From: a virus
Virus record (IMG/VR): IMGVR_UViG_3300021197_001481
Coordinates: 22,817-86,816 of that record
Length of the DNA stretch: 64,000 bases
Reading direction: 5' to 3' (one strand)
The position numbers were made by a program, and so were the translations under genes. Positions 1 through 64,000 of this stretch are shown one piece after another. How positions within the stretch are numbered: position 1 is the first letter of the stretch; each line of letters opens with the position of its first letter. Under the pieces are notes generated by a model, which was not told the origin of the DNA, made no database searches, and was given only the letters and a program-made list of their open reading frames with translations.

Positions 1-1
1 C

Positions 2-742
2 ATTGGTGATGGTGGTATCGATCCACAACCCGGACTATTATACACAGAATCATCCAGCGAATACGAATTCTCTGGTGGTGATGTAACTTATTCAATTCCA
101 TCATATGCAATTGGATCAACCGCAACAACAACATTAGAACAACTCGACGGCGGGACTTCGGATCTTTATTTTATACTAACTACAGGAAACTCATCAGATC
201 GGGCACAAATTGCTGAAGGTATTAGTATGGATACTGCGACCGGAAGAGTGGGGATCAAATTTGGTCTTGAACTAGGTCACGGAATTAGTTTCAGTGATGG
301 TAGTTTCCTCGGTAGCAAAAATGAACTTGTTACAAGTGTTAATGGATCGACTGGAGATGTTCTTACCATACCATCACAGGTTGCCCACTTCACAATCCAA
401 GCGTCATCTTCTATATCCACAGGTGCAAAGACATCAGCACTTCACAGAATACCATATAGTGCAAAAATTACTGAGGTTGGAATTCGTACAGGAAATACAG
501 GAGGAATCACTGCATCCTTTAGAAAAATACGAAATCAAGATATTTTTGACATGACTGAAGGAATAAGTTACTCGTCATTGATCGGAACCGTAAATGCCGC
601 AACAGCAGCATTTGGTGCAACCGCAACAATCAACTCAATTGATGGTCCCAACTATGTTTATATGAACATTGATGCCATCGCCTCTGGCATAACACTCGTC
701 CAAGGGTTTATGGAATACATTAGATTTGATGGGAGCGACTAA
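2..742 (+). CDS. C-terminal part of a tail fibre/virion protein (5'-truncated)
   Basis: Frame is open from position 2 to TAA at 740-742; contains GISFSDGS and VTSVNGSTGDV motifs resembling those in the fibre at the window end. Confidence 0.6.
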   Translation: MGDGGIDPQPGLLYTESSSEYEFSGGDVTYSIPSYAIGSTATTTLEQLDGGTSDLYFILTTGNSSDRAQIAEGISMDTATGRVGIKFGLELGHGISFSDGSFLGSKNELVTSVNGSTGDVLTIPSQVAHFTIQASSSISTGAKTSALHRIPYSAKITEVGIRTGNTGGITASFRKIRNQDIFDMTEGISYSSLIGTVNAATAAFGATATINSIDGPNYVYMNIDAIASGITLVQGFMEYIRFDGSD

Positions 743-1884
743 TGGCATTAACTGATTTTTTCTTATCACCAGATGGAGATGGATCGAAAGACGGTTCGGA
801 TATCGATAACGCATTCCAAGCGATTACCAGTGGAGATTGGACATCTAGTCTTGATTCACAGACATTGCAAGATCGAAGGTGGATATGGTTAGAGGGAACG
901 TACAACTGCACAACTCAACTTGTTACTTCGGGAACTGTTCCTACTGCTGCCGCACCAATGCAATGGGTGGGTGCTGATTCGTCTGGTAATATTCTTCGTC
1001 CAAAGTTTGATGAAACTGGTATGAGTCTAGATCTTACCAACTACCCAAAATTTGTTTGTAGTGCAGACGTAGAAATGATTTTCACCCATGAACATACTGC
1101 GTATAAGTGTTTATCTTTTGAAAACACAAGTGCATCTTTTAGTAAAAGTGGTATCATAGAAAATACCGCTGGTGATCTTGATGTTCAAAACTGGACTGGT
1201 TGTTTTTTCAAGACAGCATCAAACAGCACTGGTGTTGAGGTCTTAACAATGAGTAACTCAAACTTAAACATGTGTGAACTTGTAATGACAGGTGGAGGTT
1301 TTTCCTCTGTGGTGCGTATGCTTAGTGGTGGTGTTATGAACAACTGCCGTATAAAAGGTCCGGGTATTCTTTCTGGCGGTGGAAACTCTTGTGGAGTTCG
1401 GATAAACAGTGGTAGCGTCACAATCCTTGATACATTGATTTACAATATTCCGGGGGATGCTATTTTCCACGAAAGTACAAACGATAGACAGTCAATTTCA
1501 GTATCAGGTTGCTCTATTATAGATGTTGCTGGTGCCGGTATTGACACCAGCAGTTTAGACGGCACAAACATTGCATCAAGAGGATCGGTAATGGAGTGTT
1601 GTGTTATGTTTAATTGTGGAACAGGAATTGAAGCAGCAGCAGAAGATGGTAGGCAACCCGGCGCACAATTCCTTGCAATGGGAGAAAACACTGCTAACTT
1701 TAGCAACATGGATTCATACGAAGACATGATTGATGTGATTGCAATCACAACTGCCGATTTTGTTGATTATGCGAACGATGATTTTAGAATCAGAAGAGAC
1801 TCCGCGATCTATAAAATTCTAGGAGACAAAAACATGGGTGCGTTACAAAATGAAGATTATGAATTTGCGAGTGTGTCCTCATGA
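742..1884 (+). CDS. Right-handed beta-helix (pectin lyase-like) protein, possible tailspike/depolymerase
   Basis: N-terminal FLSPDGDGSKDGS, Asn/Cys-rich short beta repeats, C-terminal FVDYANDDFRIRRDSA...MGALQ typical of beta-helix proteins. Confidence 0.55.
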   Translation: MALTDFFLSPDGDGSKDGSDIDNAFQAITSGDWTSSLDSQTLQDRRWIWLEGTYNCTTQLVTSGTVPTAAAPMQWVGADSSGNILRPKFDETGMSLDLTNYPKFVCSADVEMIFTHEHTAYKCLSFENTSASFSKSGIIENTAGDLDVQNWTGCFFKTASNSTGVEVLTMSNSNLNMCELVMTGGGFSSVVRMLSGGVMNNCRIKGPGILSGGGNSCGVRINSGSVTILDTLIYNIPGDAIFHESTNDRQSISVSGCSIIDVAGAGIDTSSLDGTNIASRGSVMECCVMFNCGTGIEAAAEDGRQPGAQFLAMGENTANFSNMDSYEDMIDVIAITTADFVDYANDDFRIRRDSAIYKILGDKNMGALQNEDYEFASVSS

Positions 1885-2147
1885 AACCAGCAGCAAGAAT
1901 GGGCGATCAGTGTGCTGGTCAAATAGTCACCGGAGCAAATTCTGTTTTTATAGAGGGAATGCCCGCCGCCCACCTCGGTAGTGTGGTTTCGCCTCATCCA
2001 TACGGAGACCACATTCATAGCGTGACTATTGTTAGCGGTTCAAATAGCGTTTTTGTTGAGGGAAAACCACTCGCCAGACTTGGTGATCAGGCAGGGTGTG
2101 GAGTACATAGGATAACATCAGCAGCAAGTTCTGTTACAGGAGATTAA
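1881..2147 (+). CDS. PAAR spike-tip protein (T4 gp5.4-like)
   Basis: PAARMGD, PAAHLG and PLARLGD repeats with His/Cys ligands; 88 aa. Confidence 0.95.
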   Translation: MKPAARMGDQCAGQIVTGANSVFIEGMPAAHLGSVVSPHPYGDHIHSVTIVSGSNSVFVEGKPLARLGDQAGCGVHRITSAASSVTGD

Positions 2148-2149
2148 AT

Positions 2150-2992
2150 ATGCCAGTTTTTACAAGACCATTATTAGACGTTACAGGATGCGACATTCCG
2201 TCGTTAGATCTATCCTCCGCAGAAAAAGCAATTATGGAATTAGTTGGTTCTGACGCTGGTGGATTTCAAAATCCAATTGAAGATGCCATGAGCAGCGTTC
2301 AGGGTTCTATTGGGAATGCTATAGCAGGAATTAATACCAGTCTGGGTGTTACGTTTAATGACGCTGATGGTAATCCAGTGGTTGATCCAGAAACCCTAGA
2401 ACCTCTTACCACTTTTGGATTTTTATCACAAGAATTAGGAAAACTCGATTCAGGTATAGATGACTTTAGAATTCACAGCGACCGACTCAGTGGTGTAAGT
2501 ATCGCAGATGCCTTTGGTTCTGACAAATACGGTCCCGGTGGTATTCAGGGCGAGTATCCCGGTCTAGGTGGTCTTCACTCTGTTGCGTCACAATTCAACA
2601 CACTAAAAGAAACATTGAGGGATCCTGCTCAGGCAGCAGAGGATCATTACTCTCCAATTTTTAACAGTCTTTTCGGACCGGGAGACGACATGATGAGATC
2701 AATTCAGTCTTTGGTTGATGGAGATGTTGGAAACTTTATGACAAACTTCCCAACCGGTGGGAACGATTCCCTTGCAGAACTTTCATTACTAGGAGCGAAC
2801 ATCCAAGACCTCCAAGCAAGTATTCCCGCACTTATCAACGATGATAATCTACAATTCGAGTTCGCATTGGACTTCATTGCAAAACAAACAACCGGACTTA
2901 GCGTTCTATCCATGTTGGATGAACCATGTTTCGGAACTCGCCTATTAGGAAAAATAGGTAGTCCAGATTTTAAGAGTATTGCTGGTTTATAA
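2150..2992 (+). CDS. Hypothetical acidic protein in the baseplate region
   Basis: 280-aa ORF with GGAG SD, tightly packed between PAAR and gp25. Confidence 0.6.
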   Translation: MPVFTRPLLDVTGCDIPSLDLSSAEKAIMELVGSDAGGFQNPIEDAMSSVQGSIGNAIAGINTSLGVTFNDADGNPVVDPETLEPLTTFGFLSQELGKLDSGIDDFRIHSDRLSGVSIADAFGSDKYGPGGIQGEYPGLGGLHSVASQFNTLKETLRDPAQAAEDHYSPIFNSLFGPGDDMMRSIQSLVDGDVGNFMTNFPTGGNDSLAELSLLGANIQDLQASIPALINDDNLQFEFALDFIAKQTTGLSVLSMLDEPCFGTRLLGKIGSPDFKSIAGL

Positions 2993-2994
2993 AG

Positions 2995-3002
2995 CATAGA
3001 TA
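2995..3002 (+). promoter_or_regulatory. Putative late promoter (CATAGATA)
   Basis: TAnATA element 7 nt before the gp25 ATG; the same motif recurs before other late genes. Confidence 0.5.
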
Positions 3003-3009
3003 CTAAGAC

Positions 3010-3390
3010 ATGGCAAAATATACCGACATAGATTTAAACTTTTCGAGAAACCCGGTCACGAACGATGTGTCTATTCTTCAGGATGCTGCGTCCATCAAGG
3101 CGGCAGTGAAAAATCTAATCCTAACGGATGCAGGCGAAAGACCCTTTAATCCAACACTAGGTTCTTCGATTCGGGGACTTTTATTTGAACCAGCATCACC
3201 GATTATTGCAAGTGAGATTGAAGCAAGAATTAGAACTGTTCTAAGAAACTTTGAACCCAGAGTAAAGATACTTCGAGTTGATGTTGTGGCAATATTTGAT
3301 AGAAATGAATTTGAAGTGACTATTGGATTTAGAATGACTGGCGATACGAGAACTACAGTAGTTCCAATAACACTTAAGAGGTTAAGGTAA
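3010..3390 (+). CDS. gp25: Baseplate wedge subunit gp25
   Basis: YTDIDLNF..NPVT.D, AVKNLILT..GERPFNP..GS, FEPRV motifs. Confidence 0.95.
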   Translation: MAKYTDIDLNFSRNPVTNDVSILQDAASIKAAVKNLILTDAGERPFNPTLGSSIRGLLFEPASPIIASEIEARIRTVLRNFEPRVKILRVDVVAIFDRNEFEVTIGFRMTGDTRTTVVPITLKRLR

Positions 3391-5291
3391 TGGCAACAAA
3401 CAGAAAAAACTTATCAGTTAACTCTATAGAATTTGAGGACATCAAAGCAAATTTAAAAACTTTCCTCAAGGGTCAAACTGAATTTAAAGACTACGACTTC
3501 GAGGGTTCTGGTATGGCAGTCCTCATTGATCTTCTTGCATATAACACATACTACCAAGGTTTTTACAACAATGTCGTCGCTAACGAAATGTTCTTGGACA
3601 GTGCTGTCAAAAGAGCATCAGTGGTATCACTTGCAAAGAGTCTTGGTTACACACCAAACTCAAAGACCGCACCAACAGCAGTTGTGGATGTGACTCTCGT
3701 AGAAGATCCACTATCAACTATTCTTCTTCCGGGCGCACAATTTACCACGGTCCTTAATGGCAAATCCTTTACTTTTGTAAACACCGAATCAGCAGAAATT
3801 AACTGGACAGGTGCAACTACTCCGGCGATCACAAGTCTAAACATCAAAGAGGGATCTCTTTCTAGTGTATCTTATATCGTCCCCGATACACAAGATAATA
3901 GAAAGTATAAAATTAATGATCCCAATGTTGACATATCTACAGTTAAAGTAAGAATCCAAACCTCCCAAACAGACACCAGCGGTCTCACCGACACATGGTC
4001 TCGGGCAGGAGATTTAACCGAAATAACAAAAACATCAAAATCGTATTGGATAGAAGAAAATACATCTGGAGAGTTTGAAATTTACTTTGGGGATGGTGTC
4101 ATCGGAGAAAAACCAGAGACAGGTAATCTAATAACAATCACATATTTAATTACAAATGGAATTTCTGCAAATGGAGCAGGAAACGGAGACAGTGCAACGA
4201 GTAGAGCATTTACTTACCTCAACGCAGGTAATGATGTCGAAGTTAAATCTATCGCTTCGGGTGGAACAAATCTTGAAACAGTGGACGCTATAAGATTTAA
4301 AGCACCAAGAGCATTTACTGCACAAAACAGAGCAGTATCAAAAGATGATTACTCATCTCTAGTCGAATCTAACTTTACGGGATTTGATTCGGTCTTCGTT
4401 TTTGGTGGAGAAGAAGCAGATCCCCCCGAGTTTGGCAGTGTTTTTGTTGCACTAAAACCAAGCACTGGCACTATAGTGAGTGATGTTGTAAAGAAAACTG
4501 TTGAGGACTTTTTAAAAACTAAAGCAGTCCTATCAATTACTCCAAAGGTAGTTGATCCAGATTACACATACCTAAATCTAGAGATAAACACATTATACGA
4601 CGAGACAAAAACAACAATATCAACTGATGCACTCGCATCATCAATCCGCAGTGCCGTAATATCTAATATTAAAAACAATTTAGGAAGATTCAATCAATCA
4701 TTCTCTATATCAAAACTACTAACAACCGTTGATGCTGTTTCTTCTTCCATTGATTCGAGTGATGTCGAGGTAATAATGGAGAAAAGACTTCTCCCAACAT
4801 CTGCTAGGAATGTTTCTTATCTTGTAAAGTGTGGTAATCCAATTTACCACCCACACGATGGACACATGAGTGTTGTATCTTCAAATGTTTTTAGATATTT
4901 GGATCCCACGGACACCACCACCAAAGATGTTTTCGTAAAAGACAACGGCAATGGAAAAATATCCTTTTATAGAACTGTTGGGTCGGCGGATGAGATTGTT
5001 TTACAAGATGCAGGAACAGTTGATTACGAAAATGGTATTATCCGTATAGATCAAGTTCAAATTTTATCACCAGTGGACACACCTGTAATTAAAATATTTG
5101 CTGTAGCAAAAAATCAAAGATATATTTCCAGTAGGGATCAAATTCTCTTCAATGATTATCTTGAAAACTCTTCTGCAATTAAAGTGTTAACCAATGGTGT
5201 GACGCAAACATCATCAGTTCCAAGTTCATCTGGAACCAGTTCGTCTGGGAGCAGTTCGACTGGGAGCAGTTCTTCAAGTTCTGGGTATTAA
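3390..5291 (+). CDS. gp6: Baseplate wedge subunit gp6
   Basis: FKDYDFEGS, LLAYNTYY, EMFLDSA, FGDGVIG, QNRAVS..DY motifs; Ser-rich C-terminal tail. Confidence 0.95.
   Translation: MATNRKNLSVNSIEFEDIKANLKTFLKGQTEFKDYDFEGSGMAVLIDLLAYNTYYQGFYNNVVANEMFLDSAVKRASVVSLAKSLGYTPNSKTAPTAVVDVTLVEDPLSTILLPGAQFTTVLNGKSFTFVNTESAEINWTGATTPAITSLNIKEGSLSSVSYIVPDTQDNRKYKINDPNVDISTVKVRIQTSQTDTSGLTDTWSRAGDLTEITKTSKSYWIEENTSGEFEIYFGDGVIGEKPETGNLITITYLITNGISANGAGNGDSATSRAFTYLNAGNDVEVKSIASGGTNLETVDAIRFKAPRAFTAQNRAVSKDDYSSLVESNFTGFDSVFVFGGEEADPPEFGSVFVALKPSTGTIVSDVVKKTVEDFLKTKAVLSITPKVVDPDYTYLNLEINTLYDETKTTISTDALASSIRSAVISNIKNNLGRFNQSFSISKLLTTVDAVSSSIDSSDVEVIMEKRLLPTSARNVSYLVKCGNPIYHPHDGHMSVVSSNVFRYLDPTDTTTKDVFVKDNGNGKISFYRTVGSADEIVLQDAGTVDYENGIIRIDQVQILSPVDTPVIKIFAVAKNQRYISSRDQILFNDYLENSSAIKVLTNGVTQTSSVPSSSGTSSSGSSSTGSSSSSSGY
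5229..5288 (+). repeat. Short tandem repeats encoding the Ser/Gly tail of gp6
   Basis: ctgggagcagttc occurs twice at 15-nt spacing with degenerate flanking copies; encodes SGTSSSGSSSTGSSSSSSGY. Confidence 0.6.
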
Positions 5292-5304
5292 TAGGAGATA
5301 AAAA

Positions 5305-7794
5305 GTGCCTTTAAAAATATTCGGTGGGTCACTTCTCCTACCACTAAAAATTGATGGATATACCTTCGATAAACTCCCATATGCTCCGGGAGTTGATGAA
5401 AGATTTTCCACACAATTAAAAGATCAACTGCCGGATTTCGTACTAGAAAATTACGAAACATTTGTTCAATTTGTAGAGGCATATTATGAATGGTCCGAAC
5501 AACACGGAAACCCAAGAGCAGAGGGTGTTCGATTAAACACATACAATGATATTGATGAAACTCTTGATTTATTTTTGGAGTATTTCAGAAATACTTACAT
5601 TAAAGATTTTCCATACAAACTAGCAGACGGAGCAAACGAAAAAACTCTAATCAAAAATGTTGGTGATATGTATCGGTCAAAGGGGTCTAAGGCATCCTTT
5701 GATTTGTTGTTCAGGGTTTTATTTGATACATCAATTGAAATTAATTATCCCAAAGACAGAATTCTTAAACTATCAACTGCCACATTTGATGACAAACAAT
5801 TCATAAGAGTTGCACCTCTCATTTCAATTGATGAAGCAAAGACATTAGAAAATAGTCTTCTTGTACAAAAATCTAAATTCAAGAAAGAGATAACTGCGAC
5901 AGCATTAATTGATCGTGTAGATTATGTTCATGAAGGTGGATTTGACTTTTTCTCTCTTGCCGTACAAGATATATCTGGTACGTTCAATAAAGATACTTTT
6001 GTTGATGTTGTTACATCTGGAACCACATCTGCTGCATATTCTTTACCTGTATTACCAACACTACATTCTCTGAAAATAAATTCTGGAGGAACTGGGTATC
6101 AACTAGGAGATGAAGTAGATGTTTATGACTCATATGGAAATAGATTATTAAACGCAGCAATAAACAACATAGGTCCAATTGGGGATATTCGTGGTTTTGA
6201 GTTCAAACAAAATTTTGGTGTTTATAGATCAGATCAATCTATTGGTTTTTCTTTCGATACCTTTAGCGGAACCGGAGCAAGTCTCTCAGCACTTGGCGAA
6301 CAAGTCCTAACTGATGGACCAGACACATACAAAGACGACACCGGAAAAATTAGTGGTCGTTCCTTTATTCAAGATAGTTTCTTTTATCAAAACTATTCTT
6401 ATATTATTCGAGTCAACAAAAGTCTAGAACAATTTGCAGATGCAGTTCGTCGCCTAGTTCATCCATCGGGAACATTGATGTTTGCAGAATACATCAATGA
6501 AGTTTCGATGTCTGGTGATGCTGGAATAACCACAGATAACCTAACAAGATTCGTTCCTGTCATCGGTCACTATCTTCCACACACATTTGGAACAACTATT
6601 GATCCCCGAGGGTTTACTCTAGATGCGGTTCACACTGATTTTTATCCACTTGGATACAACGGTCAAGACGGCAACACGTTGGGGGAATTTATCGGGATTA
6701 CATTAGCAGCAGGAATAACAGGAACTCCTCACCTTTTTCCACATCTTGGACTTACACACGACCCACTAACAGTTCATAGTAACACGACCAACACGCCTTA
6801 TACCCTCAAACCTTTTAATAATGTAGAAACCAGAAGGACTATTATAAATGGTGCGTTAGGATCTACTGGATATATTGGACTAACAAGTGACTCTATTGGA
6901 GAACACGCAGGACTCATGGGATTTTTCCCAACGGGTTCCAGTAGAATAAGCACCATCGGTCCGGTGGGGGTTTTTGGCAGTGGAATTACTCACTACGGTG
7001 GTTACACATCTCCACAAGAAACCAGTCTTTCTGGTGGATTCTCTGGTGGTCAAATTGTCCAAATCGTCGGGACCGACTCCGCAACAGCAGACTACTGGAT
7101 TGTGTATCGTCACCCTACTCACTTAGGACTAGAGGGATTGGGAACAACTGGTACAAGGGAAGTTGTTCGTATTCCAATGCAACCAGTACAAGCAGGCGGG
7201 CAGAACATAGCAACAATTGCACCAGATTCTAGCGGTTATAATTTTGAAGAAACAACTGGGATTACAATAAACGGAACACCATACAGTATTGGAGAAATAG
7301 TAACACAGACAAGACCAAGAGAACCAATTGCCATAGGAAGAGTGATTAAATTTGATCCATCTGCATTTGGTAATCAGGGATCTGTTGCAGACGGCATCGC
7401 ACCATCCGATCCACTGTATAATCTCGATATTGATATACTTGAAGTTGAGGTTTTAAATGGTAAGTTTACCACGGGACTCATATCAGGAGATCTCAATAAG
7501 GATGGCAAGGTCGATGGACTTGATCTTTCATTATTACTTTCTAATTTTGGTCTAACCGGTGAGGGAGATTTAAACGAAGATGGAATTGTTGATGGCGGAG
7601 ATCTCGCTGGTCTTCTCGCATCTTGGGATCAACTTCCGAAACCAATCATAGGTGAGACTTCTGGAGGATCTAGACTAGTTGATTCTTCGTTTAATAACAA
7701 CATATATACTAGTATAACTCACGATACAAGTTGGATGGATATACCAATCAGCGTTATGGTAAATGATATCCAGTATAGTAACTTAACAAACTGA
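5305..7794 (+). CDS. gp7: Baseplate wedge initiator gp7-like, with G-x-T-rich insert and dockerin-like repeat
   Basis: QLPDFV..YETFVQFVEAYYEW, YRSKGS..SFDLLFR, IQDSFFYQNYSY, LVHPSG motifs; GTG start with GGAG SD. Confidence 0.8.
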   Translation: MPLKIFGGSLLLPLKIDGYTFDKLPYAPGVDERFSTQLKDQLPDFVLENYETFVQFVEAYYEWSEQHGNPRAEGVRLNTYNDIDETLDLFLEYFRNTYIKDFPYKLADGANEKTLIKNVGDMYRSKGSKASFDLLFRVLFDTSIEINYPKDRILKLSTATFDDKQFIRVAPLISIDEAKTLENSLLVQKSKFKKEITATALIDRVDYVHEGGFDFFSLAVQDISGTFNKDTFVDVVTSGTTSAAYSLPVLPTLHSLKINSGGTGYQLGDEVDVYDSYGNRLLNAAINNIGPIGDIRGFEFKQNFGVYRSDQSIGFSFDTFSGTGASLSALGEQVLTDGPDTYKDDTGKISGRSFIQDSFFYQNYSYIIRVNKSLEQFADAVRRLVHPSGTLMFAEYINEVSMSGDAGITTDNLTRFVPVIGHYLPHTFGTTIDPRGFTLDAVHTDFYPLGYNGQDGNTLGEFIGITLAAGITGTPHLFPHLGLTHDPLTVHSNTTNTPYTLKPFNNVETRRTIINGALGSTGYIGLTSDSIGEHAGLMGFFPTGSSRISTIGPVGVFGSGITHYGGYTSPQETSLSGGFSGGQIVQIVGTDSATADYWIVYRHPTHLGLEGLGTTGTREVVRIPMQPVQAGGQNIATIAPDSSGYNFEETTGITINGTPYSIGEIVTQTRPREPIAIGRVIKFDPSAFGNQGSVADGIAPSDPLYNLDIDILEVEVLNGKFTTGLISGDLNKDGKVDGLDLSLLLSNFGLTGEGDLNEDGIVDGGDLAGLLASWDQLPKPIIGETSGGSRLVDSSFNNNIYTSITHDTSWMDIPISVMVNDIQYSNLTN

Positions 7795-7801
7795 GAAGCA
7801 A

Positions 7802-9742
7802 ATGGCAGAATTATCAACTAATCTTAAAGTTTTTCTTGCACGCGAATTACAGAGGCAATTCTCATCCCTCGATAATAGCGTTGCTTTGTTTATATCTGGA
7901 ACCAGTGTCACTACATCCAAAGGAGTCTCTTCCTCTGAACTACTGGATAATAGTATCGAAAAAGAGTTGAACACTCGAAGACAAGTACAAACTGCAAAAA
8001 TCCTAACAGATTCCACAGTTGCTCTAATGATACCAAGATATAATTGGACCAACAAAACAATATATCTACCATTCTCTTATTCAGCAGATAACGCAACAAG
8101 ACAATTCTATGTCTATACCACTGAAGGCAATATCTATGCCTGTATTTCAAATGGTGGCGGCAGACAGTCCATAGAAGAACCAACGGGAACAGGAACATCT
8201 CTAATATATTTGAGTAACGGGTATATTTGGAAATTTATGTATAAAGTTCCTGTAGATCTTATCGATTTTGTCGATGCAGATTATGTTCCAATTAAAGAAC
8301 TGCCCATATACGAAAATAAACCATTTGGTTATGGTTCTGATGATAAACAGTTACAATACGCTGTTCAGTATGCCGCTGGTGGTGGTAATATTTCTGCTAT
8401 TGATATTACTACAATAGGTAGTGAATATCCTTATACTATAAAAGCATCAGCATATCATAAACCAAGAGAAATTACTTCCAGTAGCATAAAACTAGATGCT
8501 AGAGCAAGCGGAATAACTGATGTTTATAACGAATACAGCATCCGGTTTATTACAGGAGAAGCAGCAGGTCAATTTAGTAAAATTACTGCCTATGATGGTT
8601 CCACAAAAACAGCAACCATAGAGACTCCATTTACACCCAACCCATCATCTGAAGATATTTATGAAATAACACCGACCATTACCATTACGGGAGATGGTTC
8701 TGGTGGAAATGCATATGCAAAAATGCATTCATACGCAGAAAACACAATTGAAACCATAGTAATAGCGAATGCAGGAACGAATTACACCACTGCCTCTGCA
8801 ACAGTTTCTCCTGCTGGACTGGGTACAGTTCTTTCTGTTTATCTTAATCCAACGGGTGAAATTGGACGAGATCCGATTTTTGATTTGATGGTGAAAAGAC
8901 TTTCCATTCTTATAAAAATAGAAGGAAGAGAAAAACAAAAAGCAGTTCTCGGAAACGATTACCGAGAATATGGACTCTGGTTATCTCCTAAAATTACGAC
9001 AGGTTATAGTGGCGGCGGAAAGATTGCAGGAACCGATGCATTCGTTCGTACTAAAGTAGATTTAGAAACATCTATTGGACAAACTTTCGATGATTTGTTT
9101 GTCTCAAGCGGAGAATATATTTTTGGTAGTGAATCATTCAATTCTGGTAAAGTTGCAAATGTAACAAATCCCTTCAGTAAATTTAGTCCCACCAGAGGAC
9201 AGTTGACTCTGGATGGTTTAAACTCCAAATTAAAAAATGGTGAAACAGTATACACGTTTACCGAAGATAGTGTTTCAGGTGGATATACGTTTAGTGGTAA
9301 AACAGCAAGAGTCACAAACACATTGCTCGAAGATTCTGTTCGGTCTTCTTTTAATGAAGTCTATCGATGTTCACATAAATTAGGTATTTCTAGAACAGAC
9401 GGATTATCATTTGACCCCGGAACTCCATATACATCAATCCCATTTGATGCAGCAGTAACAGGTGGTAGTGGTAGTAGTGCTGTTGTTCTAGACTTTACAA
9501 ATATTGCTGGGGGTAGTGGAGATCTTTTCTTGAGTAATGTTGTTTCTGGATCATCTTCAAACACAACTGGTTTCATCGCCGGAGAAACTTTAGCAGTAAA
9601 TAATTTAGAACTAAATATTACTAGTGTTTCACCTCCAGAACTGAATTTATTTTCTGGTAAAATGTTATACATAACTGGTATAGAACAAGTAACAAGGAAT
9701 GCAGAGCAACTTGATTTATTCAAAATCAATCTTGACTTTTAA
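7802..9742 (+). CDS. gp8: Baseplate wedge subunit gp8-like
   Basis: PRYNW, FYV...GNIYACISN, EPTG...GYIWKFMY motifs; follows gp7. Confidence 0.85.
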   Translation: MAELSTNLKVFLARELQRQFSSLDNSVALFISGTSVTTSKGVSSSELLDNSIEKELNTRRQVQTAKILTDSTVALMIPRYNWTNKTIYLPFSYSADNATRQFYVYTTEGNIYACISNGGGRQSIEEPTGTGTSLIYLSNGYIWKFMYKVPVDLIDFVDADYVPIKELPIYENKPFGYGSDDKQLQYAVQYAAGGGNISAIDITTIGSEYPYTIKASAYHKPREITSSSIKLDARASGITDVYNEYSIRFITGEAAGQFSKITAYDGSTKTATIETPFTPNPSSEDIYEITPTITITGDGSGGNAYAKMHSYAENTIETIVIANAGTNYTTASATVSPAGLGTVLSVYLNPTGEIGRDPIFDLMVKRLSILIKIEGREKQKAVLGNDYREYGLWLSPKITTGYSGGGKIAGTDAFVRTKVDLETSIGQTFDDLFVSSGEYIFGSESFNSGKVANVTNPFSKFSPTRGQLTLDGLNSKLKNGETVYTFTEDSVSGGYTFSGKTARVTNTLLEDSVRSSFNEVYRCSHKLGISRTDGLSFDPGTPYTSIPFDAAVTGGSGSSAVVLDFTNIAGGSGDLFLSNVVSGSSSNTTGFIAGETLAVNNLELNITSVSPPELNLFSGKMLYITGIEQVTRNAEQLDLFKINLDF

Positions 9743-9750
9743 GGAATAAA

Positions 9751-12700
9751 ATGACGACCAAATCATACAGAAACGACTTCCACGGAAAAAACCCATATTA
9801 CGATGACTTTGACCCAGCGAAAAAGTTTGTTCGTATCATGTCTCGTCCCGGTTTACCTCTTCAAGCAAGAGAGATTACCCAGTTACAGACTATTCTACAA
9901 AATCAAATTGAAAGAATCGGAGATCACTTCTTCGAGGAAGGTGCTTCTGTTCGCGGTGGCGACATCACTGAGGCAAATGGTGTTGCTCTACGCCTTGCAA
10001 ACACATCGTATACAACAGACCAACTAAAATCCTTTATAAACAAAGTAATACAAAATGCTTCATCTGGTGTCCGAGCAAGGATTACTTCTTTCGCTGACAA
10101 GAGTGCAACACTTTCAAATGATGAATATCAGATTCTCTTTGCTACCTATATTACCTCTGGATCATTTGATTCCGGAGACACACTTGAAATTGCAGGAACT
10201 CTTCCTCTAGAAACAGTAGATCTTATTCCCGCAGCAAATTCCGGACCTCCTGCCGTCAGTATTGCTACCAATATTGTTGGTATAAACACAGGAATATATT
10301 ACGCGGATGGATTTTTTATTGAATCGGATGCTGAAAGTATTGCTGTTGCAGGAACAACCTACGATTCAGGCGCAGACGCATCTCATAGAGATTTTAGTAA
10401 CCCGTCTGCTTCTATTGGTTATGATATCAAGAGAGAACTTATCAGTTCTGATGAAGATGAATCACTAAAAGATCCTTCGTTTGGTTTCTATAACTTCAAC
10501 TCACCCGGTGCGGATCGTTATAAAGTAACTCTAGAACTTTCTCAGAAAGATATTTCAGGTGGTTTGACCTTTGATAGTGAAGACTACTTTGAAATTATGA
10601 GAATTATCAATGGTGAGACCACGAAACAAGTTCGCTATACTGATTATGCTATATTCGAGGATACTCTGGCAAGAAGAACATTTGATGAGTCTGGAAACTA
10701 CACAGTAAGACCTTTTCAAATAACAACAGCGTCTCACAGTGAAGCATTTGGTCAGACTGATGAAACAAAACATGCGATCAAAATTGATTCAGGGAAAGCA
10801 TATATTGGCGGTTATGAATTTGAGACAATTGCTCCAAGATATATCGCTGTCTCTAAAGGGCGAACAACAAACAGAATTCAACAGGCAACTCTTAGTACAA
10901 AACTAGAAAACTACGTCACTCTCATATCATCAAATGATGTACAAAAAGGAGATGAACGAACCACCTTTACAAAAAATCAAAAAGCATCAATACAACGCAA
11001 CACTACTGAAATTGGAACATGTAACGTAAGATCCATTGAAGATGTCGTAATTGATTCGACTACTACCGAAACAAGACTATATCTATTCAACATTAATATG
11101 ACCAATAGTGATGCTGACGATGGAATTAGTGCTTTTAAAGATTCGACACACATAGCAGTAAACAATGGTACTAGTAATGTGCAAAGATTTCAGATTGGTA
11201 CTGAAACTGGAGACACTCCTTTAGAAAATATTGGTCCGTCGAGGCAAATATTCAAAGCACCAATTGGATCTGGTCTCATTCGTGCCTCTGGTTCAGATGG
11301 TTTGGTTTCTTCTTTCCTAGTAAAGAAACCATATACATTTGATATTGCTAGTGGTGCAGCAACTATAACTTCAACAAAACCATTCCTCGATGGTACTGAG
11401 TCAAACTACGTCATTTATTATGATGATAGCAGCAGCGGTGACGGTGCAACAAAAATGAAAGTGGGTGATTCTACTAATGGTTTTGTTCTAACCACAAACA
11501 ACAACGATACTAGTCCAAAAGTAACTATCACTAAAGGTAGTTCTGTTGTTGATTCGGGTGAAGGAACCATCATTGCTTCGCAGAGATGGCAATCCGATGC
11601 CAGTTCTGATATAGAAAACAATATTAGGGTTAAAACATTAGTTGATAGCACTATGGGTGCTAAATTAGGTAATGCTACAACAGGTATTATCGAATTAGAT
11701 CACTGTGATGTTTTTAGTCTCACCACACTAAATGATGGAGTCAGAGAGGTTTCTAGTAGTTTTGAACTGGATGTAAACTCAGGCGTTGATGCGTACAGAA
11801 GAAGTAGACTTATCTTGAGAGCAGGAGCAACTTGTGCTACTGACGAAGATGGAAATCTAGTCATTAACTCTGCCTCATACAAGCGTTTTCAGCACTCCGG
11901 TGATGGACCATTTACGGTGGACTCATACCCACTAACACAAATAACATACGAAGAAATTCCAAACTTCACTGATCCAGAAACAGGAGAGATTTATAGTCTT
12001 GCTGATGCTTATGATTTTAGACCAGTAGCAACAGACGCAAACAATACATCTTTCGACAATGGTTCGGGGGGCGCACAGGTAGTTGCTTTCTCAAACCCAG
12101 TCAACACTAGTACGGTTTCATATGAACACTACTTATCAAGAATTGATAGTGTTGTTTTAGATAGGCAGACCAGAGAATTTAAAATTGTTGAAGGCAAACC
12201 CTCTGTTAGTCCAATTGCTCCAGAACTTGACTCACTGGATATGAATCTAGGCAATCTTATTGTACCACCATACACACGACTTTTCAGTGATATAAAATAT
12301 CGATACATCGATAATCAAAGAAGCACGATGATGGATATCAATGAGATAGAAGGATCCCAGCAATTTGACTCTTATTATGCGTTTAAAAATGATCTAGAAC
12401 AAGAAGCACTTAACCGGGCACAAAACTTTAGATCATCTAGAACTGCTTTTTCTGATGGTATATTCGTTGACACATTCATTGGTCACAATAATGCAGTTAC
12501 CGCAAAAAGAAGTCACAACTGCTCAATCGATCCAGAAAACGGAGAACTACGACCCGCATTTGAAAGTACCTTTATTAGAATGGGTATCACGGGAGCAAGT
12601 CTCGGTTCTGATATAGTCCACACGGATGACAATATTTTCTTACCAACCTCAACATCTGTGGTTTACGATTCAAACATGATCGCTACTGATATCATAAGTG

Positions 12701-15462
12701 CAAATCAATTTGCTGTAGCAGACTATCTTGGAACAATGAAAGTGTCTCCTAGTAGTGATAACTATTTTACAAGCAGAAAACCACTAGTAATGGTAAATGC
12801 CATAGGTGAGGTTGATAACTGGGAAACTACAATCAGTGCCTTCCAACGAGGACGAGCGTCTGGTTTTGGATCACAGTGGAGAGATTGGGAAACACTCTGG
12901 TTTGGTTCTAGAAAAAGAAATGACGTTAATGTTGAACACGATTCATCTAGTTCTGAATATACAAACCCAAGAAGATCTTCATACGTCTCTAGAGTTATCT
13001 CTGATAAACTCTTAAAAAGAATTGGAAATAAGATTGTTGATTTAAGTATTGTACCTTATATCAATGCTAGAACGATTACATACACTGCGGAAAATCTGAA
13101 ACCAAGCACCTTGCACAGAGTTTTCTTTGATGGTGTACAAATGACCCAGACAACACCGCTACCGAGAACAGATATTGCTGGTAAGATAAGTGGATCATTT
13201 ATCTGTCCGAATAATATTCTTACGGGCAAAAAACTAATCAGAATTGTAAATACAAATGATGGAACTCTAGATCTAGCAACTTCAAGTGCTGATGCAGTAT
13301 ATTATGCAGAAGGGTTGTTAGACACTAAAGAAGGTGACTCATACTCTGTGCGTCCCGTCATAACTAGACGGAAAGCAAGCAACGTCGATGATGTTTCAAG
13401 TGACTATTATGATGCAAACTCTGCAAACAATCTTTCTAGATCTTATAATTCATTAACCCCGTTTGCTCAGGAAATTTCAGTAGACCCTACAAATTTCCCA
13501 AATGGAATTATGCTGAAAGATATTGAATTATTCTTCTCTAAAGTTGCCACGGGAACCTCACTAGAACTGGACCCAATCAAAGTTCATATTCGACCAATGT
13601 ATAACGGCGCACCACATCCGTTTAAAGTTCTACCATTTTCTGAAATAACAAGAACAAACGTAAGAACGGCAAAATACGATTCTCCAATTGGTAGCGGAGA
13701 AAAGTTTGAATTTTCTACTCCAGTGTACCTAAAACCAAATACAAATTATGCAATCTGTATTAGTACAAATGGAAATTATGAACTCTTTTATGGTGAAGAG
13801 GGAGAAGTGGAGAAAAAGGGAGACGTAGTTAATGCAACACAAGGCACCATGACCACTACAAAACCATTATACTTCGGATCACTACACCTACCCCTCAACA
13901 ATGGTACTTCAACAGCATATGATAATCGATTCCTTAAGATGGCAGTGAACCAATGTTCCTTTGGGGTGTCAGAATCGGGCGACTCGATAAATACAAGTTC
14001 TGTTAAGTTTGAAACAGACATCTCATTGACAGTTCCTTATCATGTATGTTTTATCCATAGCAACACACAACCATCGGACGCAGTAAATCCAGTATATGAT
14101 TTGACTTCATCTAAACAGATAAGTGGTTCTATTGTTAGAAATAATATCGATGTCAATACAACAATTGATGATTGGGACGATAAACTTATCATTGCTCCTG
14201 ATCAACCCCTGTCTATAACCACTAAATTTATATCAGACAGTAAGGGTGCAGTTGCCAGTATGGTTGATGGTGACAGGTTAGGTTTCCTTGCAGTAAATTA
14301 CATGGCAAATAACGATGACGGAGCAGCAACAACAGAAGAACTGCAACCCACATCAAGATTAGCATCAAACAGATCACGTTACATAGGAAGAAAAGTAAAT
14401 CTAGACAGAGCAGCAGATGATATTGTTGTGATGGTTGACGGTTCATATGTCAACCAATCAAAAATTAGGGTCTATGTAAAACTACAGGGACCAGATCAAC
14501 CAAACGGTGTTTTTGATGATAATGATTATGAAGAGTTATTCCCCGAAGGCAACCCAACGCCCGGAGAATTTGAAGCACTTAAACCAACAGGTGAAGTTGG
14601 TGGTGTGATGAGATTTACAACCAACAACCTACTGCCCGGAACAAGTACAGAATTTACTGCCTATCAAGTTAAAATTCTATTGATGGGTCAAAACATTGCC
14701 AATAATGGTAGTGCTAGAGAAGTTCCTGTTATCAATACAGTCTCTGCTGTTCCTCTTCGTAGAGTTTCACAAGATGAAATTCGTAGATATACTCCAGCAG
14801 GAACAGTATTGTCGTGGGCAGGTGGAGCAGCACCATTTGGATTTGTGTTATGTGATGGTTCTTCTTACAATATTGCCACACAACCAGAATTTAAAATTCT
14901 CAAGGAAGCAATTGGAAGCACATTCAATCTAAACACTGATCCGGGTGGTAACCAATTTAGAGTTCCTGATCTTCGAGGAAGAACTATTGTAGGAACTTCC
15001 GTATCCTCACCTACTTCCTCTACATATTCCTTATCCGAAAGAACAATTTCTGATTCTAGTGGTAGCGAATCTATTACTCTTACAAAACAACAACTTCCTC
15101 CACACTCTCACGCACTAGGCGAAGGTAGAGACACCGAGGGTGCTGGTCAGCAGGGTGAAGATAATTATAACCCCAACGATCTGAGGGTCTCGGACAGGTT
15201 GCCTGATGGTGCGTTTATTCCAACCTCAACAAATATGGGCGGAAATGATGATGGTAAGCAAAATGCGATTTGGACTTTCGACGGTAAGTGGAATAGTGGT
15301 AGACATGGTACGCTTCGTCCAGTTGCCGGAAAGAACCCGCCAATTAGCAATACAACAGACCCAGAAGATGATGAAGGTTACCGAAGCATGGCAGGAAGAC
15401 CAATTACAGAATCACAGAAGATGGACCCCTTCCTCGTTCTTAACTATATAATTAAGATCTAA
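9751..15462 (+). CDS. Large virion structural protein (VrlC/DUF4815-like) with C-terminal tail-collar domain
   Basis: PYYDDFD..K..RI..RPG.PLQAREITQLQ, PGADRYK, LARRTFDESGNY, GIFVDTF; C-terminal PAGTV..WAG...GFVLCDG...FRVPDLRGR collar and PFLVLNYIIKI end. Confidence 0.85.
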   Translation: MTTKSYRNDFHGKNPYYDDFDPAKKFVRIMSRPGLPLQAREITQLQTILQNQIERIGDHFFEEGASVRGGDITEANGVALRLANTSYTTDQLKSFINKVIQNASSGVRARITSFADKSATLSNDEYQILFATYITSGSFDSGDTLEIAGTLPLETVDLIPAANSGPPAVSIATNIVGINTGIYYADGFFIESDAESIAVAGTTYDSGADASHRDFSNPSASIGYDIKRELISSDEDESLKDPSFGFYNFNSPGADRYKVTLELSQKDISGGLTFDSEDYFEIMRIINGETTKQVRYTDYAIFEDTLARRTFDESGNYTVRPFQITTASHSEAFGQTDETKHAIKIDSGKAYIGGYEFETIAPRYIAVSKGRTTNRIQQATLSTKLENYVTLISSNDVQKGDERTTFTKNQKASIQRNTTEIGTCNVRSIEDVVIDSTTTETRLYLFNINMTNSDADDGISAFKDSTHIAVNNGTSNVQRFQIGTETGDTPLENIGPSRQIFKAPIGSGLIRASGSDGLVSSFLVKKPYTFDIASGAATITSTKPFLDGTESNYVIYYDDSSSGDGATKMKVGDSTNGFVLTTNNNDTSPKVTITKGSSVVDSGEGTIIASQRWQSDASSDIENNIRVKTLVDSTMGAKLGNATTGIIELDHCDVFSLTTLNDGVREVSSSFELDVNSGVDAYRRSRLILRAGATCATDEDGNLVINSASYKRFQHSGDGPFTVDSYPLTQITYEEIPNFTDPETGEIYSLADAYDFRPVATDANNTSFDNGSGGAQVVAFSNPVNTSTVSYEHYLSRIDSVVLDRQTREFKIVEGKPSVSPIAPELDSLDMNLGNLIVPPYTRLFSDIKYRYIDNQRSTMMDINEIEGSQQFDSYYAFKNDLEQEALNRAQNFRSSRTAFSDGIFVDTFIGHNNAVTAKRSHNCSIDPENGELRPAFESTFIRMGITGASLGSDIVHTDDNIFLPTSTSVVYDSNMIATDIISANQFAVADYLGTMKVSPSSDNYFTSRKPLVMVNAIGEVDNWETTISAFQRGRASGFGSQWRDWETLWFGSRKRNDVNVEHDSSSSEYTNPRRSSYVSRVISDKLLKRIGNKIVDLSIVPYINARTITYTAENLKPSTLHRVFFDGVQMTQTTPLPRTDIAGKISGSFICPNNILTGKKLIRIVNTNDGTLDLATSSADAVYYAEGLLDTKEGDSYSVRPVITRRKASNVDDVSSDYYDANSANNLSRSYNSLTPFAQEISVDPTNFPNGIMLKDIELFFSKVATGTSLELDPIKVHIRPMYNGAPHPFKVLPFSEITRTNVRTAKYDSPIGSGEKFEFSTPVYLKPNTNYAICISTNGNYELFYGEEGEVEKKGDVVNATQGTMTTTKPLYFGSLHLPLNNGTSTAYDNRFLKMAVNQCSFGVSESGDSINTSSVKFETDISLTVPYHVCFIHSNTQPSDAVNPVYDLTSSKQISGSIVRNNIDVNTTIDDWDDKLIIAPDQPLSITTKFISDSKGAVASMVDGDRLGFLAVNYMANNDDGAATTEELQPTSRLASNRSRYIGRKVNLDRAADDIVVMVDGSYVNQSKIRVYVKLQGPDQPNGVFDDNDYEELFPEGNPTPGEFEALKPTGEVGGVMRFTTNNLLPGTSTEFTAYQVKILLMGQNIANNGSAREVPVINTVSAVPLRRVSQDEIRRYTPAGTVLSWAGGAAPFGFVLCDGSSYNIATQPEFKILKEAIGSTFNLNTDPGGNQFRVPDLRGRTIVGTSVSSPTSSTYSLSERTISDSSGSESITLTKQQLPPHSHALGEGRDTEGAGQQGEDNYNPNDLRVSDRLPDGAFIPTSTNMGGNDDGKQNAIWTFDGKWNSGRHGTLRPVAGKNPPISNTTDPEDDEGYRSMAGRPITESQKMDPFLVLNYIIKI

Positions 15463-15477
15463 TACAGAAAGACACTA

Positions 15478-17271
15478 ATGGCAGGAAAAGCGTTTAATAA
15501 TCTGAATAAGATTTTCCTCTCGGACACCTTCCGAGCGTGGTTTGATAAAACAAACCAAATTGTCAACACATTAAATCCTCTTGAGGTTTATGGTGTTACC
15601 GCAGGCGAAGGCGAAGTAGCAGGAATAACAATGGACTTCGGATCTGATGGTATTGTTACCGTTGGTCTTAAACTTCCTGATGCACTAACCGGCGACTTTA
15701 CATTCAATAGTGGTGTGACTTTTGCTAATTTTGTAAGTGTTTCTGGTCTTACTGTAGACTTTGCTCCCAACGGAGGAAATGGTGCGACACTGACTGGACG
15801 AGTTGTCCGTAGCGTCAATGGAGCGTTTGGGGATGTTGCACTCGACTTTGTTGCAATTCCCGGAAACTCTGCTGATGGCGACATCTTGTATTATGAAAAT
15901 ACTGGTGCAGGTGCAACTTTCAGATCATATAATCTTTTCTCAGACGGAACTGCCGACAATGGAATGATGCATATTGGTGGGAGCGGCGGCGTATTCTTTG
16001 GTATTACCGCAGGTGGTGCATCTTCTGCAAATGAATTTGTAAAACTAGGAAACATCCAACTAGTAGGTGCAACCGCATCTGGTATCTACATGGTGGACAA
16101 CTCACAGACAGCATTAAGCACCGCAAAGATTGCGGGTGCAGATATTCGTTACGGAACCGAAGGAAGTTCACAACTTCTAACAATCGGTGGCAGGAATATT
16201 TCCGGTGTTGCACACGGAACCAAGAATCTAATTCTTGATTTCAACAGACAGTCGATTATTGTCGGTGGTGGTGCTGTTTCTAGTGTAGGAACCACAAACG
16301 GTATTGTAGATATTCGAGACGAGGGTAACATTGGTATCCCCATACAATACACAGACACAAGTGGATCCACTTTTGCCATTAAGTATCTTTCCGCAGGTGA
16401 AACACTAGGAGGACTTTCTGGTGGCGGCGAAGCGGGTCTTGCCCACTTCCAAGGACACCCAGCAACAAAGGGTCTTCTAGGAGATAAGAGAATCCGTTTG
16501 GCAAATGTCGCTGGATCTGTTGAAGTGGAACTAGTAGGATCTGGTAAAACTTCTGGGTTTGCTGTCTACGGACAAAAACCAGAGTATGGAAATGCTCTTC
16601 TACCTGCAATGGTCGTGAGACGAGACGGTGATGTGGTAATAGGTGGTATTCGTGCAGAAGATGGCGGTATCACAGGAACCACATACGGTGCATTGAACAT
16701 TGCAAGTGGAAAACTCCGTGTCGGTGGTTCTGCGGGTGCAGTAGTAACAAACGGTTATCAGGTTCTTTCTTCAGATGGTGATGTTGCAAGTTGGAAAACT
16801 CTGTCATCGACCGCTTTTAATTATAGTGGAGATGTAGGATCAGTTCTAAATGGTTACCAATCTCAAACAGACATTGTTTTAGATCAAGCACTTGGTGGAA
16901 TTAGGTGTCAGGATAGAGATGGAAATGACATGACAGGACCATTCTCCGCAACTATCAATATGCCGCTTGCATTACTTACAGGAAGCGTTGATATTTCTGA
17001 TGTATCCCAGCAAGCAGTGTATGGGGTTAGAATGGTATTAGATGGTATTAATATAGACAAGTTCATTAGTGCAAGAGATTTTGTTTCCATAGGAAGTTAT
17101 GGATCAACCACTTCCAAATTAATGAGTCAATCATTCACTTTCAGCGGAAATGCAAGCAGCAGTGTGAAGTTTTTCCCCTTCATGACAACACTAAGCACAT
17201 ACGGGATTAATCAAAAATTCTTATATCAAGCAAAAGGGTCATACTTAGTAACTTTCAATAAGTTAGGATAA
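15478..17271 (+). CDS. Gly-rich tail fibre/baseplate-associated protein
   Basis: N-terminal LSDTFRAWFDKTNQI resembles T4-like fibre attachment segments; VRSVNGAFGDV motif; many G-x-T tripeptides. Confidence 0.6.
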   Translation: MAGKAFNNLNKIFLSDTFRAWFDKTNQIVNTLNPLEVYGVTAGEGEVAGITMDFGSDGIVTVGLKLPDALTGDFTFNSGVTFANFVSVSGLTVDFAPNGGNGATLTGRVVRSVNGAFGDVALDFVAIPGNSADGDILYYENTGAGATFRSYNLFSDGTADNGMMHIGGSGGVFFGITAGGASSANEFVKLGNIQLVGATASGIYMVDNSQTALSTAKIAGADIRYGTEGSSQLLTIGGRNISGVAHGTKNLILDFNRQSIIVGGGAVSSVGTTNGIVDIRDEGNIGIPIQYTDTSGSTFAIKYLSAGETLGGLSGGGEAGLAHFQGHPATKGLLGDKRIRLANVAGSVEVELVGSGKTSGFAVYGQKPEYGNALLPAMVVRRDGDVVIGGIRAEDGGITGTTYGALNIASGKLRVGGSAGAVVTNGYQVLSSDGDVASWKTLSSTAFNYSGDVGSVLNGYQSQTDIVLDQALGGIRCQDRDGNDMTGPFSATINMPLALLTGSVDISDVSQQAVYGVRMVLDGINIDKFISARDFVSIGSYGSTTSKLMSQSFTFSGNASSSVKFFPFMTTLSTYGINQKFLYQAKGSYLVTFNKLG

Positions 17272-17278
17272 TATACAC

Positions 17279-18343
17279 ATGGCAGATTACGACGGAATTA
17301 TAAGAGGACCAAACAGGGTTTATTATGTCTTTGATAGACTGAGCGGAGATGGTACGGGTGGTACATCTGCCAATTTTTTAACCACCATTGATATATCGGG
17401 ATCAACTACAGCATATGTTAGTGCTGGGGGTCATACGGTCGGCACCACTGCTGAACTAGACATGTATGTTGGTAATAGAGCATATACTAACTTCACAAGA
17501 AAAAACGAAGTATTATTTTCTGATTTTGTGAACGGAGGAATCACTTCAACCACAACTTCATTTACACCAGATCCTAGAATTCAGTTTGGTATTATCATAA
17601 ACGGAACTGCTGGTTCGTTTACTGGACATCATATGGATGAAATTCATGTGACCGCTAATGCAGGAGAAACTTTCCAAGGATTTTTAGGGCACATAGAATA
17701 CAGTGCAAACAACACATCACTAGCAACAGACACAGCGTTATTGGGATTGGTTGCTTTTGGATTATCCGGATCTGATGCAACATCCACTGAAGATCTATAC
17801 GTTATGGGAGCAGGAAAAACTCTTGAAAATAAAGATAATTCAACAACTACCACAGTAGCGAGTGCATCTAAAATTAATTATGTTGATGTGGATGTTTATA
17901 ATAGTATTATTTCTGGACAAATTCGTTCTCAATTTAATACATTTGGTCTAATTGGAATAACCATTGGTGATGCTGATCAGAAACAAAATGTATTCTTTAA
18001 TCCATGTGACGAAGAACTTGTTTCCTACGTTTCCACTTTGCTACCTGCGTTTGATCACGGGGCATCTGGTGCTTCTGGACAAGATTATACTCAGACAAAT
18101 GTATTTACTATGTTGGCGGGTGTGACTGGCGATCTTTCGGATGTAAATACTAATGGTACAAATGTTATTTATGGAGTTACCTTTAATGCTTCCACTGGTG
18201 GAACAGTAGGAAACTCCGCCTTTGAAGAATTTTCTCATGCAGTCATTCATAAGTACACAGAGAAACAAAACAACATGGGCGGAAAACTATATGAACTGGG
18301 ATTAAAGAAATCAACAAGAGCAATGGATGAAATAGATTTCTGA
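17279..18343 (+). CDS. Hypothetical Gly/Thr-rich virion protein
   Basis: 354-aa ORF inside the structural module, G-x-T rich. Confidence 0.55.
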   Translation: MADYDGIIRGPNRVYYVFDRLSGDGTGGTSANFLTTIDISGSTTAYVSAGGHTVGTTAELDMYVGNRAYTNFTRKNEVLFSDFVNGGITSTTTSFTPDPRIQFGIIINGTAGSFTGHHMDEIHVTANAGETFQGFLGHIEYSANNTSLATDTALLGLVAFGLSGSDATSTEDLYVMGAGKTLENKDNSTTTTVASASKINYVDVDVYNSIISGQIRSQFNTFGLIGITIGDADQKQNVFFNPCDEELVSYVSTLLPAFDHGASGASGQDYTQTNVFTMLAGVTGDLSDVNTNGTNVIYGVTFNASTGGTVGNSAFEEFSHAVIHKYTEKQNNMGGKLYELGLKKSTRAMDEIDF

Positions 18344-18354
18344 TTATCCTGCTC

Positions 18355-18362
18355 CCTACATA
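18355..18362 (+). promoter_or_regulatory. Putative late promoter (CCTACATA)
   Basis: Intergenic, upstream of the AAGGAG SD of gp13. Confidence 0.55.
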
Positions 18363-18384
18363 TATTATGGCAAGGAGCATATAA

Positions 18385-19176
18385 ATGGCAAAACCCACAT
18401 CTAGACAGGAACTCAAGGATTATGCACTTCGCAGACTTGGATCACCTGTTGTTGAAATTAACGTAGATGACGCACAAGTAGAGGACCGTGTAGATGATGC
18501 TCTACAAATGTTTGCTGAGTATCACTTTGATGGTGTTCAGAAAGCATTCTATAAGTATGCAGTAACAAGCGAGGACATCAGCAACGGTTATATTGATACC
18601 GACTCATTAGTAAAAAATGATGGGGCAATTGGTCCCGAACTAGAGGCAGGGAACCAAATTATTTCTGTCCTCCGTATTTTTGAATTTTCTGAGGGTGGAA
18701 CTAGCAATATATTCAGTGTGCCATATCAGATGGCACTGAATGATGTGATGGGAATTAGAAACCCCGGTTCTATTATTGACTATACCATGACACAATCACA
18801 TATCCAGATGATTCAAGATTATTTGGACCCAGAAAAGGCGATACGATTCAGTCGTGTAACAAACAGAATTTACGTTGACACAAACTGGACTGAAGATATT
18901 TCAGCAGGACAATTTTTAACAATCGAATGCTACGTTGCACTGAGTCCGACAACCTATCCAGAAATTTTTAACGATATTCTTCTTAAAAAGTATGTCACTG
19001 CTTCCATCAAACAGCAGTGGGGAGCAAACTTATCAAAGTATACAAATGTCACTCTTCCGGGTGGTCTTTCATATAATGGTTCAGAAATTTATCAACAAGC
19101 AACCGATGAAATGAACCAAATTGAAGAGTCGCTTTCTGATAAGTATGAACTTCCACCAGATATGAGCGTAGGGTAA
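18385..19176 (+). CDS. gp13: Neck protein gp13
   Basis: SRQELKDYALRRLGSPVVEINV, EYHFDG, QQWGANLSKY..LPGG motifs. Confidence 0.95.
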   Translation: MAKPTSRQELKDYALRRLGSPVVEINVDDAQVEDRVDDALQMFAEYHFDGVQKAFYKYAVTSEDISNGYIDTDSLVKNDGAIGPELEAGNQIISVLRIFEFSEGGTSNIFSVPYQMALNDVMGIRNPGSIIDYTMTQSHIQMIQDYLDPEKAIRFSRVTNRIYVDTNWTEDISAGQFLTIECYVALSPTTYPEIFNDILLKKYVTASIKQQWGANLSKYTNVTLPGGLSYNGSEIYQQATDEMNQIEESLSDKYELPPDMSVG

Positions 19177-19180
19177 ATCA

Positions 19181-19639
19181 ATGTCATTTAACAAAAATAT
19201 AGACACATCAAGTTTCGACGATTTTGACTTTGGATTTGAATTGGTAGACAGTCCTACTCCAACCGATACTCCACAAGAACAACAGTCAGTTTCTGTTGAC
19301 ACAAGCGAAATTGATGATCGACTCGAATCATTAGAAAAGAAAATTAGCAATGTTCTTAACATTGTATCCCTTAATGATTCTGGTGATGATATCAAACAGG
19401 CAATTGAAGAACAAGGATCATGTATTAATAATGCATTGGACTCAATAGAAGAAGTGAAAGACAGTTTAGAAAAAGACTACGAAAAAAAACTAGAGGAAAT
19501 TGAGAATCTCGTTCTCCCGCTTCTAGTAAATCTTACAAAAAATCCAGAGAGAGAATTCATAAAGTGGCCAAGTCGAGCAGAATCTGTTCAGGGTCACATC
19601 AATAAAATCTTAGAGGTAACCAGAGGCGATGGCGACTAA
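19181..19639 (+). CDS. Hypothetical coiled-coil protein
   Basis: FDFGF N-terminus and LPLLVNLTKNPEREFIKWP.R C-terminus; lies between gp13 and gp14. Confidence 0.6.
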   Translation: MSFNKNIDTSSFDDFDFGFELVDSPTPTDTPQEQQSVSVDTSEIDDRLESLEKKISNVLNIVSLNDSGDDIKQAIEEQGSCINNALDSIEEVKDSLEKDYEKKLEEIENLVLPLLVNLTKNPEREFIKWPSRAESVQGHINKILEVTRGDGD

Positions 19640-20483
19640 TCCATATTTCCGCAAAGCAGTTCCAGCAGAACAAGACCTGATTGATGATCTCTCTATAGAA
19701 GTTATCAAAATAAATGGTTTTGATATGATATACCTGCCAAGAACTCTTGTGCGGGAAGATGAACTTTTTGGTGAAGACAGATCTCCTTCTAGATTTACAA
19801 CTGGACGAGAAATAGAAATGCTTGTCGAATCAGTTGATGGGTTTGAGGGCGACGGAGAAGTGTTCTCTCGATTTGGTCTTGAGATCAAAGACAATGTTTC
19901 GCTGCTGGTAGCGAGAAAAAGATTTGAGACAGAATTTGGAGATCTTGGATTTTTATCACCCAGAGAAGGTGATCTATTGTACTTTCCAATCTCCGGAGGA
20001 TTGTTTGAAATTGATTATGTTGAGAGAGAAAATCCATTCTATCAACTTAACAAAATTAGCACATACAAAATTACATGCTCGCTCTTCCGATATAGTGGAG
20101 AGGATTTCAACACCGGGTGGACTGTTATTGATGGGGTTACCTCAGACCACACACAACAATATACGACTCTCGTTCTTGGTGCTGGATCAGGAAATTATAA
20201 AGAAGGCGAAACAGTCATACAAGGTGCTGGTTCTACCATTGCAGGACAGGTACAAGAATGGTTGTCTGCAAGCACTACTCTTTACGTTACAGGACTGACA
20301 GGAGAATTCCAAGCAGGAATCACCGTCCAAGGACAGTCTTCTGGTACTGAATATCTCCTTGGAAGTTCTGGAGTCACCAGTCACTTTGCTGTTAATGATG
20401 TCGATGAAGATAACTTAGAATTTGAAACAGAGAACCTCTTTGACTTTACTGATACAGATCCGTTCTCGGAAGGTGATCTATAA
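19629..20483 (+). CDS. gp14: Neck protein gp14
   Basis: NPYF, EQDLIDDL..E.IKING.D..YLPR, PREGDLLYFP, PFYQL motifs. Confidence 0.95.
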   Translation: MATNPYFRKAVPAEQDLIDDLSIEVIKINGFDMIYLPRTLVREDELFGEDRSPSRFTTGREIEMLVESVDGFEGDGEVFSRFGLEIKDNVSLLVARKRFETEFGDLGFLSPREGDLLYFPISGGLFEIDYVERENPFYQLNKISTYKITCSLFRYSGEDFNTGWTVIDGVTSDHTQQYTTLVLGAGSGNYKEGETVIQGAGSTIAGQVQEWLSASTTLYVTGLTGEFQAGITVQGQSSGTEYLLGSSGVTSHFAVNDVDEDNLEFETENLFDFTDTDPFSEGDL

Positions 20484-21334
20484 TGTTTGAAACTTTTTAT
20501 AACGAAACTATAAGAAACACAGTAATTGGATTTGGTTCTCTTTTTAATGAGATTTATGTTGTCCGTAAAGATAACAGCGGAAACGAAACAAGTCGATTCA
20601 AAGTCCCTATCACATATGCACCAAAAGAAAAATTCATTCGGATGCTCAACGAGTATTCTGGATTAAAGGGATCTGCAAACGAACGAGACATATCCACAAT
20701 TCTTCCACGAATCGGTTTCAATATCGAGGCGATCATCTATGATGCTGAAAGAAAAAGAAACACTTTATCAAAACGATACAGTGCTAGTTCTACATCAAAT
20801 CAAATAAAAACAGAGTATGCAGAAGTTCCATATGCGGTTGACTTCTTTCTTACCGTGGCAGCAAGAAGTATGGAAGACGGTCTTCAGATTATCGAGCAGA
20901 TCCTAGCATACTTCACACCAGAATTTACAGTCACGATGAACTTCACAGATTCTAGAAATAGAATTGATGTGCCAATTGTTCTTTCCTCTGTCGCATCAGA
21001 AATCGATTTTGAGGGTGACTCCTCAACACAACGATCTATTATTTTTAACCTTGCCTTTACCGCTCGAACATATGTGTATGGTCCCACCAAGGAAAGCAAG
21101 ATTATTACAAAAGTCGATACTACATTCTTCAATACTGACTTCGATACCCAAGGAAACCTCACAGGAGCAACCGGCGCACTTGCAAGGGTTATTGCAGGTA
21201 TCACTGGTCCTAATGGTGCAACCTCTGATATAAATGAATATACTGGAACGAATGTGTTTGGATCTACCACTGACAGAGCAAATTCGATCTTTGAATACCC
21301 AGACACACTTGATTCGCTAGGAGCAACAATATGA
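20483..21334 (+). CDS. gp15: Tail sheath stabiliser/terminator gp15
   Basis: FYNETIR..VIGFGSLFN, VPITYAPKEKF, LPR, QIIEQILAYFTP, YVYGP motifs. Confidence 0.95.
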   Translation: MFETFYNETIRNTVIGFGSLFNEIYVVRKDNSGNETSRFKVPITYAPKEKFIRMLNEYSGLKGSANERDISTILPRIGFNIEAIIYDAERKRNTLSKRYSASSTSNQIKTEYAEVPYAVDFFLTVAARSMEDGLQIIEQILAYFTPEFTVTMNFTDSRNRIDVPIVLSSVASEIDFEGDSSTQRSIIFNLAFTARTYVYGPTKESKIITKVDTTFFNTDFDTQGNLTGATGALARVIAGITGPNGATSDINEYTGTNVFGSTTDRANSIFEYPDTLDSLGATI

Positions 21335-21789
21335 GTGATAATTTAGAAAATTCTTTGAATATAGAAAAGACAGAAACAAAAAACGAAGTCGTCAGAAAAC
21401 CACCAGTCGAGATCGTAGTTTCTGATGAGGTGAGAGCGAACAAAAAACAAAACGATGCAAATAAAGACTATGCAGAAGTTCGTGATAATCTAAAGAATAT
21501 AATTGGCACAGGGTTAAATGCCATCGACGGGATTCTTTCCGTTGCAAGTGAGGGAGAGTCTCCACGGGCATATGAGGTCGTCTCACAGTTAATTAAGAGT
21601 GTCACAGATGCCAACAAAGATCTCATCGGTCTACATGAGCAGATGAAGAAACTCGACGAAGATACCGGGGGAAGATCCTCGGGTCCAGTCACCAATAATT
21701 CGATTTTCGTTGGTTCCACAAAAGAACTACAAAAACTAGTGAAGAATAACTTTAAACAATTGGAAGATGAAGCGAATGGCGAATCATGA
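21331..21789 (+). CDS. gp16: Terminase small subunit gp16
   Basis: DY..VR.NL, SPRAYEV..QLIK, TNNSIFVGSTKELQK motifs. Confidence 0.93.
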   Translation: MSDNLENSLNIEKTETKNEVVRKPPVEIVVSDEVRANKKQNDANKDYAEVRDNLKNIIGTGLNAIDGILSVASEGESPRAYEVVSQLIKSVTDANKDLIGLHEQMKKLDEDTGGRSSGPVTNNSIFVGSTKELQKLVKNNFKQLEDEANGES

Positions 21790-23419
21790 GTCAACATACC
21801 TTGGTAACATAAACCTAAAACCTGCTGGCGTGAACATCGAGTTCACCGAAGAACAAGTTCAAGAGTATCTTAAGTGCCAAGCAGATCCCCTATATTTTAT
21901 TAAAAATTATATCAAGATTATTTCTCTTGATCATGGTCTTGTTCCATTTAAAACTTGGGCGTACCAAGACAATATGATCAACACAATCCACAATAATAGA
22001 TTCACAATTGCTAAACTTCCCCGACAGTCCGGGAAGTCTACTACCGTTATTGCATATCTCTTGCATTATGTTCTTTTCAATTCAGAAGTCAACGTGGCAA
22101 TTCTTGCTAACAAGCAGGCGACCGCACGCGAACTACTCTACCGTCTGAAGTTGGCATATGAAAACTTACCCAAGTGGTTACAACAAGGAATTGTAGAATG
22201 GAACAAAGGTAATATTTCTTTAGAAAATAACTCTAAGGTTCTTGCCTCATCCACCTCGTCCAGTGCAGTTCGTGGTGGTTCGTTCAACATGATCTTTCTA
22301 GATGAATTTGCGTATGTCCCTGAAAATGTGGCAGATGAATTCTTCTCGTCTGTCTATCCGACAATCTCATCCGGTAAAGAAACCAAAGTCCTAATTATTA
22401 GCACCCCCAAAGGTTTGAATATGTACTACAAACTGTGGCGGGATGCAGAGGAAGGAAATAACTCTTATGTTCCTGTTGAAGTACATTGGTCGGAAGTTCC
22501 GGGTCGTGATGACAAGTGGAAGAAAGAAACGATTGCCAATACGTCAGCGTCACAATTTCGTGCTGAGTTTGAGTGCGAGTTTATTGGGTCACAGAACACT
22601 CTGATTGATCCGTCTAAATTAAAATGTTTAGCGTATCGAAAACCATGTGCAGAACGCGATGATGGTTTTGTACAATACTATCCACCCGAGGAAGGTCGCA
22701 CATATTTCATGGCAGTTGATGTGTCGCGTGGTCGAGAACTTGATTATCATGCAGTCACAGTTCTAGATATCACAGAGATGCCATACAAAATTTGTGCAAT
22801 TTATAGAAATAATCAACTTGCTCCGATGCTCTTGCCGAACGTGGTGAACGCTATGGGTCACATTTACAACAAAGCATGGTGTCTGGTAGAGATTAATGAT
22901 ATCGGGGGTCAGGTCGCGGATGTTCTATACAACGAACTTGAATATGAAAATCTTATGATCACCAGTGTTCGTGGTCGAAAGGGTCAGACGATGGATGGTG
23001 GTTTTGGTAGTTTTCAATCACAACTTGGTGTGCGAACCAGTCCCGCTGTGAAAAAACTTGGATGTGCCTTACTCAAAGACATGATCGAGGGCGACAAAAT
23101 GCTCATCGAAGATTATAATATGATCCAAGAACTTACTGCTTTTGTTGCAAAAAAGAATTCTTACGAAGCAGAAACTGGTCACCACGATGACCTAGTAATG
23201 ACTCTGGTTTTGTTTGCATGGACCACTTCACAGAATTATTTCAAAGAACTAACAGACCTAGATATAAGGACGAAACTTTATCAAGATAAGATTCGTCAAA
23301 TAGAAGAAGATCTTGCTCCATTTGGTTTTATTGACGACGGGTCGTCGGACGATACCTTCGTTGACAATCAAGGAACGCGATGGAGTGTGGATAACGACAA
23401 CAATAATATGGATTGGTGA
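21776..23419 (+). CDS. gp17: Terminase large subunit gp17
   Basis: YLGNINLK, Walker A PRQSGKS, Walker B FLDEFAYV, C-terminal nuclease HDDLVM; upstream in-frame ATG at 21767 is also possible. Confidence 0.97.
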   Translation: MANHESTYLGNINLKPAGVNIEFTEEQVQEYLKCQADPLYFIKNYIKIISLDHGLVPFKTWAYQDNMINTIHNNRFTIAKLPRQSGKSTTVIAYLLHYVLFNSEVNVAILANKQATARELLYRLKLAYENLPKWLQQGIVEWNKGNISLENNSKVLASSTSSSAVRGGSFNMIFLDEFAYVPENVADEFFSSVYPTISSGKETKVLIISTPKGLNMYYKLWRDAEEGNNSYVPVEVHWSEVPGRDDKWKKETIANTSASQFRAEFECEFIGSQNTLIDPSKLKCLAYRKPCAERDDGFVQYYPPEEGRTYFMAVDVSRGRELDYHAVTVLDITEMPYKICAIYRNNQLAPMLLPNVVNAMGHIYNKAWCLVEINDIGGQVADVLYNELEYENLMITSVRGRKGQTMDGGFGSFQSQLGVRTSPAVKKLGCALLKDMIEGDKMLIEDYNMIQELTAFVAKKNSYEAETGHHDDLVMTLVLFAWTTSQNYFKELTDLDIRTKLYQDKIRQIEEDLAPFGFIDDGSSDDTFVDNQGTRWSVDNDNNNMDW

Positions 23420-23432
23420 AAATGATTAATTT

Positions 23433-23440
23433 GATAGATA
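23433..23440 (+). promoter_or_regulatory. Putative late promoter (GATAGATA)
   Basis: Intergenic, before the gp18 SD. Confidence 0.55.
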
Positions 23441-23465
23441 ATACAGCGTTGATAAGGAGATAACA

Positions 23466-25838
23466 ATGGCATTTCAACTCAGTCCCGGTGTTGATGTAAA
23501 AGAAATTGATCTAACAGCAATCATCCCTGCGGTGTCCACAACCAAAGCAGGATTTGCAGGACTTTTTAATTGGGGTCCACTAGAGCAAAGAATTACAGTC
23601 ACCAGCGAAAACGAACTCGTAGAGAGATTTTCTACCCCTGATAATACAAACTACCCACACTGGTTTACCGCAGCAAACTACCTTGGTTATTCTAATAACC
23701 TTCAAGTTGTTCGTGTTGTAGATCAAGATGCAGCACTAAATGCAACCACCAATCGCGTTCAGGTAGGTGGCGTTCTTGTGAAAAACAGCGAACACTTCGA
23801 GGAAGTAGATTCTACAATTTCAGCAGCACAGCATGAATTTGTTGCAAAATATCCCGGAACACTTGGAAACTCACTTTCTGTTTCTGTTTCTGATAATACT
23901 GATATTGCATTAAATCCAATTATTGCTTATCCTACCTCTGATGTAGGTGGGGTATTAGACTCCGATAATGCACCAACCACAAGCACAACTTCCTTTGGTT
24001 TTATTAAAACTTGTGATATCTTTGTTCCGGACTCCGGGTCTTCGACGAGGGAAGATAGTGGCGGTCTGGATAAACTTAGATTTAAGAGAGGTAACCCACA
24101 GAACATCACTGGTGTGACCAATGCATTCTCTCTTGGATTTATCCAAGAGGGAGATGGAACTGCTCCAGTTGGTGCCGGGAGTGGTCTGACTCTCGGATCG
24201 AACGGCGCAGCAGGCGGAATTACTCTTCCTGTATCTGATATGAGTGGAACTGTTGCCACAGGCGATTATGTTGCTCTCACTAAGAACAATAATATCAACA
24301 TTTCCAAAATTACATCATATGTCGATCACGGAACCACTGGTGAAATTACACTCGGTACGGATGGTTTTGGTGTAGGACTTACATTGTCACTCGCAGAAGC
24401 AACCGACGAACTAACTGTTCTCGGGCAGGTCACTACTGGTGCAACCTTTGCAAATGCCACAGGAATGACTGCTGCAAGCGTTCTCTGGAAGTATCACAAC
24501 GAGTTTAATACCAAACTACCCGCTACTAGTTCATCTGTCGAAGCACACGGTGCTTCTTTCGATCTACTCCATGCCATTGTGGTCGATGCGAAAGGTGACT
24601 GGACTGGAACCAAGGGTACTGTTCTCGAACGATTTGAAGGACTTTCCAAGGCAAAAAATGCCAAACGAGAAAATGGTACTTCAATCTATTACAAGGACTT
24701 TATTAACGCAAACTCCAAGTATGTTTGGTCTTCCGATGCACCGACAAACGGAGGTGTTGGACTGCCAGATGTTTCTTCTGGAGCATACGCTTTTGGCGAT
24801 AACTCAACATCTGTTGGTGGTACATTCTCAGAACTCACCGGAAACTACTATGAAGATTTGAACTTCGGTGCTGATGGAGCGACATCTGCAAACGATTTCT
24901 ACAGCAATGGATATGATCTTTTTGCCGACAGTGAAACTGTTGACATTTCTCTTATCCTTGGTGGACCACAAGAAGGAATTCAGGCGAAGCAACTTGTTGA
25001 TCTTGTCACCGACAGGAAAGATGCAGTTGCATTCTTGTCTCCTGCTAAGACTGCTGTTGTAAACTCCTCTGGAAATGCTTCTAAGAGTGCGGCAATTGCT
25101 ACGGCAAACGTCTCAGCATATCGTCAAGGACTTAACGGTTCGGATGCCGGTGGTGATGTGGACTTCAGTGATGATAACCTAAACGTATCATCATCCTACG
25201 CAGTTCTCGACAGTGGTTACAAGTACATGTATGACCGATACAATGATGTCTTCCGATTCGTTCCACTTAATGGTGACATCGCAGGTATCGCGGTACGATC
25301 AGACAATGAGACCGAAACTTGGTTCTCACCTGCTGGTTTCAACCGTGGTCAGGTTCGCGGAGTCGTGAAACTTGCATATAACCCACTTAAGGCACAGCGT
25401 GATGAACTTTACATTAACGGAATCAACCCCGTAGTCTCCTTCCCCGGAGAAGGTACTGTTCTCTTCGGAGACAAGACCATGCAGAGTAAACCAAGTGCAT
25501 TCGACAGAATCAATGTTAGACGACTCTTCATTGTTCTTGAGAAGGCAATCGCAACTGCCGCGAAGTTCCAACTCTTTGAGCAGAACGATGCATTTACCCG
25601 TGCTTCCTTCAGACAACTCATCGAACCGTTCCTCAGAGAAGTTCAATCTCGTAGAGGTGTAATCGACTTCAAGGTTGTATGTGATGAATCAAACAACACT
25701 GGCGAGGTAATTGATAGAAACGAGTTTGTTGCAGATATCTTTATCAAACCAACCCGTTCGATTAACTTTATTACTCTTAACTTTATTGCCACACGAACTG
25801 GCATCAACTTTGACGAAATTGGCGGGTCTTCCTCGTAA
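23466..25838 (+). CDS. gp18: Tail sheath protein gp18
   Basis: SPGVDVKEIDLT, WGP, WFSPAGFNRG, FDRINVRRLF, IKPTRSINFITLNF motifs. Confidence 0.97.
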   Translation: MAFQLSPGVDVKEIDLTAIIPAVSTTKAGFAGLFNWGPLEQRITVTSENELVERFSTPDNTNYPHWFTAANYLGYSNNLQVVRVVDQDAALNATTNRVQVGGVLVKNSEHFEEVDSTISAAQHEFVAKYPGTLGNSLSVSVSDNTDIALNPIIAYPTSDVGGVLDSDNAPTTSTTSFGFIKTCDIFVPDSGSSTREDSGGLDKLRFKRGNPQNITGVTNAFSLGFIQEGDGTAPVGAGSGLTLGSNGAAGGITLPVSDMSGTVATGDYVALTKNNNINISKITSYVDHGTTGEITLGTDGFGVGLTLSLAEATDELTVLGQVTTGATFANATGMTAASVLWKYHNEFNTKLPATSSSVEAHGASFDLLHAIVVDAKGDWTGTKGTVLERFEGLSKAKNAKRENGTSIYYKDFINANSKYVWSSDAPTNGGVGLPDVSSGAYAFGDNSTSVGGTFSELTGNYYEDLNFGADGATSANDFYSNGYDLFADSETVDISLILGGPQEGIQAKQLVDLVTDRKDAVAFLSPAKTAVVNSSGNASKSAAIATANVSAYRQGLNGSDAGGDVDFSDDNLNVSSSYAVLDSGYKYMYDRYNDVFRFVPLNGDIAGIAVRSDNETETWFSPAGFNRGQVRGVVKLAYNPLKAQRDELYINGINPVVSFPGEGTVLFGDKTMQSKPSAFDRINVRRLFIVLEKAIATAAKFQLFEQNDAFTRASFRQLIEPFLREVQSRRGVIDFKVVCDESNNTGEVIDRNEFVADIFIKPTRSINFITLNFIATRTGINFDEIGGSSS

Positions 25839-25843
25839 AACGC

Positions 25844-25851
25844 CCTACATA
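25844..25851 (+). promoter_or_regulatory. Putative late promoter (CCTACATA)
   Basis: Intergenic, before the AAGGAG SD of gp19. Confidence 0.55.
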
Positions 25852-25869
25852 GAAAAGGAGATATAACAC

Positions 25870-26433
25870 ATGAATATCGAAAGATTTAAATCAGCACTTT
25901 CTACCGGTGGCGTTCGTCCTGCATTCTTCCGAGTGCAAGGCAACATCGGAAAGACATCGTTACCAGATAAGGTTGGGTTCCTTGTCAAAGCAGCATCTTT
26001 ACCAGCATCAGAAATTGGTGAGATTCCTGTAGACTACCGTGGTAGAAACCTTAAATTACCCGGTAAAAGAACCTATGCAGATTGGGATATTACTCTTCTA
26101 GTCGATGGAGAATTCTCAACGAGAAATGCATTTGAGCGTTGGATGAACGACCTCAATGATGCAGTCGAAAATGTTGCGGATCAAGAGCATAACTTAAACA
26201 ATGTTCTGTTCCCCAACTGGAGTATCGACCAACTAGATCGCACTGGTAACCCAATTAAGACTTATACCATGTTCCACTGCTGGCCAAAATCAGTTTCTTC
26301 AATAGAAACATCATATGATAATGAAGCACTAGCAGAATTTTCCGTGACGCTCGCCTATTCTTACTTCCTCACTAACGACGGAACTGGTAGTAATCGAGTA
26401 CCTCTCGGTGATGCCGCGTTCCCCGGTGAGTGA
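25870..26433 (+). CDS. gp19: Tail tube protein gp19
   Basis: GGVRPAFF, AASLPAS, RGR.LKLPG.RTYADW, QLDR.G, WPKSVS motifs. Confidence 0.95.
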   Translation: MNIERFKSALSTGGVRPAFFRVQGNIGKTSLPDKVGFLVKAASLPASEIGEIPVDYRGRNLKLPGKRTYADWDITLLVDGEFSTRNAFERWMNDLNDAVENVADQEHNLNNVLFPNWSIDQLDRTGNPIKTYTMFHCWPKSVSSIETSYDNEALAEFSVTLAYSYFLTNDGTGSNRVPLGDAAFPGE

Positions 26434-26439
26434 TAGATA
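26432..26439 (+). promoter_or_regulatory. Putative late promoter (GATAGATA)
   Basis: Overlaps the gp19 stop; upstream of the GAGGTG SD of gp20. Confidence 0.5.
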
Positions 26440-26453
26440 ATAAGAGGTGAATT

Positions 26454-27962
26454 ATGCCAATAGATTTCTTTGGTTTTAGTATAGGAAGAAAGCAACAATC
26501 GCCTTCGCCGAATTTAGACCCTTCTTTGGGTGTGAAAGAAGCGAAGTCGTTTGTTCCTCCCCTATTAGATGATGCAGGACTAGTCGATGCAGGCGGATAC
26601 TTCGGAGCGTATCTTGATCTTGATGGTTCTCTTAAAACAGAATCCGAATTTATTGCAAAGTATCGAGAGATGTCTCTCCACCCAGAAGTGGAAAGTGCTA
26701 TCGAAGATGTTTGCAATGAAGCGATTGTTCTTGATGATGAACGCAAACCAGTCGAGTTGATTCTTGATCAGGTTAATGTGTCAGATCAAATTAAGAAAAG
26801 GATGTATGAAGAATACGACCAGATTCTAAGACTTCTTGATTTTAGTAATCGTGGATATGAAATTTTCCGAAGATGGTTTATTGATGGTAAAGGATACTAC
26901 CATATTATCATTGATAAAACCAATCCCAAAAAGGGAATAGTTGAACTTCGACCTATTGATGCACTTAAAATCAAGAAGATGGCAGAAGTACAAAAGGCAA
27001 CAGACGAAAAAACAGGGACAAAGTATGTCAAAGGTGTTAGAGAATTTTACACCTTTAGAGACAACCCAACAGATCAAGAAGGTCTTAAACTTTCCCCTGA
27101 GTCCATTTGCTATTACCACTCAGGTCTTTTCGATCCACTCTCCAACCGGGCAATTAGTTATCTCCATAAAGCAATTAAACCACTCAATCAACTTCGCATG
27201 ATCGAAGATGCCGTGGTGATCTACAGAATCTCCCGTGCGCCGGAACGTAGAATCTTTTATATCGATGTGGGTTCTCTTCCCAAGAATAAGGCAGAGGCAT
27301 ATGTTCGTGATCTTATGAACAGATACCGAACAAAACTAACATATGATGCGTCTACTGGTGAAGTTCGTGATGAGAAAAAGCACATGTCTATGCTCGAAGA
27401 TTATTGGTTACCTCGTCGTGAAGGCGGCAAAGGAACCCAGATCGAAACTCTCGACGGTGGACAGAACCTCGGTGAGATGGAAGATGTTGAATACTTCTTA
27501 AAGAAACTTTATAAAGCACTCAGTATTCCTCAGTCTCGAATGGAAGCAGAAAACGGTTTCAATATGGGTAGGTCTTCTGAGATCACCCGAGATGAATTGA
27601 AATTCCACAAATATGTCGAACGACTTCGCACCAAATTCAATGGTGTCTTTACTCAACTACTCAAAACACAATGTATTCTCAAAGGTTTGATGAAAGAAGA
27701 AGATTGGTGGAAGGTCGAACAAGATCTTAAGTTTGAATATATCACTGATTCGTATTTTACCGAACTCAAGGACTATGAGATACTTTCAGAAAGACTAGAT
27801 ATATTACAGAGTGTTGGTGAACACATTGGTGATTATTACTCTAGAGAATGGGTCAGGCGAAATATTCTTCAACAAACCGAAAAGGATATGAAGCGAATGG
27901 ATAAACAAATTCAGAAAGAGCGAGAACTTGGACTGATTAAGGATGACTCCGGAGGATTCTAA
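26454..27962 (+). CDS. gp20: Portal protein gp20
   Basis: SYLHKAIKPLNQLRMIEDAVVIYRISRAPERRIFYIDVG, EDYWLPRREGGKGT motifs. Confidence 0.97.
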   Translation: MPIDFFGFSIGRKQQSPSPNLDPSLGVKEAKSFVPPLLDDAGLVDAGGYFGAYLDLDGSLKTESEFIAKYREMSLHPEVESAIEDVCNEAIVLDDERKPVELILDQVNVSDQIKKRMYEEYDQILRLLDFSNRGYEIFRRWFIDGKGYYHIIIDKTNPKKGIVELRPIDALKIKKMAEVQKATDEKTGTKYVKGVREFYTFRDNPTDQEGLKLSPESICYYHSGLFDPLSNRAISYLHKAIKPLNQLRMIEDAVVIYRISRAPERRIFYIDVGSLPKNKAEAYVRDLMNRYRTKLTYDASTGEVRDEKKHMSMLEDYWLPRREGGKGTQIETLDGGQNLGEMEDVEYFLKKLYKALSIPQSRMEAENGFNMGRSSEITRDELKFHKYVERLRTKFNGVFTQLLKTQCILKGLMKEEDWWKVEQDLKFEYITDSYFTELKDYEILSERLDILQSVGEHIGDYYSREWVRRNILQQTEKDMKRMDKQIQKERELGLIKDDSGGF

Positions 27963-28678
27963 TGCGATTTCTTATAGATCTAATTGAAAATAACGACAAG
28001 AAAGAGAGCAAGGTTCTAATCGAATCAATGATCTCTGATGTTGTTACTTCTAAATTTACAAAACGACGTTCTTCTATCTTGAATATTTTTGAAGAAGAGG
28101 GCGAAGCGACCCCCGAAGACATCGAAGGAACTCTCGACGATCCCATGCTGGATCCTAACTTCTCAAGAGAGTATTTCTTCAAGAGATTTAAGTATGAAGG
28201 CAAGGAGATTGTCCTCAAGAGATTAGGTCTTGGGCAAAACGCACCAACAATCACATACATCGACAAAGAGCGTTACGAGATTTTTTCTACACCCAAGCAA
28301 GCAGAAAAAGAAACAATTCGATACATCAAAGATGGTTCATTCGACGAGGCGATGAAAGAAAAAGAAGATAAAATCGCTGCTGTTGATGCCGGTAAAAAAG
28401 AAGAAGAAGACAAAAAGAAAAAAGAAGAAGAGAATCAGGAGAAAATCACAGATTCATTCGAGTATGTGGTTTCTTCCGAACGCCCCAGTATACTAACCTT
28501 CAGCAGCGGAGAAGAGAGAGTTATCACAGTTTCCGAGGCGACAGACGCATTGGAAATATTAAAACTACTAAATAATGAGAACGGAATAGAATTTTTAAAT
28601 CGCTTATCTCATAGCAAAACATCTTATCTAGAAACATTAGACTTCTTTCTTGATAAGGTCCGAAAAGGAGTAATCTAA
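27962..28678 (+). CDS. Hypothetical protein, possible prohead core component
   Basis: Charged 238-aa ORF at the gp67/gp68 position, translationally coupled (TAATG) at both ends. Confidence 0.5.
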   Translation: MRFLIDLIENNDKKESKVLIESMISDVVTSKFTKRRSSILNIFEEEGEATPEDIEGTLDDPMLDPNFSREYFFKRFKYEGKEIVLKRLGLGQNAPTITYIDKERYEIFSTPKQAEKETIRYIKDGSFDEAMKEKEDKIAAVDAGKKEEEDKKKKEEENQEKITDSFEYVVSSERPSILTFSSGEERVITVSEATDALEILKLLNNENGIEFLNRLSHSKTSYLETLDFFLDKVRKGVI

Positions 28679-28986
28679 TGGAAGTTGAAAATATTGTAAG
28701 AGCATTGGAACAAGGAAAACTCAATGATGCCAAAAACGGCATTGGTGAGGTTCTTCTTGGTAAAATTGCCAATTCACTAGAAGAAAAAAGAGAAACCCTC
28801 GGTGATACGTTAGTTACCCCAACAGATGTGCAAGAAGGTGACAAGGCAGAATATGAGGCATTCTTTAAGAAAGCAATGAAGAAGTTTGGTATCTCGTCTC
28901 CTGCTGATCTCAAATCAGAAGAAGAGAAGAAGAAGTTCTTCGATTACGTTGACAAGAATTATAAAGGCGAAAAGGAAGAAAACTGA
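28678..28986 (+). CDS. Small prohead-core-like protein
   Basis: Charged 102-aa ORF immediately before gp21. Confidence 0.5.
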   Translation: MEVENIVRALEQGKLNDAKNGIGEVLLGKIANSLEEKRETLGDTLVTPTDVQEGDKAEYEAFFKKAMKKFGISSPADLKSEEEKKKFFDYVDKNYKGEKEEN

Positions 28987-29633
28987 TGCTACTTATTACC
29001 GAAGTAAATGATAACGTCAACTTGATCACAGAAGGAACCGAAGGTTCCAAAGAATATCATATTGAAGGTATCTTTATGGAGGCAGGTAAGAAGAACCGCA
29101 ACGGTCGTGTATACCCCCAAAAAGTTCTTTTCAATGAAGTTAAACGATACAACGAGGACTTTGTTTCAAAGAACCGAGGCATGGGTGAACTAGGTCATCC
29201 AGATGGTCCTACCGTTAACTTAGAAAGAGTTTCCCATATCATCAAGGAACTCAAGACTGACGGTGACAATATTATGGGTAAGGCAAAGATCCTTGATACA
29301 CCATATGGTAAAATTGTAAAGAACCTAATCGACGAGGGCGTTAAAATTGGCGTTTCCTCCCGTGGGATGGGTTCTCTTAAAAACGTAGAAGGCGTAAATG
29401 AAGTCCAAGATGACTTCATGCTCGCCGCAGTAGATATTGTTGCTGACCCATCTGCTCCCAACGCATTTGTTGAAGGAGTCATGGAAGGCAAGGAATGGGT
29501 TTGGAACAACGGAGTTCTCAAACCTAGACACATTGAATCGTATCGTGACAGGATTCAAAAAGCATCGACTCGAAGTGAGATTCAAGAAGCGAAGTTGTAT
29601 GCCTTCGCTGATTTCCTGTCAAAATTAATTTAA
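28986..29633 (+). CDS. gp21: Prohead protease gp21
   Basis: IEGIFM, NRNGRVY, GELGHP, GVSSRGMGSL, DIVADPSAPNAFV motifs. Confidence 0.97.
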   Translation: MLLITEVNDNVNLITEGTEGSKEYHIEGIFMEAGKKNRNGRVYPQKVLFNEVKRYNEDFVSKNRGMGELGHPDGPTVNLERVSHIIKELKTDGDNIMGKAKILDTPYGKIVKNLIDEGVKIGVSSRGMGSLKNVEGVNEVQDDFMLAAVDIVADPSAPNAFVEGVMEGKEWVWNNGVLKPRHIESYRDRIQKASTRSEIQEAKLYAFADFLSKLI

Positions 29634-29634
29634 T

Positions 29635-29642
29635 TATAGATA
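29635..29642 (+). promoter_or_regulatory. Putative late promoter (TATAGATA)
   Basis: One mismatch to T4 TATAAATA; intergenic before gp22. Confidence 0.6.
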
Positions 29643-29668
29643 TCAAAGAGTTAAACAAGGAGCAGACC

Positions 29669-30901
29669 ATGACTCGTAAAGACCCACTTGAAACAGCGAA
29701 GGCAATCTTAGAAGGTAATACTTCGCTTACCGAAATGGACGATAAAGAAATGAAGAATGAAATGGCAGCAATGAAGGAAGCAATGATGAAGGATTTATCC
29801 GACAAAGATGCTTCTGAAGACGAAGTTGCCGAAATGATGGACAAGATGGAAGCAATGTCCTACAAAGAGATGAAGGAAATGATGGCAAAAGAAGGCATCA
29901 AATACGAAACCTACGTCTCTGAGGACGAAGTTGAAGAGGAAGTCGAAGTTGATGACGACCTTGAGGACATCGAAGAGGAAGAGGAAAAGGAAGTCGCTAA
30001 GACCAAGAGTGACGAACCCGATTCAACCCGTGCTGACACCGAAGGCGATCTTGAAACTCTCAAGAAAGCAAAGAGTGCTAAGAAGGTTGATGCTGGTAAG
30101 ATTAAACCTTCCGCTGCTTCTGGTAAGATTGAGAAACCTTCTATGAAGGAAGATCTTGACGCTCTCTTTACTGGCGAAGAACTCACCGAAGACTTCAAAG
30201 AGAAGGCATCGGTCATCTTCGAGTCTGCTATCAACATGCGAGTCGAAGCACTCGTAGAAGAAATCGAAGCAGAACATACTGCTCAACTAGAGGAAGATAA
30301 GGAAGAGTTCCGCAACGAACTATCCGCTAAAATGGATGATTATCTTTCTTACGTTGTCGAAGAGTGGATGAAGGACAATGAACTCGCTATTGAGCGTGGT
30401 CTTCGTGGCGACATTGCCGAGTCCTTTATGACTGGTCTCAAGGGTCTTTTCGAGGATCACTATATTACTGTTCCTGATGACAAGTATGATCTCCTCGAAG
30501 GTCTTTATACTAAGGTCAGTGGTCTTGAAACCAAACTCGACGAACAGATTCAAAAGAACACAGAACTCAATAAGGATGCTATGGTTTCTCGCTGCATCAA
30601 CGTCTTCGCTGAAGTCAGTGAAGGTCTTACCGATGCAGAAAACGAAAAACTACAGTCCCTTGCTGAAGGACTAGAATACGATTCGGAAGATCAGTTTAGA
30701 GATAAACTAACTGTCCTCCGCGAAAACTACTTTAATGATGTTTCAGAAACAAACGAACTCGCTAATGAAATTGTGGGTGACACAATCAATGAGTCGGCAG
30801 AAGAGGTACACGCCCCCTCCCTCGACGGTTCTATGAAGTTCTACTCTGATATGTTAACACGGTCTGCCATCGTAGAAAAGCAGACGAACTTTAAGGGTTG
30901 A
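29669..30901 (+). CDS. gp22: Prohead core scaffold gp22
   Basis: ELTEDFKEKASVIFESA, DDYLSYVVEEWM..NELAIE.G, GLKGLFEDHY, LRENYF motifs. Confidence 0.93.
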   Translation: MTRKDPLETAKAILEGNTSLTEMDDKEMKNEMAAMKEAMMKDLSDKDASEDEVAEMMDKMEAMSYKEMKEMMAKEGIKYETYVSEDEVEEEVEVDDDLEDIEEEEEKEVAKTKSDEPDSTRADTEGDLETLKKAKSAKKVDAGKIKPSAASGKIEKPSMKEDLDALFTGEELTEDFKEKASVIFESAINMRVEALVEEIEAEHTAQLEEDKEEFRNELSAKMDDYLSYVVEEWMKDNELAIERGLRGDIAESFMTGLKGLFEDHYITVPDDKYDLLEGLYTKVSGLETKLDEQIQKNTELNKDAMVSRCINVFAEVSEGLTDAENEKLQSLAEGLEYDSEDQFRDKLTVLRENYFNDVSETNELANEIVGDTINESAEEVHAPSLDGSMKFYSDMLTRSAIVEKQTNFKG

Positions 30902-30954
30902 TACCCGGTAAATTATCTAAAGTATTCCAAAATAATTCAAAGGAGAATTCAAAA

Positions 30955-32415
30955 ATGGAAAAGCAATTTGTTACCGAACAACTCAGAACTAAGTGGGCAC
31001 CTGTCCTCGAACATGCCGACATGCCCGCAATTTCTGATGATTATAGAAAAAACGTCACTGCCATTCTCTTAGAGAACCAAGAGCAGTATCTCAAGGAAGC
31101 AGCACCCGCCAACTTTGGTTCGGGTCTTGCCGGTGGAGCAAACACCAACGGTGCTTTCAGTTCCGTCGCTGGTTTTGATCCAGTGCTTATCTCGCTCGTT
31201 CGTCGTGCGATGCCAAACCTAATGGCATATGATGTCTGTGGTGTTCAACCCATGAACGCTCCCACAGGACTCATCTTTGCCATGAAGGCAAACTACAAGC
31301 AGCAAGGTGGCGGTGAAGCACTCTTTAGCGAGGCAGCAACCGCTTTCTCTGCTACTGGCACTTCCTCGACGGCATCTGGGTCCACCGCTCCCGGTGGTGT
31401 TGGCGACGATCCTCTACTCGTCTTCGAGGTCGGTCAGTCAAACCAAGAGACCAAGTATAACGGATTCGATGGTATGTCCACCGATCAAGGTGAACGACTC
31501 GGTGGTGGCGGTGGTGATGATAACTTCAGTGAAATGGCATTCGTCATTGATCGTCAGTCCGTTACTGCTAAGACTCGTGCCCTCAAGGCAGAGTACACCA
31601 CTGAACTCGCTCAGGATCTCAAGGCAGTTCACGGTCTTGATGCCGAAACTGAACTCGCAAACATTCTCAGCACTGAAATTCTTGCTGAAATCAACCGCGA
31701 AGTCATTCGTACCATCTACACCGGTGCTAAACTCGGCGCACAGCAACCAGACCTTCTCCACAAGGGTGCAGGTAATACTGCTCAGGCGATTGCTGCTGGT
31801 GCTTCTGCTGGTCTTAGTGGTCCGTATTCTAATGATGGTCTTCAAACACACGGTGGTATCTACGACCTTGAACTCGATTCAGACGGTCGTTGGTCTGCGG
31901 AACGCTTCCGTGGTCTGGTCTACCAGATTGAACGCGAAGCAAACGCAATTGCTAAGGAAACTCGTCGCGGTAAGGGTAACATGCTTATCACTACCTCAGA
32001 CATTGCTTCCGCACTAGCAATGAGTGGTTTCCTTAACTTGACTCCAACTCCAAATGTTCCCAATATGCCCGATGATACTGCGAACACCTATGTTGGTACT
32101 CTCAACGGTAACATTAAGGTCTATGTTGACCCCTATGCTACCTCTGGTAAGGATTACTGCTGCGTAGGTTACAGAGGTACTTCACCTTACGATGCTGGTA
32201 TGTTCTACTGCCCATACGTTCCACTCCAGATGGTTCGTGCGGTTGGTGAGCAGTCCTTCCAACCCAAGATCGGATTCAAGACTCGTTACGGTCTTGTAAA
32301 CAACCCGTTCGTTGGTGCATCTGATCCACATGCTTCTGGTGCGGTTCGTAGCAACCAATACTACAGAATCTTCCGTGTTGATCGACTACACGGCGTATTC
32401 GGCACCAACGCCTGA
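30955..32415 (+). CDS. gp23: Major capsid protein gp23
   Basis: AILLENQE, DPVLISLVRRAMPNL, GVQPM..PTGLIFAM, TRALKAEY, FYCPYVPL, FQPKIGFKTRYG; ATG 30955 follows an AGGAG SD. Confidence 0.98.
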   Translation: MEKQFVTEQLRTKWAPVLEHADMPAISDDYRKNVTAILLENQEQYLKEAAPANFGSGLAGGANTNGAFSSVAGFDPVLISLVRRAMPNLMAYDVCGVQPMNAPTGLIFAMKANYKQQGGGEALFSEAATAFSATGTSSTASGSTAPGGVGDDPLLVFEVGQSNQETKYNGFDGMSTDQGERLGGGGGDDNFSEMAFVIDRQSVTAKTRALKAEYTTELAQDLKAVHGLDAETELANILSTEILAEINREVIRTIYTGAKLGAQQPDLLHKGAGNTAQAIAAGASAGLSGPYSNDGLQTHGGIYDLELDSDGRWSAERFRGLVYQIEREANAIAKETRRGKGNMLITTSDIASALAMSGFLNLTPTPNVPNMPDDTANTYVGTLNGNIKVYVDPYATSGKDYCCVGYRGTSPYDAGMFYCPYVPLQMVRAVGEQSFQPKIGFKTRYGLVNNPFVGASDPHASGAVRSNQYYRIFRVDRLHGVFGTNA

Positions 32416-32442
32416 TACTGATTCTTAGGTAAACTGAACGGA

Positions 32443-32476
32443 ACAGGGAGAGGGTAAAACCTCTCCCTGTTTCTTT
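32443..32476 (+). terminator. Rho-independent terminator after gp23
   Basis: 11-bp perfect stem acagggagagg / cctctccctgt, loop gtaaaa, followed by ttcttt. Confidence 0.85.
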
Positions 32477-32477
32477 G

Positions 32478-32485
32478 CCTACATA
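32478..32485 (+). promoter_or_regulatory. Putative late promoter (CCTACATA)
   Basis: Immediately after the terminator and 5 nt before the gp3 ATG. Confidence 0.6.
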
Positions 32486-32490
32486 CTTGT

Positions 32491-33081
32491 ATGGCAACAC
32501 CTCCAAAAAGACAAAATCCATTTGAAGGCAGTAACTTTGTCGCTGGGATGACATCTGGTAGAGAAAGTGCAGCGAAAGAATCTGTGCTTGATCGTCAACC
32601 GTCGTCGCAGAACTATATCTACCCACCTTACTTTCAATTTATTATTTCTGCTCTACCGCAGATGACATATTTTACAACGAAAGCAGCACTTCCTGATTTT
32701 GGATATGATTCTGCTTTAGTTCAAGATAACCGATTTGCTCAGATTAAACATCCTGCCAGTAAAGTGGGATTTGCTAATCTTGATATATCTTTCTTGGTAG
32801 ATGAGGATATGGGTAACTGGAGAGAAATCTCCGACTGGATCAAAAGGACCACTGTAGTTGACAATCACTTTGATATTGATCCAAACAGTAAAGATCATTT
32901 CTGCGATGGTACTCTTATAATCACAAATAGTTCAATGCAACCAAATGTTGAAGTTACCTTTAGGAATATGTTTCCAATCTCGATCACAGGTTTTCAATTC
33001 GATAGTAGCGTCACAGAACTGACTCCTTTTGAATCTACAGCGACTTTCGCCTACGACTACTACGAAGTCAAGAAAATCTGA
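32491..33081 (+). CDS. gp3: Tail completion protein gp3
   Basis: FQF.I..LP, F.VDEDM.NW.EI..W, FPISI..F motifs; follows gp23 as in marine T4-like phages. Confidence 0.85.
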   Translation: MATPPKRQNPFEGSNFVAGMTSGRESAAKESVLDRQPSSQNYIYPPYFQFIISALPQMTYFTTKAALPDFGYDSALVQDNRFAQIKHPASKVGFANLDISFLVDEDMGNWREISDWIKRTTVVDNHFDIDPNSKDHFCDGTLIITNSSMQPNVEVTFRNMFPISITGFQFDSSVTELTPFESTATFAYDYYEVKKI

Positions 33082-33091
33082 TCTTTTCTCC

Positions 33092-33119
33092 TTGACTTGA
33101 CCCAAATCCCTTGTACACT
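33092..33119 (+). promoter_or_regulatory. Possible sigma70-type promoter for uvsY
   Basis: TTGACT-16 nt-TACACT, overlapped by the palindrome acactc-t-gagtgt. Confidence 0.4.
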
Positions 33120-33167
33120 CTGAGTGTCAACGAAGGAAAAGGGAAGAAGTATTAGGACTTTAATATT

Positions 33168-33602
33168 ATGAACTTTGATAAAATAAAGCAAATGGTTTTG
33201 CAGGATTGCGAAATCGACGAGACTCAACTGGACGCAGAATCGCTGCGACTCCCCCAGTTACATAACAAATATCTGAATATCTACTTGGACACGAAACTCA
33301 TTCTAGAGAGAAAACAGAATGAATTCAATAAGTTACGTCGTTTAAAGTGGGAATATTATACAGGAAAAATGGATGCTGAGGTTCTCGAACATATGGGTTG
33401 GGAACCATTTGATCTAAAAATCCTCAAACAAGATATTGCAATTTATATGGATGGTGACGATGACCTGATTACCCTACAGGAACAGGTTCGTTATTATAAA
33501 GAGATATGTGCGTACCTAGATGCTACCGTCAAGGAAGTCACATATAGACATAATAAGATTCGTAATGCCATCGACTGGAAAAAATTCTTAGGAGGACAGT
33601 AA
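33168..33602 (+). CDS. uvsY: Recombination mediator UvsY
   Basis: D..ID...LD.ESL..P.LH.KYL, WEYYTGK, IRNAIDW.KF..G motifs. Confidence 0.93.
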   Translation: MNFDKIKQMVLQDCEIDETQLDAESLRLPQLHNKYLNIYLDTKLILERKQNEFNKLRRLKWEYYTGKMDAEVLEHMGWEPFDLKILKQDIAIYMDGDDDLITLQEQVRYYKEICAYLDATVKEVTYRHNKIRNAIDWKKFLGGQ

Positions 33603-34105
33603 TGTCATTTTATGATAATGATGAATTTGATTTTATCCAAATACTTGAGGATAATTTTTCTACTATAAAAGAAGAATTTCAAAACATCCCCAGTGATGAA
33701 TTTAAAGAGTGGCACGAACATTCTCTCTACTCCGGTAATCAATGGAGTGTTTTTGGATTTTTATTTGAAGAACAATGGATGAATAGGGCATGGTGTCCAA
33801 ATACATTCGATATTCTTAAAGGAATAAAAAACATAACAATCGCTGGGTTTTCAAACCTAGACCCCGGAACACATATTCGCCCACACACAGGTTACACCAC
33901 TGAAGTTTTACGTTGTCATATGGGAATTATTGTTCCGGAGGGGGATTGCTGTCTACAAGTTAAAAATGAAACAAAAAAATGGGAAGAAGGAAAGTGTTTT
34001 GTTTTTGATGATACAGTAGAACACTCTGCTTGGAATAATACCGAGAGTAATAGAGTGGTTTTACTCATAGATTTCTTGAGACCAGAAAAGTTTCCAAAAT
34101 GGTAA
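33602..34105 (+). CDS. Aspartyl/asparaginyl beta-hydroxylase-family 2OG-Fe(II) dioxygenase
   Basis: CP.T, FS.L.PGTHIRPH, LRCHMG, WEEGK..VFDD..EH.AWN, RVVLLID motifs. Confidence 0.88.
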   Translation: MSFYDNDEFDFIQILEDNFSTIKEEFQNIPSDEFKEWHEHSLYSGNQWSVFGFLFEEQWMNRAWCPNTFDILKGIKNITIAGFSNLDPGTHIRPHTGYTTEVLRCHMGIIVPEGDCCLQVKNETKKWEEGKCFVFDDTVEHSAWNNTESNRVVLLIDFLRPEKFPKW

Positions 34106-34419
34106 TTAAAGGAAAAGTTGTTAAGGGTAAGGGGTTAGCGAGAACTCTCGGATTCCCCACTGTCAACATAACAAATGATTTAAACGTCCAGTCAAATGTA
34201 TATTTTATAAACCACAAAGTTCATGGCATAGGATCTGCAATTGTTATGAAAGATTATTGTGAAATTCATTTCATAGAATCACCCTCGAATATTGAATCAT
34301 ACATTGAATGTGATGTTGATAGAGTATTGTTTGATGAGGATGACCCTCCAAGGGAAGGATTACTTTCTAGAGTATTATTTGATGGGATTATGAATGAGCG
34401 AAAACGCCAAACACTATAA
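34099..34419 (+). CDS. Riboflavin kinase-like protein (short/divergent)
   Basis: GKVVKGKGLARTLGFPTVN matches the riboflavin kinase GFPTAN signature; EIH motif; only 106 aa. Confidence 0.5.
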   Translation: MVIKGKVVKGKGLARTLGFPTVNITNDLNVQSNVYFINHKVHGIGSAIVMKDYCEIHFIESPSNIESYIECDVDRVLFDEDDPPREGLLSRVLFDGIMNERKRQTL

Positions 34420-34822
34420 GTGGACAGAATCAGTTAAGAACGATAGAGTTTATCACGAAGCAGATATGGGTGAGGGTAAAACTTTATTGATTACATACTC
34501 CAAAAAAGAAGGAGGTAACAGTCATATGTCCTTTGATATCAATGGGGATAAAAATTTCATGTCTGGTCTTAATAATTTCTATATGCTGTACGAAACACTA
34601 TTCCAGTCATATTTTTCTTATCTTAAAAAATATCAACCAACAAAAACGGAGATGTATTTAGATCTCCGTAGTGAATTTGGTAGAAAAGCAGCACCAATCT
34701 ACGAACGTCTTCTGAAAAGAAAATGGAACCAAAAGGCAGAGGAGATAGGATACACATTTGTTGGTGTTGAAATAGATGACGTAGATGATATGACTTTTAC
34801 ATGGATAAAAGATAATCCCTAA
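34394..34822 (+). CDS. Hypothetical protein
   Basis: 142-aa ORF filling the gap before uvsW. Confidence 0.5.
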   Translation: MSENAKHYKWTESVKNDRVYHEADMGEGKTLLITYSKKEGGNSHMSFDINGDKNFMSGLNNFYMLYETLFQSYFSYLKKYQPTKTEMYLDLRSEFGRKAAPIYERLLKRKWNQKAEEIGYTFVGVEIDDVDDMTFTWIKDNP

Positions 34823-34825
34823 ATA
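34818..34825 (+). promoter_or_regulatory. Putative late promoter (CCTAAATA)
   Basis: CTAAATA, close to the T4-like late consensus, 5 nt before the uvsW ATG. Confidence 0.6.
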
Positions 34826-34830
34826 AAGGG

Positions 34831-36339
34831 ATGAGTGACCTTTTAATAGAGAATGTTGATACGGTAAATGTTAGGGTTCGCTGTGAACGTAGTATCGCAA
34901 AAGAACTCTCTGATTACTTTACATTCAAAGTCCCCGGTCACGCCTATATGCCTGCGTACAGAAAACGCATATGGGATGGACAAATCAAACTCTACAACAT
35001 GTTCTCTCAACAGATCTACGCAGGTCTTGAGAAGTATGTCCATCGCTTTGCAACTGAGCGTGGATACAAAGTAGAAGCAGAACCAAGAAAATCGCATTCA
35101 TTCACCACAGACAGTGTTCGATCCTATATGGAAGATCATTTAACACTGTCTATTGGTGACAAACCTATCCAACCCCATGAACATCAGGTGAACGCCGTCA
35201 CGCACGCTCTGAGGGACGACAGGGCGTTGCTAGTGTCTCCCACTGGTTCGGGTAAGAGTCTAATCATTTACGCTCTTATGCGTTACCATTTGGATAAAAT
35301 AGAAAATAACAGAAAGATCTTGATCATCGTTCCGACCACAAGTCTGGTTTCGCAGTTGTACTCCGACTTCTCGGACTACTCCAAGATCTCATCGTGGCAT
35401 GTGGATCAGAATTGTCACAAAGTTATGGCGGGTGTTCCTAAAGATGATATCAAACGAAGGGTAATTATCTCAACATGGCAGAGTATCCATAAACAACCAA
35501 AGGAATACTTCGATAAGTTTGCAGCAGTATTTGGTGATGAGTGTCACCTCTTCAAAGCAAAGTCTTTGACTGGTATAATGACTAAACTAGAGGACTGTCC
35601 AGTCCGTATAGGAACTACTGGTACGTTGGATGGTTCTCTCACACATAAACTGGTAATTGAAGGGTTATTTGGTCCTGTACATCAGGTCACAAAAACAAAA
35701 ACGCTGATGGAAAGAAAACTCTTGTCAGAGTTGAAGATAGATGGTATACTGTTAAGACATAGCGAAAGAGTTCGCAATGAGATGAAGCGAAGCACATATC
35801 AAGATGAAATTGACTTCATCGTGCAGAACCAAGAACGGAACAAGTTTATCTGTGATCTTTCCTCGAACCTAAAGGGTAATACTCTCGTATTATTTCAGTT
35901 TGTTGAGAAGCATGGTAAACAACTGTACGAAATGATGGAAGCAAAGAATCCAGATAAGAGAGTCTTCTTTATACACGGCAAAGTAGAAGCAGATCTACGA
36001 GAAGAAGTCAGACGTATTGCCGAAAAAGTAGAGGATGCTATCATTATAGCATCATATGGTACATTTAGTACCGGTGTGTCCATCAAAAGACTACATAATA
36101 TTGTGTTCGCTTCACCATCGAAGAGTAGAATTCGTGTGTTGCAGAGCATCGGTCGTCAGTTAAGAAAGTCGGAGCATAAAGATGTCGCAAAACTCTATGA
36201 CCTTGCAGATGACCTATCTTGGAAAAAACACAAGAATCACACCCTTCGCCACTTTGAAGATCGACTTAAGATCTACGAAGGCGAGGGTTTTGAACACAAA
36301 ATAATCAGAATCAATCTGAAGGAGGATTCACATGTCTAA
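34831..36339 (+). CDS. uvsW: SF2 helicase UvsW
   Basis: WDG.I.L, SPTGSGKS, DECH, GTTGT, QSIGR.LR motifs. Confidence 0.96.
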   Translation: MSDLLIENVDTVNVRVRCERSIAKELSDYFTFKVPGHAYMPAYRKRIWDGQIKLYNMFSQQIYAGLEKYVHRFATERGYKVEAEPRKSHSFTTDSVRSYMEDHLTLSIGDKPIQPHEHQVNAVTHALRDDRALLVSPTGSGKSLIIYALMRYHLDKIENNRKILIIVPTTSLVSQLYSDFSDYSKISSWHVDQNCHKVMAGVPKDDIKRRVIISTWQSIHKQPKEYFDKFAAVFGDECHLFKAKSLTGIMTKLEDCPVRIGTTGTLDGSLTHKLVIEGLFGPVHQVTKTKTLMERKLLSELKIDGILLRHSERVRNEMKRSTYQDEIDFIVQNQERNKFICDLSSNLKGNTLVLFQFVEKHGKQLYEMMEAKNPDKRVFFIHGKVEADLREEVRRIAEKVEDAIIIASYGTFSTGVSIKRLHNIVFASPSKSRIRVLQSIGRQLRKSEHKDVAKLYDLADDLSWKKHKNHTLRHFEDRLKIYEGEGFEHKIIRINLKEDSHV

Positions 36340-36901
36340 TAATTACAAAGTCCTTAAGTTACGAAGTGGCGATAGTATTGTCGCAGAAATTATTGAGAAC
36401 TCAAAATCTCATATTCGTGTTAGTAGACCAATGGAAATTAAGTATATGCATTTTATTGATGCAATTGGTCGTAAACATGAAACCCTGATCCTTGTAGATT
36501 GGTTAAAATCAACAACAGTAAATACAGTTAAATTAGAAAAAAACTTCACTCTCGGAATATTTACTCCGAGTCCTGATGTTATTGAATCATATAATCAACA
36601 AAAAGAATTAGAGGATCATGGTGGGAAGATTCCATCAAGAAAATCTTTTGGTTTATTTAATAAACAAAACCAAGAAGGATTAGAAAGTTTAATAAACAAA
36701 ATGGAAGAAGAGTTTAAAAACATAGACATGGATCGATTAGAAGAAATGATTCAGGATCAAGTTGATGAGGGTGCAGAGGAGTTAATAGAAGAGATTATGA
36801 ATAATAATCAACAAGAGAGAATGATTGATGAGACATCTGATCCTAACTTCGGTACTAGTTATTGTGACTGGTCACCAAACATAGAAGATTATCTTTCTTA
36901 A
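36332..36901 (+). CDS. Conserved T4-like hypothetical protein (Sm-like N-terminus)
   Basis: KVLKL.SGD.IVAE...V..P N-terminus; usual position between uvsW and gp55. Confidence 0.55.
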   Translation: MSNNYKVLKLRSGDSIVAEIIENSKSHIRVSRPMEIKYMHFIDAIGRKHETLILVDWLKSTTVNTVKLEKNFTLGIFTPSPDVIESYNQQKELEDHGGKIPSRKSFGLFNKQNQEGLESLINKMEEEFKNIDMDRLEEMIQDQVDEGAEELIEEIMNNNQQERMIDETSDPNFGTSYCDWSPNIEDYLS

Positions 36902-36905
36902 TTAC

Positions 36906-36934
36906 TTTACAAACACTAATGTGTATGGTATACT
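36906..36934 (+). promoter_or_regulatory. Sigma70-type early promoter for gp55
   Basis: TTTACA-17 nt-TATACT with extended -10 TGn. Confidence 0.7.
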
Positions 36935-36957
36935 TACAGTAAATAAGGTGTAACCCG

Positions 36958-37512
36958 ATGAGCGATAAAGATAGTCACTATGTTGATAACCAAAAATTCC
37001 TAGAAGCAATGACCGAGTGGAAAGAGCAGATTAAAGTTGCTGAAGAAACCGGTGAAGGTAAACCACCTGTGTCTGAATACATTGGTGAGTGTTTTCTTTT
37101 GATTGCTGAAAGATTATCAATGCGAGCAAATTTTATTAACTACCCATTCCGTGAGGAAATGGTAGGAGATGCAATTGAAAACTGTCTTATGTATGCAAGC
37201 AATTTTGATCCTGCAAAATCAAAGAATCCGTTTTCGTATTTTACTCAAATCATCTATTATGCCTTTCTTCGACGGATCCAAAAAGAGAAAAAGCAAAGTT
37301 ATATTAAATATAGAATTATTGAGTCTGCCGATCATATGGGAGACATTGCTAGAATTCTTGATCCAGAAAAAACTACAGGTAATCCATACGCAGAATTTTT
37401 CAAACTGACAACAAAGGACATAGACAACTTTACTCCTAAAAAGAAGAAGAAGAAGTCCTCTACCAAAAAGAAAAAGACTGATGGAGATGATAAATGCGAA
37501 TCGCTATTTTAA
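36958..37512 (+). CDS. gp55: Late sigma factor gp55
   Basis: HYVDN..F, YIGECF..IA..LS...NF.NY, NFDP.KS.NPFSYFTQI.YYAFLRRI.KEKKQ. Confidence 0.96.
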   Translation: MSDKDSHYVDNQKFLEAMTEWKEQIKVAEETGEGKPPVSEYIGECFLLIAERLSMRANFINYPFREEMVGDAIENCLMYASNFDPAKSKNPFSYFTQIIYYAFLRRIQKEKKQSYIKYRIIESADHMGDIARILDPEKTTGNPYAEFFKLTTKDIDNFTPKKKKKKSSTKKKKTDGDDKCESLF

Positions 37513-38543
37513 CTGATACCCACTTTGGTGCGAGAAATGACTCGCAGCAATTCTTAGATTATTTTCTTGGTTTCATTGAGAACCAGTTTCTACCAGAGTG
37601 TGAGAAACAAAACATAGACACCGTGTTGCACTTGGGAGATCTTATGGATCGCCGCAAGTTTGTCAATTTCAATACACTTAATCAAGTTCGTGAGAGGTTC
37701 ATCGAGAAACTCGAAGAACGAAATATTAAGATGTATTGTCTTATCGGTAACCACGACACCTATTATAAAAATACAAACGAGGTCAATTCATTAACAGAAT
37801 TGTTTGGTAAGAGATACGAATGTTTTATTCCTATTGATCAACCCACAGACATCTGCCTCGGCGGAAAAATGTTTGGTATGGTTCCGTGGATAAACAAAGA
37901 GAATAAAGAACAGTGTGACCATTTCTTAAAAAATAGTAAAGCAGATATCGTGTGTGGTCACTTTGAACTATCTGGTTATGAAGTTCTTCGGGGTGTTAAG
38001 TTTGATGGTGGTATGAGTGATAATCTTCTTCGTCGGTTTGACGAAGTGTGGTCTGGTCACTTTCACATGAGGCACAGTAAAAATAATGTTCGATATCTAG
38101 GAACACCCTATCAGATCACATTCTCGGATCTCCACGAACAAAAAGGATTTTATGTCTATGACACAGAGTCTGGAGACTTAGACCACATTGAGAACGATGA
38201 GAGAATGTTCCTACATATTGATTACACAGATGAAACTAATATTGATGACTTGTCTGAATATGAAAACAAGTATTTGAAATTGTTTGTGCGTGAAAGAAAA
38301 AGTCAAAGTAAATTTGATACCTTTGTTGATAACCTTTATGATGCAAAAGTAGGTAGTCTGACTATCATCGAGAATGATGATTCCTCTGTTATAGAAGATA
38401 CAGAAGTAGCAGACATGTCACTGGACACGTTGTCCTTGATTTACAAAGAAGCAGAAGATTTCTATGAAACTATAGAAGGAATTAATGTTTCTAGATTAAA
38501 GAGACTCATAGAAGAAATTTACATGGAGGCATTATCCCAATGA
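37494..38543 (+). CDS. gp47: Recombination nuclease gp47 (Mre11-like)
   Basis: DTHFG, HLGD..DRRK, GNHD, SGHFH phosphoesterase motifs. Confidence 0.95.
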   Translation: MRIAILTDTHFGARNDSQQFLDYFLGFIENQFLPECEKQNIDTVLHLGDLMDRRKFVNFNTLNQVRERFIEKLEERNIKMYCLIGNHDTYYKNTNEVNSLTELFGKRYECFIPIDQPTDICLGGKMFGMVPWINKENKEQCDHFLKNSKADIVCGHFELSGYEVLRGVKFDGGMSDNLLRRFDEVWSGHFHMRHSKNNVRYLGTPYQITFSDLHEQKGFYVYDTESGDLDHIENDERMFLHIDYTDETNIDDLSEYENKYLKLFVRERKSQSKFDTFVDNLYDAKVGSLTIIENDDSSVIEDTEVADMSLDTLSLIYKEAEDFYETIEGINVSRLKRLIEEIYMEALSQ

Positions 38544-38791
38544 GCGAATCAGAAGGTTTAGGAGACACAGTAGAAAAAATTATCACCACTGTTGGTAATG
38601 TTACCAAGATAGAATGGATCAGGAAAAAGAAGGGGTGTGATGGTTGCCGTAAACGAAAAGAGGCACTTAATAATGCATTCCCATATAAGAAATCAGAAAC
38701 TACGTCAAAATCAGAAGAAGAACCCTGTACCGATTGTGAAAAAAAGAAAAAGAAAAAGGGTGGATGTAGTTCCTGTGGAAAGAATAAATGA
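38540..38791 (+). CDS. Small basic Cys-rich hypothetical protein
   Basis: GLGDTVEK..., CDGC, CTDC, CSSC; ATGA-coupled on both sides. Confidence 0.6.
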   Translation: MSESEGLGDTVEKIITTVGNVTKIEWIRKKKGCDGCRKRKEALNNAFPYKKSETTSKSEEEPCTDCEKKKKKKGGCSSCGKNK

Positions 38792-40512
38792 TTAGATTTC
38801 ATAATGTGCAGTTCAAAAATTTTGGTTCGTTCGGAAACACTCCTACCGAAATTAATTTAAATAGACACAGATCAACTCTAGTGTCTGGTATGAATGGTCA
38901 CGGAAAGTCTTTCGCTCTCCTTGATTCTATTACGTTTGCCCTGTTCGGGAAACCATTCCGTAAGATTAATATTCCTCAACTGGTAAACTCTATTAATGAA
39001 AAAGACTGTTGTGTTGAAGTTACATTTTCTGTTGGGGAAGATGAGTATCAAGTTATTCGACAACTTAAACCAAAGAAGTTTGAGATTATTAAGAACGGAA
39101 ACTTGATTGATCAAAACGCAAAGGCAAAAGATTATCAACGAATGCTTGAGGAGAATATTCTCAAGATGAACTACAAGTCTTTTACTCAGGTGGTTATTCT
39201 CGGCAGTTCGTCGTTCGTTCCGTTTATGCAATTGACTGCTGCCGACCGACGAGAAGTTATCGAGGATGTTTTGGACATCCAAGTTTTCTCCGACATGAAT
39301 ACTGTATTAAAGACCAGAGTCTCTCTTAAGAAAGAGGAGATTAAGGATCTAGACAATAAAGCAGAACTCTTAAAGTCTAAGATCGAGATTGTTGAAAATC
39401 ATATTGCTTCTGTTAAAGAAGCAGATGACTCTAAAATTTCTCTTTTAGAAGAAGAACTAGAAGTAACCGATGCACTGGTAGATTCAAATGAATCAGTGGT
39501 CAGTGGTCTTCTGGATGAACAAAAAGAATTGATTGACAAGACAGGTGATATTGATTCTGTTAAGTCGTCGTTGTCTAAGTTTGAGAATATGAAAACTATT
39601 ATTAAGAAGACACATGACAATAACATCAAGAAGATAACTGATATGCAAGACATGGAACAGTGTCCGACCTGTACACAGGGTGTTCCTGATTCTGTTAAAT
39701 CTAAACTTATTGGAAAGTTTGAGGCAAAGCGTGATGAATTTGTTGCTGGTCTAGAAGACATCACTGAAAAAATTAAAAACAAGAACGAAATGTTGGATGA
39801 CTTAAAAAATCTTTCGACCCGAGCGAAGGAAGTTCATGAGCAAATTGTTCAACGACGAAGCGACATTGACTCAAGCAAAAAGTATTCAAAGAAACTTACA
39901 AAAGAAATACAGGATATCCAAAGTAAGTCTGCACAATCGGACAACACCGAAAATGCCACGGTATTGAAGAAGTATAAAAAGGATATGGACAGCGTTGGTG
40001 AGGAAAAGAACAAATTTAAAGAGGATGCTTTGCTCCTTGGTTGTCTTGGTAATCTACTGAAGGATACTGGAATCAAGTCTAAGATCATCCGTCACTACCT
40101 CCCAATCATGAACAAACTTATTAATAAGTTTCTAACTGACATGGGATTTTTCGCCCAGTTCTCTCTTGATGAAAACTTTAATGAAACAATCAAGAGTAGA
40201 CACCGAGATCAATTTAGTTACATGTCTTTCTCTGAAGGAGAAAAGATGAGAATCGATCTTGCTCTACTCCTAGCATGGAGAGAGATCGCTCGACTTAAGA
40301 ATAGTGCAAATACTAATCTATTAATTCTAGACGAAGTGTTTGATTCTTCCTTGGACTCAGTGGGGACAGAGGAGTTCATGAAGTTGATGAGCGTTCTCAG
40401 TGCGAATACGCATGTGTTTGTGATCAGTCATAAGTCTGATCAACTCGTAGATAAATTTGATAATCAGATTACCTTCGTGAAGACTGGTAACTTTAGTAAA
40501 CTAACTGGATAA
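38788..40512 (+). CDS. gp46: Recombination ATPase gp46 (Rad50-like)
   Basis: Walker A GMNGHGKS, CPTC zinc hook, FSEGEKMRIDL signature, LILDEVFD. Confidence 0.96.
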   Translation: MIRFHNVQFKNFGSFGNTPTEINLNRHRSTLVSGMNGHGKSFALLDSITFALFGKPFRKINIPQLVNSINEKDCCVEVTFSVGEDEYQVIRQLKPKKFEIIKNGNLIDQNAKAKDYQRMLEENILKMNYKSFTQVVILGSSSFVPFMQLTAADRREVIEDVLDIQVFSDMNTVLKTRVSLKKEEIKDLDNKAELLKSKIEIVENHIASVKEADDSKISLLEEELEVTDALVDSNESVVSGLLDEQKELIDKTGDIDSVKSSLSKFENMKTIIKKTHDNNIKKITDMQDMEQCPTCTQGVPDSVKSKLIGKFEAKRDEFVAGLEDITEKIKNKNEMLDDLKNLSTRAKEVHEQIVQRRSDIDSSKKYSKKLTKEIQDIQSKSAQSDNTENATVLKKYKKDMDSVGEEKNKFKEDALLLGCLGNLLKDTGIKSKIIRHYLPIMNKLINKFLTDMGFFAQFSLDENFNETIKSRHRDQFSYMSFSEGEKMRIDLALLLAWREIARLKNSANTNLLILDEVFDSSLDSVGTEEFMKLMSVLSANTHVFVISHKSDQLVDKFDNQITFVKTGNFSKLTG

Positions 40513-41312
40513 TGCAAGAAGGTCAAAGATCAAAATCGTTGCTCCGCTACCCCGGCGGAAAGTCATACGCCATTAGTGCGTTGATGCCATACTTCCCGAC
40601 AGACATCACCGAAATGGTTTCTCCGTTCTTCGGGGGAGGTTCTCTTGAATGGGAGTGTGCATCCAGAGGTATCACCGTTCATGGTTATGATATCTTTGAA
40701 CCACTAGTTAACTTCTGGCAACACGTTCTTAATCACAAAGAAAAACTATATGCTCGTATATTAGAGTTTCCTATTCCTCTTCCCAAGGAGGAATTTTATC
40801 GTATCCAAAAAGAATATGATAATCTAGAGAACCGATTAGAGAAGGCAGCACATTTTTATCTTTTAAACAGAACTAGTTTTTCTGGAACAACTTTCTCTGG
40901 AGGAATGTCTCCTTCACAGAAGAACTGGAATCCTAGATGTATAGAAAAGTTAAAGAAATTTTCACTAGGTGGACTTTTTGGATCATCTGGTGACGTGACA
41001 GTCGGTTGCGAAGACTTTAGTGTTTCTATGGAAAAGCATAAAGATATCTTTGCCTACATGGATCCCCCGTATCTTTTAGATAATTCTACTTTATATGGTG
41101 ACCGAGGAAGCACTCATAAAGATTTTGATCATATGCAATTCTATAATAGTGTAAAAGATATGAATGCCAAGTGGGCGGTATCATATAACGACCACCCAGA
41201 ACTACTGGAACTCTACAAAGACTACAATATACACACCCCAACATGGAGATATTCTATGAAATCAAAAGGCGGGTGTAAGGAATCATATGAAATATTGATT
41301 ACCAATTACTGA
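40512..41312 (+). CDS. dam: DNA adenine methyltransferase (Dam/D12 class)
   Basis: LRYPGGKS, SPFFGGGS, DPPY, EILITNY motifs; target site not determinable from sequence alone. Confidence 0.88.
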   Translation: MQEGQRSKSLLRYPGGKSYAISALMPYFPTDITEMVSPFFGGGSLEWECASRGITVHGYDIFEPLVNFWQHVLNHKEKLYARILEFPIPLPKEEFYRIQKEYDNLENRLEKAAHFYLLNRTSFSGTTFSGGMSPSQKNWNPRCIEKLKKFSLGGLFGSSGDVTVGCEDFSVSMEKHKDIFAYMDPPYLLDNSTLYGDRGSTHKDFDHMQFYNSVKDMNAKWAVSYNDHPELLELYKDYNIHTPTWRYSMKSKGGCKESYEILITNY

Positions 41313-41325
41313 TTGAATTAAGGAC

Positions 41326-41354
41326 TTGACAAGAGTCCTCCTTTGAGGTATACT
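41326..41354 (+). promoter_or_regulatory. Strong sigma70-type early promoter
   Basis: TTGACA-17 nt-TATACT, 6 nt before ATG 41361. Confidence 0.8.
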
Positions 41355-41360
41355 ACACCT

Positions 41361-41828
41361 ATGAACATCTTCGTACTTGATAAAAATCCAATTAGAGCAG
41401 CAAAGATGGCGTGTGATAAACATGTCGTAAAAATGATTTTAGAGTCAGCACAGATGCTGTGTTCGGTTCAACCAGAAGGAACCGCTCCCTACAAAAGATC
41501 TTTTTATAACCACCCGTGTACAAAGTGGGTTCGTGAATCTGATGCAAATTATGATTGGTTAATTGAGCATGGACTTGCTTTGTGTCGAGAATATACTTGT
41601 CGATATTTTAAGCACCATAAAAGTGAAAAGGTAATCGAATGGTGTGATGAAAACAGACCTCAACTTCCTTATATTGGACTCACACCACATCCAACGTGTA
41701 TGCCAGATAAGTACAAGGTAGATTGTGCGATTGAGTCGTACAGAAATTATTACAATGGTGAGAAAGCATATTTTGCTAAGTGGAAGAATGTTGATACACC
41801 CACTTGGTTTACAGGAGTATTTCAATGA
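41361..41828 (+). CDS. Pyrimidine-dimer DNA glycosylase/endonuclease V-like protein
   Basis: MNIFVLD..P..AA...CDKHVVKMILESAQML, HPCTKW, EYT.RY...H, YR.YY motifs. Confidence 0.8.
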   Translation: MNIFVLDKNPIRAAKMACDKHVVKMILESAQMLCSVQPEGTAPYKRSFYNHPCTKWVRESDANYDWLIEHGLALCREYTCRYFKHHKSEKVIEWCDENRPQLPYIGLTPHPTCMPDKYKVDCAIESYRNYYNGEKAYFAKWKNVDTPTWFTGVFQ

Positions 41829-42811
41829 AACATGAAACAGTGTTAGTCACAGGTGGTGCAGGGTATATCGGATCACATGCAGTCCATGCCCTACTGGCAT
41901 CGGGCAGAAAAGTTGTTGTTATTGATAAAGATACTAAGGCATGTGAGAATCTAAGAAAAACATTCTCTAGACGAAAGAATAAACCACAAATACACAACTG
42001 TGACATTGATAACGATGTGTGGGTTAATGGTATTCTTGAAAACGAAAAACCATCGGCAGTGATGCACTTCGCCGCAGATATATGTGTTCCTGAATCTGTT
42101 CAGAATCCTTTGAAGTATTATAATAATAATACTGCTAAGACTATTAGTTTTGTAGAAAAACTTATTAGGAATGGAGTTCATCGATTTATTTTCTCTAGCA
42201 CCGCAGCGGTGTATGGGATGCCTCAGAACGCAGACAATATTGTAGAAAAAACCGTGTGTCAACCAATTAATCCGTATGGACAATCCAAACTAATGGTTGA
42301 GCATATTCTGAAGAAAGTTTCAGATTCTATTCCAGCATTTGAATACACTTCTTTTAGATATTTTAATGTCGCAGGATCTCATATTGATGGAAAAGTCACT
42401 GATGTTCGGTGGACGGAAAAACTCAACGTAGTTCCTACCTTTATCTCCCGGATTCTTAGTGGGAGTCAAATTTATGTTTATGGTACAGATTATAATACTC
42501 CAGATGGGACTGCTATTCGAGATTATATTCATCCAGAAGATATTATTTCCGCACACATGATTGCACTTGACGCGGAAGTTACCGGTGTGTATAATCTCGG
42601 ATCTGGTCAGGGATTTTCTGTGTGGAATATGATTGAAAATTTTGTTTCCGTTACAGGAGAAGAGTTAGATGTAATACATAAACCACGGAGAACAGGAGAC
42701 CCCGAAGTCCTAATTGCAAACTCTGACAAGTTTAGAAATATTACAGGTTGGGAACCAAAATATACCCTAAAGGAAATGGTTGCCACTGCATGGAAGGCGT
42801 ATGGTAGATGA
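41825..42811 (+). CDS. galE: UDP-glucose 4-epimerase
   Basis: VTGGAGYIGSH, HFAA...VPES..NPLKYY.NN, SSTAAVYG, NPYGQSK, RYFNVAG, DGTAIRDYIH. Confidence 0.92.
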   Translation: MKHETVLVTGGAGYIGSHAVHALLASGRKVVVIDKDTKACENLRKTFSRRKNKPQIHNCDIDNDVWVNGILENEKPSAVMHFAADICVPESVQNPLKYYNNNTAKTISFVEKLIRNGVHRFIFSSTAAVYGMPQNADNIVEKTVCQPINPYGQSKLMVEHILKKVSDSIPAFEYTSFRYFNVAGSHIDGKVTDVRWTEKLNVVPTFISRILSGSQIYVYGTDYNTPDGTAIRDYIHPEDIISAHMIALDAEVTGVYNLGSGQGFSVWNMIENFVSVTGEELDVIHKPRRTGDPEVLIANSDKFRNITGWEPKYTLKEMVATAWKAYGR

Positions 42812-43911
42812 AAATGAAACGTGATTATATTAAAAAGGCGTATGGTTCAGAACCAGAATGGGATAAAGATATTCCACTAGAAGAGGTTGATGCAGGAGAT
42901 GTTCTATCTTCAATCAACTGGTATGTCACTACATCAGATAAGAGAAACTATAAAAAGTGGACTCTTGAGTGGATGAAGGACAAGAGAAGTTCTTGGACAG
43001 ATGAAGATATTGATTTTGCAAAAAGATCTTCTCTAAAAGAATTTAGATCATACGGTCACTACTGTAGGATGCTTTCCCGTGGATTTCCGCATATCAACCA
43101 ACTCACGGATGTGGTTGAAACTTATATTACTAAACTGATTGGTCTTGGTAAGTCTAAGAAGGCATCTCGTTCTGAAAAGGTTGTAATCTCTCCACAAGAG
43201 AGAATGAAAAATCAAGTCACTGAACTTGCAGGAGAGATGATGGGTCTATGTGATTCGGTCAATGAATCTCTCATGAACAAGACGGATGACCACAAGAAAA
43301 TTAACATCTACAAGTGGTTAAGTCAAAATAATGTTGGTTATCGCCAAGCAGAAATGCTTTCTTTGGTGTTCGCTCCTGCACTAGCAGAACTGGATGAACT
43401 TCTGAAAGGCAAAGACGAGCAACTGATGGAGGGTTATTCTTACCTTGGAAAAAGACAACAGAAACAACTTTATAAGTTCATGGATGGTCTTGTTTCTGAC
43501 TGTATGAGATATCATGCAGATAACAAGACAACCCGGAAGAAGAGAAAAATCGATCCAACGAAGGTTGTTTCTAAAGTACAATATGAAAAGTCGTCAAAAG
43601 AGTTTGGAATCAAAAGTATCGATCCTGTCGATATATTAGATTCTTCAAAAGTCGCAGTTTATAGTACCAAGTACAACACTTTGAGTGTATACTATGCATG
43701 TGTAGGACAGACCCTCTCAATCAAGGGAACTACCATTCAAAACTTTGATTCAGAAAAGTCTGTATCTCGAACGATTAAGAAACCAAAGGATCTTATTAAA
43801 ACAATTAAGAACCAGAGTACACTTGATAAGGTTTGGAACTCTCAGCATAGTATGATCAAGAGTCCAAACGGAAGACTAAACGCAAACACAGTAATTTTGA
43901 AAGTTTTTTAA
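42808..43911 (+). CDS. Conserved T4-like hypothetical protein
   Basis: Basic 367-aa ORF; EQLMEGYS, IKGTTIQNFD, NGRLN...ILK motifs recalled from marine T4-like phages. Confidence 0.6.
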   Translation: MKMKRDYIKKAYGSEPEWDKDIPLEEVDAGDVLSSINWYVTTSDKRNYKKWTLEWMKDKRSSWTDEDIDFAKRSSLKEFRSYGHYCRMLSRGFPHINQLTDVVETYITKLIGLGKSKKASRSEKVVISPQERMKNQVTELAGEMMGLCDSVNESLMNKTDDHKKINIYKWLSQNNVGYRQAEMLSLVFAPALAELDELLKGKDEQLMEGYSYLGKRQQKQLYKFMDGLVSDCMRYHADNKTTRKKRKIDPTKVVSKVQYEKSSKEFGIKSIDPVDILDSSKVAVYSTKYNTLSVYYACVGQTLSIKGTTIQNFDSEKSVSRTIKKPKDLIKTIKNQSTLDKVWNSQHSMIKSPNGRLNANTVILKVF

Positions 43912-44790
43912 ATGATTCTCCTCGATACGAACCAGTTGTTTCTCGCCTCCTATTTTGTACACCGAAAACTCCACGAAGAACTAGATGAACATATGCTCAG
44001 GCATTTGTTTATGAACACTATTCGTATGTACCGAAAACAATTCAAAGATGAGTACGGAGAAGTAGTTCTCTGTCTTGAGTCTTCTGATTGTTGGAGGAAA
44101 GAAGTTTTTCCAAACTACAAAGCAAATAGAAAGAAGAAAGTCAAGGATGATTCTCATGACTGGAATCAAGTCTTCGGGTTGTTTGAACAATATCTTTCTG
44201 AGATCAGTGAAGTGTTTCCTTACATGCAACTTCGCGTACCACACACAGAAGCAGATGATATTATTGCCGTAGTGTGTCAGCAGTTCCATTGTGATGAAAA
44301 GATTATGATCTTGTCTAATGATAAGGACTTTATGCAACTGCAAAGATATCCTTCAATTAAACAATATAGTCCTATCAAGAAGGAATTGCTTGAGTGTAGG
44401 AATCCTAAAGATTTTCTACTAGAACATATTCTAAAGGGAGATACCTCGGATGGTATTCCTAATATTCTATCTGATGGAGATACGTTTATTGTCGATGGCA
44501 AAAGACAGAAACCAGTTGGAAAGAAGCGAATGATGCAAATGATTTCTGATGGTAAACTCTCACAAATGGAAAATTGGAAACGTAACCAAACACTGGTTGA
44601 CTTTACTTGTATTCCTGATACAATACGAGATGAAATCATTAGGACATATAAGAATGAAAAAAGTATTCGAGAAAATCAAAGACAAGAAATCAAGATCCGT
44701 CCGGGACAGGGACTGTTTAGTAATGCATCAAATTTCCTCTTGGAGAAGAAGTTGAATAATTTACTAGATCTGGCAGGCGATTTTGTATGA
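43912..44790 (+). CDS. rnh: T4-type RNase H (5'-3' exonuclease)
   Basis: MILLD, WRKEVFPNYKANR, EADDII, SNDKDFMQL, GDTSDGIPN motifs. Confidence 0.93.
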   Translation: MILLDTNQLFLASYFVHRKLHEELDEHMLRHLFMNTIRMYRKQFKDEYGEVVLCLESSDCWRKEVFPNYKANRKKKVKDDSHDWNQVFGLFEQYLSEISEVFPYMQLRVPHTEADDIIAVVCQQFHCDEKIMILSNDKDFMQLQRYPSIKQYSPIKKELLECRNPKDFLLEHILKGDTSDGIPNILSDGDTFIVDGKRQKPVGKKRMMQMISDGKLSQMENWKRNQTLVDFTCIPDTIRDEIIRTYKNEKSIRENQRQEIKIRPGQGLFSNASNFLLEKKLNNLLDLAGDFV

Positions 44791-44987
44791 AAAAGAAGAA
44801 GAAGGATCGTCCCCGTGAAGGTGAAGGTCGTTTCGATGACCACGACTATCATGGATATTACAAGTCCGCAAGAAAAAGTGAAAAGCGGAATCGAAGGCAT
44901 AACGCAAAGAACAATGTCCGAGACATTGCCAAAGGGGGAATGACCCCCGAGGAATATGAGGATTACTACAATCATGACAACAACTGA
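44787..44987 (+). CDS. Small basic hypothetical protein
   Basis: 66-aa ORF, ATGA-coupled to rnh. Confidence 0.5.
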   Translation: MKKKKKDRPREGEGRFDDHDYHGYYKSARKSEKRNRRHNAKNNVRDIAKGGMTPEEYEDYYNHDNN

Positions 44988-45675
44988 AACGACAACTAAA
45001 ATGAAACTATCAAAACAATCAATCGACATTCTAAAAAACTTCAATGGAGTAAATGCAAATCTCCATATCGTTCCCGGTAGGGATCAGGTTACTGTTTCTC
45101 CCATGAAGAACATCATGGTCGAAGCAACATTCGAGGAAGATTTTCCCTCCGAGTTTGCTATCTGGGATCTGAGTAAGTTCCTCGGAACAATTTCTTTGTT
45201 CGAGGATCCTGAACTAGAATTCCACGACAAGCATGTAACCATCTCTAGTGGTTCTACTGACGTTGTGTATCACTATGCAGAACCGAAACTCGTTAAGGGT
45301 TGTAGACCCGACCGAGAATTTAATATGCCAGAAACCGTTGTTCACTTCGATCTCTCAAACAGAGAATTTATTGAACTTCAACGTGCGTCTGCTGTTCTCC
45401 GTCTTCCCGATCTTTGTATTACGGATAATGATGGATCTATTGATCTCATCTCGATGGACAAGAATGATGTAACTAGTAACCGTTACTCTATCACCGTTTC
45501 AGAAGAAGCACCTGATGCTTCTTTCAAGATGTATCTTAAGAGTGAATATCTTAAGTTGCTCCCCGGTGATTACTCGGTCGCTATTTCGGATAAGGTTGTG
45601 AGTCGTTTCACAAATAACGATATCAATCTTACTTATTACATTGCTCTTGACTCGGACTCCGTATACAATGGTTGA
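44974..45675 (+). CDS. gp45: Sliding clamp gp45
   Basis: MKLSK...ILKNF..VN, FAIWDL..FL, LKLLPGDY, YYIAL motifs; start is 44974 or 45001. Confidence 0.92.
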   Translation: MTTTETTTKMKLSKQSIDILKNFNGVNANLHIVPGRDQVTVSPMKNIMVEATFEEDFPSEFAIWDLSKFLGTISLFEDPELEFHDKHVTISSGSTDVVYHYAEPKLVKGCRPDREFNMPETVVHFDLSNREFIELQRASAVLRLPDLCITDNDGSIDLISMDKNDVTSNRYSITVSEEAPDASFKMYLKSEYLKLLPGDYSVAISDKVVSRFTNNDINLTYYIALDSDSVYNG

Positions 45676-46618
45676 AACTATGACAGAAGAATTTTTGTGG
45701 GTTGAAAAGTATCGCCCCCAGACAATTGAAGATTGCGTTCTACCTGAAGAACTAAAAAAGTCCTTCATGGAAATCGTCGAGAGTGGGGAGATGCAGAATC
45801 TCCTCCTCTCTGGCGGTCCCGGTTGTGGCAAGACTACCGTTGCACGGGCATTGTGTGATGAACTAGATTGTGATCATATCGTAATCAACTGTTCAGAAGA
45901 TGGGAACATTGATACACTTCGCACGAAGATCCGAAACTTTGCTAGTACGATTTCTCTATCTGAACGGAAGAAGGTTGTGATCCTAGATGAGTTCGATTAT
46001 TCAAACGCTCAGTCTACACAACCAGCACTTCGTGGTTTTATCGAAGAGTTCTCAAAGAACTGTCGGTTTGTTCTGACATGTAATTACAAGAACAGGATTA
46101 TCGAACCACTTCATTCACGATGCACATGTATCGACTTCCGTTTTGGTGCAAACGAAAAGAAGCAGTTGATGCCTTCTTTCTTAAATCGCATTGAGTTTAT
46201 TCTAAATGCAGAAGGCGTTGGTTATGACCAGCGAGTTATTGCCAAGTTGATCACTCGCTATGCTCCAGACTGGAGACGTATTATCAATGAGTGTCAACGC
46301 TATGCAGTCGGGGGCGATATTGATGTGGGTGTTCTCTCCGAGTCGGGCGATGTTAAGGTCGTAGAATTGATGAAGTATCTTAAAGACAAGGATTTCACCA
46401 GCGTCCGTAAGTGGGTCTCTACCAATATCCACAATGACCAGAGTCTAATCTTCCGGAAGATCTATGACTGTCTTTATGAAAAGATGCAACCGCAGTCTAT
46501 TCCGAGTGCAGTTCTGATTCTTGCAGATTACCAATACAAGGCAGCGTTTGTTGCTGATGCCGAGATTAATCTCACCGCATGTCTTACTAATATCATGATG
46601 GAATGTGATCTGAAATGA
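45668..46618 (+). CDS. gp44: Clamp loader large subunit gp44
   Basis: LWVEKYRP, GPGCGKT, ILDEFD, LRGFIEEF, LHSRC motifs. Confidence 0.96.
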   Translation: MVETMTEEFLWVEKYRPQTIEDCVLPEELKKSFMEIVESGEMQNLLLSGGPGCGKTTVARALCDELDCDHIVINCSEDGNIDTLRTKIRNFASTISLSERKKVVILDEFDYSNAQSTQPALRGFIEEFSKNCRFVLTCNYKNRIIEPLHSRCTCIDFRFGANEKKQLMPSFLNRIEFILNAEGVGYDQRVIAKLITRYAPDWRRIINECQRYAVGGDIDVGVLSESGDVKVVELMKYLKDKDFTSVRKWVSTNIHNDQSLIFRKIYDCLYEKMQPQSIPSAVLILADYQYKAAFVADAEINLTACLTNIMMECDLK

Positions 46619-47244
46619 CCTATTCGCAATTTGGACAAGATGATAAGATTTTAGAAATATTTGATGGTATTACAGATGGATATTTTTTGGATGTGGGCGC
46701 ACATTCAAGTGGAGAGGATACTCTTTTATTGGAAGAACTGGGGTGGTCTGGAATTTGTATTGAACCATTGGATAAGGAATTTTCTACACTAGTAAGTAAA
46801 CGAAAATGTATTTGTAAGAATATATGTATTGGTGATAAGAACGGAGAAGTTGATTTTCTCATGAATGAAGGATATACTTCTGCACTAAGCGGTGTACTAG
46901 AGTATTATTGTGATGCCCATAAACAAAGAATACAAACCGAGAAGAATAGTATGGGAGGACAAAGTTTTCTTATTAAAAGAGAGATGAAAACACTAACAAC
47001 TCTTTTAGATGAAGAAAACGCCCCGTCACATATTGAAGTGTTGAAGATAGATGCTGAAGGTGGAGAATTTTCAATTCTCTCTGGTATTGACTTCTCAAAG
47101 TATACATTCGACTTAATTACTATCGAAGGAAATTATCAAGAAGAAGTTGATCGGTGTGTTTCTCTTCTCTCCGAGAATGGGTATTCGTTTTTAAAGTTTG
47201 TTGGAATAGATATATTTTTCGGGAGAACCAATGAATCTGAGTGA
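46615..47244 (+). CDS. FkbM-family SAM-dependent methyltransferase
   Basis: YSQFGQD, FLDVGA, GWSGICIEP, LKIDAEGGE motifs. Confidence 0.9.
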   Translation: MTYSQFGQDDKILEIFDGITDGYFLDVGAHSSGEDTLLLEELGWSGICIEPLDKEFSTLVSKRKCICKNICIGDKNGEVDFLMNEGYTSALSGVLEYYCDAHKQRIQTEKNSMGGQSFLIKREMKTLTTLLDEENAPSHIEVLKIDAEGGEFSILSGIDFSKYTFDLITIEGNYQEEVDRCVSLLSENGYSFLKFVGIDIFFGRTNESE

Positions 47245-47608
47245 AGTTCTTAATTCAGTCAACTACAACAAAGAGGATATATTCCAAGATCTGCCCGATG
47301 TGACAGAGAAGGAATATGTTCCCTTTGTTGTTAACAAGTGTTTGTCGTATTTTCCTGACACGATTATACAGGCAAACAACATGAATATGCATCATGGAAT
47401 TGATCCTAAGATGCAGTATCATTATCTGAAAAATTCAATCAGGAAGAGGAAAAGATTCTCTAAGTGGAATAAAGCGACTACTCCAGAGAGTCTGGAACTT
47501 GTCAAGAAGCACTATGGATATTCTAACCAGAAAGCAGAGGAGGCACTTAGAATCCTCACTCACAAGCAGTTAGAACACCTTGAAAACCTACATAAAGGAG
47601 AATCGTAA
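47231..47608 (+). CDS. gp62: Clamp loader small subunit gp62
   Basis: Y.PFVVNKCLSYF.D, RKRKRFSKW, YGYS..KA..AL.IL motifs. Confidence 0.92.
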   Translation: MNLSEVLNSVNYNKEDIFQDLPDVTEKEYVPFVVNKCLSYFPDTIIQANNMNMHHGIDPKMQYHYLKNSIRKRKRFSKWNKATTPESLELVKKHYGYSNQKAEEALRILTHKQLEHLENLHKGES

Positions 47609-47635
47609 TGATTTAATTTCAATAAGGTGAAAAAC

Positions 47636-48040
47636 ATGGATGAGAAAATAGAAGTTGAAGATCTCATCGAAGTGACTTTGAACTCCGATGAAGACTTCTT
47701 AAAGGTGAAAGAGACACTAACAAGAATTGGTGTTGCTTCACGAAAAGACAAAAAGTTGTATCAGTCTTGTCATATTCTCCACAAACGAGGAAAGTATTAT
47801 ATTGTACATTTCAAAGAATTGTTTTCTCTTGATGGTCTGAGATCAGATTTTTCCGAAGAAGACGAAGGAAGAAGAAATGCAATTGTTGGGTTACTTGGTG
47901 AATGGGGACTGGTCAATATAGTTGATGTGAATAAATGTTCCGAACCGATGACCCCAATAAGTAAAATTAAGATTATCAAATATTCCGAAAGGAATGATTG
48001 GGAATTGTGTCCTAAATATCATATAGGAAAGTCGAGATAA
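47636..48040 (+). CDS. regA: Translational repressor RegA
   Basis: DFLKVKETLTRIGVASRK..KLYQSCHILHK.G.YYIVHFKELF. Confidence 0.96.
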   Translation: MDEKIEVEDLIEVTLNSDEDFLKVKETLTRIGVASRKDKKLYQSCHILHKRGKYYIVHFKELFSLDGLRSDFSEEDEGRRNAIVGLLGEWGLVNIVDVNKCSEPMTPISKIKIIKYSERNDWELCPKYHIGKSR

Positions 48041-48047
48041 GTTCGCT

Positions 48048-48710
48048 ATGAAAATTGATCTTTGTAATGTTCCAGTGAGGTGGATTAATGTTGATACCGC
48101 CACCGAAAATGCTAAATTAATGGAAGAGTTGTTCGAGCGACTAAGTATGAAAAATACTAGTCGCTTTTCTGCAATCACGAATGTCGATCCCCATGAGGGA
48201 GTTCGTCCCGGAGAAGAACACTATAGGAATTGTGCGGAGTCACATTTTGCTATTCTCCAAGAAGCAATCGATAATAAATCTTTTCCTGTTTTGATTCTCG
48301 AAGATGACGTAGATATTGAAGAGTCTGTCTTTACTACGAACCTAGACAATATTCCAGATGATGCTGATGCTATTTACATGGGAACTTCTCATGGAGACAA
48401 TAGGTATTCTGCTAAGGATGTCGGTGGTGGGTGGATGAAAATTGAAAGAGTATTTGCCACACATTCTATCATGTGGTTGAATGAAAAGATGGCAAAGGAA
48501 GTAATTGAAACAGGGAAGAGGTGGATCTATGAGAGGAACCATCCATTTGATGTGGGTATTGCATATGAACTACAACCAAAGTTCAACGTATACGCACCAC
48601 ATGTTCCTTTCTTTTTTCAAGCAGACGCGAAGAATAACAAAAACAAATGGGAGTCACTTACAAGAACTCCTCTTAGGAGAGAGAAGAAATTCTCGGTATT
48701 TTCAATATGA
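48048..48710 (+). CDS. Glycosyltransferase, GT25/GT2-like
   Basis: WINVD, RFSA, C..SH, LILEDD, ATHS motifs. Confidence 0.7.
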   Translation: MKIDLCNVPVRWINVDTATENAKLMEELFERLSMKNTSRFSAITNVDPHEGVRPGEEHYRNCAESHFAILQEAIDNKSFPVLILEDDVDIEESVFTTNLDNIPDDADAIYMGTSHGDNRYSAKDVGGGWMKIERVFATHSIMWLNEKMAKEVIETGKRWIYERNHPFDVGIAYELQPKFNVYAPHVPFFFQADAKNNKNKWESLTRTPLRREKKFSVFSI

Positions 48711-49504
48711 AAACAATAAGTTTTAATTTACTGGGTGACTATGGTCGCTTGGGAAACTCAATGTTTCAATGTGCTGCTGTGATAGGATCTGCGAAACATT
48801 CGGGACATGAACCAGTTTGTAATATTTCTAATATACCTCTTATTAAAGAGTGTTTTGAACTTGAATATATACGAGATGGAATAACTGATCCTGATTTTTT
48901 TGTATATGAAGATGATGATGGTACATACGTCAATGAGGCAGAAGACTTTCCACCACAATACAGCATTGATCTCCGGGGTTATTTCCAAACAGAAAAATAT
49001 TTCAGAAATGCTAAGAATGAGGTTCGAGAAAATTTTAGTTTTAAACAACACATTAGGGATATTGCTATCAATAAAATTCCAGAAGATGTTTGTGTTTCTG
49101 TACATGTACGCCGTGGTGACTATGTTGTATTGGGCAGTTATCATCCTACACAACCTGTCGAATATTATCGAGAAGCACTATCTTTATTTCCAAATCATCG
49201 TCCTGTATTTTTCTCTGACGATATTGCTTGGTGTAAAGAAAACTTTTCGGATATACCCGGAGCAATCTTTACAGAAAATGAAAATACATTAAATCTCAGT
49301 GCTGCGTTGAATTCTGATATCTCTGGTTATGTTGATATGTGTGCAATGTCTTTTTGTAATGATCATATTATTGCCAACAGTAGTTTTAGTTGGTGGGGTG
49401 CTTGGTTGGGACAGGGTAATGTTGTCGCACCAAAAAACTGGTTTGGTCCTGCAATTAGTAAAAATCCTAATGATATTTGCCCTGACCACTGGACTTTGAT
49501 ATAA
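48707..49504 (+). CDS. GT11 alpha-1,2-fucosyl/colitosyltransferase
   Basis: GRLGN.MFQ, GYFQTEKYF, HVRRGDY, FSDDI.WC, IANSSFSWWGAWL. Confidence 0.93.
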   Translation: MKTISFNLLGDYGRLGNSMFQCAAVIGSAKHSGHEPVCNISNIPLIKECFELEYIRDGITDPDFFVYEDDDGTYVNEAEDFPPQYSIDLRGYFQTEKYFRNAKNEVRENFSFKQHIRDIAINKIPEDVCVSVHVRRGDYVVLGSYHPTQPVEYYREALSLFPNHRPVFFSDDIAWCKENFSDIPGAIFTENENTLNLSAALNSDISGYVDMCAMSFCNDHIIANSSFSWWGAWLGQGNVVAPKNWFGPAISKNPNDICPDHWTLI

Positions 49505-49509
49505 AGAAG

Positions 49510-49538
49510 TTGACAGGTAATACATTATGTGGTATACT
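49510..49538 (+). promoter_or_regulatory. Strong sigma70-type promoter inside the glycan island
   Basis: TTGACA-17 nt-TATACT with TGn extension, 8 nt before ATG 49547. Confidence 0.8.
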
Positions 49539-49546
49539 TATAAACT

Positions 49547-50332
49547 ATGACGATACTCAGTTTTAACAATACAGGACAAAACAGTCTTGGGTGGAGACTT
49601 GGAAATCAGATGTTCCAGTATGCAAGTCTTCTCGGTATTGCAACAAAGAATGAATTGACTCCCTACTTTAATATTACAGACACATATTTGGGTGACTGTT
49701 TTAAACTTGGTGGTGTGGTTAACAAAGTTCAAGAAGAAGAACATTATAATATTTTTGATGGTAATCCCTACTTCAACCCCGGACTATTTAATTTAGACAA
49801 CAATTTAAACTTTGATTTAAATGGATATCTTCAAACAGAAAAGTATTTCTCACACTGCGAAACACAGGTTAAAAAAGAGTTTCAGTTTAAAGATGACATA
49901 GAGGATCGAGCAAAAAAGTTTCTACCAGAAGGTCAACTCGTATCCTTACATGTGAGACGAGGGGACTACCTAAACAAACCAGACTATCATACAAACTTAC
50001 AAATTGCATATTATGAAAGTGCAATGGAAAAGTTTAAAGACCATAGTCCTATTATATTTTCTGATGATATTGATTGGTGTAGAGAAAATTTATCTCACAT
50101 ATCAAAAGAAGTGCATTTTTCGGACAACCCACCTGAAGATGGAAACACTGGTGTATATGATGATCTTTGTATGATGACCATGTGTGATGGACATATTATT
50201 GCTAATAGCAGTTTTAGTTGGTGGGGTGCTTATCTTGGAGGTGGGACTACTGTTGCTCCTGTACATTGGAATGGTCCTGATGCTCCTCAGAATTTTCAAG
50301 ATATCTATCTTAAGGAGTGGATTCTTTTATGA
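49547..50332 (+). CDS. Second GT11 alpha-1,2-fucosyl/colitosyltransferase
   Basis: RLGNQMFQYA, GYLQTEKYF, HVRRGDY, IANSSFSWWGAYL. Confidence 0.93.
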   Translation: MTILSFNNTGQNSLGWRLGNQMFQYASLLGIATKNELTPYFNITDTYLGDCFKLGGVVNKVQEEEHYNIFDGNPYFNPGLFNLDNNLNFDLNGYLQTEKYFSHCETQVKKEFQFKDDIEDRAKKFLPEGQLVSLHVRRGDYLNKPDYHTNLQIAYYESAMEKFKDHSPIIFSDDIDWCRENLSHISKEVHFSDNPPEDGNTGVYDDLCMMTMCDGHIIANSSFSWWGAYLGGGTTVAPVHWNGPDAPQNFQDIYLKEWILL

Positions 50333-51237
50333 TTGATTCAGATAAAATTTTAGTAACAGGCGGTGGTGGTCTGGTTGGTTCTTGTGTGACAGGAACCCAC
50401 AAACCTCGATCAAGTGAAGTTGATCTCATGAATTTCAATGAGATCGATTCATACATTCGTGACAATAATATTGATTATGTTGTTCACTGTGCAGCAAGAG
50501 TCGGTGGTGTCAAAGAAAACTCTGAGAAACTAGGAGAGTTCTTTTATCAAAATATACAGATGAACCTCAATCTACTTGAGGCATGTAGGGTGAATAATGT
50601 TAAGAAGGTAGTCTCAACACTAACCACTTGCATTTTCCCTGCCGAAGCAACATACCCTCTCACATATGATCAACTCCACAACGGAGAACCACATGAATCA
50701 AACTACGGTTATGCATATGCCAAGAGGATGTTGGAGATCAACTCTAGAGCATACCGAGATCAGTATGGGATGAACATTGTTAATATTATTCCATGTAACG
50801 TATACGGTCCAAGAGATAATTTCAATGTTCAGGAAGGACACGTTGTTCCGGGTTTGATTAACAAAGCATATCATGCAAAATGGAGTGGATCACCTCTCCA
50901 AGTATGGGGTGATGGTTCTCCGCTCAGAGAATTTTTGTACTCTGAGGATCTGGGGAAGATCATGGACTGGGTTCTACATAATTACAATGATCCAGAACCG
51001 TTGGTTGCCTCGCCAGACGAGGAAATCTCAATTGGACACGTTGCCGAAAAACTTAAGGAAATTTATGGGTTGGACGAACTTGTGTTCCAAGACGACATGC
51101 CTATGGGTCAACTAAGAAAACCATCAGACAATAGTAAACTAAAGAGTCTACTAGACTTCGAGTTTACATCGTTTGATGATGGACTAGAAAAAACCGTATC
51201 TTGGTTTGACAATAATTATGAAAGTGCTAGAAAATGA
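50329..51237 (+). CDS. GDP-L-fucose synthase-family epimerase/reductase (Fcl, or ColC here)
   Basis: VTGGGGLVGS, AARVGG, CIFP, SNYGYAYAKR, NVYGP.DNF, HVVPGLI, WGDGSPLREF. Confidence 0.88.
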   Translation: MIDSDKILVTGGGGLVGSCVTGTHKPRSSEVDLMNFNEIDSYIRDNNIDYVVHCAARVGGVKENSEKLGEFFYQNIQMNLNLLEACRVNNVKKVVSTLTTCIFPAEATYPLTYDQLHNGEPHESNYGYAYAKRMLEINSRAYRDQYGMNIVNIIPCNVYGPRDNFNVQEGHVVPGLINKAYHAKWSGSPLQVWGDGSPLREFLYSEDLGKIMDWVLHNYNDPEPLVASPDEEISIGHVAEKLKEIYGLDELVFQDDMPMGQLRKPSDNSKLKSLLDFEFTSFDDGLEKTVSWFDNNYESARK

Positions 51238-52373
51238 AAACTTGGAAACTAATGGACAAAGCAATCACTGCCGACCAGCGGGAAAGATTGTCAGATTTCA
51301 TACTAAATGAAGACAAGTTTTCTCAGGGAAAATATGTCCGAGAGTTTGAAGAAAAGTGGTCTGCATGGCAGGGTTGTAAGTATTCTGTCTTTGTTAACTC
51401 GGGATCATCTGCAAATTTTCTAGCAGTCCATGCTATGGAACGTCGAGGAGATGGACGAGATATGTGGGTCTCTCAAGCGTGTACATGGGCAACTACTGTC
51501 AGTCCAATCATGTTGTCTGGAAATAACCTACAGTTGTGTGACGTAAACATTCCCACACTGTCACCCAACATAGATTGTTTGAATCTTGTAATTGATAGAA
51601 TGAAACCAAACTATCTTTTTCTCGCAAACCTTCTAGGGTTTTCTGCACTAAGTGATGATCTACTACAGATCTGCGATGAAAATAAAATTACCCTCCTTGA
51701 AGATTGTTGTGAGTCTCATGGAGCAACATTTAAAGGAGAGAAGGTAGGTAATTTTGGAAAGGTTTCTACGTTCTCTTTCTTTTATGGTCATCATATGACA
51801 ACCATTGAAGGTGGTATGTGTTGCACAAACGACGAAGAAGTTTATGAAAAACTCCTCCTACTAAGATCACATGGACTACACCGAGAACTTCCAGAAACAT
51901 CAAGAGAGAGGTATGAAGATAAACTTGTAGATGAAAATTTTACTTTTCTTACTCCGGGTTTTAACGTAAGATCTACAGAACTAAATGCTTTGCTTGGAAT
52001 TATGCAATTGGAAAATCTAGATGAAAATATTCAAATCCGAAAAAACAACTTTGAGATTTTTGCCAGAGGACTAGATCCAAATCGCTTCTATGGTGATTTT
52101 GATATTGAAGAAAATTCTAGTTTCTGTTTTCCAGTTATTATGCGAAAAGAGACACCTGAAAATTTAAGAGAAGAACTCAGTAGGATGGGAGTGGAGACTC
52201 GACCAATCATTGCCGGGAATCTATTTCGTCATCCTTTCATGGATCGTGTCTCACAGTTTAGATTTGATGACAACGCAGAGATTGTTCACAATCATGGTTT
52301 CTATGTTGGTAACAACCACAACGTGAAACCAGAGGACGTTAGTTGGTTGGTTGATTTTTTGAATGAGGTTTGA
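51234..52373 (+). CDS. PLP-dependent GDP-4-keto-6-deoxymannose 3-dehydratase (ColD-like)
   Basis: VNSGSSAN, EDCCESHGA and SFFYGHHMTTIEGG, with His replacing the catalytic Lys of DegT aminotransferases. Confidence 0.8.
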   Translation: MKTWKLMDKAITADQRERLSDFILNEDKFSQGKYVREFEEKWSAWQGCKYSVFVNSGSSANFLAVHAMERRGDGRDMWVSQACTWATTVSPIMLSGNNLQLCDVNIPTLSPNIDCLNLVIDRMKPNYLFLANLLGFSALSDDLLQICDENKITLLEDCCESHGATFKGEKVGNFGKVSTFSFFYGHHMTTIEGGMCCTNDEEVYEKLLLLRSHGLHRELPETSRERYEDKLVDENFTFLTPGFNVRSTELNALLGIMQLENLDENIQIRKNNFEIFARGLDPNRFYGDFDIEENSSFCFPVIMRKETPENLREELSRMGVETRPIIAGNLFRHPFMDRVSQFRFDDNAEIVHNHGFYVGNNHNVKPEDVSWLVDFLNEV

Positions 52374-52375
52374 TC

Positions 52376-53062
52376 ATGAAAGTTTTAGTAATGAACATAG
52401 CGACAAACAAATACACACAGTTTGTCGATGATTTTTATAAGTCGTGTGAGCAGTTTTTCCTTCCCAATGTCGATGTGAGTTATCTTTTGTTTACGGATAA
52501 CATGGACTTTGATACTACAGTTAATGTGCCTTTTAGAAAGAGTTATGTTGAGCATAAACCATTTCCAGAACCAACACTAAAAAGATTTCATTACTTCCTA
52601 CAGGAACGAGAGTATATCGAGACGTTTGATTATGTCTTCTACTCTGATGTTGACATGAAATTTGTTCGACCGGTTGATCCCTCTGAAATTTGTTCAGATC
52701 TAACTCTCACAATACATCCTCTGATAAGAAAAAAAGAACAATTTACATACGAAACAAATCCTGAAAGCACTGCCTTTATCGACCCAACCAGAGAAGGTGA
52801 CCATTATTTTTGTGGTGGTTTCAACGGCGGATCTTCCAAAACATTTATGCAGATGTCAGATAATCTTTCTAATAACATTGACAAAGATGAAGAAAGAGAT
52901 ATACTTGCGGTGTGGCATGATGAAAGTCATATAAATCGCTATGCGATAAACAATCCCCCAACGAATATAGTTGATTGGTGTGTTACTGATTGGTATTGGG
53001 GTAGAACAGGACAAGGTAAACTAATTTGTTTATCTAAAGACCACGCGGAGATTAGATCATGA
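52376..53062 (+). CDS. GT6 alpha-1,3-GalNAc/Gal transferase (ABO-family)
   Basis: IATNKY, FTD, DVD, YETNP.STAFI, YFCGGFNGG, AVWHDESHINRY. Confidence 0.9.
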   Translation: MKVLVMNIATNKYTQFVDDFYKSCEQFFLPNVDVSYLLFTDNMDFDTTVNVPFRKSYVEHKPFPEPTLKRFHYFLQEREYIETFDYVFYSDVDMKFVRPVDPSEICSDLTLTIHPLIRKKEQFTYETNPESTAFIDPTREGDHYFCGGFNGGSSKTFMQMSDNLSNNIDKDEERDILAVWHDESHINRYAINNPPTNIVDWCVTDWYWGRTGQGKLICLSKDHAEIRS

Positions 53063-53676
53063 AATTAAATTTAACAGAATTGCCAGTTGTTTATATTAAC
53101 CTCGACAGAGACTCTGAAAAAAGACAGAGTATGGAAAAGATTTTTGATGAACACGGATTCAAAAACGTCCATAGATCTCCGGGGGTAATTGTTCCAAATG
53201 AACATGTATGCGTCGGCATATCTCACGCCTTTAGAGATGCGTTTGAGTTGGCGTTCTCCGTCAGTGATGGAGGTCCATTCTTGATGTTTGAGGATGATTT
53301 GGTTACAAGACCTTCTTTCAGAACAGAAATTGATATCCCGGATGATTATGACGCATGTTATCTTGGGATTTCTACATGGGCAAGAGTTAATGGAATAAGC
53401 GGTCCTTATTTACGGGGTGCCGATCTTCCCGACCGGTCTGACTTGATTCGTATCTATAATATGCTATCAGGACACGCTATACTTTATAGTGGAAATGAAT
53501 ATTCAAAAGTTATTCATGCTAAGATGACGAAAGCAATACAAGATAAAACATATCAAGACATTGAGTTTGCCGAAACTATGGGCAACTATAATGTTTATGC
53601 GTTCACTGATCCCTTTTTCTATCAATCGAGCAGCGAGAACGTGACTAATCTCACACTAAGTAAAAGCACAGTATGA
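53059..53676 (+). CDS. Glycosyltransferase, GT25-like
   Basis: YINLD...KR, G...A, FEDD, YLG, MLSGHAILY; paralogue-like to 48048..48710. Confidence 0.65.
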   Translation: MKLNLTELPVVYINLDRDSEKRQSMEKIFDEHGFKNVHRSPGVIVPNEHVCVGISHAFRDAFELAFSVSDGGPFLMFEDDLVTRPSFRTEIDIPDDYDACYLGISTWARVNGISGPYLRGADLPDRSDLIRIYNMLSGHAILYSGNEYSKVIHAKMTKAIQDKTYQDIEFAETMGNYNVYAFTDPFFYQSSSENVTNLTLSKSTV

Positions 53677-54503
53677 TAGGTATATTTCACGCAGGACAAT
53701 TAAATAATAATGGTCCCGGCAAAGTAGCAACTAATCTAATCAAGGGTCTAAAAAGACTTGGACACACGGTAGTAGAAAACCAAGAGGGCGATTATACCGG
53801 TTGTCTTGCATCATGGTCCCCCCGATTCAAGGATCTACCGAAAAAAACTTTGGTTGGACCAAATTTAGTTGTGCTTCCTACAGATGACCCTGAAATTTGG
53901 AGTTTGTTTAATAACTTAATTGTTCCATGTGATTGGGTTAAGAACTATTTTAACCACTTTCCGCTGACAAGAAATACAAACCTTCATATCTGGCCAGTTG
54001 GAATTGACACTGATCATTTTTGTCCTCATGGAGAAAAAGATGTAGACTGTTGCATTTATTTTAAAAATGGATCTGTAGACACAAGAAATGAACTTATTCA
54101 GATACTACAAGAAAAGGGTATGAGTTACATAGAAGTAAACTATGGAAATTATACCGAAGAAGATTTTATACAGGCAACGAGACGATGTAGATTTTGTGTT
54201 ACAATAACATCTACGGAAAGTCAAGGAATCGCTTACCAAGAAATATTATCTATGGGTGTCCCTTGTTATGTTGTGGAACAACCTATTTGGGATCACCGTC
54301 CGGGGTTCTCTTTCCCTGCCACATCTGCCCCATACTTTGATGTACGGTGTGGGATTAAATGTTTGGACTTATCTTTCTTTGATAAGTTCATCACTGAACT
54401 TCCAACCTTTAAACCAAGAAACTATATACTAGAGAATCTTACACTAGAAAAGTGTGCGAGTGAATACGTTTCGTTATTGGAAATTAGTAATGCCGATTTT
54501 TAA
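53673..54503 (+). CDS. Putative GT-B glycosyltransferase
   Basis: GPGKV..NL, VP..WV, WPVGIDTD.F, ESQGIA.QE.LS.GVP resembling the GT4 E-x7-E motif. Confidence 0.6.
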   Translation: MIGIFHAGQLNNNGPGKVATNLIKGLKRLGHTVVENQEGDYTGCLASWSPRFKDLPKKTLVGPNLVVLPTDDPEIWSLFNNLIVPCDWVKNYFNHFPLTRNTNLHIWPVGIDTDHFCPHGEKDVDCCIYFKNGSVDTRNELIQILQEKGMSYIEVNYGNYTEEDFIQATRRCRFCVTITSTESQGIAYQEILSMGVPCYVVEQPIWDHRPGFSFPATSAPYFDVRCGIKCLDLSFFDKFITELPTFKPRNYILENLTLEKCASEYVSLLEISNADF

Positions 54504-55326
54504 ATGTCATGGTATAGATTGGGTTTCTCCTCCTGATTGGTTTTCGACCGACAGAGACATTGCTCTAGTGCAAAGAATTTCTGATTGGACTCCCGAGGAA
54601 AACTTCTTTAATGTTTTTCTGGATTCACATGAACCTAATTTTTTTCTAGAAACAAAGTCATCTGAAGTTTTAGAACGACATGAAGATTTTGATTTAATTG
54701 TAACTAGAAGACCAGAATTGTTGCATCTTCCAAATGCAATTAGGTTTTGCTATGGTACAACTTGGATCCGCGAAGAGGTCAGAGAAAAACTATCAAAGAA
54801 CAAATCACCAAAGGTTTCGTATACGATGACTACCAAGTATTGGGAGAGTGAATCGGGTGAAACGGCAGATGGATATCAATTACGATTTCAAATTCTAGAT
54901 ATGTGGTCAAACGTAGAATCATTATCTGCACTACCTATTGATTTTTACGAGAGCGAAAAGTTCCCGATGGGAATATTTCCTCTAAGTTTAGAGGGGGAAC
55001 ATGGAAGAGATGTATTAATGGAGTATATGTTTCACATCGCCGTGGAAAACTGTCGAACACCAAATTACTTTAGCGAAAAATTGATGGATTGTTTTATGTC
55101 AAAAACACTACCAATTTATTTTGGATGTCCAAACATATCTGAATATTTCGATACATCTGGCATGATCATCATCGACAATCTTAGTAATTTAAATGTGGTT
55201 CTGTCAAATCTAACAGTGGATGATTATGAAACAAGAAAAGAAGCGATTGACAGGAACTTTGAGTTAGCAAAACAATATGAAAAATTCCCTGACAGATTAT
55301 TCACCGAGATAGAGAAAAGAATTTAA
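54490..55326 (+). CDS. GT10-like alpha-1,3/4-fucosyltransferase
   Basis: YMFHIAVENC..PNYFSEKL.DCF...TLPIYFG matches the alpha-1,3-FucT motif. Confidence 0.78.
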   Translation: MPIFKCHGIDWVSPPDWFSTDRDIALVQRISDWTPEENFFNVFLDSHEPNFFLETKSSEVLERHEDFDLIVTRRPELLHLPNAIRFCYGTTWIREEVREKLSKNKSPKVSYTMTTKYWESESGETADGYQLRFQILDMWSNVESLSALPIDFYESEKFPMGIFPLSLEGEHGRDVLMEYMFHIAVENCRTPNYFSEKLMDCFMSKTLPIYFGCPNISEYFDTSGMIIIDNLSNLNVVLSNLTVDDYETRKEAIDRNFELAKQYEKFPDRLFTEIEKRI

Positions 55327-55328
55327 TT

Positions 55329-56021
55329 ATGACTAAACATTTGTTATTATGTTTTAGTTCGTTTCATGTAGATACTGATCCGAACAATAAACGAGAAGAA
55401 GAGTATGCCATTTGTTATGAACAACTTCTTAGAGTTTTACCAAGTGATTTTAATTGTAGGTTTATTGATAATACCACAAACAATATATCTGATATAAAAA
55501 ACGAAAGACTAAAAAATGTTCTTGCAGGAACTCCATCAATCTTGTATGATAACAACGTAGGAAAAACAAACAAAGGATTGGGTGAATTGGACATGTTGGT
55601 CCGAGCAAAGAAACTTCTAGACTTTTTGGATTATAAAACAATTAGTTACCACTCTGGACGTAAGATTGTAACCTGTCCATATGTCTTTGACAAAACCAGA
55701 GAAACTAAAAAAGATGCTATGTTGTCTAACCCCCCGATATATTCTCTAATGACAGGAACACCATATCCGATGGGAAAAAATCTTTACAATGATATGTTCT
55801 TTTCAATGGGAAGTGAAGTGATGTTACAGTATTGCGTATACTGTGAGACTATTCTTAAGAATGGATCTTCTGGGTTAGGTTCTGAGCAAATTTTATACAA
55901 TTTTATTAATGAAAACCAAATTGACTTTGAGTGGATTGAACATCTAGGATTTATTAGAAATGACTGGGAACTCTCGGGCAATGGATACACAAGACAAGAA
56001 GGAAATGCCCAGTGGATATAA
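55329..56021 (+). CDS. Hypothetical protein in the glycan island
   Basis: 230-aa ORF; NKGLGE and SGR motifs, possibly glycosyltransferase-like. Confidence 0.5.
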   Translation: MTKHLLLCFSSFHVDTDPNNKREEEYAICYEQLLRVLPSDFNCRFIDNTTNNISDIKNERLKNVLAGTPSILYDNNVGKTNKGLGELDMLVRAKKLLDFLDYKTISYHSGRKIVTCPYVFDKTRETKKDAMLSNPPIYSLMTGTPYPMGKNLYNDMFFSMGSEVMLQYCVYCETILKNGSSGLGSEQILYNFINENQIDFEWIEHLGFIRNDWELSGNGYTRQEGNAQWI

Positions 56022-57112
56022 GAAATGAAGTTTTACCTGTCTTGCGACCTGTTGGTGGTGTCGAAGAAATAAATGCCTTATCCGATGTAATAAACAGTGG
56101 GTGGTGGGGTAAAGGTCCAAAGGTAACCGAGTTTGAAAAGAAGTTTGCAGAGATGGTTGGTGCAAAGTATGCAGTTGCTGTTAGTAGCAACACTCATGGA
56201 TTGGATTTGGTTTTAAAGGCCAAAGGTATTGAACATGATGACGTTATCAGTCCAACAATGTCTTTTGCTACAACCGCTATTGCTCCCTTGTGGAACAACT
56301 GTACGTCTACTATTGTGGATGTTGAAAGAGATACACTTTGTATTGATCCAAAATCAGTCAAAGAAAACCTGTCTCCAAATACAAAAGCAATCATTGCAGT
56401 AAACATGGCGGGAGTTCCTGCCAAGATTGATGAGATTAGAAATTTTTATGATGGATTTATCATTGAAGATTGTGCCCATAGTTGTTATACTTATGGTGCA
56501 GGTTCTAAAGGAGATGTTGCAATTTGGTCTTTTCAAGCAGTAAAAACTATGCCCTGTGGTGATGGGGGAATGATAACAACTAATGATAAAGAACTATATG
56601 AAAAACTAGTTCCTATGTCTTGGATGGGAATTTCCAGTACACACGAAAGAACAAAGGGTGTAGATGGTAAACCCGGATACTCTTGGGATTATGATATTAA
56701 ACTACTTGGAACCAAATCATATATGATTGATATATCGGCGGCAATTTGTTTGGAACAAATGAAGAAACTTCCAGATGCTTTGGAAAGAAGACGATACATA
56801 CAAAAAACATATAACGAACAACTAAATGAAATATTAGAAATTCCCGTTTGGTCTGAAACAGTTCAACACTATGGAGCAAGAGTACATCTAAAAGAACACA
56901 GAAATAAACTTATGGATTACTTAGCAGATAAAAAGATACACACATCGGTACACTACAAACCCCTTCATCTACACACTTTATTAAAGGATGGTAAGAAATT
57001 ACCGGTAGCAGAAGAAGAGTGGCAAAAACTTATATCTTTGCCTTGTCATTCTGCGATGACACAAGAAGACATTGATTATGTAATTTACTGGGTAAAGGAA
57101 TATTTTAAATGA
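56012..57112 (+). CDS. DegT/DnrJ-family NDP-sugar aminotransferase
   Basis: GPKV.EFE..FA, IEDCAHS, SFQAVKTMPCGDGGM with catalytic Lys, SLPCH. Confidence 0.9.
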   Translation: MDIRNEVLPVLRPVGGVEEINALSDVINSGWWGKGPKVTEFEKKFAEMVGAKYAVAVSSNTHGLDLVLKAKGIEHDDVISPTMSFATTAIAPLWNNCTSTIVDVERDTLCIDPKSVKENLSPNTKAIIAVNMAGVPAKIDEIRNFYDGFIIEDCAHSCYTYGAGSKGDVAIWSFQAVKTMPCGDGGMITTNDKELYEKLVPMSWMGISSTHERTKGVDGKPGYSWDYDIKLLGTKSYMIDISAAICLEQMKKLPDALERRRYIQKTYNEQLNEILEIPVWSETVQHYGARVHLKEHRNKLMDYLADKKIHTSVHYKPLHLHTLLKDGKKLPVAEEEWQKLISLPCHSAMTQEDIDYVIYWVKEYFK

Positions 57113-57159
57113 AAGAAAAAGTAAAAATTGATGATCGATACGTATGGAGTCCTAAGTGA
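57109..57159 (+). CDS. 16-codon mini-ORF (MKEKVKIDDRYVWSPK)
   Basis: ATGA overlap with the upstream stop, GTGA overlap with the downstream start, AAGGA upstream. Confidence 0.35.
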   Translation: MKEKVKIDDRYVWSPK

Positions 57160-58010
57160 ACACACTTTATACAATTGAAGGGACTAAAAACAATGACCAG
57201 AATCCAATCTATAACTCATTGGACCATCCAGACTTTCAAGATAAACTGTCACAGTTCAAAGAAACCTTAGTTTCTTGTTTTTCTAATAAACAATCTAAAA
57301 CTTTTTATAAGTTTGGGGACGGTGACTATTATTTTCTTCGGGGTGAGGGAATTGGTAGTGCAACACCCGGAAGAAGAGCATTATCAAAAAAATATTCTGA
57401 TATTAAACACGAAGAGTTTGTGTCAGGCGTTCCCCTGAATGACTATATCGGAGTTGAAACTTACAACATACCACTATTTTCAAGTCTTTATCCAGATAGA
57501 CCGGCAGACTATTATGCCGAATATGGATATGGGTTGACTGCAAATAAATGGTTGACTGCCACATTTGGAGAATCTATTGGTGTCATTGGAGCAGGTCCAA
57601 AGATTCGACTCATTGAGGAACTCATACAAAATAAAGAGTATCAAGAGTATCTTGGTCTAGAGAAGTTTACCGACTACATTGAGATACCACAAAAATTTGC
57701 ATGTGATGATATCGATGAAACGGAAAGAATGGTAGGGGAGCAGTTGAGTAACTCATCATCTAAAATTTTTCTACTAGGGATTGGGCATGTAAAATCCGCT
57801 TTGCTGCATCGGTTGAAGAAATATACAAATGCTATTTTCTTGGATGTCGGCAGTGGCATCGATGCTTTGGCAGGAATAATAGATCACAATCGTCCTTACA
57901 TGGCAAACTGGACAAACTACAGAACTACTAATTTTGACTACAGTTCCTTAGATATTTTACAGTATGATATATGGAACACCCCACACAAGATGTTAAAGGA
58001 AAAGGATTGA
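57156..58010 (+). CDS. Putative GT-D fold (DUF1792-like) glycosyltransferase
   Basis: FYKFGDGD resembles the RFGDGE motif; C-terminal LLGIG...AIFLDVGS resembles LxxLG...AIDIGH. Confidence 0.5.
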   Translation: MNTLYTIEGTKNNDQNPIYNSLDHPDFQDKLSQFKETLVSCFSNKQSKTFYKFGDGDYYFLRGEGIGSATPGRRALSKKYSDIKHEEFVSGVPLNDYIGVETYNIPLFSSLYPDRPADYYAEYGYGLTANKWLTATFGESIGVIGAGPKIRLIEELIQNKEYQEYLGLEKFTDYIEIPQKFACDDIDETERMVGEQLSNSSSKIFLLGIGHVKSALLHRLKKYTNAIFLDVGSGIDALAGIIDHNRPYMANWTNYRTTNFDYSSLDILQYDIWNTPHKMLKEKD

Positions 58011-58012
58011 AT

Positions 58013-58759
58013 ATGAAAAAGATGAAGGGTATTATTTTAGCGGGTGGATCGGGCAGTAGATTACATCCACTCACCGTCGCAGTAAACAAACACCTTTTAC
58101 CCGTTGGAGATAAACCAATGGTCATGCGTTGTTTGGAAAAGTTAACAGAAGCAGGAATTACAGAAATTGCGATCGTTACAAATCCAGAGTATGTTAGTAA
58201 CTTTTCTGCACTCTTAAAAAGTGGTAGTGACTATGGATGTGATATAACATACAAAGTTCAAGATAAAGCAGGAGGCATCGCAGAAGCACTGGAGTTGTGT
58301 GAGAACTTCGTAGGGGGTGACAATTGTACCGTCTTGTTGGGCGACAACATTTTTGAAGAATCACTTGTCGAGCATGTAGAAACCTTTAACAAAGATTGCA
58401 AATTGTTTTTTAAACATGTTCCTGATGGTCATCGTTATGGTGTTGCCTGTTTCGAGGAGGGCGTTGGACTATATGAAATCCTAGAAAAACCCTCCGACGC
58501 TACCTCTGCTTTTGCCGCAGTCGGCATTTATATTTACAGCAGTGAAGTTTTTGATCTGATTAAAAAAGTTAAACCATCATATAGAGGTGAACGTGAAATT
58601 ACTAGCGTTAATAACATGTTCCTCCACAGTAAGTATAAATACACATATGACTTCCTTGATGGGTGGTGGACCGATGCAGGTACAATGGAAACATACATCA
58701 GAGCAAACGAACTGGTTCGTGCGGGACAATATGAAAGATCCAAAGAAATTTCATCTTAA
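58013..58759 (+). CDS. rmlA: Glucose-1-phosphate thymidylyltransferase
   Basis: GIILAGGSGSRLHPLT..NKHLLPV.DKPM, LGDNIF, RGE.EIT, WTDAGT. Confidence 0.9.
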   Translation: MKKMKGIILAGGSGSRLHPLTVAVNKHLLPVGDKPMVMRCLEKLTEAGITEIAIVTNPEYVSNFSALLKSGSDYGCDITYKVQDKAGGIAEALELCENFVGGDNCTVLLGDNIFEESLVEHVETFNKDCKLFFKHVPDGHRYGVACFEEGVGLYEILEKPSDATSAFAAVGIYIYSSEVFDLIKKVKPSYRGEREITSVNNMFLHSKYKYTYDFLDGWWTDAGTMETYIRANELVRAGQYERSKEISS

Positions 58760-59210
58760 CATATACGAGGATGAACGCGGGGCATTTTCAGAAATTTTTC
58801 GTGCTACATCTCATGACGTAAATTTTGTGCAAGATAACCTTTCCGTTTCAAAGTCAGGTGTCTTGCGTGGTCTTCACCACCAAACAATAAAACCTCAAGG
58901 GAAACTTGTTGTTGTTTTGGATGGAAACATACAGGACGTAATAGTTTCATTAAAAACTAAAAGTGTTTTTTCGTATGACCTGAAAAGAGGAGATTGCCTT
59001 TGGGTTCCGCCAAACTATCTTCATGGGTTCTTGTGTTTGACAGATAGTATGGTCATGTACAAATGCACCAATTATTATGACTCAGGATCAGAGATCTCTG
59101 TTGACGCTTTCGATTCTCACCTAGATATAGAGTGGAAGATTGATCGGAAAAATATTATTCGTTCAGAAAAAGATTCTTCTGCTCTTTTATATGATGAGGT
59201 TATATCGTGA
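58731..59210 (+). CDS. rmlC: dTDP-4-dehydrorhamnose 3,5-epimerase
   Basis: DERG.F.E, FVQDN.S.S..GVLRGLH.Q, QGKLV, HGF, YKC..YY, SEKD. Confidence 0.92.
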   Translation: MKDPKKFHLNIYEDERGAFSEIFRATSHDVNFVQDNLSVSKSGVLRGLHHQTIKPQGKLVVVLDGNIQDVIVSLKTKSVFSYDLKRGDCLWVPPNYLHGFLCLTDSMVMYKCTNYYDSGSEISVDAFDSHLDIEWKIDRKNIIRSEKDSSALLYDEVIS

Positions 59211-60139
59211 AAACAATAATGGTTACTGGATGTGCAGGATTTATCGGAGGACATGTGACAGAACGTCTACTGTCTGATGGGTATGATATACTCGGTGTTG
59301 ATTGTCTAACATATGCAGGAAACATGGACTTGATGGATAGACTACAAAACAATCACAAATTACATTTTACCTTCAACCAAAAAAGAATTGGTGAACTAAG
59401 TTCGTCTGATTTAGAACATGTAGACCTTGTGGTAAACCTTGCAGCAGAAACACATGTGGACAACTCAATAAAAAGTAGTGATCCTTTTGTGCAAACAAAT
59501 ATAGTGGAAACACACCATCTATTAGAAAAGTGTAGAGAAAGTAATACTCCACTATTACATTTTTCTACCGACGAGGTATATGGTGTAGTTTTAGATGGTT
59601 CATTCTGTGAAACAGATCCACTGAAACCCAAGAATCCATATTCAGCAACGAAAGCAGCGATTGATCATCTTATTACATCATATCAAAACACATATGGATT
59701 ACAATCAACTATCATAAGACCGTCAAATAACTTTGGTCCAAGGCAGAACGATGAAAAGTTCATACCAACAATTACAAGATCAATCAGGAATCAAAATAAA
59801 ATACCTGTGTATGGAGAAGGACAGCAAGTTAGAGAGTGGACATACGTCAAACATACTGCCGCCGCCGTATCATTTCTCTGTAATAAGTTATTACAGGGAG
59901 AATGCTTTGGAGAAATTTTTAACTTTGGTACATCAGTTGAAATGAAAAATGTTGACTTGGTTAAAAAGTTGTGTAAAATAATAGGAGTTAGTTTTGAAGA
60001 CTCCGTTGAGTTTGTGACCGACCGCCCCGGTCATGATTTCAGATACAGTGTGAACTGTAAAAAGATCTCGAATCTAGGGTTTATTGTCGAACCCAACATA
60101 AATAAAGAATTAGAAGAAACATTAGAGGAATTGAAATGA
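59207..60139 (+). CDS. rmlB: dTDP-glucose 4,6-dehydratase
   Basis: VTGCAGFIG, LTYAGN, AAETHVDNSI, STDEVYG, PYSATKA, DRPGHDFRY. Confidence 0.93.
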   Translation: MKTIMVTGCAGFIGGHVTERLLSDGYDILGVDCLTYAGNMDLMDRLQNNHKLHFTFNQKRIGELSSSDLEHVDLVVNLAAETHVDNSIKSSDPFVQTNIVETHHLLEKCRESNTPLLHFSTDEVYGVVLDGSFCETDPLKPKNPYSATKAAIDHLITSYQNTYGLQSTIIRPSNNFGPRQNDEKFIPTITRSIRNQNKIPVYGEGQQVREWTYVKHTAAAVSFLCNKLLQGECFGEIFNFGTSVEMKNVDLVKKLCKIIGVSFEDSVEFVTDRPGHDFRYSVNCKKISNLGFIVEPNINKELEETLEELK

Positions 60140-61518
60140 GCAGACCCACCGTTACACTATGCATGATCGTTAAAGATGAAGAACATATTATTCATGAGTG
60201 TTTGGATTCGATGAAACCATACGTTGATCGATATGATATCACCGACACGGGTTCGACCGATAGAACCAAAGAAATTATTAAAGAGTGGGGAGAAAAGAAT
60301 AACATTCCCGGAACTGTCTACGACGCTCCTTGGCGTGGGTTTGGTAAGTCTCGTACAGAATCTCTGAGAAACGCAGACAAGGGTGGTGCAGACTACTCTT
60401 GGGTAATTGATGCTGATGATAAAGTCGGAGGAAACTTTGTTTACCCTCCCCAGTTTGGGCAACACTGTGGGTATACTCTTAAGATTAATAGAGGAGACTT
60501 TGAGTGGTGGAGAAATCAAATCTTCAAGAACAATATGGGGTGGGAGTATGTTGGTGTAATTCACGAATATGCAAACTGCCCTAAACTTGAAGAAGAAGCA
60601 GCAGCAGGTCGAGGAACCGCCAGACTTGCAGGAGATTACTTCATCGATGCCCGAACAATGGGTAATAGAACAAAAGAATTTGATGTTCAATTAAAAGAGG
60701 GCGAGCAAGAAACTCCGGGACAAGAGCAGTGGAGAAAGAAGTATCTTGCAGATGCAGAAACTATTCTTGATTGTTTGACAAATCCCGAGAATGAAAACTA
60801 CGAACCAGATAATCTTAGATATTACTTCTACCTTGCACAATCATACTTTGACGGTGGTGACTTCAAGAGTGCGAAAGAGTGGTACGAGAAGCGAGCAGAG
60901 AAGGGTGGATGGGAAGAGGAGCAGTGGTACTCTGTTCTTCGTGTCGCAATGTGTATGACCAATATGGGTGAGAAGTGGCAAGACTCACAAGATGTATTCT
61001 TACAGGCATACAATCTTAGACATACCCGAGTAGAACCTTTATTCAATCTTGCCAGAATTCATCGATTAAATGGAAATCCTAAACTGGGATATCTTTTTGC
61101 TAAGATGGGATGTCAGATAACGCTTCCACCACAAGATGTTCTTTTTGTGGCAAAAGATGTATATGAATGGCAAATCTTCGATGAACTTGCATCCACTGCA
61201 TGGTATACCGGAGATATGCAAGCAGGTCTCCTAGCATCTAATAAACTTCTTAGCGAAAAGAAGTATCCAGAAGAACACCATGAACGTATTCTAAACAACT
61301 GGAAGCAGTATGTTGCTTGGCAAGAAGAGCAAGAAAAGCAACAAAAGGCAGCAGAAGCAGAACATACCAAGCAAAGAATCTTACATGAAGAAGCACAGCG
61401 TCAAGAAACAGAGAAAAGAAAACTCGAAACTAAGAATCGGGAACAACAAAAGAAGATAAATAAGAGGAGACAGAAGCAAAAAAATGCGAGCAAGTCTCGT
61501 AAAGCATCGAGGAGATGA
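60136..61518 (+). CDS. GT2 glycosyltransferase with TPR domain (protein O-glycosyltransferase type)
   Basis: LCMIVKDE, DTGSTD.T, W.GFG..R...L, IDADD, G.IHE, followed by TPR helices (YYFYLAQSYFD...A..WY) and a coiled-coil/basic tail. Confidence 0.88.
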   Translation: MSRPTVTLCMIVKDEEHIIHECLDSMKPYVDRYDITDTGSTDRTKEIIKEWGEKNNIPGTVYDAPWRGFGKSRTESLRNADKGGADYSWVIDADDKVGGNFVYPPQFGQHCGYTLKINRGDFEWWRNQIFKNNMGWEYVGVIHEYANCPKLEEEAAAGRGTARLAGDYFIDARTMGNRTKEFDVQLKEGEQETPGQEQWRKKYLADAETILDCLTNPENENYEPDNLRYYFYLAQSYFDGGDFKSAKEWYEKRAEKGGWEEEQWYSVLRVAMCMTNMGEKWQDSQDVFLQAYNLRHTRVEPLFNLARIHRLNGNPKLGYLFAKMGCQITLPPQDVLFVAKDVYEWQIFDELASTAWYTGDMQAGLLASNKLLSEKKYPEEHHERILNNWKQYVAWQEEQEKQQKAAEAEHTKQRILHEEAQRQETEKRKLETKNREQQKKINKRRQKQKNASKSRKASRR

Positions 61519-61521
61519 TAC

Positions 61522-61959
61522 ATGGCATCCGGTAGATATGACATAACCGCAGAACAAGGAGTTACTTTCAAACTCCACCTTCGTTATAGTGATTCTAATG
61601 ACACTTTTATCGATTTAGATCCTGACTTGGGGTGGACAGGAAGACTTCAGGTTCGTCGTTCCCCTGACGATCCGGATATTTTATTGCATGTTACAACCAA
61701 TGGTGTAACTGGTGGTGGAGTAACAGGGGAATTTGTTTCTGGTGCAGGAGTTGTCGGTTCTGGTGGTATCACCATGAACGCATCTGCCACGGGCGGCACT
61801 GGTTTAAGTGGAGGCGTTTTGATTGGTATTGATGCATCTAGCATGTCTAACGTCCCCAAAGGGAATCACTTCTATGATCTAGAAATTGTCAAAGATGGCA
61901 CTATTGTGACAAGACTTCTCAATGGTAGATTCAGTGTCGATAGGGAAATCACTAGATGA
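61522..61959 (+). CDS. Virion structural protein (BppU/baseplate-upper-like Ig fold)
   Basis: YDI..EQG.TF, LQVR, YDLEI......TRLL.G.F.V..EIT pattern with a Gly/Thr-rich insert. Confidence 0.6.
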   Translation: MASGRYDITAEQGVTFKLHLRYSDSNDTFIDLDPDLGWTGRLQVRRSPDDPDILLHVTTNGVTGGGVTGEFVSGAGVVGSGGITMNASATGGTGLSGGVLIGIDASSMSNVPKGNHFYDLEIVKDGTIVTRLLNGRFSVDREITR

Positions 61960-64000
61960 GTAACAAAATTACTATTACGGCGTTACCCGGTAACGTAACA
62001 CTTACCGATTCTGGCGTAAAGACCAACGTGATTCAAGTCGCACAGGGTGTCGTCGCCGGTGGTGGTGTTGGTCAGGATGGTTCACAAGGAGATCACGGTA
62101 CAACCGGAAACACAGGTGCAACTGGTGCAACTGGTGCTACTGGAAACACAGGTGCAACTGGTAACACTGGTAATGATGGTGGCAATACATTTGGTATTCC
62201 GGGTGGTTTTGGTTTCTTTACACGCTTCGATGGAACAACTGGAACAACTTTACCAGTCCCAGAGGGTAGTAATAATTATCCGGGAGCGTTTAAGTTTGCT
62301 TTTGGTCATGGATCAGGAACAGCAGGAACAGGAGATGTTCCGAATTGGCCGGACTCAGGTGCTTTTTACCCGCAAGAACTTTACATAAGTGAATATAGTT
62401 ATAATGGTGTGAAGGGTTCTCATATTCCCAACCTCATTACACTCTTGATGGGTGCATCCGGAGGGACTATCCAGTGGGGCAGTGCCGGTCAACAAGCAAC
62501 TGCTGTTGCAATTTGCAAACTGACACAAATGCTGCCATATGCTCGCGGAGAGGATTCGCCCTCAGCAAATAGAACTCCTGTTGAAGCATGGTTCATGGTG
62601 AAACCCGGATTAGATTATGCCAGTCAAGGTGCGGATGGAAGTGGGAATCATACAATTCCTATTCAGAGAATTGATGAAGCAGGTACTAGACCAGTATTCC
62701 CATATAATGATTCTGGTAGATCCGGTGGAACAGGACCAGTCCAAGATGGAGATGTATTCTATCTTAGTTTCCAACCAATCTTCGGTGTAGGGGGAGGCGG
62801 CAGCGAGAGTTCGGGTGGAGGCACTGCATATCAAGCAGGAGATGGACTCACGCTAGATGTTGCTGGTGGAACCTTTGGTATTGATCCAACTGCAATCATT
62901 AATGTCGCTGGTGTAACTGGTAATGATTCTGCGATGGAATTCAGAAAGATCTCTGCATTCCCGTCCGACCTCACCGAACTTGCGTTAGTAGTCGATGGTG
63001 ATGACAAGTTGCGGATTCGTGATAATAAGTACCAGATAGATACCAAAGTCATCATCGACAACGGACTTCTCGAAGTCAAGGGCGGTGCGAGTATAACCGG
63101 TGGATTACTTCTTCAGGGATCATCCCCCGGATTAACTGTACAATCTTCTAATATCTTTGAAACAGTTCTTCATGCCAACGCAGGAATTTCTACTGATAAG
63201 GGAATTACTTTCTCTGATGGAACTCATCAGTTGACTGCTCCCGCTACAGTATCGCCTGCATTCCTTTCTGGCGGCGAAGGCGTAACTGGTATAACTCAAT
63301 ATAGAGCAACCGGTGGTGTTGTTCTAGACAACGCTGGCGGAACATTCTCACTCGATGGTGAGTATGATGCTAACTTTACATCATTAACAACTACTTTAAC
63401 AGTGAAATCCAACTCAGTCCTTGCTGCTGCCGGTGGTATCTCTGCGGACAAGGGAATTACCTTCCCCGATGGTACTCATCAGACGACTGCTCCAAACGTG
63501 GTTAGTCCAGCAGGAGCAGGAAACTTTTCTGCTACCGTCCCGTACACATATACTGCTCCTACGACCACTCAAATTGCTAATGCAGATGGTGCATTTATAT
63601 ACAATAGTAATAATGTTCTATCGATATTCAAGCAAGGCAGTAATGGTAGTAGTGAAGATCTTTCTGCGACGTTTCAGGATATTGTAGATACAGGTTCAAG
63701 TGGAAAAATTGGTATACGATTTGGTGCCTCAAACGAAGAACGGTTTTTCTTTTTCTCTGGTGGGAATCCGACCTTCGCCTCGAATAGATTTAATTTCACT
63801 GCCACGGATCAGGTTCCGGGTTCTACTCTTGGGGATGGTAAGGCAGTTGAGTTGCGAGTTTATGTTGATAACCCAACAACAGCAGCAACCACTCACTTCC
63901 GCTTCCCAGACGGAACAAATGCTACCAGTATTGTTACAAGTTTCAATGGTACTACTGGTGCCGTCGAAGGTGTGGCAAGTGTAAACGGTGCGACTGGTGC
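61956..64000 (+). CDS. Collagen-like tail fibre protein (3'-truncated)
   Basis: ATGA-coupled start MSNKITIT...; G-X-Y repeat, GITF.DGT repeats and VTSFNGTTGAV/VASVNGATGA at the window end are in the same frame; missing from the ORF track, consistent with no stop in the window. Confidence 0.8.
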   Translation, partial: MSNKITITALPGNVTLTDSGVKTNVIQVAQGVVAGGGVGQDGSQGDHGTTGNTGATGATGATGNTGATGNTGNDGGNTFGIPGGFGFFTRFDGTTGTTLPVPEGSNNYPGAFKFAFGHGSGTAGTGDVPNWPDSGAFYPQELYISEYSYNGVKGSHIPNLITLLMGASGGTIQWGSAGQQATAVAICKLTQMLPYARGEDSPSANRTPVEAWFMVKPGLDYASQGADGSGNHTIPIQRIDEAGTRPVFPYNDSGRSGGTGPVQDGDVFYLSFQPIFGVGGGGSESSGGGTAYQAGDGLTLDVAGGTFGIDPTAIINVAGVTGNDSAMEFRKISAFPSDLTELALVVDGDDKLRIRDNKYQIDTKVIIDNGLLEVKGGASITGGLLLQGSSPGLTVQSSNIFETVLHANAGISTDKGITFSDGTHQLTAPATVSPAFLSGGEGVTGITQYRATGGVVLDNAGGTFSLDGEYDANFTSLTTTLTVKSNSVLAAAGGISADKGITFPDGTHQTTAPNVVSPAGAGNFSATVPYTYTAPTTTQIANADGAFIYNSNNVLSIFKQGSNGSSEDLSATFQDIVDTGSSGKIGIRFGASNEERFFFFSGGNPTFASNRFNFTATDQVPGSTLGDGKAVELRVYVDNPTTAATTHFRFPDGTNATSIVTSFNGTTGAVEGVASVNGATG
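62070..62177 (+). repeat. Collagen-like repeat, 12 Gly-X-Y triplets, 8 of them with Thr at Y
   Basis: GQD GSQ GDH GTT GNT GAT GAT GAT GNT GAT GNT GND; 9-nt ggtgcaact-type units. Confidence 0.9.
63172..63495 (+). repeat. Duplicated ~24-aa module in the fibre
   Basis: AGISTDKGITFSDGTHQLTAP (~63180-63243) and GGISADKGITFPDGTHQTTAP (~63432-63495). Confidence 0.75.

Follow-up and report, generated by a model that had tools for sequence, protein, structure and literature searches.

Near-Total Loss of RGCY and Many Other Palindromic Words from a T4-like Phage Contig, Probably through Host Restriction

The 86,816-bp viral contig IMGVR_UViG_3300021197_001481 has lost nearly all copies of the tetranucleotide RGCY (AGCT, AGCC, GGCT, and GGCC), along with many other palindromic words, by a choice of synonymous codons that depends on the neighboring bases. 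Most probably, many sites of Type II-like restriction endonucleases were purged by long selection on synonymous codons, with the enzymes of the host population as the cause. The source is an uncultured marine T4-like lytic phage, and the contig holds about half of its genome. Positions given below refer to the window, the whole stretch of 64,000 nucleotides that was analyzed (positions 22,817–86,816 of the record), unless the contig is named.

Extent of the RGCY Depletion

A preliminary description of this DNA had proposed a near-total avoidance of RGCY, and the full count of the window proved it to be stronger than claimed: five RGCY sites are present, all of them GGCC (AGCT, AGCC, and GGCT, zero each), compared with 617 expected at order 0 and with 438 and 228 expected under first- and second-order Markov models, respectively. 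When all 256 tetramers are ranked by depletion, the four RGCY words occupy the four lowest places. Words of the RGCR and YGCY types are common, as described earlier, and show no depletion (AGCA, 348; GGCA, 182; TGCT, 247; TGCC, 154). At even base composition, RGCY would be expected once per 64 bp. The same five sites also make up the total of the whole contig, where 874 are expected (order 0). As a codon-aware null, the contig's own proteins were randomly re-coded with the contig's own codon usage; this synonymous re-sampling predicted 528.4 ± 18.9 sites, and the minimum in 200 runs was 478.

In four runs of a single study, 98–99% of the words sampled from the contig were recovered, and in runs from five other studies 44–62%. 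Run contigs with 85% likeness to positions 20001–40000 were obtained from four runs; among the 40 of 405 differences listed, two create RGCY or CCWGG (4.9% expected by chance), and the best-supported differences lie in conserved stretches to which other, unpurged phages also map.

Codon-Level Route of Site Removal

The depletion was reached by context-dependent synonymous codon choice. Following a purine-ending codon, alanine is encoded by GCA (439) or GCG (93), once by GCC and never by GCT; following a pyrimidine-ending codon, all four codons are in use (GCT 345, GCC 206, GCA 440, GCG 96). The 149 AGC and 211 GGC codons are followed by a purine every time, and leucine after tryptophan is encoded by TTA or TTG in 17 of 17 cases, as had been proposed, although CTN accounts for 68% of all leucine codons. 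Taken together, these patterns argue for selection and against mutation bias. The exclusive use of GCA and GCG in Met-Ala starts was likewise found, with a correction to the number: our own ORF calls yield 11 such starts in the window, not 12, and 16 in the contig.

The five remaining sites, four of them in Trp-Pro and one in Lys-Ala, have the following codon contexts:

19566..19569, + strand: GGCC in TGG CCA (Trp-Pro), ORF 19181-19639; recoding impossible
26282..26285, + strand: GGCC in TGG CCA (Trp-Pro), ORF 25870-26433
53992..53995, + strand: GGCC in TGG CCA (Trp-Pro), ORF 53673-54503, glycan island
56218..56221, + strand: GGCC in AAG GCC (Lys-Ala), DegT-type aminotransferase gene 56012-57112; the lower strand reads TGGCC
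62347..62350, + strand: GGCC in TGG CCG (Trp-Pro), ORF 61956-63998, cut off by the end of the contig

The few TGG CCN sites presumably persist because this dipeptide cannot be recoded; Trp-Pro itself is scarce (4 seen, 10–11 expected; P = 0.014, shuffling). The four sites that the preliminary description had assigned to TGG CCN were checked and are correct. Its statement that the rule is broken only where Trp-Pro forces it is valid for these four and fails for the fifth, overlooked one at 56218, which is the sole recodable RGCY site of the contig. Gaps between the residual sites range from 2.2 to 27.7 kb.

Purge of Other Palindromic Words

At least 13 palindromic specificities, RGCY among them, have been purged, and the depletion is confined to palindromes, including degenerate ones. 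Under synonymous re-sampling of the contig, 87.5 ± 7 copies of CCWGG and 69 ± 8 copies of GCGC are expected, and 0 and 16, respectively, were observed. GCGC persists solely within GGCGCA (copies outside this context, 0), an exemption that matches no single known specificity; the pattern is best parsed as HGCGCD, which is also purged in records G001 and G004, plus RGCGCY. Of the palindromic hexamers with an expectation of at least 10 (n = 39), ten have no copy (AACGTT, AGTACT, CCATGG, CTCGAG, CTGCAG, GACGTC, GGTACC, GTCGAC, TACGTA, and TTCGAA), compared with 3 of 1839 non-palindromic classes (Fisher P = 1e-15). Moreover, these three, CACGTA, GACGCC, and GAGCAC, are parts of the degenerate palindromes YACGTR, GRCGYC, and GWGCWC (0 copies each). 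GGWCC is retained in the contig (74 vs. 84 expected), and GATC is not avoided (observed/expected 1.41).

1..64000, no strand: purge of RGCY (5 sites), CCWGG (0), GCGC outside GGCGCA (0), and many palindromic hexamers, reaching across the whole 86.8-kb contig
1661, 3733, 10370, 12071, 13607, 21174, 24205, 27237, 31736, and 46697, no strand: the window's full set of 10 GCGC copies, each within GGCGCA/TGCGCC, mostly GGC GCA (Gly-Ala)

Genome Context and Relatives

The contig covers about 46% of the genome. Its T4-type core genes (gp23 capsid, gp20 portal, baseplate gp6/7/8, UvsY, UvsW, gp55, gp46/47, gp45, gp44/62, regA, and gp32) place it among the T4-like phages, in a Kyanoviridae-like marine group. 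The genes needed for the following considerations are:

30898..32415, + strand: T4-type major head protein (gp23-like), the marker for relatives and tree
40512..41312, + strand: Dam-like (D12 class) N6-adenine DNA methyltransferase, the sole DNA methylase found in the contig
48048..61959, + strand: sugar/glycan gene island with glycosyltransferases, DegT aminotransferase, nucleotidyl transferase, and epimerase

The glycan island had been said to obey the same rule, and it does (RGCY, 2 vs. 124 expected; CCWGG, 0 vs. 11; GCGC, 0 vs. 18), the one recodable site included in its count. The capsid protein is approximately 52% identical to that of Pelagibacter phage HTVC008M, and similarly to those of Synechococcus and Prochlorococcus phages. 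A search for psbA in five related records, including one that is 93% complete, was negative, which speaks against cyanophages for that clade. No tRNA genes were found in the window, and megablast of this sequence against a phage collection gave no matches. Prokaryote genomes scanned with the capsid contained no close relative; matches of 43–54% occurred in eight MAG contigs (best approximately 52–54%).

The purge persists across diverged relatives. In the four nearest ones (L001, L004, L021, and L042), whose capsids are 72–84% identical to that of the contig, RGCY occurs once in 39 kb, compared with about 392 expected copies. On a capsid tree of IMG/VR relatives, AGCT is at or near zero (≤10% of expectation) in 49 of 84 rows, the full RGCY purge has at least three separate origins, and a purge limited to AGCT and AGCC/GGCT has at least two. 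Other lineages on this tree purge ACGT, CCGG, GATC, TCGA, CATG, or GTAC. In whole records, between 7 and 16 palindromic hexamers each have been purged, and the 93%-complete relative is devoid of AGCT (0/658), ACGT (0/658), and CCGG (0/693).

Host Restriction as the Probable Cause

The features by which restriction-site avoidance is recognized were found together, namely under-representation against a codon-aware null, limitation to palindromes, and synonymous recoding; combined with at least 13 specificities, a palindrome-only purge of this kind is the mark of Type II restriction avoidance. Each unmethylated site would be a cleavage target upon entry of the phage DNA, so that genomes without sites would survive irrespective of the methylation of the host strain. 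For RGCY, the loss of AGCC and GGCT in addition to AGCT and GGCC would imply an enzyme with the specificity of CviJI. As RGCY is one of so many purged specificities, however, the pressure looks like that of a whole host Type II repertoire. The RGCY-cutting host defence considered in the preliminary description therefore fits the evidence in kind, but not as a single enzyme. Widely spaced TGG CCN sites may be tolerated, and the motif of the phage's own Dam-like methylase, presumably GATC, would escape avoidance.

Some observations run counter to host restriction. An RGCY cutter should cleave the five GGCC sites that are left, one of which could be recoded, and the GGCGCA exemption is a further counter-point. 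The same applies to the incompleteness of the contig, whose missing half may hold a nuclease or a methylase. In addition, we know of no bacterial RGCY endonuclease, and the capsid scan of prokaryote genomes led to no host with a cognate restriction enzyme.

Alternative Explanations

It is unlikely that the sites were shed to escape methylation by host or foreign methylases and, hence, cutting by Type IV enzymes in the next host. Such an escape also predicts the loss of methylase target words, most of which are palindromes, and methylated RGCY and CCWGG are common in marine viral DNA (PMC8919816). Direct evidence for it was not found, however, and the phage has kept a Dam-like methylase together with abundant GATC, which indicates that methylation as such is tolerated. 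Furthermore, the known Type IV enzymes have a loose specificity and would not require the loss of every 6-bp copy.

The preliminary description had also considered that the phage itself encodes an RGCY nuclease, which, without a methylase and located in the unsequenced 54% of the genome, would shred host or competitor DNA and spare its own site-free DNA. The incompleteness of the contig leaves room for such a gene, chloroviruses carry the CviJI system (PMC3526282), and the absence of AGCT is inherited through a deep phage clade, as a vertically transmitted phage gene predicts. Nevertheless, we regard this as very unlikely, since the nucleases of one phage could hardly account for a purge of 13 or more unrelated palindromic specificities, and the searches lent it no support. 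No restriction-enzyme-like protein was found by PADLOC in 87 of 87 contig ORFs; apart from the Dam-like methylase, the scan yielded only proteins resembling helicases, SbcC, and Cas4, and Type II restriction enzyme models matched none of the 87. Pfam or PHROGs searches on 63 ORFs revealed no nuclease that would explain the purge, a search for cytosine methylases (PF00145, PF01555) in six frames of the contig gave no match, and no virus-borne restriction-modification system of the CviJI type was present in this approximately 46% of the genome. In the 93%-complete relative, which lacks AGCT, ACGT, and CCGG, no Type II restriction endonuclease or methyltransferase model was among the 25 of 41 families listed (150 of 184 ORFs scanned). 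Gene families common to AGCT-free records and missing elsewhere comprised structural or unknown proteins only, with no nuclease-like family, in a set in which all records but one are fragments.

Individual candidates were rejected as well. Matches labeled as restriction endonuclease among the contig ORFs correspond to the UvsW helicase domain. A Cas4-like PD-(D/E)XK protein (contig 6901-7566) does not explain the purge, because it has homologs in G009, a record without AGCT avoidance. The conserved ORF 42808-43911, which has 53 uncharacterized homologs, was examined as a possible endonuclease because its homolog lies directly 3' of a methyltransferase-like gene (~540 aa) in four relatives (G001, G004, G007, and G008). 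Its predicted fold consists of helices and a small beta domain (pLDDT 88), and it was dropped since Foldseek gave this model no PDB match at E ≤ 0.001 and no nuclease match.

In a mixed scenario, to which we assign an equally low probability, the RGCY pressure would stem from a solitary CviJI-like nuclease of the lineage, encoded in the unsequenced half of the genome and directed at host or rival-phage DNA; the phage would have become immune to it by deleting its own sites rather than methylating them. The hexamer purges would then have arisen independently, through ordinary avoidance of host restriction.

Finally, the decay of methylated cytosines to T is a familiar process, and other systems are known in which methylated words are depleted, but a mutational by-product or an assembly artefact is hardly credible and is already contradicted by codon context, re-sampling, and residual sites, because removal is not C-to-T (alanine GCY became GCR after purines only, and AGC and GGC codons were kept with a pyrimidine never next), the loss is total, not partial, and spares only sites that the protein sequence does not allow to be recoded (four of five residual sites), the sequence was recovered from four runs, and independent contigs of relatives carry the same purge.

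Implications

Avoidance of host enzymes by site loss is a known dodge of phages, but its extent here is unusually extreme: RGCY, short as it is, has been almost completely removed, at least 12 other palindromes have been purged alongside it, and the purge is inherited within a large clade of abundant, uncultured marine T4-like phages. The marine bacteria that serve as hosts probably possess many Type II enzymes, in a set that is stable over time. This set would include an RGCY cutter, an activity that is not known to have been described in prokaryotes. Enzymes of the CviJI type are useful reagents. Host restriction would also explain why marine myoviruses methylate RGCY, CCWGG, and related words, a published puzzle, as these words would be lethal enough to be deleted in sister lineages. 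The pattern of words purged from a viral contig would then be a negative imprint of the restriction repertoire of its host, and such patterns could be matched to enzymes predicted from MAGs for the host assignment of uncultured phages.

Comparison with Known Systems

Textbook cases of complete loss concern one or two words, such as GATC in staphylococcal phage K and GGCC in Bacillus phages. In the limited literature searched, no earlier description of such an RGCY or AGCT purge in phages was found. According to Rusinov et al. (2018; PMC6286503), roughly one in ten genomes of prokaryotic viruses shows complete elimination of Type II sites. The present case resembles the avoidance described there for lytic phages in that palindromic Type II words are rare or lost within the coding sequence of a non-temperate dsDNA phage, and in that the effect is limited to sites of the orthodox Type II-like kind. 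It differs in that the degenerate tetramer RGCY is almost gone, as are most copies of GCGC and all copies of CCWGG and of at least ten hexamers.

The purged word equals the specificity of R.CviJI of chlorovirus IL-3A, which cuts RGCY as the preliminary description had noted (PMC3526282). That system is carried by an algal virus that protects itself by methylation (M.CviJI), whereas here the absence of sites protects, and the 46% of the genome covered by the contig contains neither a cytosine methylase gene nor a restriction-like one.

In Hiraoka et al. (2022; PMC8919816), RGCY (m4C) is the most frequent methylated motif of marine viral genomes, RGCY, CCWGG, and GGWCC are common to Myoviridae-like genomes, and GCGC (m4C) and TGGCCA (m5C) are listed as motifs without a methylase match in REBASE. 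The viral motifs are rarely common to prokaryote genomes in that study, although its method is blind to m5C, and this rarity counts against host restriction. The Myoviridae-like viruses of that survey share habitat, virus type, and two of three motifs (RGCY, CCWGG) with the phage described here. In contrast, they keep and methylate their sites, and this phage deletes them and retains GGWCC. As RGCY and CCWGG are methylated in marine viruses, the same words are targets of the other anti-restriction strategy, too.

Depletion of RGCY and its codon context

In a full count, AGCT, AGCC and GGCT are absent from the window and GGCC occurs five times, although 617 RGCY sites are expected from base composition, 438 from a first-order and 228 from a second-order Markov model. 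This bears out the near-total avoidance of RGCY claimed in the preliminary description. Among the 256 tetramers these four are the most depleted in the window, and RGCR, YGCY and YGCR words are indeed as common as described (0.6–1.3 of expectation). The entire contig contains the same five RGCY sites and none besides, compared to 528 ± 19 (minimum 478) in 200 runs of a codon null based on synonymous re-sampling of its 87 ORFs according to the codon usage of the contig itself.

Alanine codons that follow a purine-ending codon are GCA (439), GCG (93) and GCC (one), never GCT; those after a pyrimidine are GCT (345), GCC (206), GCA (440) and GCG (96). The base following an AGC or GGC codon is a purine in every case. 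Alanine is GCA or GCG in each of the 16 start-Met-Ala pairs, and leucine is TTA or TTG in each of the 17 Trp-Leu pairs, in agreement with the restrictions noticed earlier. The claim that the rule is broken only where Trp-Pro forces it holds for four of the five residual sites; the fifth had been overlooked:

Four sites: GGCC in TGG CCN (Trp-Pro)
56218: GGCC in AAG GCC (Lys-Ala), aminotransferase gene in the sugar island

The Trp-Pro dipeptide is itself scarce (4 observed, 10–11 expected, P = 0.014). Each of the five GGCC sites reads TGGCC on one strand, and their spacing is 2.2–27.7 kb. Two-site enzymes spare sparse sites, an example being EcoRII on T3 and T7 DNA.

Other depleted words

CCWGG is missing from the contig (84 copies expected from composition, 87.5 ± 7 under the codon null), and GCGC is reduced to 16 copies against 69–141 expected. 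All 16 belong to the flank class GGCGCA/TGCGCC, which stands at its expected level (12.4), and the remaining nine of ten flank classes have zero copies where about 57 are expected. This exemption of GGCGCA is accounted for by no single known specificity. Two relatives (whole records G001 and G004) retain GCGC only within GGCGC; the contig lacks RGCGCY in addition. CCSGG is in excess in the contig (94 copies versus 45 under a purge-aware null, z = 7), probably as a side effect of the changes to Pro-Gly and similar pairs that removed CCWGG.

GCGC sites in the window: 1661, 3733, 10370, 12071, 13607, 21174, 24205, 27237, 31736, 46697

Under a null respecting the RGCY, CCWGG and GCGC purges, 10 of the 39 palindromic hexamers with an expectation of at least 10 have zero copies (10–40 expected each):

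AACGTT, AGTACT, CCATGG, CTCGAG, CTGCAG, GACGTC, GGTACC, GTCGAC, TACGTA, TTCGAA

Among non-palindromic classes the corresponding number is 3 of 1839 (Fisher P = 1e-15), and these three, CACGTA, GACGCC and GAGCAC, fall within the degenerate palindromes YACGTR, GRCGYC and GWGCWC, which themselves have zero copies. Palindromes that consist of A/T only or contain GATC are not depleted; GATC occurs at 1.41 times its expected frequency, and a methylase gene is present on the contig:

40512–41312: Dam-like methylase

Identity and relatives of the phage

The window covers positions 22817–86816 of the 86,816-bp contig, which is 46% complete according to CheckV. T4-type proteins in the window comprise baseplate wedge proteins, portal, scaffold, major head protein, UvsW helicase and the gp46/47 nuclease pair, accompanied by genes for UvsY, the Dam-like methylase, endonuclease V, RNase H, the gp45 clamp, the gp44/62 loader and RegA; the gp55 late sigma factor is also encoded. 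The 22.8 kb preceding the window contribute gp32, gp53, gp5 and other baseplate proteins, as well as two proteins with Pfam Dockerin_1/EF-hand matches (contig 302–1372 and 1423–2451, E ~1e-6) and a Cas4-like PD-(D/E)XK nuclease (contig 6901–7566) with homologues in the whole records G003, G006 and G009. The capsid protein shares ~52% identity with its nearest GenBank relatives, Pelagibacter phage HTVC008M and Synechococcus and Prochlorococcus myoviruses. Near-identical DNA is present in seawater and marine metagenomes, with parts of the contig in 20 runs from 13 studies, and four runs from one study may be its source.

A capsid protein search of IMG/VR yielded at least 600 related stretches, the best 80 of which were kept for a tree of 84 rows. 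Across 39 kb, the four closest among these 80 (L001, L004, L021 and L042) contain a single RGCY in total, where ~392 are expected. AGCT is absent or nearly so (no more than 10% of expectation) in 49 of the 84 rows, most of which fall in one large clade that tends also to have lost GGCC and CCWGG. The extra loss of AGCC and GGCT, by which AGCT plus GGCC becomes RGCY, must have arisen at least three times (in the window's clade of five, in L016 and in L070), and loss of AGCT, AGCC and GGCT with retention of GGCC at least twice. Still other lineages lack ACGT, CCGG, GATC, TCGA, CATG, GTAC or CGCG.

G003 (IMGVR_UViG_3300042691_012617; 168,426 bp, 93% complete, 50.7% G+C), also T4-like, has no AGCT (658 expected), ACGT (658) or CCGG (693), and lacks 16 palindromic hexamers altogether. 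In each of six whole records where AGCT is rare or absent, 7–16 such hexamers are missing; none of the six contains CTGCAG or GTGCAC, and GGTACC, TGCGCA, CTCGAG and GCATGC are each missing from five. In 41 kb of the cultured SAR11 phage HTVC008M (54225–95478 of KC465899.1), TCGA occurs once (125 expected), CGCG is absent (30 expected) and eight palindromic hexamers are empty. The hexamer purge is absent from the parts examined of S-CREM1 and C48C1 and from G009. The latter forms a low-G+C sister group with eight loci (L052, L058, L060, L064, L069, L074, L076 and L077) in which AGCT is in excess; G009 itself has 556 copies against 310 expected, and a C5 cytosine methylase match at 51397–52290.

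Four relatives encode a conserved ~540-aa protein (59–71% identity between records), which contains an SPPY motif and matches the N6_N4 methylase family marginally at its C-terminus:

G001 78743–80341: methylase-like gene
G004 33537–35165 (L099:13537–15165): methylase-like gene
G007 23283–24857: methylase-like gene
G008 80910–82544: methylase-like gene

The gene overlaps the start of the homologue of window ORF 42808–43911. At the corresponding place the contig lacks it and has Dam, endonuclease V and an epimerase instead, and no N6_N4 methylase match was found in G003. GGCC stands at 0.36–0.93 of expectation in the four carriers, in line with a rule of "methylate or avoid"; with so few genomes, we regard this as a lead rather than a finding.

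Origin of the depletion

The purge is confined to palindromes, affects many unrelated words and proceeds by silent recoding, as predicted if cleavage by Type II restriction enzymes is selected against. Since AGCC and GGCT are both lost, the relevant activity would read RGCY, a specificity known from the chlorovirus enzyme CviJI (as described in PMC3526282). A host restriction activity of this specificity, one among many, has probably selected for site-free phage DNA. The earlier interpretation is partly supported; the host RGCY-cutting defense proposed there fits as one component of a far wider purge.

Alternatively, as the preliminary description also suggested, the phage might encode a nuclease that cuts RGCY and spares its own site-free DNA. 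None of the 87 contig ORFs matches a Type II endonuclease model, and no cytosine methylase was found in six frames of the contig. PADLOC matches labeled as restriction endonuclease correspond to the helicase domain of UvsW, and those labeled as methyltransferase without exception to the Dam-like gene. One further gene was considered:

42808–43911, + strand: protein of unknown function (367 aa, phrog_11903)

It belongs to no Pfam family, and 53 environmental homologues were found. The structural model is confident (pLDDT 88) and combines long helices with a small beta domain; it matched no PDB fold at E ≤ 0.001, and the predicted fold is not nuclease-like. In G003, the scan of 150 of 184 ORFs revealed no Type II enzyme model among the families listed, and more than a dozen specificities are hard to attribute to one phage's own enzymes. 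As half of the genome is missing from the contig, a phage-borne nuclease retains a slim chance. The types of change involved contradict a mutational origin, as does the sparing of Trp-Pro, the sole dipeptide that cannot be recoded.

Passive anti-restriction is presented as a known strategy of lytic phages in PMC6286503, and the phage is an extreme case of this already known site avoidance. Marine Myoviridae-like viral genomes described in PMC8919816 carry m4C methylation at RGCY, CCWGG and GGWCC, RGCY being the commonest viral motif, which indicates that these words are under attack in the phage's habitat too. Whereas those viruses, as that source describes them, methylate these words, the lineage of the window deletes them.

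What the first reader, a model, noticed from the sequence alone, without database searches (positions are those of the whole stretch)
2..64000. Candidate virion-wide O-glycosylation system: G-x-T sequon in structural proteins plus GT2-TPR initiator and glycan island
Seen: G-[A/V/I/L/M/F]-T recurs densely across unrelated virion proteins. Hand counts give 9 in the 597-aa fibre, 7 in gp18 (six in one insert), 4 in the gp14 insert, 4 in the last ~60 aa of gp15, 4 in the 145-aa ORF at 61522, 4 in the 354-aa ORF, about 9 in the gp7 C-terminal half and 3 in the first ORF, plus the GAT collagen triplets. I found essentially none in UvsW, gp46, gp17 or portal. The GT2-TPR gene directly abuts the G-x-T-rich structural genes and ends a ~13-kb glycan island. 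Known: GT2-TPR enzymes such as Clostridioides difficile SgtA are required for glycosylation of collagen-like BclA3, and Bacillus BclA G-X-T collagen repeats are O-glycosylated. Inference: the phage has spread a collagen-derived G-x-T acceptor motif into surface loops across its tail, neck and baseplate to build a glycan coat with its own enzymes, for shielding, host recognition or stability.
Basis: partly seen in the sequence, partly recalled or inferred. Interest (0 to 1): 0.9.

Follow-up and report, generated by a model that had tools for sequence, protein, structure and literature searches.

The report
Phage Gly-x-Thr motif and glycosylation island
An uncultured marine T4-like phage carries a swappable block of sugar-building genes ending in an enzyme of the kind that attaches sugars to proteins, directly beside threonine-rich collagen-like fibres, and the motif Gly-hydrophobic-Thr is about twice as frequent as chance in its outer tail, neck and baseplate proteins, so the particle is probably sugar-coated, though no chemistry has been done.

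Summary
Observation confirmed. All hand counts reproduce exactly. G-[AVILMF]-T occurs 66 times in structural proteins against 29.7 expected from composition. It is the top X-h-Y class (Z 6.65; next 3.04). The reverse T-h-G is 0.94x. Non-structural proteins have 9 against 10.4 expected. Local shuffles, dipeptide correction and codon usage do not explain it.

The enrichment is specific to this lineage. It is absent from T4, Syn1, HTVC008M and a complete IMG/VR genome, all lacking the enzyme, and weak in S-SKS1. It persists at 2.4-2.8x through the clade.

The GT2-TPR gene is real. Its nearest solved relatives are peptide or protein glycosyltransferases: GmaR, SunS and ThuS. It always closes a variable, entirely soluble glycan island. 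In 11 of 15 related loci it precedes a G-X-Thr collagen-like protein. In reverse, 30 of 118 viral loci picked only for GAT-GAT-GNT-GAT carry such an enzyme, against 0 of 61 comparison loci.

Fibre glycosylation is well supported. Glycosylation at the dispersed motifs is plausible but unproven. "Virion-wide" overstates it: capsid, portal and tube have none. This scan noted the same theme earlier on other genomes.

The parts
48048..61518 (+). Glycan island of 16 tightly packed genes: GT25-like, two GT11, GDP-fucose-synthase-like SDR, two DegT-type aminotransferases, GT6, GT10-like, RmlA, RmlC-like, RmlB, four unnamed ORFs and the terminal GT2-TPR
   Evidence: Pfam; NCBIfam. No 19-residue window reaches Kyte-Doolittle 1.6 in any of the 16 proteins, so no flippase, polymerase or ligase is encoded. 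In L001 the interior is replaced while the flanks stay at 87-90% identity.
60136..61518 (+). GT2-TPR glycosyltransferase, 460 aa: N-terminal GT-A domain, helical (TPR-like) repeats at about 197-374, then a long C-terminal helix
   Evidence: PF00535 scores 38.2 bits against a cut-off of 23.3; TPR models fall below cut-off. The only PDB sequence hit is GmaR, E 1.4e-11. D92, A93, D94 and D95 are invariant in 33 homologues. The AF2 model has pLDDT 88.7. Foldseek's best matches are ThuS and SunS over the full length, and the OGT TPR domain.
61522..61959 (+). 145-aa protein with 4 G-h-T in a Gly-rich central stretch; probably a small fibre adaptor
   Evidence: 4 observed against 0.72 expected. Homologues follow the GT2-TPR directly in 7 of 16 loci and lie two genes further on in 2. 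The Atlas places it among viral clusters, with LtfC and BppU_N as leads only. No PHROG or Pfam hit.
61956..63998 (+). Collagen-like fibre protein, over 681 aa, cut by the window end: 14 uninterrupted G-X-Y triplets, 8 of them G-X-T in one run, then a globular part with a twice-repeated GITF-x-DGTHQ-x-TAP motif
   Evidence: Sequence; triplet runs; 12 G-h-T against 4.2 expected. The Pfam Collagen model scores below cut-off (16.4 against 27.2 bits).
2..742 (+). C-terminal 246 aa of a 1030-aa protein that starts upstream of the window and carries three G-X-T collagen runs. Its homologues directly follow the GT2-TPR in L007, L008 and L015
   Evidence: The full protein has 12 G-h-T against 6.1 expected.
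5305..7794 (+). gp7-like baseplate wedge protein; 9 G-h-T, all at residues 407-749
   Evidence: PHROG; 9 against 2.74 expected, p 0.002; positions.
15478..17271 (+). 597-aa fibre-like protein; 9 G-h-T
   Evidence: 9 against 2.75 expected. Motif threonines are 84% conserved in the clade against 40% for other threonines.
17279..18343 (+). 354-aa protein of the fibre/neck block; 4 G-h-T
   Evidence: 4 against 1.76 expected. Motif threonines 80% conserved against 38%.
19629..20483 (+). gp14 neck protein; 4 G-h-T at residues 169-248
   Evidence: PHROG; 4 against 0.87 expected. Three of the four motifs lie beyond residue 185, in the part that does not align with T4 gp14. The clade alignment shows both conserved and shifting sites.
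20483..21334 (+). gp15 tail sheath stabiliser; 4 G-h-T in the last 56 residues
   Evidence: PHROG; 4 against 0.74 expected. The tail beyond residue 219 does not align with T4 or Syn1.
23466..25838 (+). gp18 tail sheath, 790 aa; 7 G-h-T, all within residues 95-482, the stretch that replaces T4 residues 94-358
   Evidence: PHROG; 7 against 2.36 expected; BLAST against T4 and Syn1.
41804..42811 (+). UDP-glucose 4-epimerase GalE, outside the island
   Evidence: TIGR01179 scores 340.7 bits against a cut-off of 262.3.
49510..49538 (+). Sigma-70-like promoter (TTGACA, 17 nt, TG-n-TATACT) in the only intergenic gap between annotated island genes
   Evidence: This is a consensus match only; the region as a whole has no more matches than shuffles.

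Best explanation
The window encodes a phage-borne system for O-glycosylating its own virion proteins in the host cytoplasm.

Proposed mechanism:
- Soluble enzymes of the island make activated sugars: dTDP-6-deoxy and amino sugars via RmlA, RmlB, an RmlC-like enzyme and two aminotransferases; fucose via a GDP-fucose-synthase-like enzyme; UDP-Gal via GalE.
- The conserved last gene of the island is a GT2-TPR enzyme of the SgtA, GmaR and SunS type. It uses its helical-repeat domain to hold protein substrates and puts the first sugar on Thr of Gly-X-Thr.
- The variable GT25, GT11, GT6 and GT10-like enzymes then extend the chain.

Acceptors:
- The primary acceptors are the G-X-Thr collagen-like fibres: the gene two ORFs downstream, apparently in one operon, and the 1030-aa protein at the window start.
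- The Gly-[I/A/V/L]-Thr motifs in lineage-specific segments of gp7, gp14, gp15, gp18 and the other fibres are probably further acceptor sites.

Shown: gene identities, architecture, synteny, motif statistics and lineage specificity. Inferred: every enzymatic step, the acceptor residues and the biological role (shielding, stability or host recognition). My odds are about 0.6 for fibre glycosylation and about 0.3 for modification of the dispersed motifs.
For: 1. Enzyme type. GT2 passes its Pfam threshold. The only PDB sequence match is the flagellin O-GlcNAc transferase GmaR (E 1.4e-11), with the DxD region aligned. The AF2 model (pLDDT 88.7) matches the glycocin peptide S-glycosyltransferases ThuS and SunS over about 420 alignment columns (E 3e-13) and the OGT TPR domain.

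2. Published analogue. SgtA has a GT-A domain (residues 1-260) plus four TPRs, adds beta-O-GlcNAc to Thr of the GPT collagen repeats of BclA3, and lies immediately upstream of bclA3 (PMC7157674, passages read).

3. Synteny. RmlB, GT2-TPR, the 145-aa ORF and the collagen ORF are joined by a 4-nt overlap, a 3-nt gap and a 4-nt overlap. In 16 of 16 IMG/VR loci the enzyme is present. In 11 of the 15 with downstream DNA, a collagen-like protein with mostly Y=Thr lies within two genes. The other 4 have a fibre-like protein with G-h-T at 2-3x.

4. Independent lineages. In cultured Tunturiibacter phage Tunturi_5 the homologue (32.6% identity) lies 3.7 kb from a 1469-aa tail fibre with 79 G-x-T, 40 G-h-T (10.1 expected) and 8 collagen runs. 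Of 118 IMG/VR loci picked only by a pattern encoding GAT-GAT-GNT-GAT, 30 hold a match to the GT2-TPR profile. Of these, 27 reach into the TPR part and 20 lie within 100 nt on the same strand as the collagen ORF; they fall into 15 clusters at 70% identity. Among 61 comparison loci there are 0 matches (Fisher p 1e-6).

5. Motif. See the observation check. Controls without the enzyme by profile search, with positive controls: T4 22 against 20.5 expected, Syn1 49 against 46.1, HTVC008M 37 against 42.4, complete genome G001 4 against 4.6, S-SKS1 15 against 9.9. Clade relatives: 2.8x in 12 loci, 2.4x in 6 and 2.5x in 36.

6. Selection on the motif. Motif threonines are conserved 65% against 40% for other threonines of the same proteins; Ser is the commonest replacement, and Val or Ile are not among the nine commonest residues. 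There are many lineage-specific sites at a maintained density, for example 44 motif columns in 17 gp18 sequences.

7. Location. Motifs lie in segments that do not align with T4 or Syn1. BLAST finds no domain shared between the motif-rich segments.

8. The island has no predicted membrane protein. Its interior is swapped in a relative whose gp15 is 97% identical.
Against: - There is no chemical evidence of any kind.
- Surface exposure is untested. The gp18 model had pLDDT 44.5 and the tool returns no coordinates.
- The enrichment traces to one clade, so the contrast with enzyme-free phages is in effect one evolutionary event.
- In other viral lineages, loci with a GT2-TPR beside a G-X-T collagen show non-collagen G-h-T at 1.25x against 1.19x in loci without one. 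The dispersed motif is therefore not a general companion of the enzyme.
- S-SKS1, which lacks the enzyme, shows a weak excess (1.5x, Z 1.6).
- MCP, portal, tube, gp13 and gp25 carry no motif.
- Gly, then a buried hydrophobic residue, then an exposed Thr is also a natural start of a beta-strand. The higher Thr conservation could be structural.
- gp18 motif threonines are not more conserved than other threonines (0.40 against 0.48).
- A sigma-70-like promoter inside the island would fit early expression. That fits host remodelling at least as well.
- The Pfam TPR and Collagen hits are below their cut-offs.
- Direct homology to SgtA itself was not tested.
Confidence: 0.55

Rival explanations
1. 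The GT2-TPR glycosylates only the collagen-like fibres, or nothing in the virion. The dispersed G-[IAVL]-T is a structural signature of the beta-rich decoration segments and fibres that this clade acquired: a Gly turn, a buried hydrophobic residue, then an exposed Thr at the start of a strand. It is not an acceptor site. This rival overlaps the core of the best explanation and disputes only its extension.
For: - The hydrophobic middle residue, the depletion of Pro and Phe in the middle position, and the flanking F/G/D preferences fit beta-strand starts.
- In the poor gp18 model, the motif at 216 lies in a predicted strand (212-218) and those at 251, 325 and 333 lie within four residues of a strand end.
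- Several sites are positionally conserved across the clade.
- Other viral lineages with a GT2-TPR plus collagen module show no extra dispersed motif.
- S-SKS1, without the enzyme, shows 1.5x.
Against: - T4, Syn1 and HTVC008M fibres and sheaths are just as beta-rich yet show 0.87-1.07x, with G-h-T ranking 93rd to 147th of the X-h-Y classes.
- BLAST detects no shared domain among the motif-rich segments.
- Site turnover is heavy while density is maintained.
- When a motif Thr is replaced, Ser is the commonest replacement; Val and Ile are not among the nine commonest residues.
- The same tripeptide frame, G-X-T, is what the neighbouring enzyme family is known to modify.
Confidence: 0.35
2. The island remodels host surface glycans (LPS O-chain, capsule or S-layer) during infection, for example to block superinfection. 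This is the published proposal for the 'LPS' gene clusters of P-SSM2 and the pelagimyophages. On this reading the neighbourhood with fibre genes reflects a shared hypervariable host-recognition region, and the motif is unrelated.
For: - This is the published reading for marine T4-like phages (PMC7029224 and PMC1079782, passages read).
- GT11, GT6, GT10, GT25, Rml and DegT families are typical of O-antigen clusters.
- A sigma-70-like promoter lies inside the island.
- Cassette swapping resembles O-antigen diversification.
Against: - The island encodes no initiating polyprenyl-phosphate transferase, flippase, polymerase or ligase, and no protein with a predicted membrane segment. Host enzymes could supply these.
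- The one conserved gene of the island is of a type whose nearest solved relatives act on peptides or proteins.
- That gene is packed in an apparent operon with fibre genes, and its pairing with G-X-T collagens recurs across unrelated viruses.
- This reading does not explain the motif enrichment.
Confidence: 0.2
3. The island glycosylates phage DNA (hypermodified bases) to evade restriction.
For: Phage glycosyltransferases often modify DNA; this was seen as statements in papers found. The window also encodes a Dam methylase.
Against: - Seven glycosyltransferase-family genes (one of them scoring below its Pfam cut-off) plus amino-deoxy-sugar pathways far exceed known DNA systems (my own knowledge).
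- The GT2-TPR resembles peptide or protein glycosyltransferases.
- No hydroxymethylase was seen among the window's annotated genes. The contig is incomplete, so this is weak evidence.
Confidence: 0.03

Closest known systems
Clostridioides difficile SgtA with its substrate BclA3 (PMC7157674)
   Same: Both have an N-terminal GT-A domain and C-terminal TPRs. Both genes lie next to a collagen-like protein whose triplets are Gly-X-Thr. In SgtA the Thr of those triplets is the demonstrated acceptor.
   Different: - The phage enzyme is 460 aa with an extra long C-terminal helix; SgtA is 358 aa.
- The triplets here are GAT, GNT and GTT with no Pro, not GPT.
- A small adaptor gene sits between enzyme and fibre.
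- A 13-kb variable glycan island lies upstream.
- The donor sugar is unknown.
- Sequence homology to SgtA itself was not tested here.
- The dispersed G-h-T motif in non-collagen proteins has no counterpart in what I read.
Listeria monocytogenes GmaR, flagellin O-GlcNAc transferase (PDB 22ao; PMC9638930)
   Same: GmaR is the only solved-structure sequence match: E 1.4e-11 over residues 3-97, with the DxD region aligned. It has a GT domain followed by TPRs and glycosylates a cytoplasmic structural protein before assembly.
   Different: GmaR has 637 residues, including an anti-repressor domain. Its substrate is flagellin. No collagen or G-X-T context is described in the passages read.
SunS and ThuS glycocin S-glycosyltransferases (PDB 7msn, 7msk)
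   Same: These are the best full-length structural matches of the model (E 3e-13, about 420 alignment columns). Both are GT-A plus helical-repeat enzymes that glycosylate peptides.
   Different: Identity is only 13-15%, and the rmsd is high when both domains are superposed. By the entry titles they are S-glycosyltransferases; that their targets are small secreted bacteriocin peptides is my recollection.
Mycobacteriophage virion glycosylation (Freeman et al. 2023; seen only as cited in PMC12619734)
   Same: Phage-encoded glycosyltransferases decorate virion proteins, and the glycans act as a shield.
   Different: There the glycans sit on the C-termini of the capsid and tail tube subunits. Here the MCP and tube have no motif. 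The enzyme type and any sequon there were not examined by me; the paper itself was not read.
'LPS' or glycosyltransferase islands of P-SSM2 and pelagimyophages (PMC1079782, PMC7029224)
   Same: These are marine T4-like phages with variable clusters of sugar genes close to tail-fibre genes and collagen-like ORFs.
   Different: Those islands are interpreted as host O-chain modification. Neither the tblastn search of 50,697 phage records, which include P-SSM2, nor the profile search of HTVC008M found a GT2-TPR homologue. HTVC008M shows no motif enrichment.

Membership tests
Glycosyltransferase family 2 (GT-A fold) | Match to PF00535 above Pfam's gathering score | tested here: met
   38.2 bits against a cut-off of 23.3, residues 8-97.
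Glycosyltransferase family 2 (GT-A fold) | DxD metal and nucleotide-sugar binding motif | tested here: met
   D92, A93, D94 and D95 are invariant in 33 homologues. They align with the IDADE stretch of GmaR.
SgtA/GmaR-type GT2-TPR protein O-glycosyltransferase | TPR or helical-repeat domain C-terminal to the GT domain | tested here: met
   Pfam TPR models fall below cut-off (TPR_2 23.8 against 27). The AF2 model (pLDDT 88.7) shows paired helices at 197-374. These match the OGT TPR domain 1w3b_A (E 1.7e-6) and designed consensus TPR proteins. This rests on a model, not on a solved structure.
SgtA/GmaR-type GT2-TPR protein O-glycosyltransferase | Gene adjacent to the gene of its Gly-X-Thr collagen-like substrate | tested here: met
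   In the window one 145-aa ORF lies between them. 11 of 15 related loci meet the feature. In 20 of 118 independently chosen viral loci the two genes lie within 100 nt on the same strand.
SgtA/GmaR-type GT2-TPR protein O-glycosyltransferase | Sequence homology to SgtA itself | not tested
Only GmaR was matched, through the PDB.
SgtA/GmaR-type GT2-TPR protein O-glycosyltransferase | Transfers a sugar to Ser or Thr of a protein | not testable with these tools
   Needs an enzyme assay or glycoproteomics.
Collagen-like (triple-helix) protein | Uninterrupted Gly-X-Y repeats | tested here: inconclusive
   The 681-aa ORF has 14 uninterrupted triplets, 8 of them G-X-T in one run, and the 1030-aa protein has three runs. 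The Pfam Collagen model scores 16.4 bits against a cut-off of 27.2. The runs are short and Pro-free.
O-glycosylation sequon (G-h-T as acceptor motif) | Enrichment in candidate substrates after composition correction | tested here: met
   66 observed against 29.7 expected. It is the top X-h-Y class. Of 500 local shuffles, 0 reach the observed count. The Markov-1 expectation is 34.2.
O-glycosylation sequon (G-h-T as acceptor motif) | Acceptor residues exposed on the protein or virion surface | tested here: inconclusive
   Motifs lie in segments that do not align with T4 or Syn1. The gp18 model is unusable (pLDDT 44.5) and no accessibility could be computed.
O-glycosylation sequon (G-h-T as acceptor motif) | Motif density co-varies with presence of the enzyme across lineages | tested here: inconclusive
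   Four enzyme-free genomes show no enrichment and a fifth (S-SKS1) is weak at 1.5x, while the clade shows 2.4-2.8x. That is one origin only. Other lineages with the enzyme show 1.25x against 1.19x without it.
Mycobacteriophage-type virion glycosylation | Glycans on C-terminal extensions of the capsid and tail tube subunits | tested here: not met
   MCP has 0 motifs against 1.3 expected and the tube 0 against 0.3. The defining feature comes from a citing paper only.
O-antigen / LPS biosynthesis cluster (rival reading) | Membrane components: initiating polyprenyl-phosphate transferase, Wzx, Wzy or ABC transporter, ligase | tested here: not met
   No island protein has a 19-residue window with mean Kyte-Doolittle hydropathy of 1.6 or more. 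The list of defining components is from my own knowledge.

The most novel reading that the evidence does not exclude
A whole clade of uncultured marine T4-like phages uses Gly-[I/A/V/L]-Thr as a portable O-glycosylation sequon. It would be written into lineage-specific outer loops of sheath, neck, baseplate and fibre proteins and read by a conserved GT2-TPR initiator. The swappable island behind the initiator would give each strain a different glycan 'serotype' on the particle itself. If so, many 'LPS' auxiliary gene islands of marine myoviruses would be virion-coat genes rather than host-remodelling genes.
Probability: 0.3. Interest if true: 0.85.

Novelty: new variant of a known kind. Interest (0 to 1): 0.68.

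Why it matters
Sugar-gene islands of marine T4-like phages have been read as host LPS modification (PMC1079782, PMC7029224). If they coat the particle instead, that changes how these abundant genes are counted as auxiliary metabolic genes. It would also add a glycan layer to models of phage adsorption, decay, grazing and antigenic diversity.

A three-residue sequon would let glycosylated virion proteins be predicted from sequence. The pairing of a GT2-TPR with a G-X-Thr collagen across many viral contigs suggests that glycosylated viral collagens are common but unstudied. Tunturiibacter phage Tunturi_5 is cultured and carries the pair, so the fibre part is directly testable.

My four searches on phages and virion or collagen glycosylation found no paper describing this for T4-like or marine phages. 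The library is incomplete and supplements were closed.

Tried and rejected
- **Nucleotide search.** Megablast of two 25-kb pieces against 50,697 phage records gave no match. Only distant blastn and tblastn placed the phage: about 65% nucleotide identity to cyanomyoviruses, and MCP 52.8% identical to HTVC008M.
- **DNA-level cause.** Rejected, because codons in the motifs are spread over synonymous codons.
- **Local composition.** Rejected by block shuffles.
- **Dipeptide bias.** Rejected.
- **Shared mobile domain.** All-against-all BLAST of the structural proteins found nothing linking the motif-rich segments. Profile-level similarity was not tested.
- **Generic property of T4-like structural proteins.** Rejected by T4, Syn1 and HTVC008M.
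- **gp18 structure.** The model reached only pLDDT 44.5 with 15 sequences and was not used beyond noting secondary structure. Both fold jobs are spent, so gp14 and the 145-aa protein were not modelled.
- **First search for the enzyme in five viral records.** It returned nothing and had no positive control. I repeated it with the profile and positive controls. Four of those five records are fragments and say nothing about absence.
- **Late promoter.** TATAAATA occurs once, inside a gene. TAAATA lies 35-37 nt upstream of the first island gene and of the GT2-TPR (4 of 17 plus-strand copies lie 10-60 nt upstream of a start, 0.9 expected). The classical late genes instead have CCTACATA or TAGATAA upstream. 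The timing of island expression remains open.
- **Generalising the dispersed motif.** No difference in other lineages.
- **Complex prediction.** Not used; enzyme-substrate pairs are a poor use of it.
- **Supplementary files.** Not consulted. Those of PMC7029224 and PMC7157674 could bear on gene lists and peptide sequences.

Full report
**What the window is.** The window is the last 64 kb of an 86.8-kb viral contig. All genes lie on the + strand.

PHROG, Pfam and NCBIfam scans show a T4-like myovirus. The order of genes is:
- baseplate: PAAR, gp25, gp6, gp7, gp8 and a 1903-aa protein;
- two unnamed fibre-block proteins of 597 and 354 aa;
- neck and tail: gp13, gp14, gp15, terminase, sheath and tube;
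- head: portal, protease, scaffold and MCP;
- replication and repair genes: UvsY, UvsW, gp47, gp46, Dam, DenV, GalE, RNase H, gp45, gp44, gp62 and RegA;
- a 13.5-kb island at 48048-61518;
- a 145-aa ORF and a collagen-like ORF that is cut by the window end.

The phage is uncultured. Megablast finds nothing. The sheath and terminase DNA is about 65% identical to cyanomyoviruses. The MCP is 52.8% identical to pelagiphage HTVC008M and about 51-52% to cyanophages.

Against the per-protein composition expectation:
- structural proteins have 62 against 28.6, or 66 against 29.7 with four probable structural ORFs;
- non-structural proteins have 9 against 10.4.

Among all X-hydrophobic-Y classes with expectation of at least 5, G-h-T ranks first (Z 6.65; the next is 3.04). 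The reverse T-h-G is 0.94x and G-h-S is 1.24x. Shuffling within blocks of 10 to 80 residues never reaches 66 (0 of 500 each). A first-order Markov expectation is 34.2, and the dipeptides G-h and h-T are not enriched. Gly and Thr codons within the motifs are spread over synonymous codons, so this is not a DNA motif.

The middle residue is I (3.65x), A (2.69x), V (2.42x) or L (1.82x). F and P are depleted.

The motif is not virion-wide. MCP, portal, tube, gp13 and gp25 have none, and gp8 and the 1903-aa protein are at or below expectation.

**Is it generic?** No. Profile searches with positive controls show that T4, Syn1, S-SKS1, HTVC008M and a complete 168.8-kb IMG/VR genome (G001) lack a GT2-TPR homologue.

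Their structural proteins give:
- T4: 22 against 20.5;
- Syn1: 49 against 46.1;
- HTVC008M: 37 against 42.4;
- G001: 4 against 4.6, from six proteins only;
- S-SKS1: 15 against 9.9, a partial region, Z 1.6.

G-h-T ranks 103rd, 93rd and 147th in T4, Syn1 and HTVC008M, and 11th of 116 in S-SKS1.

In 54 IMG/VR loci of the window's clade, fetched through gp15, the proteins homologous to the window's structural proteins keep the excess. The ratio is 2.8x in 12 loci with gp15 at 80% identity or more, 2.4x in 6 loci at 60-80%, and 2.5x in 36 loci at 45-60%. These loci are related, so this is a clade trait and not 54 independent observations.

**Selection on the motif.** In clade alignments filtered to below 90% identity, threonines of the window's motifs are conserved 65%, against 40% for the other threonines of the same proteins. 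The contrast is strongest in the 597-aa fibre (84% against 40%) and the 354-aa protein (80% against 38%). It is absent in gp18 (40% against 48%). The commonest replacement is Ser; Val and Ile are not among the nine commonest residues at these columns.

There are many lineage-specific sites at a maintained density:
- gp14: 12 motif columns in 22 sequences, mean 3.1 per sequence;
- gp18: 44 columns in 17 sequences, mean 4.8 per sequence.

Alignment uncertainty in variable inserts inflates the column counts.

The motifs sit where the proteins differ from T4 and Syn1:
- all seven gp18 motifs lie in residues 95-482, which replace T4 residues 94-358;
- the gp15 motifs lie beyond residue 219;
- three of the four gp14 motifs lie beyond residue 185.

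That the T4 region in question forms the exposed sheath domains is my recollection, not a tool result. BLAST finds no similarity between the motif-rich segments.

**The enzyme.** The 460-aa product of 60136-61518 passes Pfam's GT2 threshold. TPR models fall just below theirs. Its only sequence match among solved structures is GmaR, the Listeria flagellin O-GlcNAc transferase (E 1.4e-11), with the DxD stretch aligned. GmaR is a GT domain followed by TPRs (PMC9638930, passages).

An AF2 model from 33 sequences (pLDDT 88.7) shows a GT-A domain, paired helices at 197-374 and a long terminal helix. Foldseek's best matches are the glycocin peptide S-glycosyltransferases ThuS and SunS over the whole length (E 3e-13). 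The OGT TPR domain and teichoic-acid and other GT-A enzymes follow.

The family is large: 2045 proteins at E of 1e-5 or better, mostly from marine metagenomes. It is nearly absent from cultured phages: 10 of 50,697 records match, and none is a cyanophage or pelagiphage.

**The neighbourhood.** RmlB, the GT2-TPR, the 145-aa ORF and the collagen-like ORF are joined by a 4-nt overlap, a 3-nt gap and a 4-nt overlap. They look like one transcription unit.

In all 16 IMG/VR loci found with the enzyme (25-90% identity), it follows sugar genes. In 11 of the 15 loci with downstream DNA, a collagen-like protein with mostly Thr at Y lies within the next two genes. The other four (enzyme 42-47% identical) have a fibre-like protein with G-h-T at 2-3x.

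L001 lies on the same contig as L019, whose gp15 is 97% identical to the window's. In L001 the flanking GT25 (87%) and GT2-TPR (90%) are conserved, but the eight ORFs between them either match window proteins at only 27-37% or not at all. The island is therefore a swappable cassette with a fixed last gene.

In three loci the enzyme instead directly precedes homologues of the window's first ORF. Read from the contig, that ORF is a 1030-aa protein with three G-X-T collagen runs.

None of the 16 island proteins has a predicted membrane segment.

**Independent lineages.** In cultured Tunturiibacter phage Tunturi_5 the homologue (32.6% identity) lies 3.7 kb from a 1469-aa tail fibre with 8 collagen runs, 79 G-x-T and 40 G-h-T (10.1 expected).

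The results were:
- 118 new loci (1.06 Mb) were returned, and 117 have an ORF with at least four G-x-T in a row.
- 30 loci hold a match to a profile of the enzyme, and 27 of those reach into the TPR part.
- 20 matches lie within 100 nt on the same strand as the collagen ORF.
- The matches form 15 clusters at 70% identity. Most are about 355 aa, the size of SgtA.
- One match belongs to the window's clade.

The same profile hits 0 of 61 comparison loci (777 kb). This excludes the Tunturi_5 locus, which was fetched for its enzyme. All 16 positive-control loci were hit (Fisher p 1e-6). The comparison loci are T4-like structural regions, not a random sample.

This mirrors the published pair. SgtA has a GT-A domain plus four TPRs, is encoded immediately upstream of bclA3, and adds beta-O-GlcNAc to Thr of the GPT repeats of BclA3 (PMC7157674, passages).

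**What does not fit.** In those 118 loci, with collagen runs masked, G-h-T is 1.25x where the enzyme is present and 1.19x where it is not. The dispersed motif is therefore a feature of the window's clade and not a general companion of the enzyme. The loci are short and not limited to structural genes, and absence from a locus is not absence from a genome.

My gp18 model was too poor to use (pLDDT 44.5), so exposure is untested. A good sigma-70-like promoter sits in the only intergenic gap between annotated island genes (49510-49538). TAAATA lies 35-37 nt upstream of the first island gene and of the GT2-TPR. The classical late genes carry other upstream motifs, so expression timing is open.

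**Reading.** The best-supported part is that this enzyme glycosylates the phage's own G-X-Thr collagen-like fibres, with the variable island supplying and extending the glycan in the cytoplasm. I put this at about 0.6.

That the dispersed G-[IAVL]-T sites are further acceptors is a reasonable extension, given lineage specificity, directionality, conserved Thr, site turnover and location in added segments. It rests on one clade and no chemistry. I put it at about 0.3.

The rivals are:
- a purely structural motif;
- host surface remodelling, the published reading for related islands (PMC7029224, PMC1079782);
- DNA modification.

**Novelty and context.** Virion glycosylation by phage enzymes is known in mycobacteriophages; I saw this only as cited. 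The SgtA-BclA3 pair is known in bacteria. My four searches on phages and virion or collagen glycosylation found no description of a GT2-TPR plus G-X-Thr fibre module, or of a G-h-T sequon, in T4-like or marine phages.

Earlier notes of this scan report the same theme on at least 33 other genomes, including similar motif excesses. I treat these as leads, not as evidence.

Noticed in passing
48048-55326: The island combines two GT11 (alpha-1,2-fucosyltransferase family), a GT6 (ABO family) and a GT10-like domain, with a GDP-fucose-synthase-like SDR and GalE nearby. This set recalls histo-blood-group or Lewis-type glycan synthesis.
   Followed up: partly
49510-49538 and 36902-36957: Two near-consensus sigma-70-type promoters lie in intergenic gaps: TTGACA, 17 nt, TATACT with an extended -10 TG inside the island, and TTTACA...TATACT upstream of the 184-aa ORF. 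They suggest host-RNAP (early) transcription entering the island.
   Followed up: partly
18355, 25844, 32478, 38210, 47587 (+ strand): CCTACATA occurs 5 times, all on the + strand (1.4 expected; 3 of 100 shuffles reach 5). Three copies lie in the gaps just upstream of gp13, gp19 and the gp3-like gene, and one lies 40 nt upstream of regA. It is a candidate late-promoter variant. TATAAATA occurs only once, inside a gene.
   Followed up: partly
48012 and 60098: CTAAATA lies 36 nt upstream of the first island gene and ATAAATA 38 nt upstream of the GT2-TPR. Of 17 plus-strand TAAATA copies, 4 lie 10-60 nt upstream of a start codon (0.9 expected).
   Followed up: partly
32416-32490: A GC-rich hairpin (CAGGGAGAGG...CCTCTCCCTG) followed by TTTCTTT lies directly after the major capsid gene. 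It looks like an intrinsic terminator.
   Followed up: no
61956-63998; also the window's first ORF, L002, L011, L015: A fibre motif recurs: G-I-S-x-D-x-G-I-T-F-[SP]-D-G-T-x-Q-x-T-A. It occurs twice in the collagen-like ORF and is shared with fibre proteins downstream of the GT2-TPR in relatives.
   Followed up: no
46615-47244: An FkbM-family methyltransferase gene is inserted between the clamp-loader genes gp44 and gp62. In relative L001 it is replaced by a 24%-identical version plus an extra ORF.
   Followed up: no
58587-59210: The RmlC-like ORF as called overlaps RmlA by 173 nt, and its family match starts at residue 49. The true start is probably later.
   Followed up: no
contig upstream of the window (G000:C1 5780-6316 +, 9821-10648 -, 17323-18213 +): Three further unnamed proteins upstream of the window also show G-h-T excess: 4 against 0.6, 6 against 1.5 and 3 against 0.4. 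The 757-aa and 755-aa proteins there do not. None was annotated by me.
   Followed up: no
L142 866-6517 (-): In one IMG/VR contig the GT2-TPR-like region is the N-terminal part of a 1884-aa open frame next to a G-X-T collagen ORF. It may be a fused multi-domain glycosylation enzyme.
   Followed up: no
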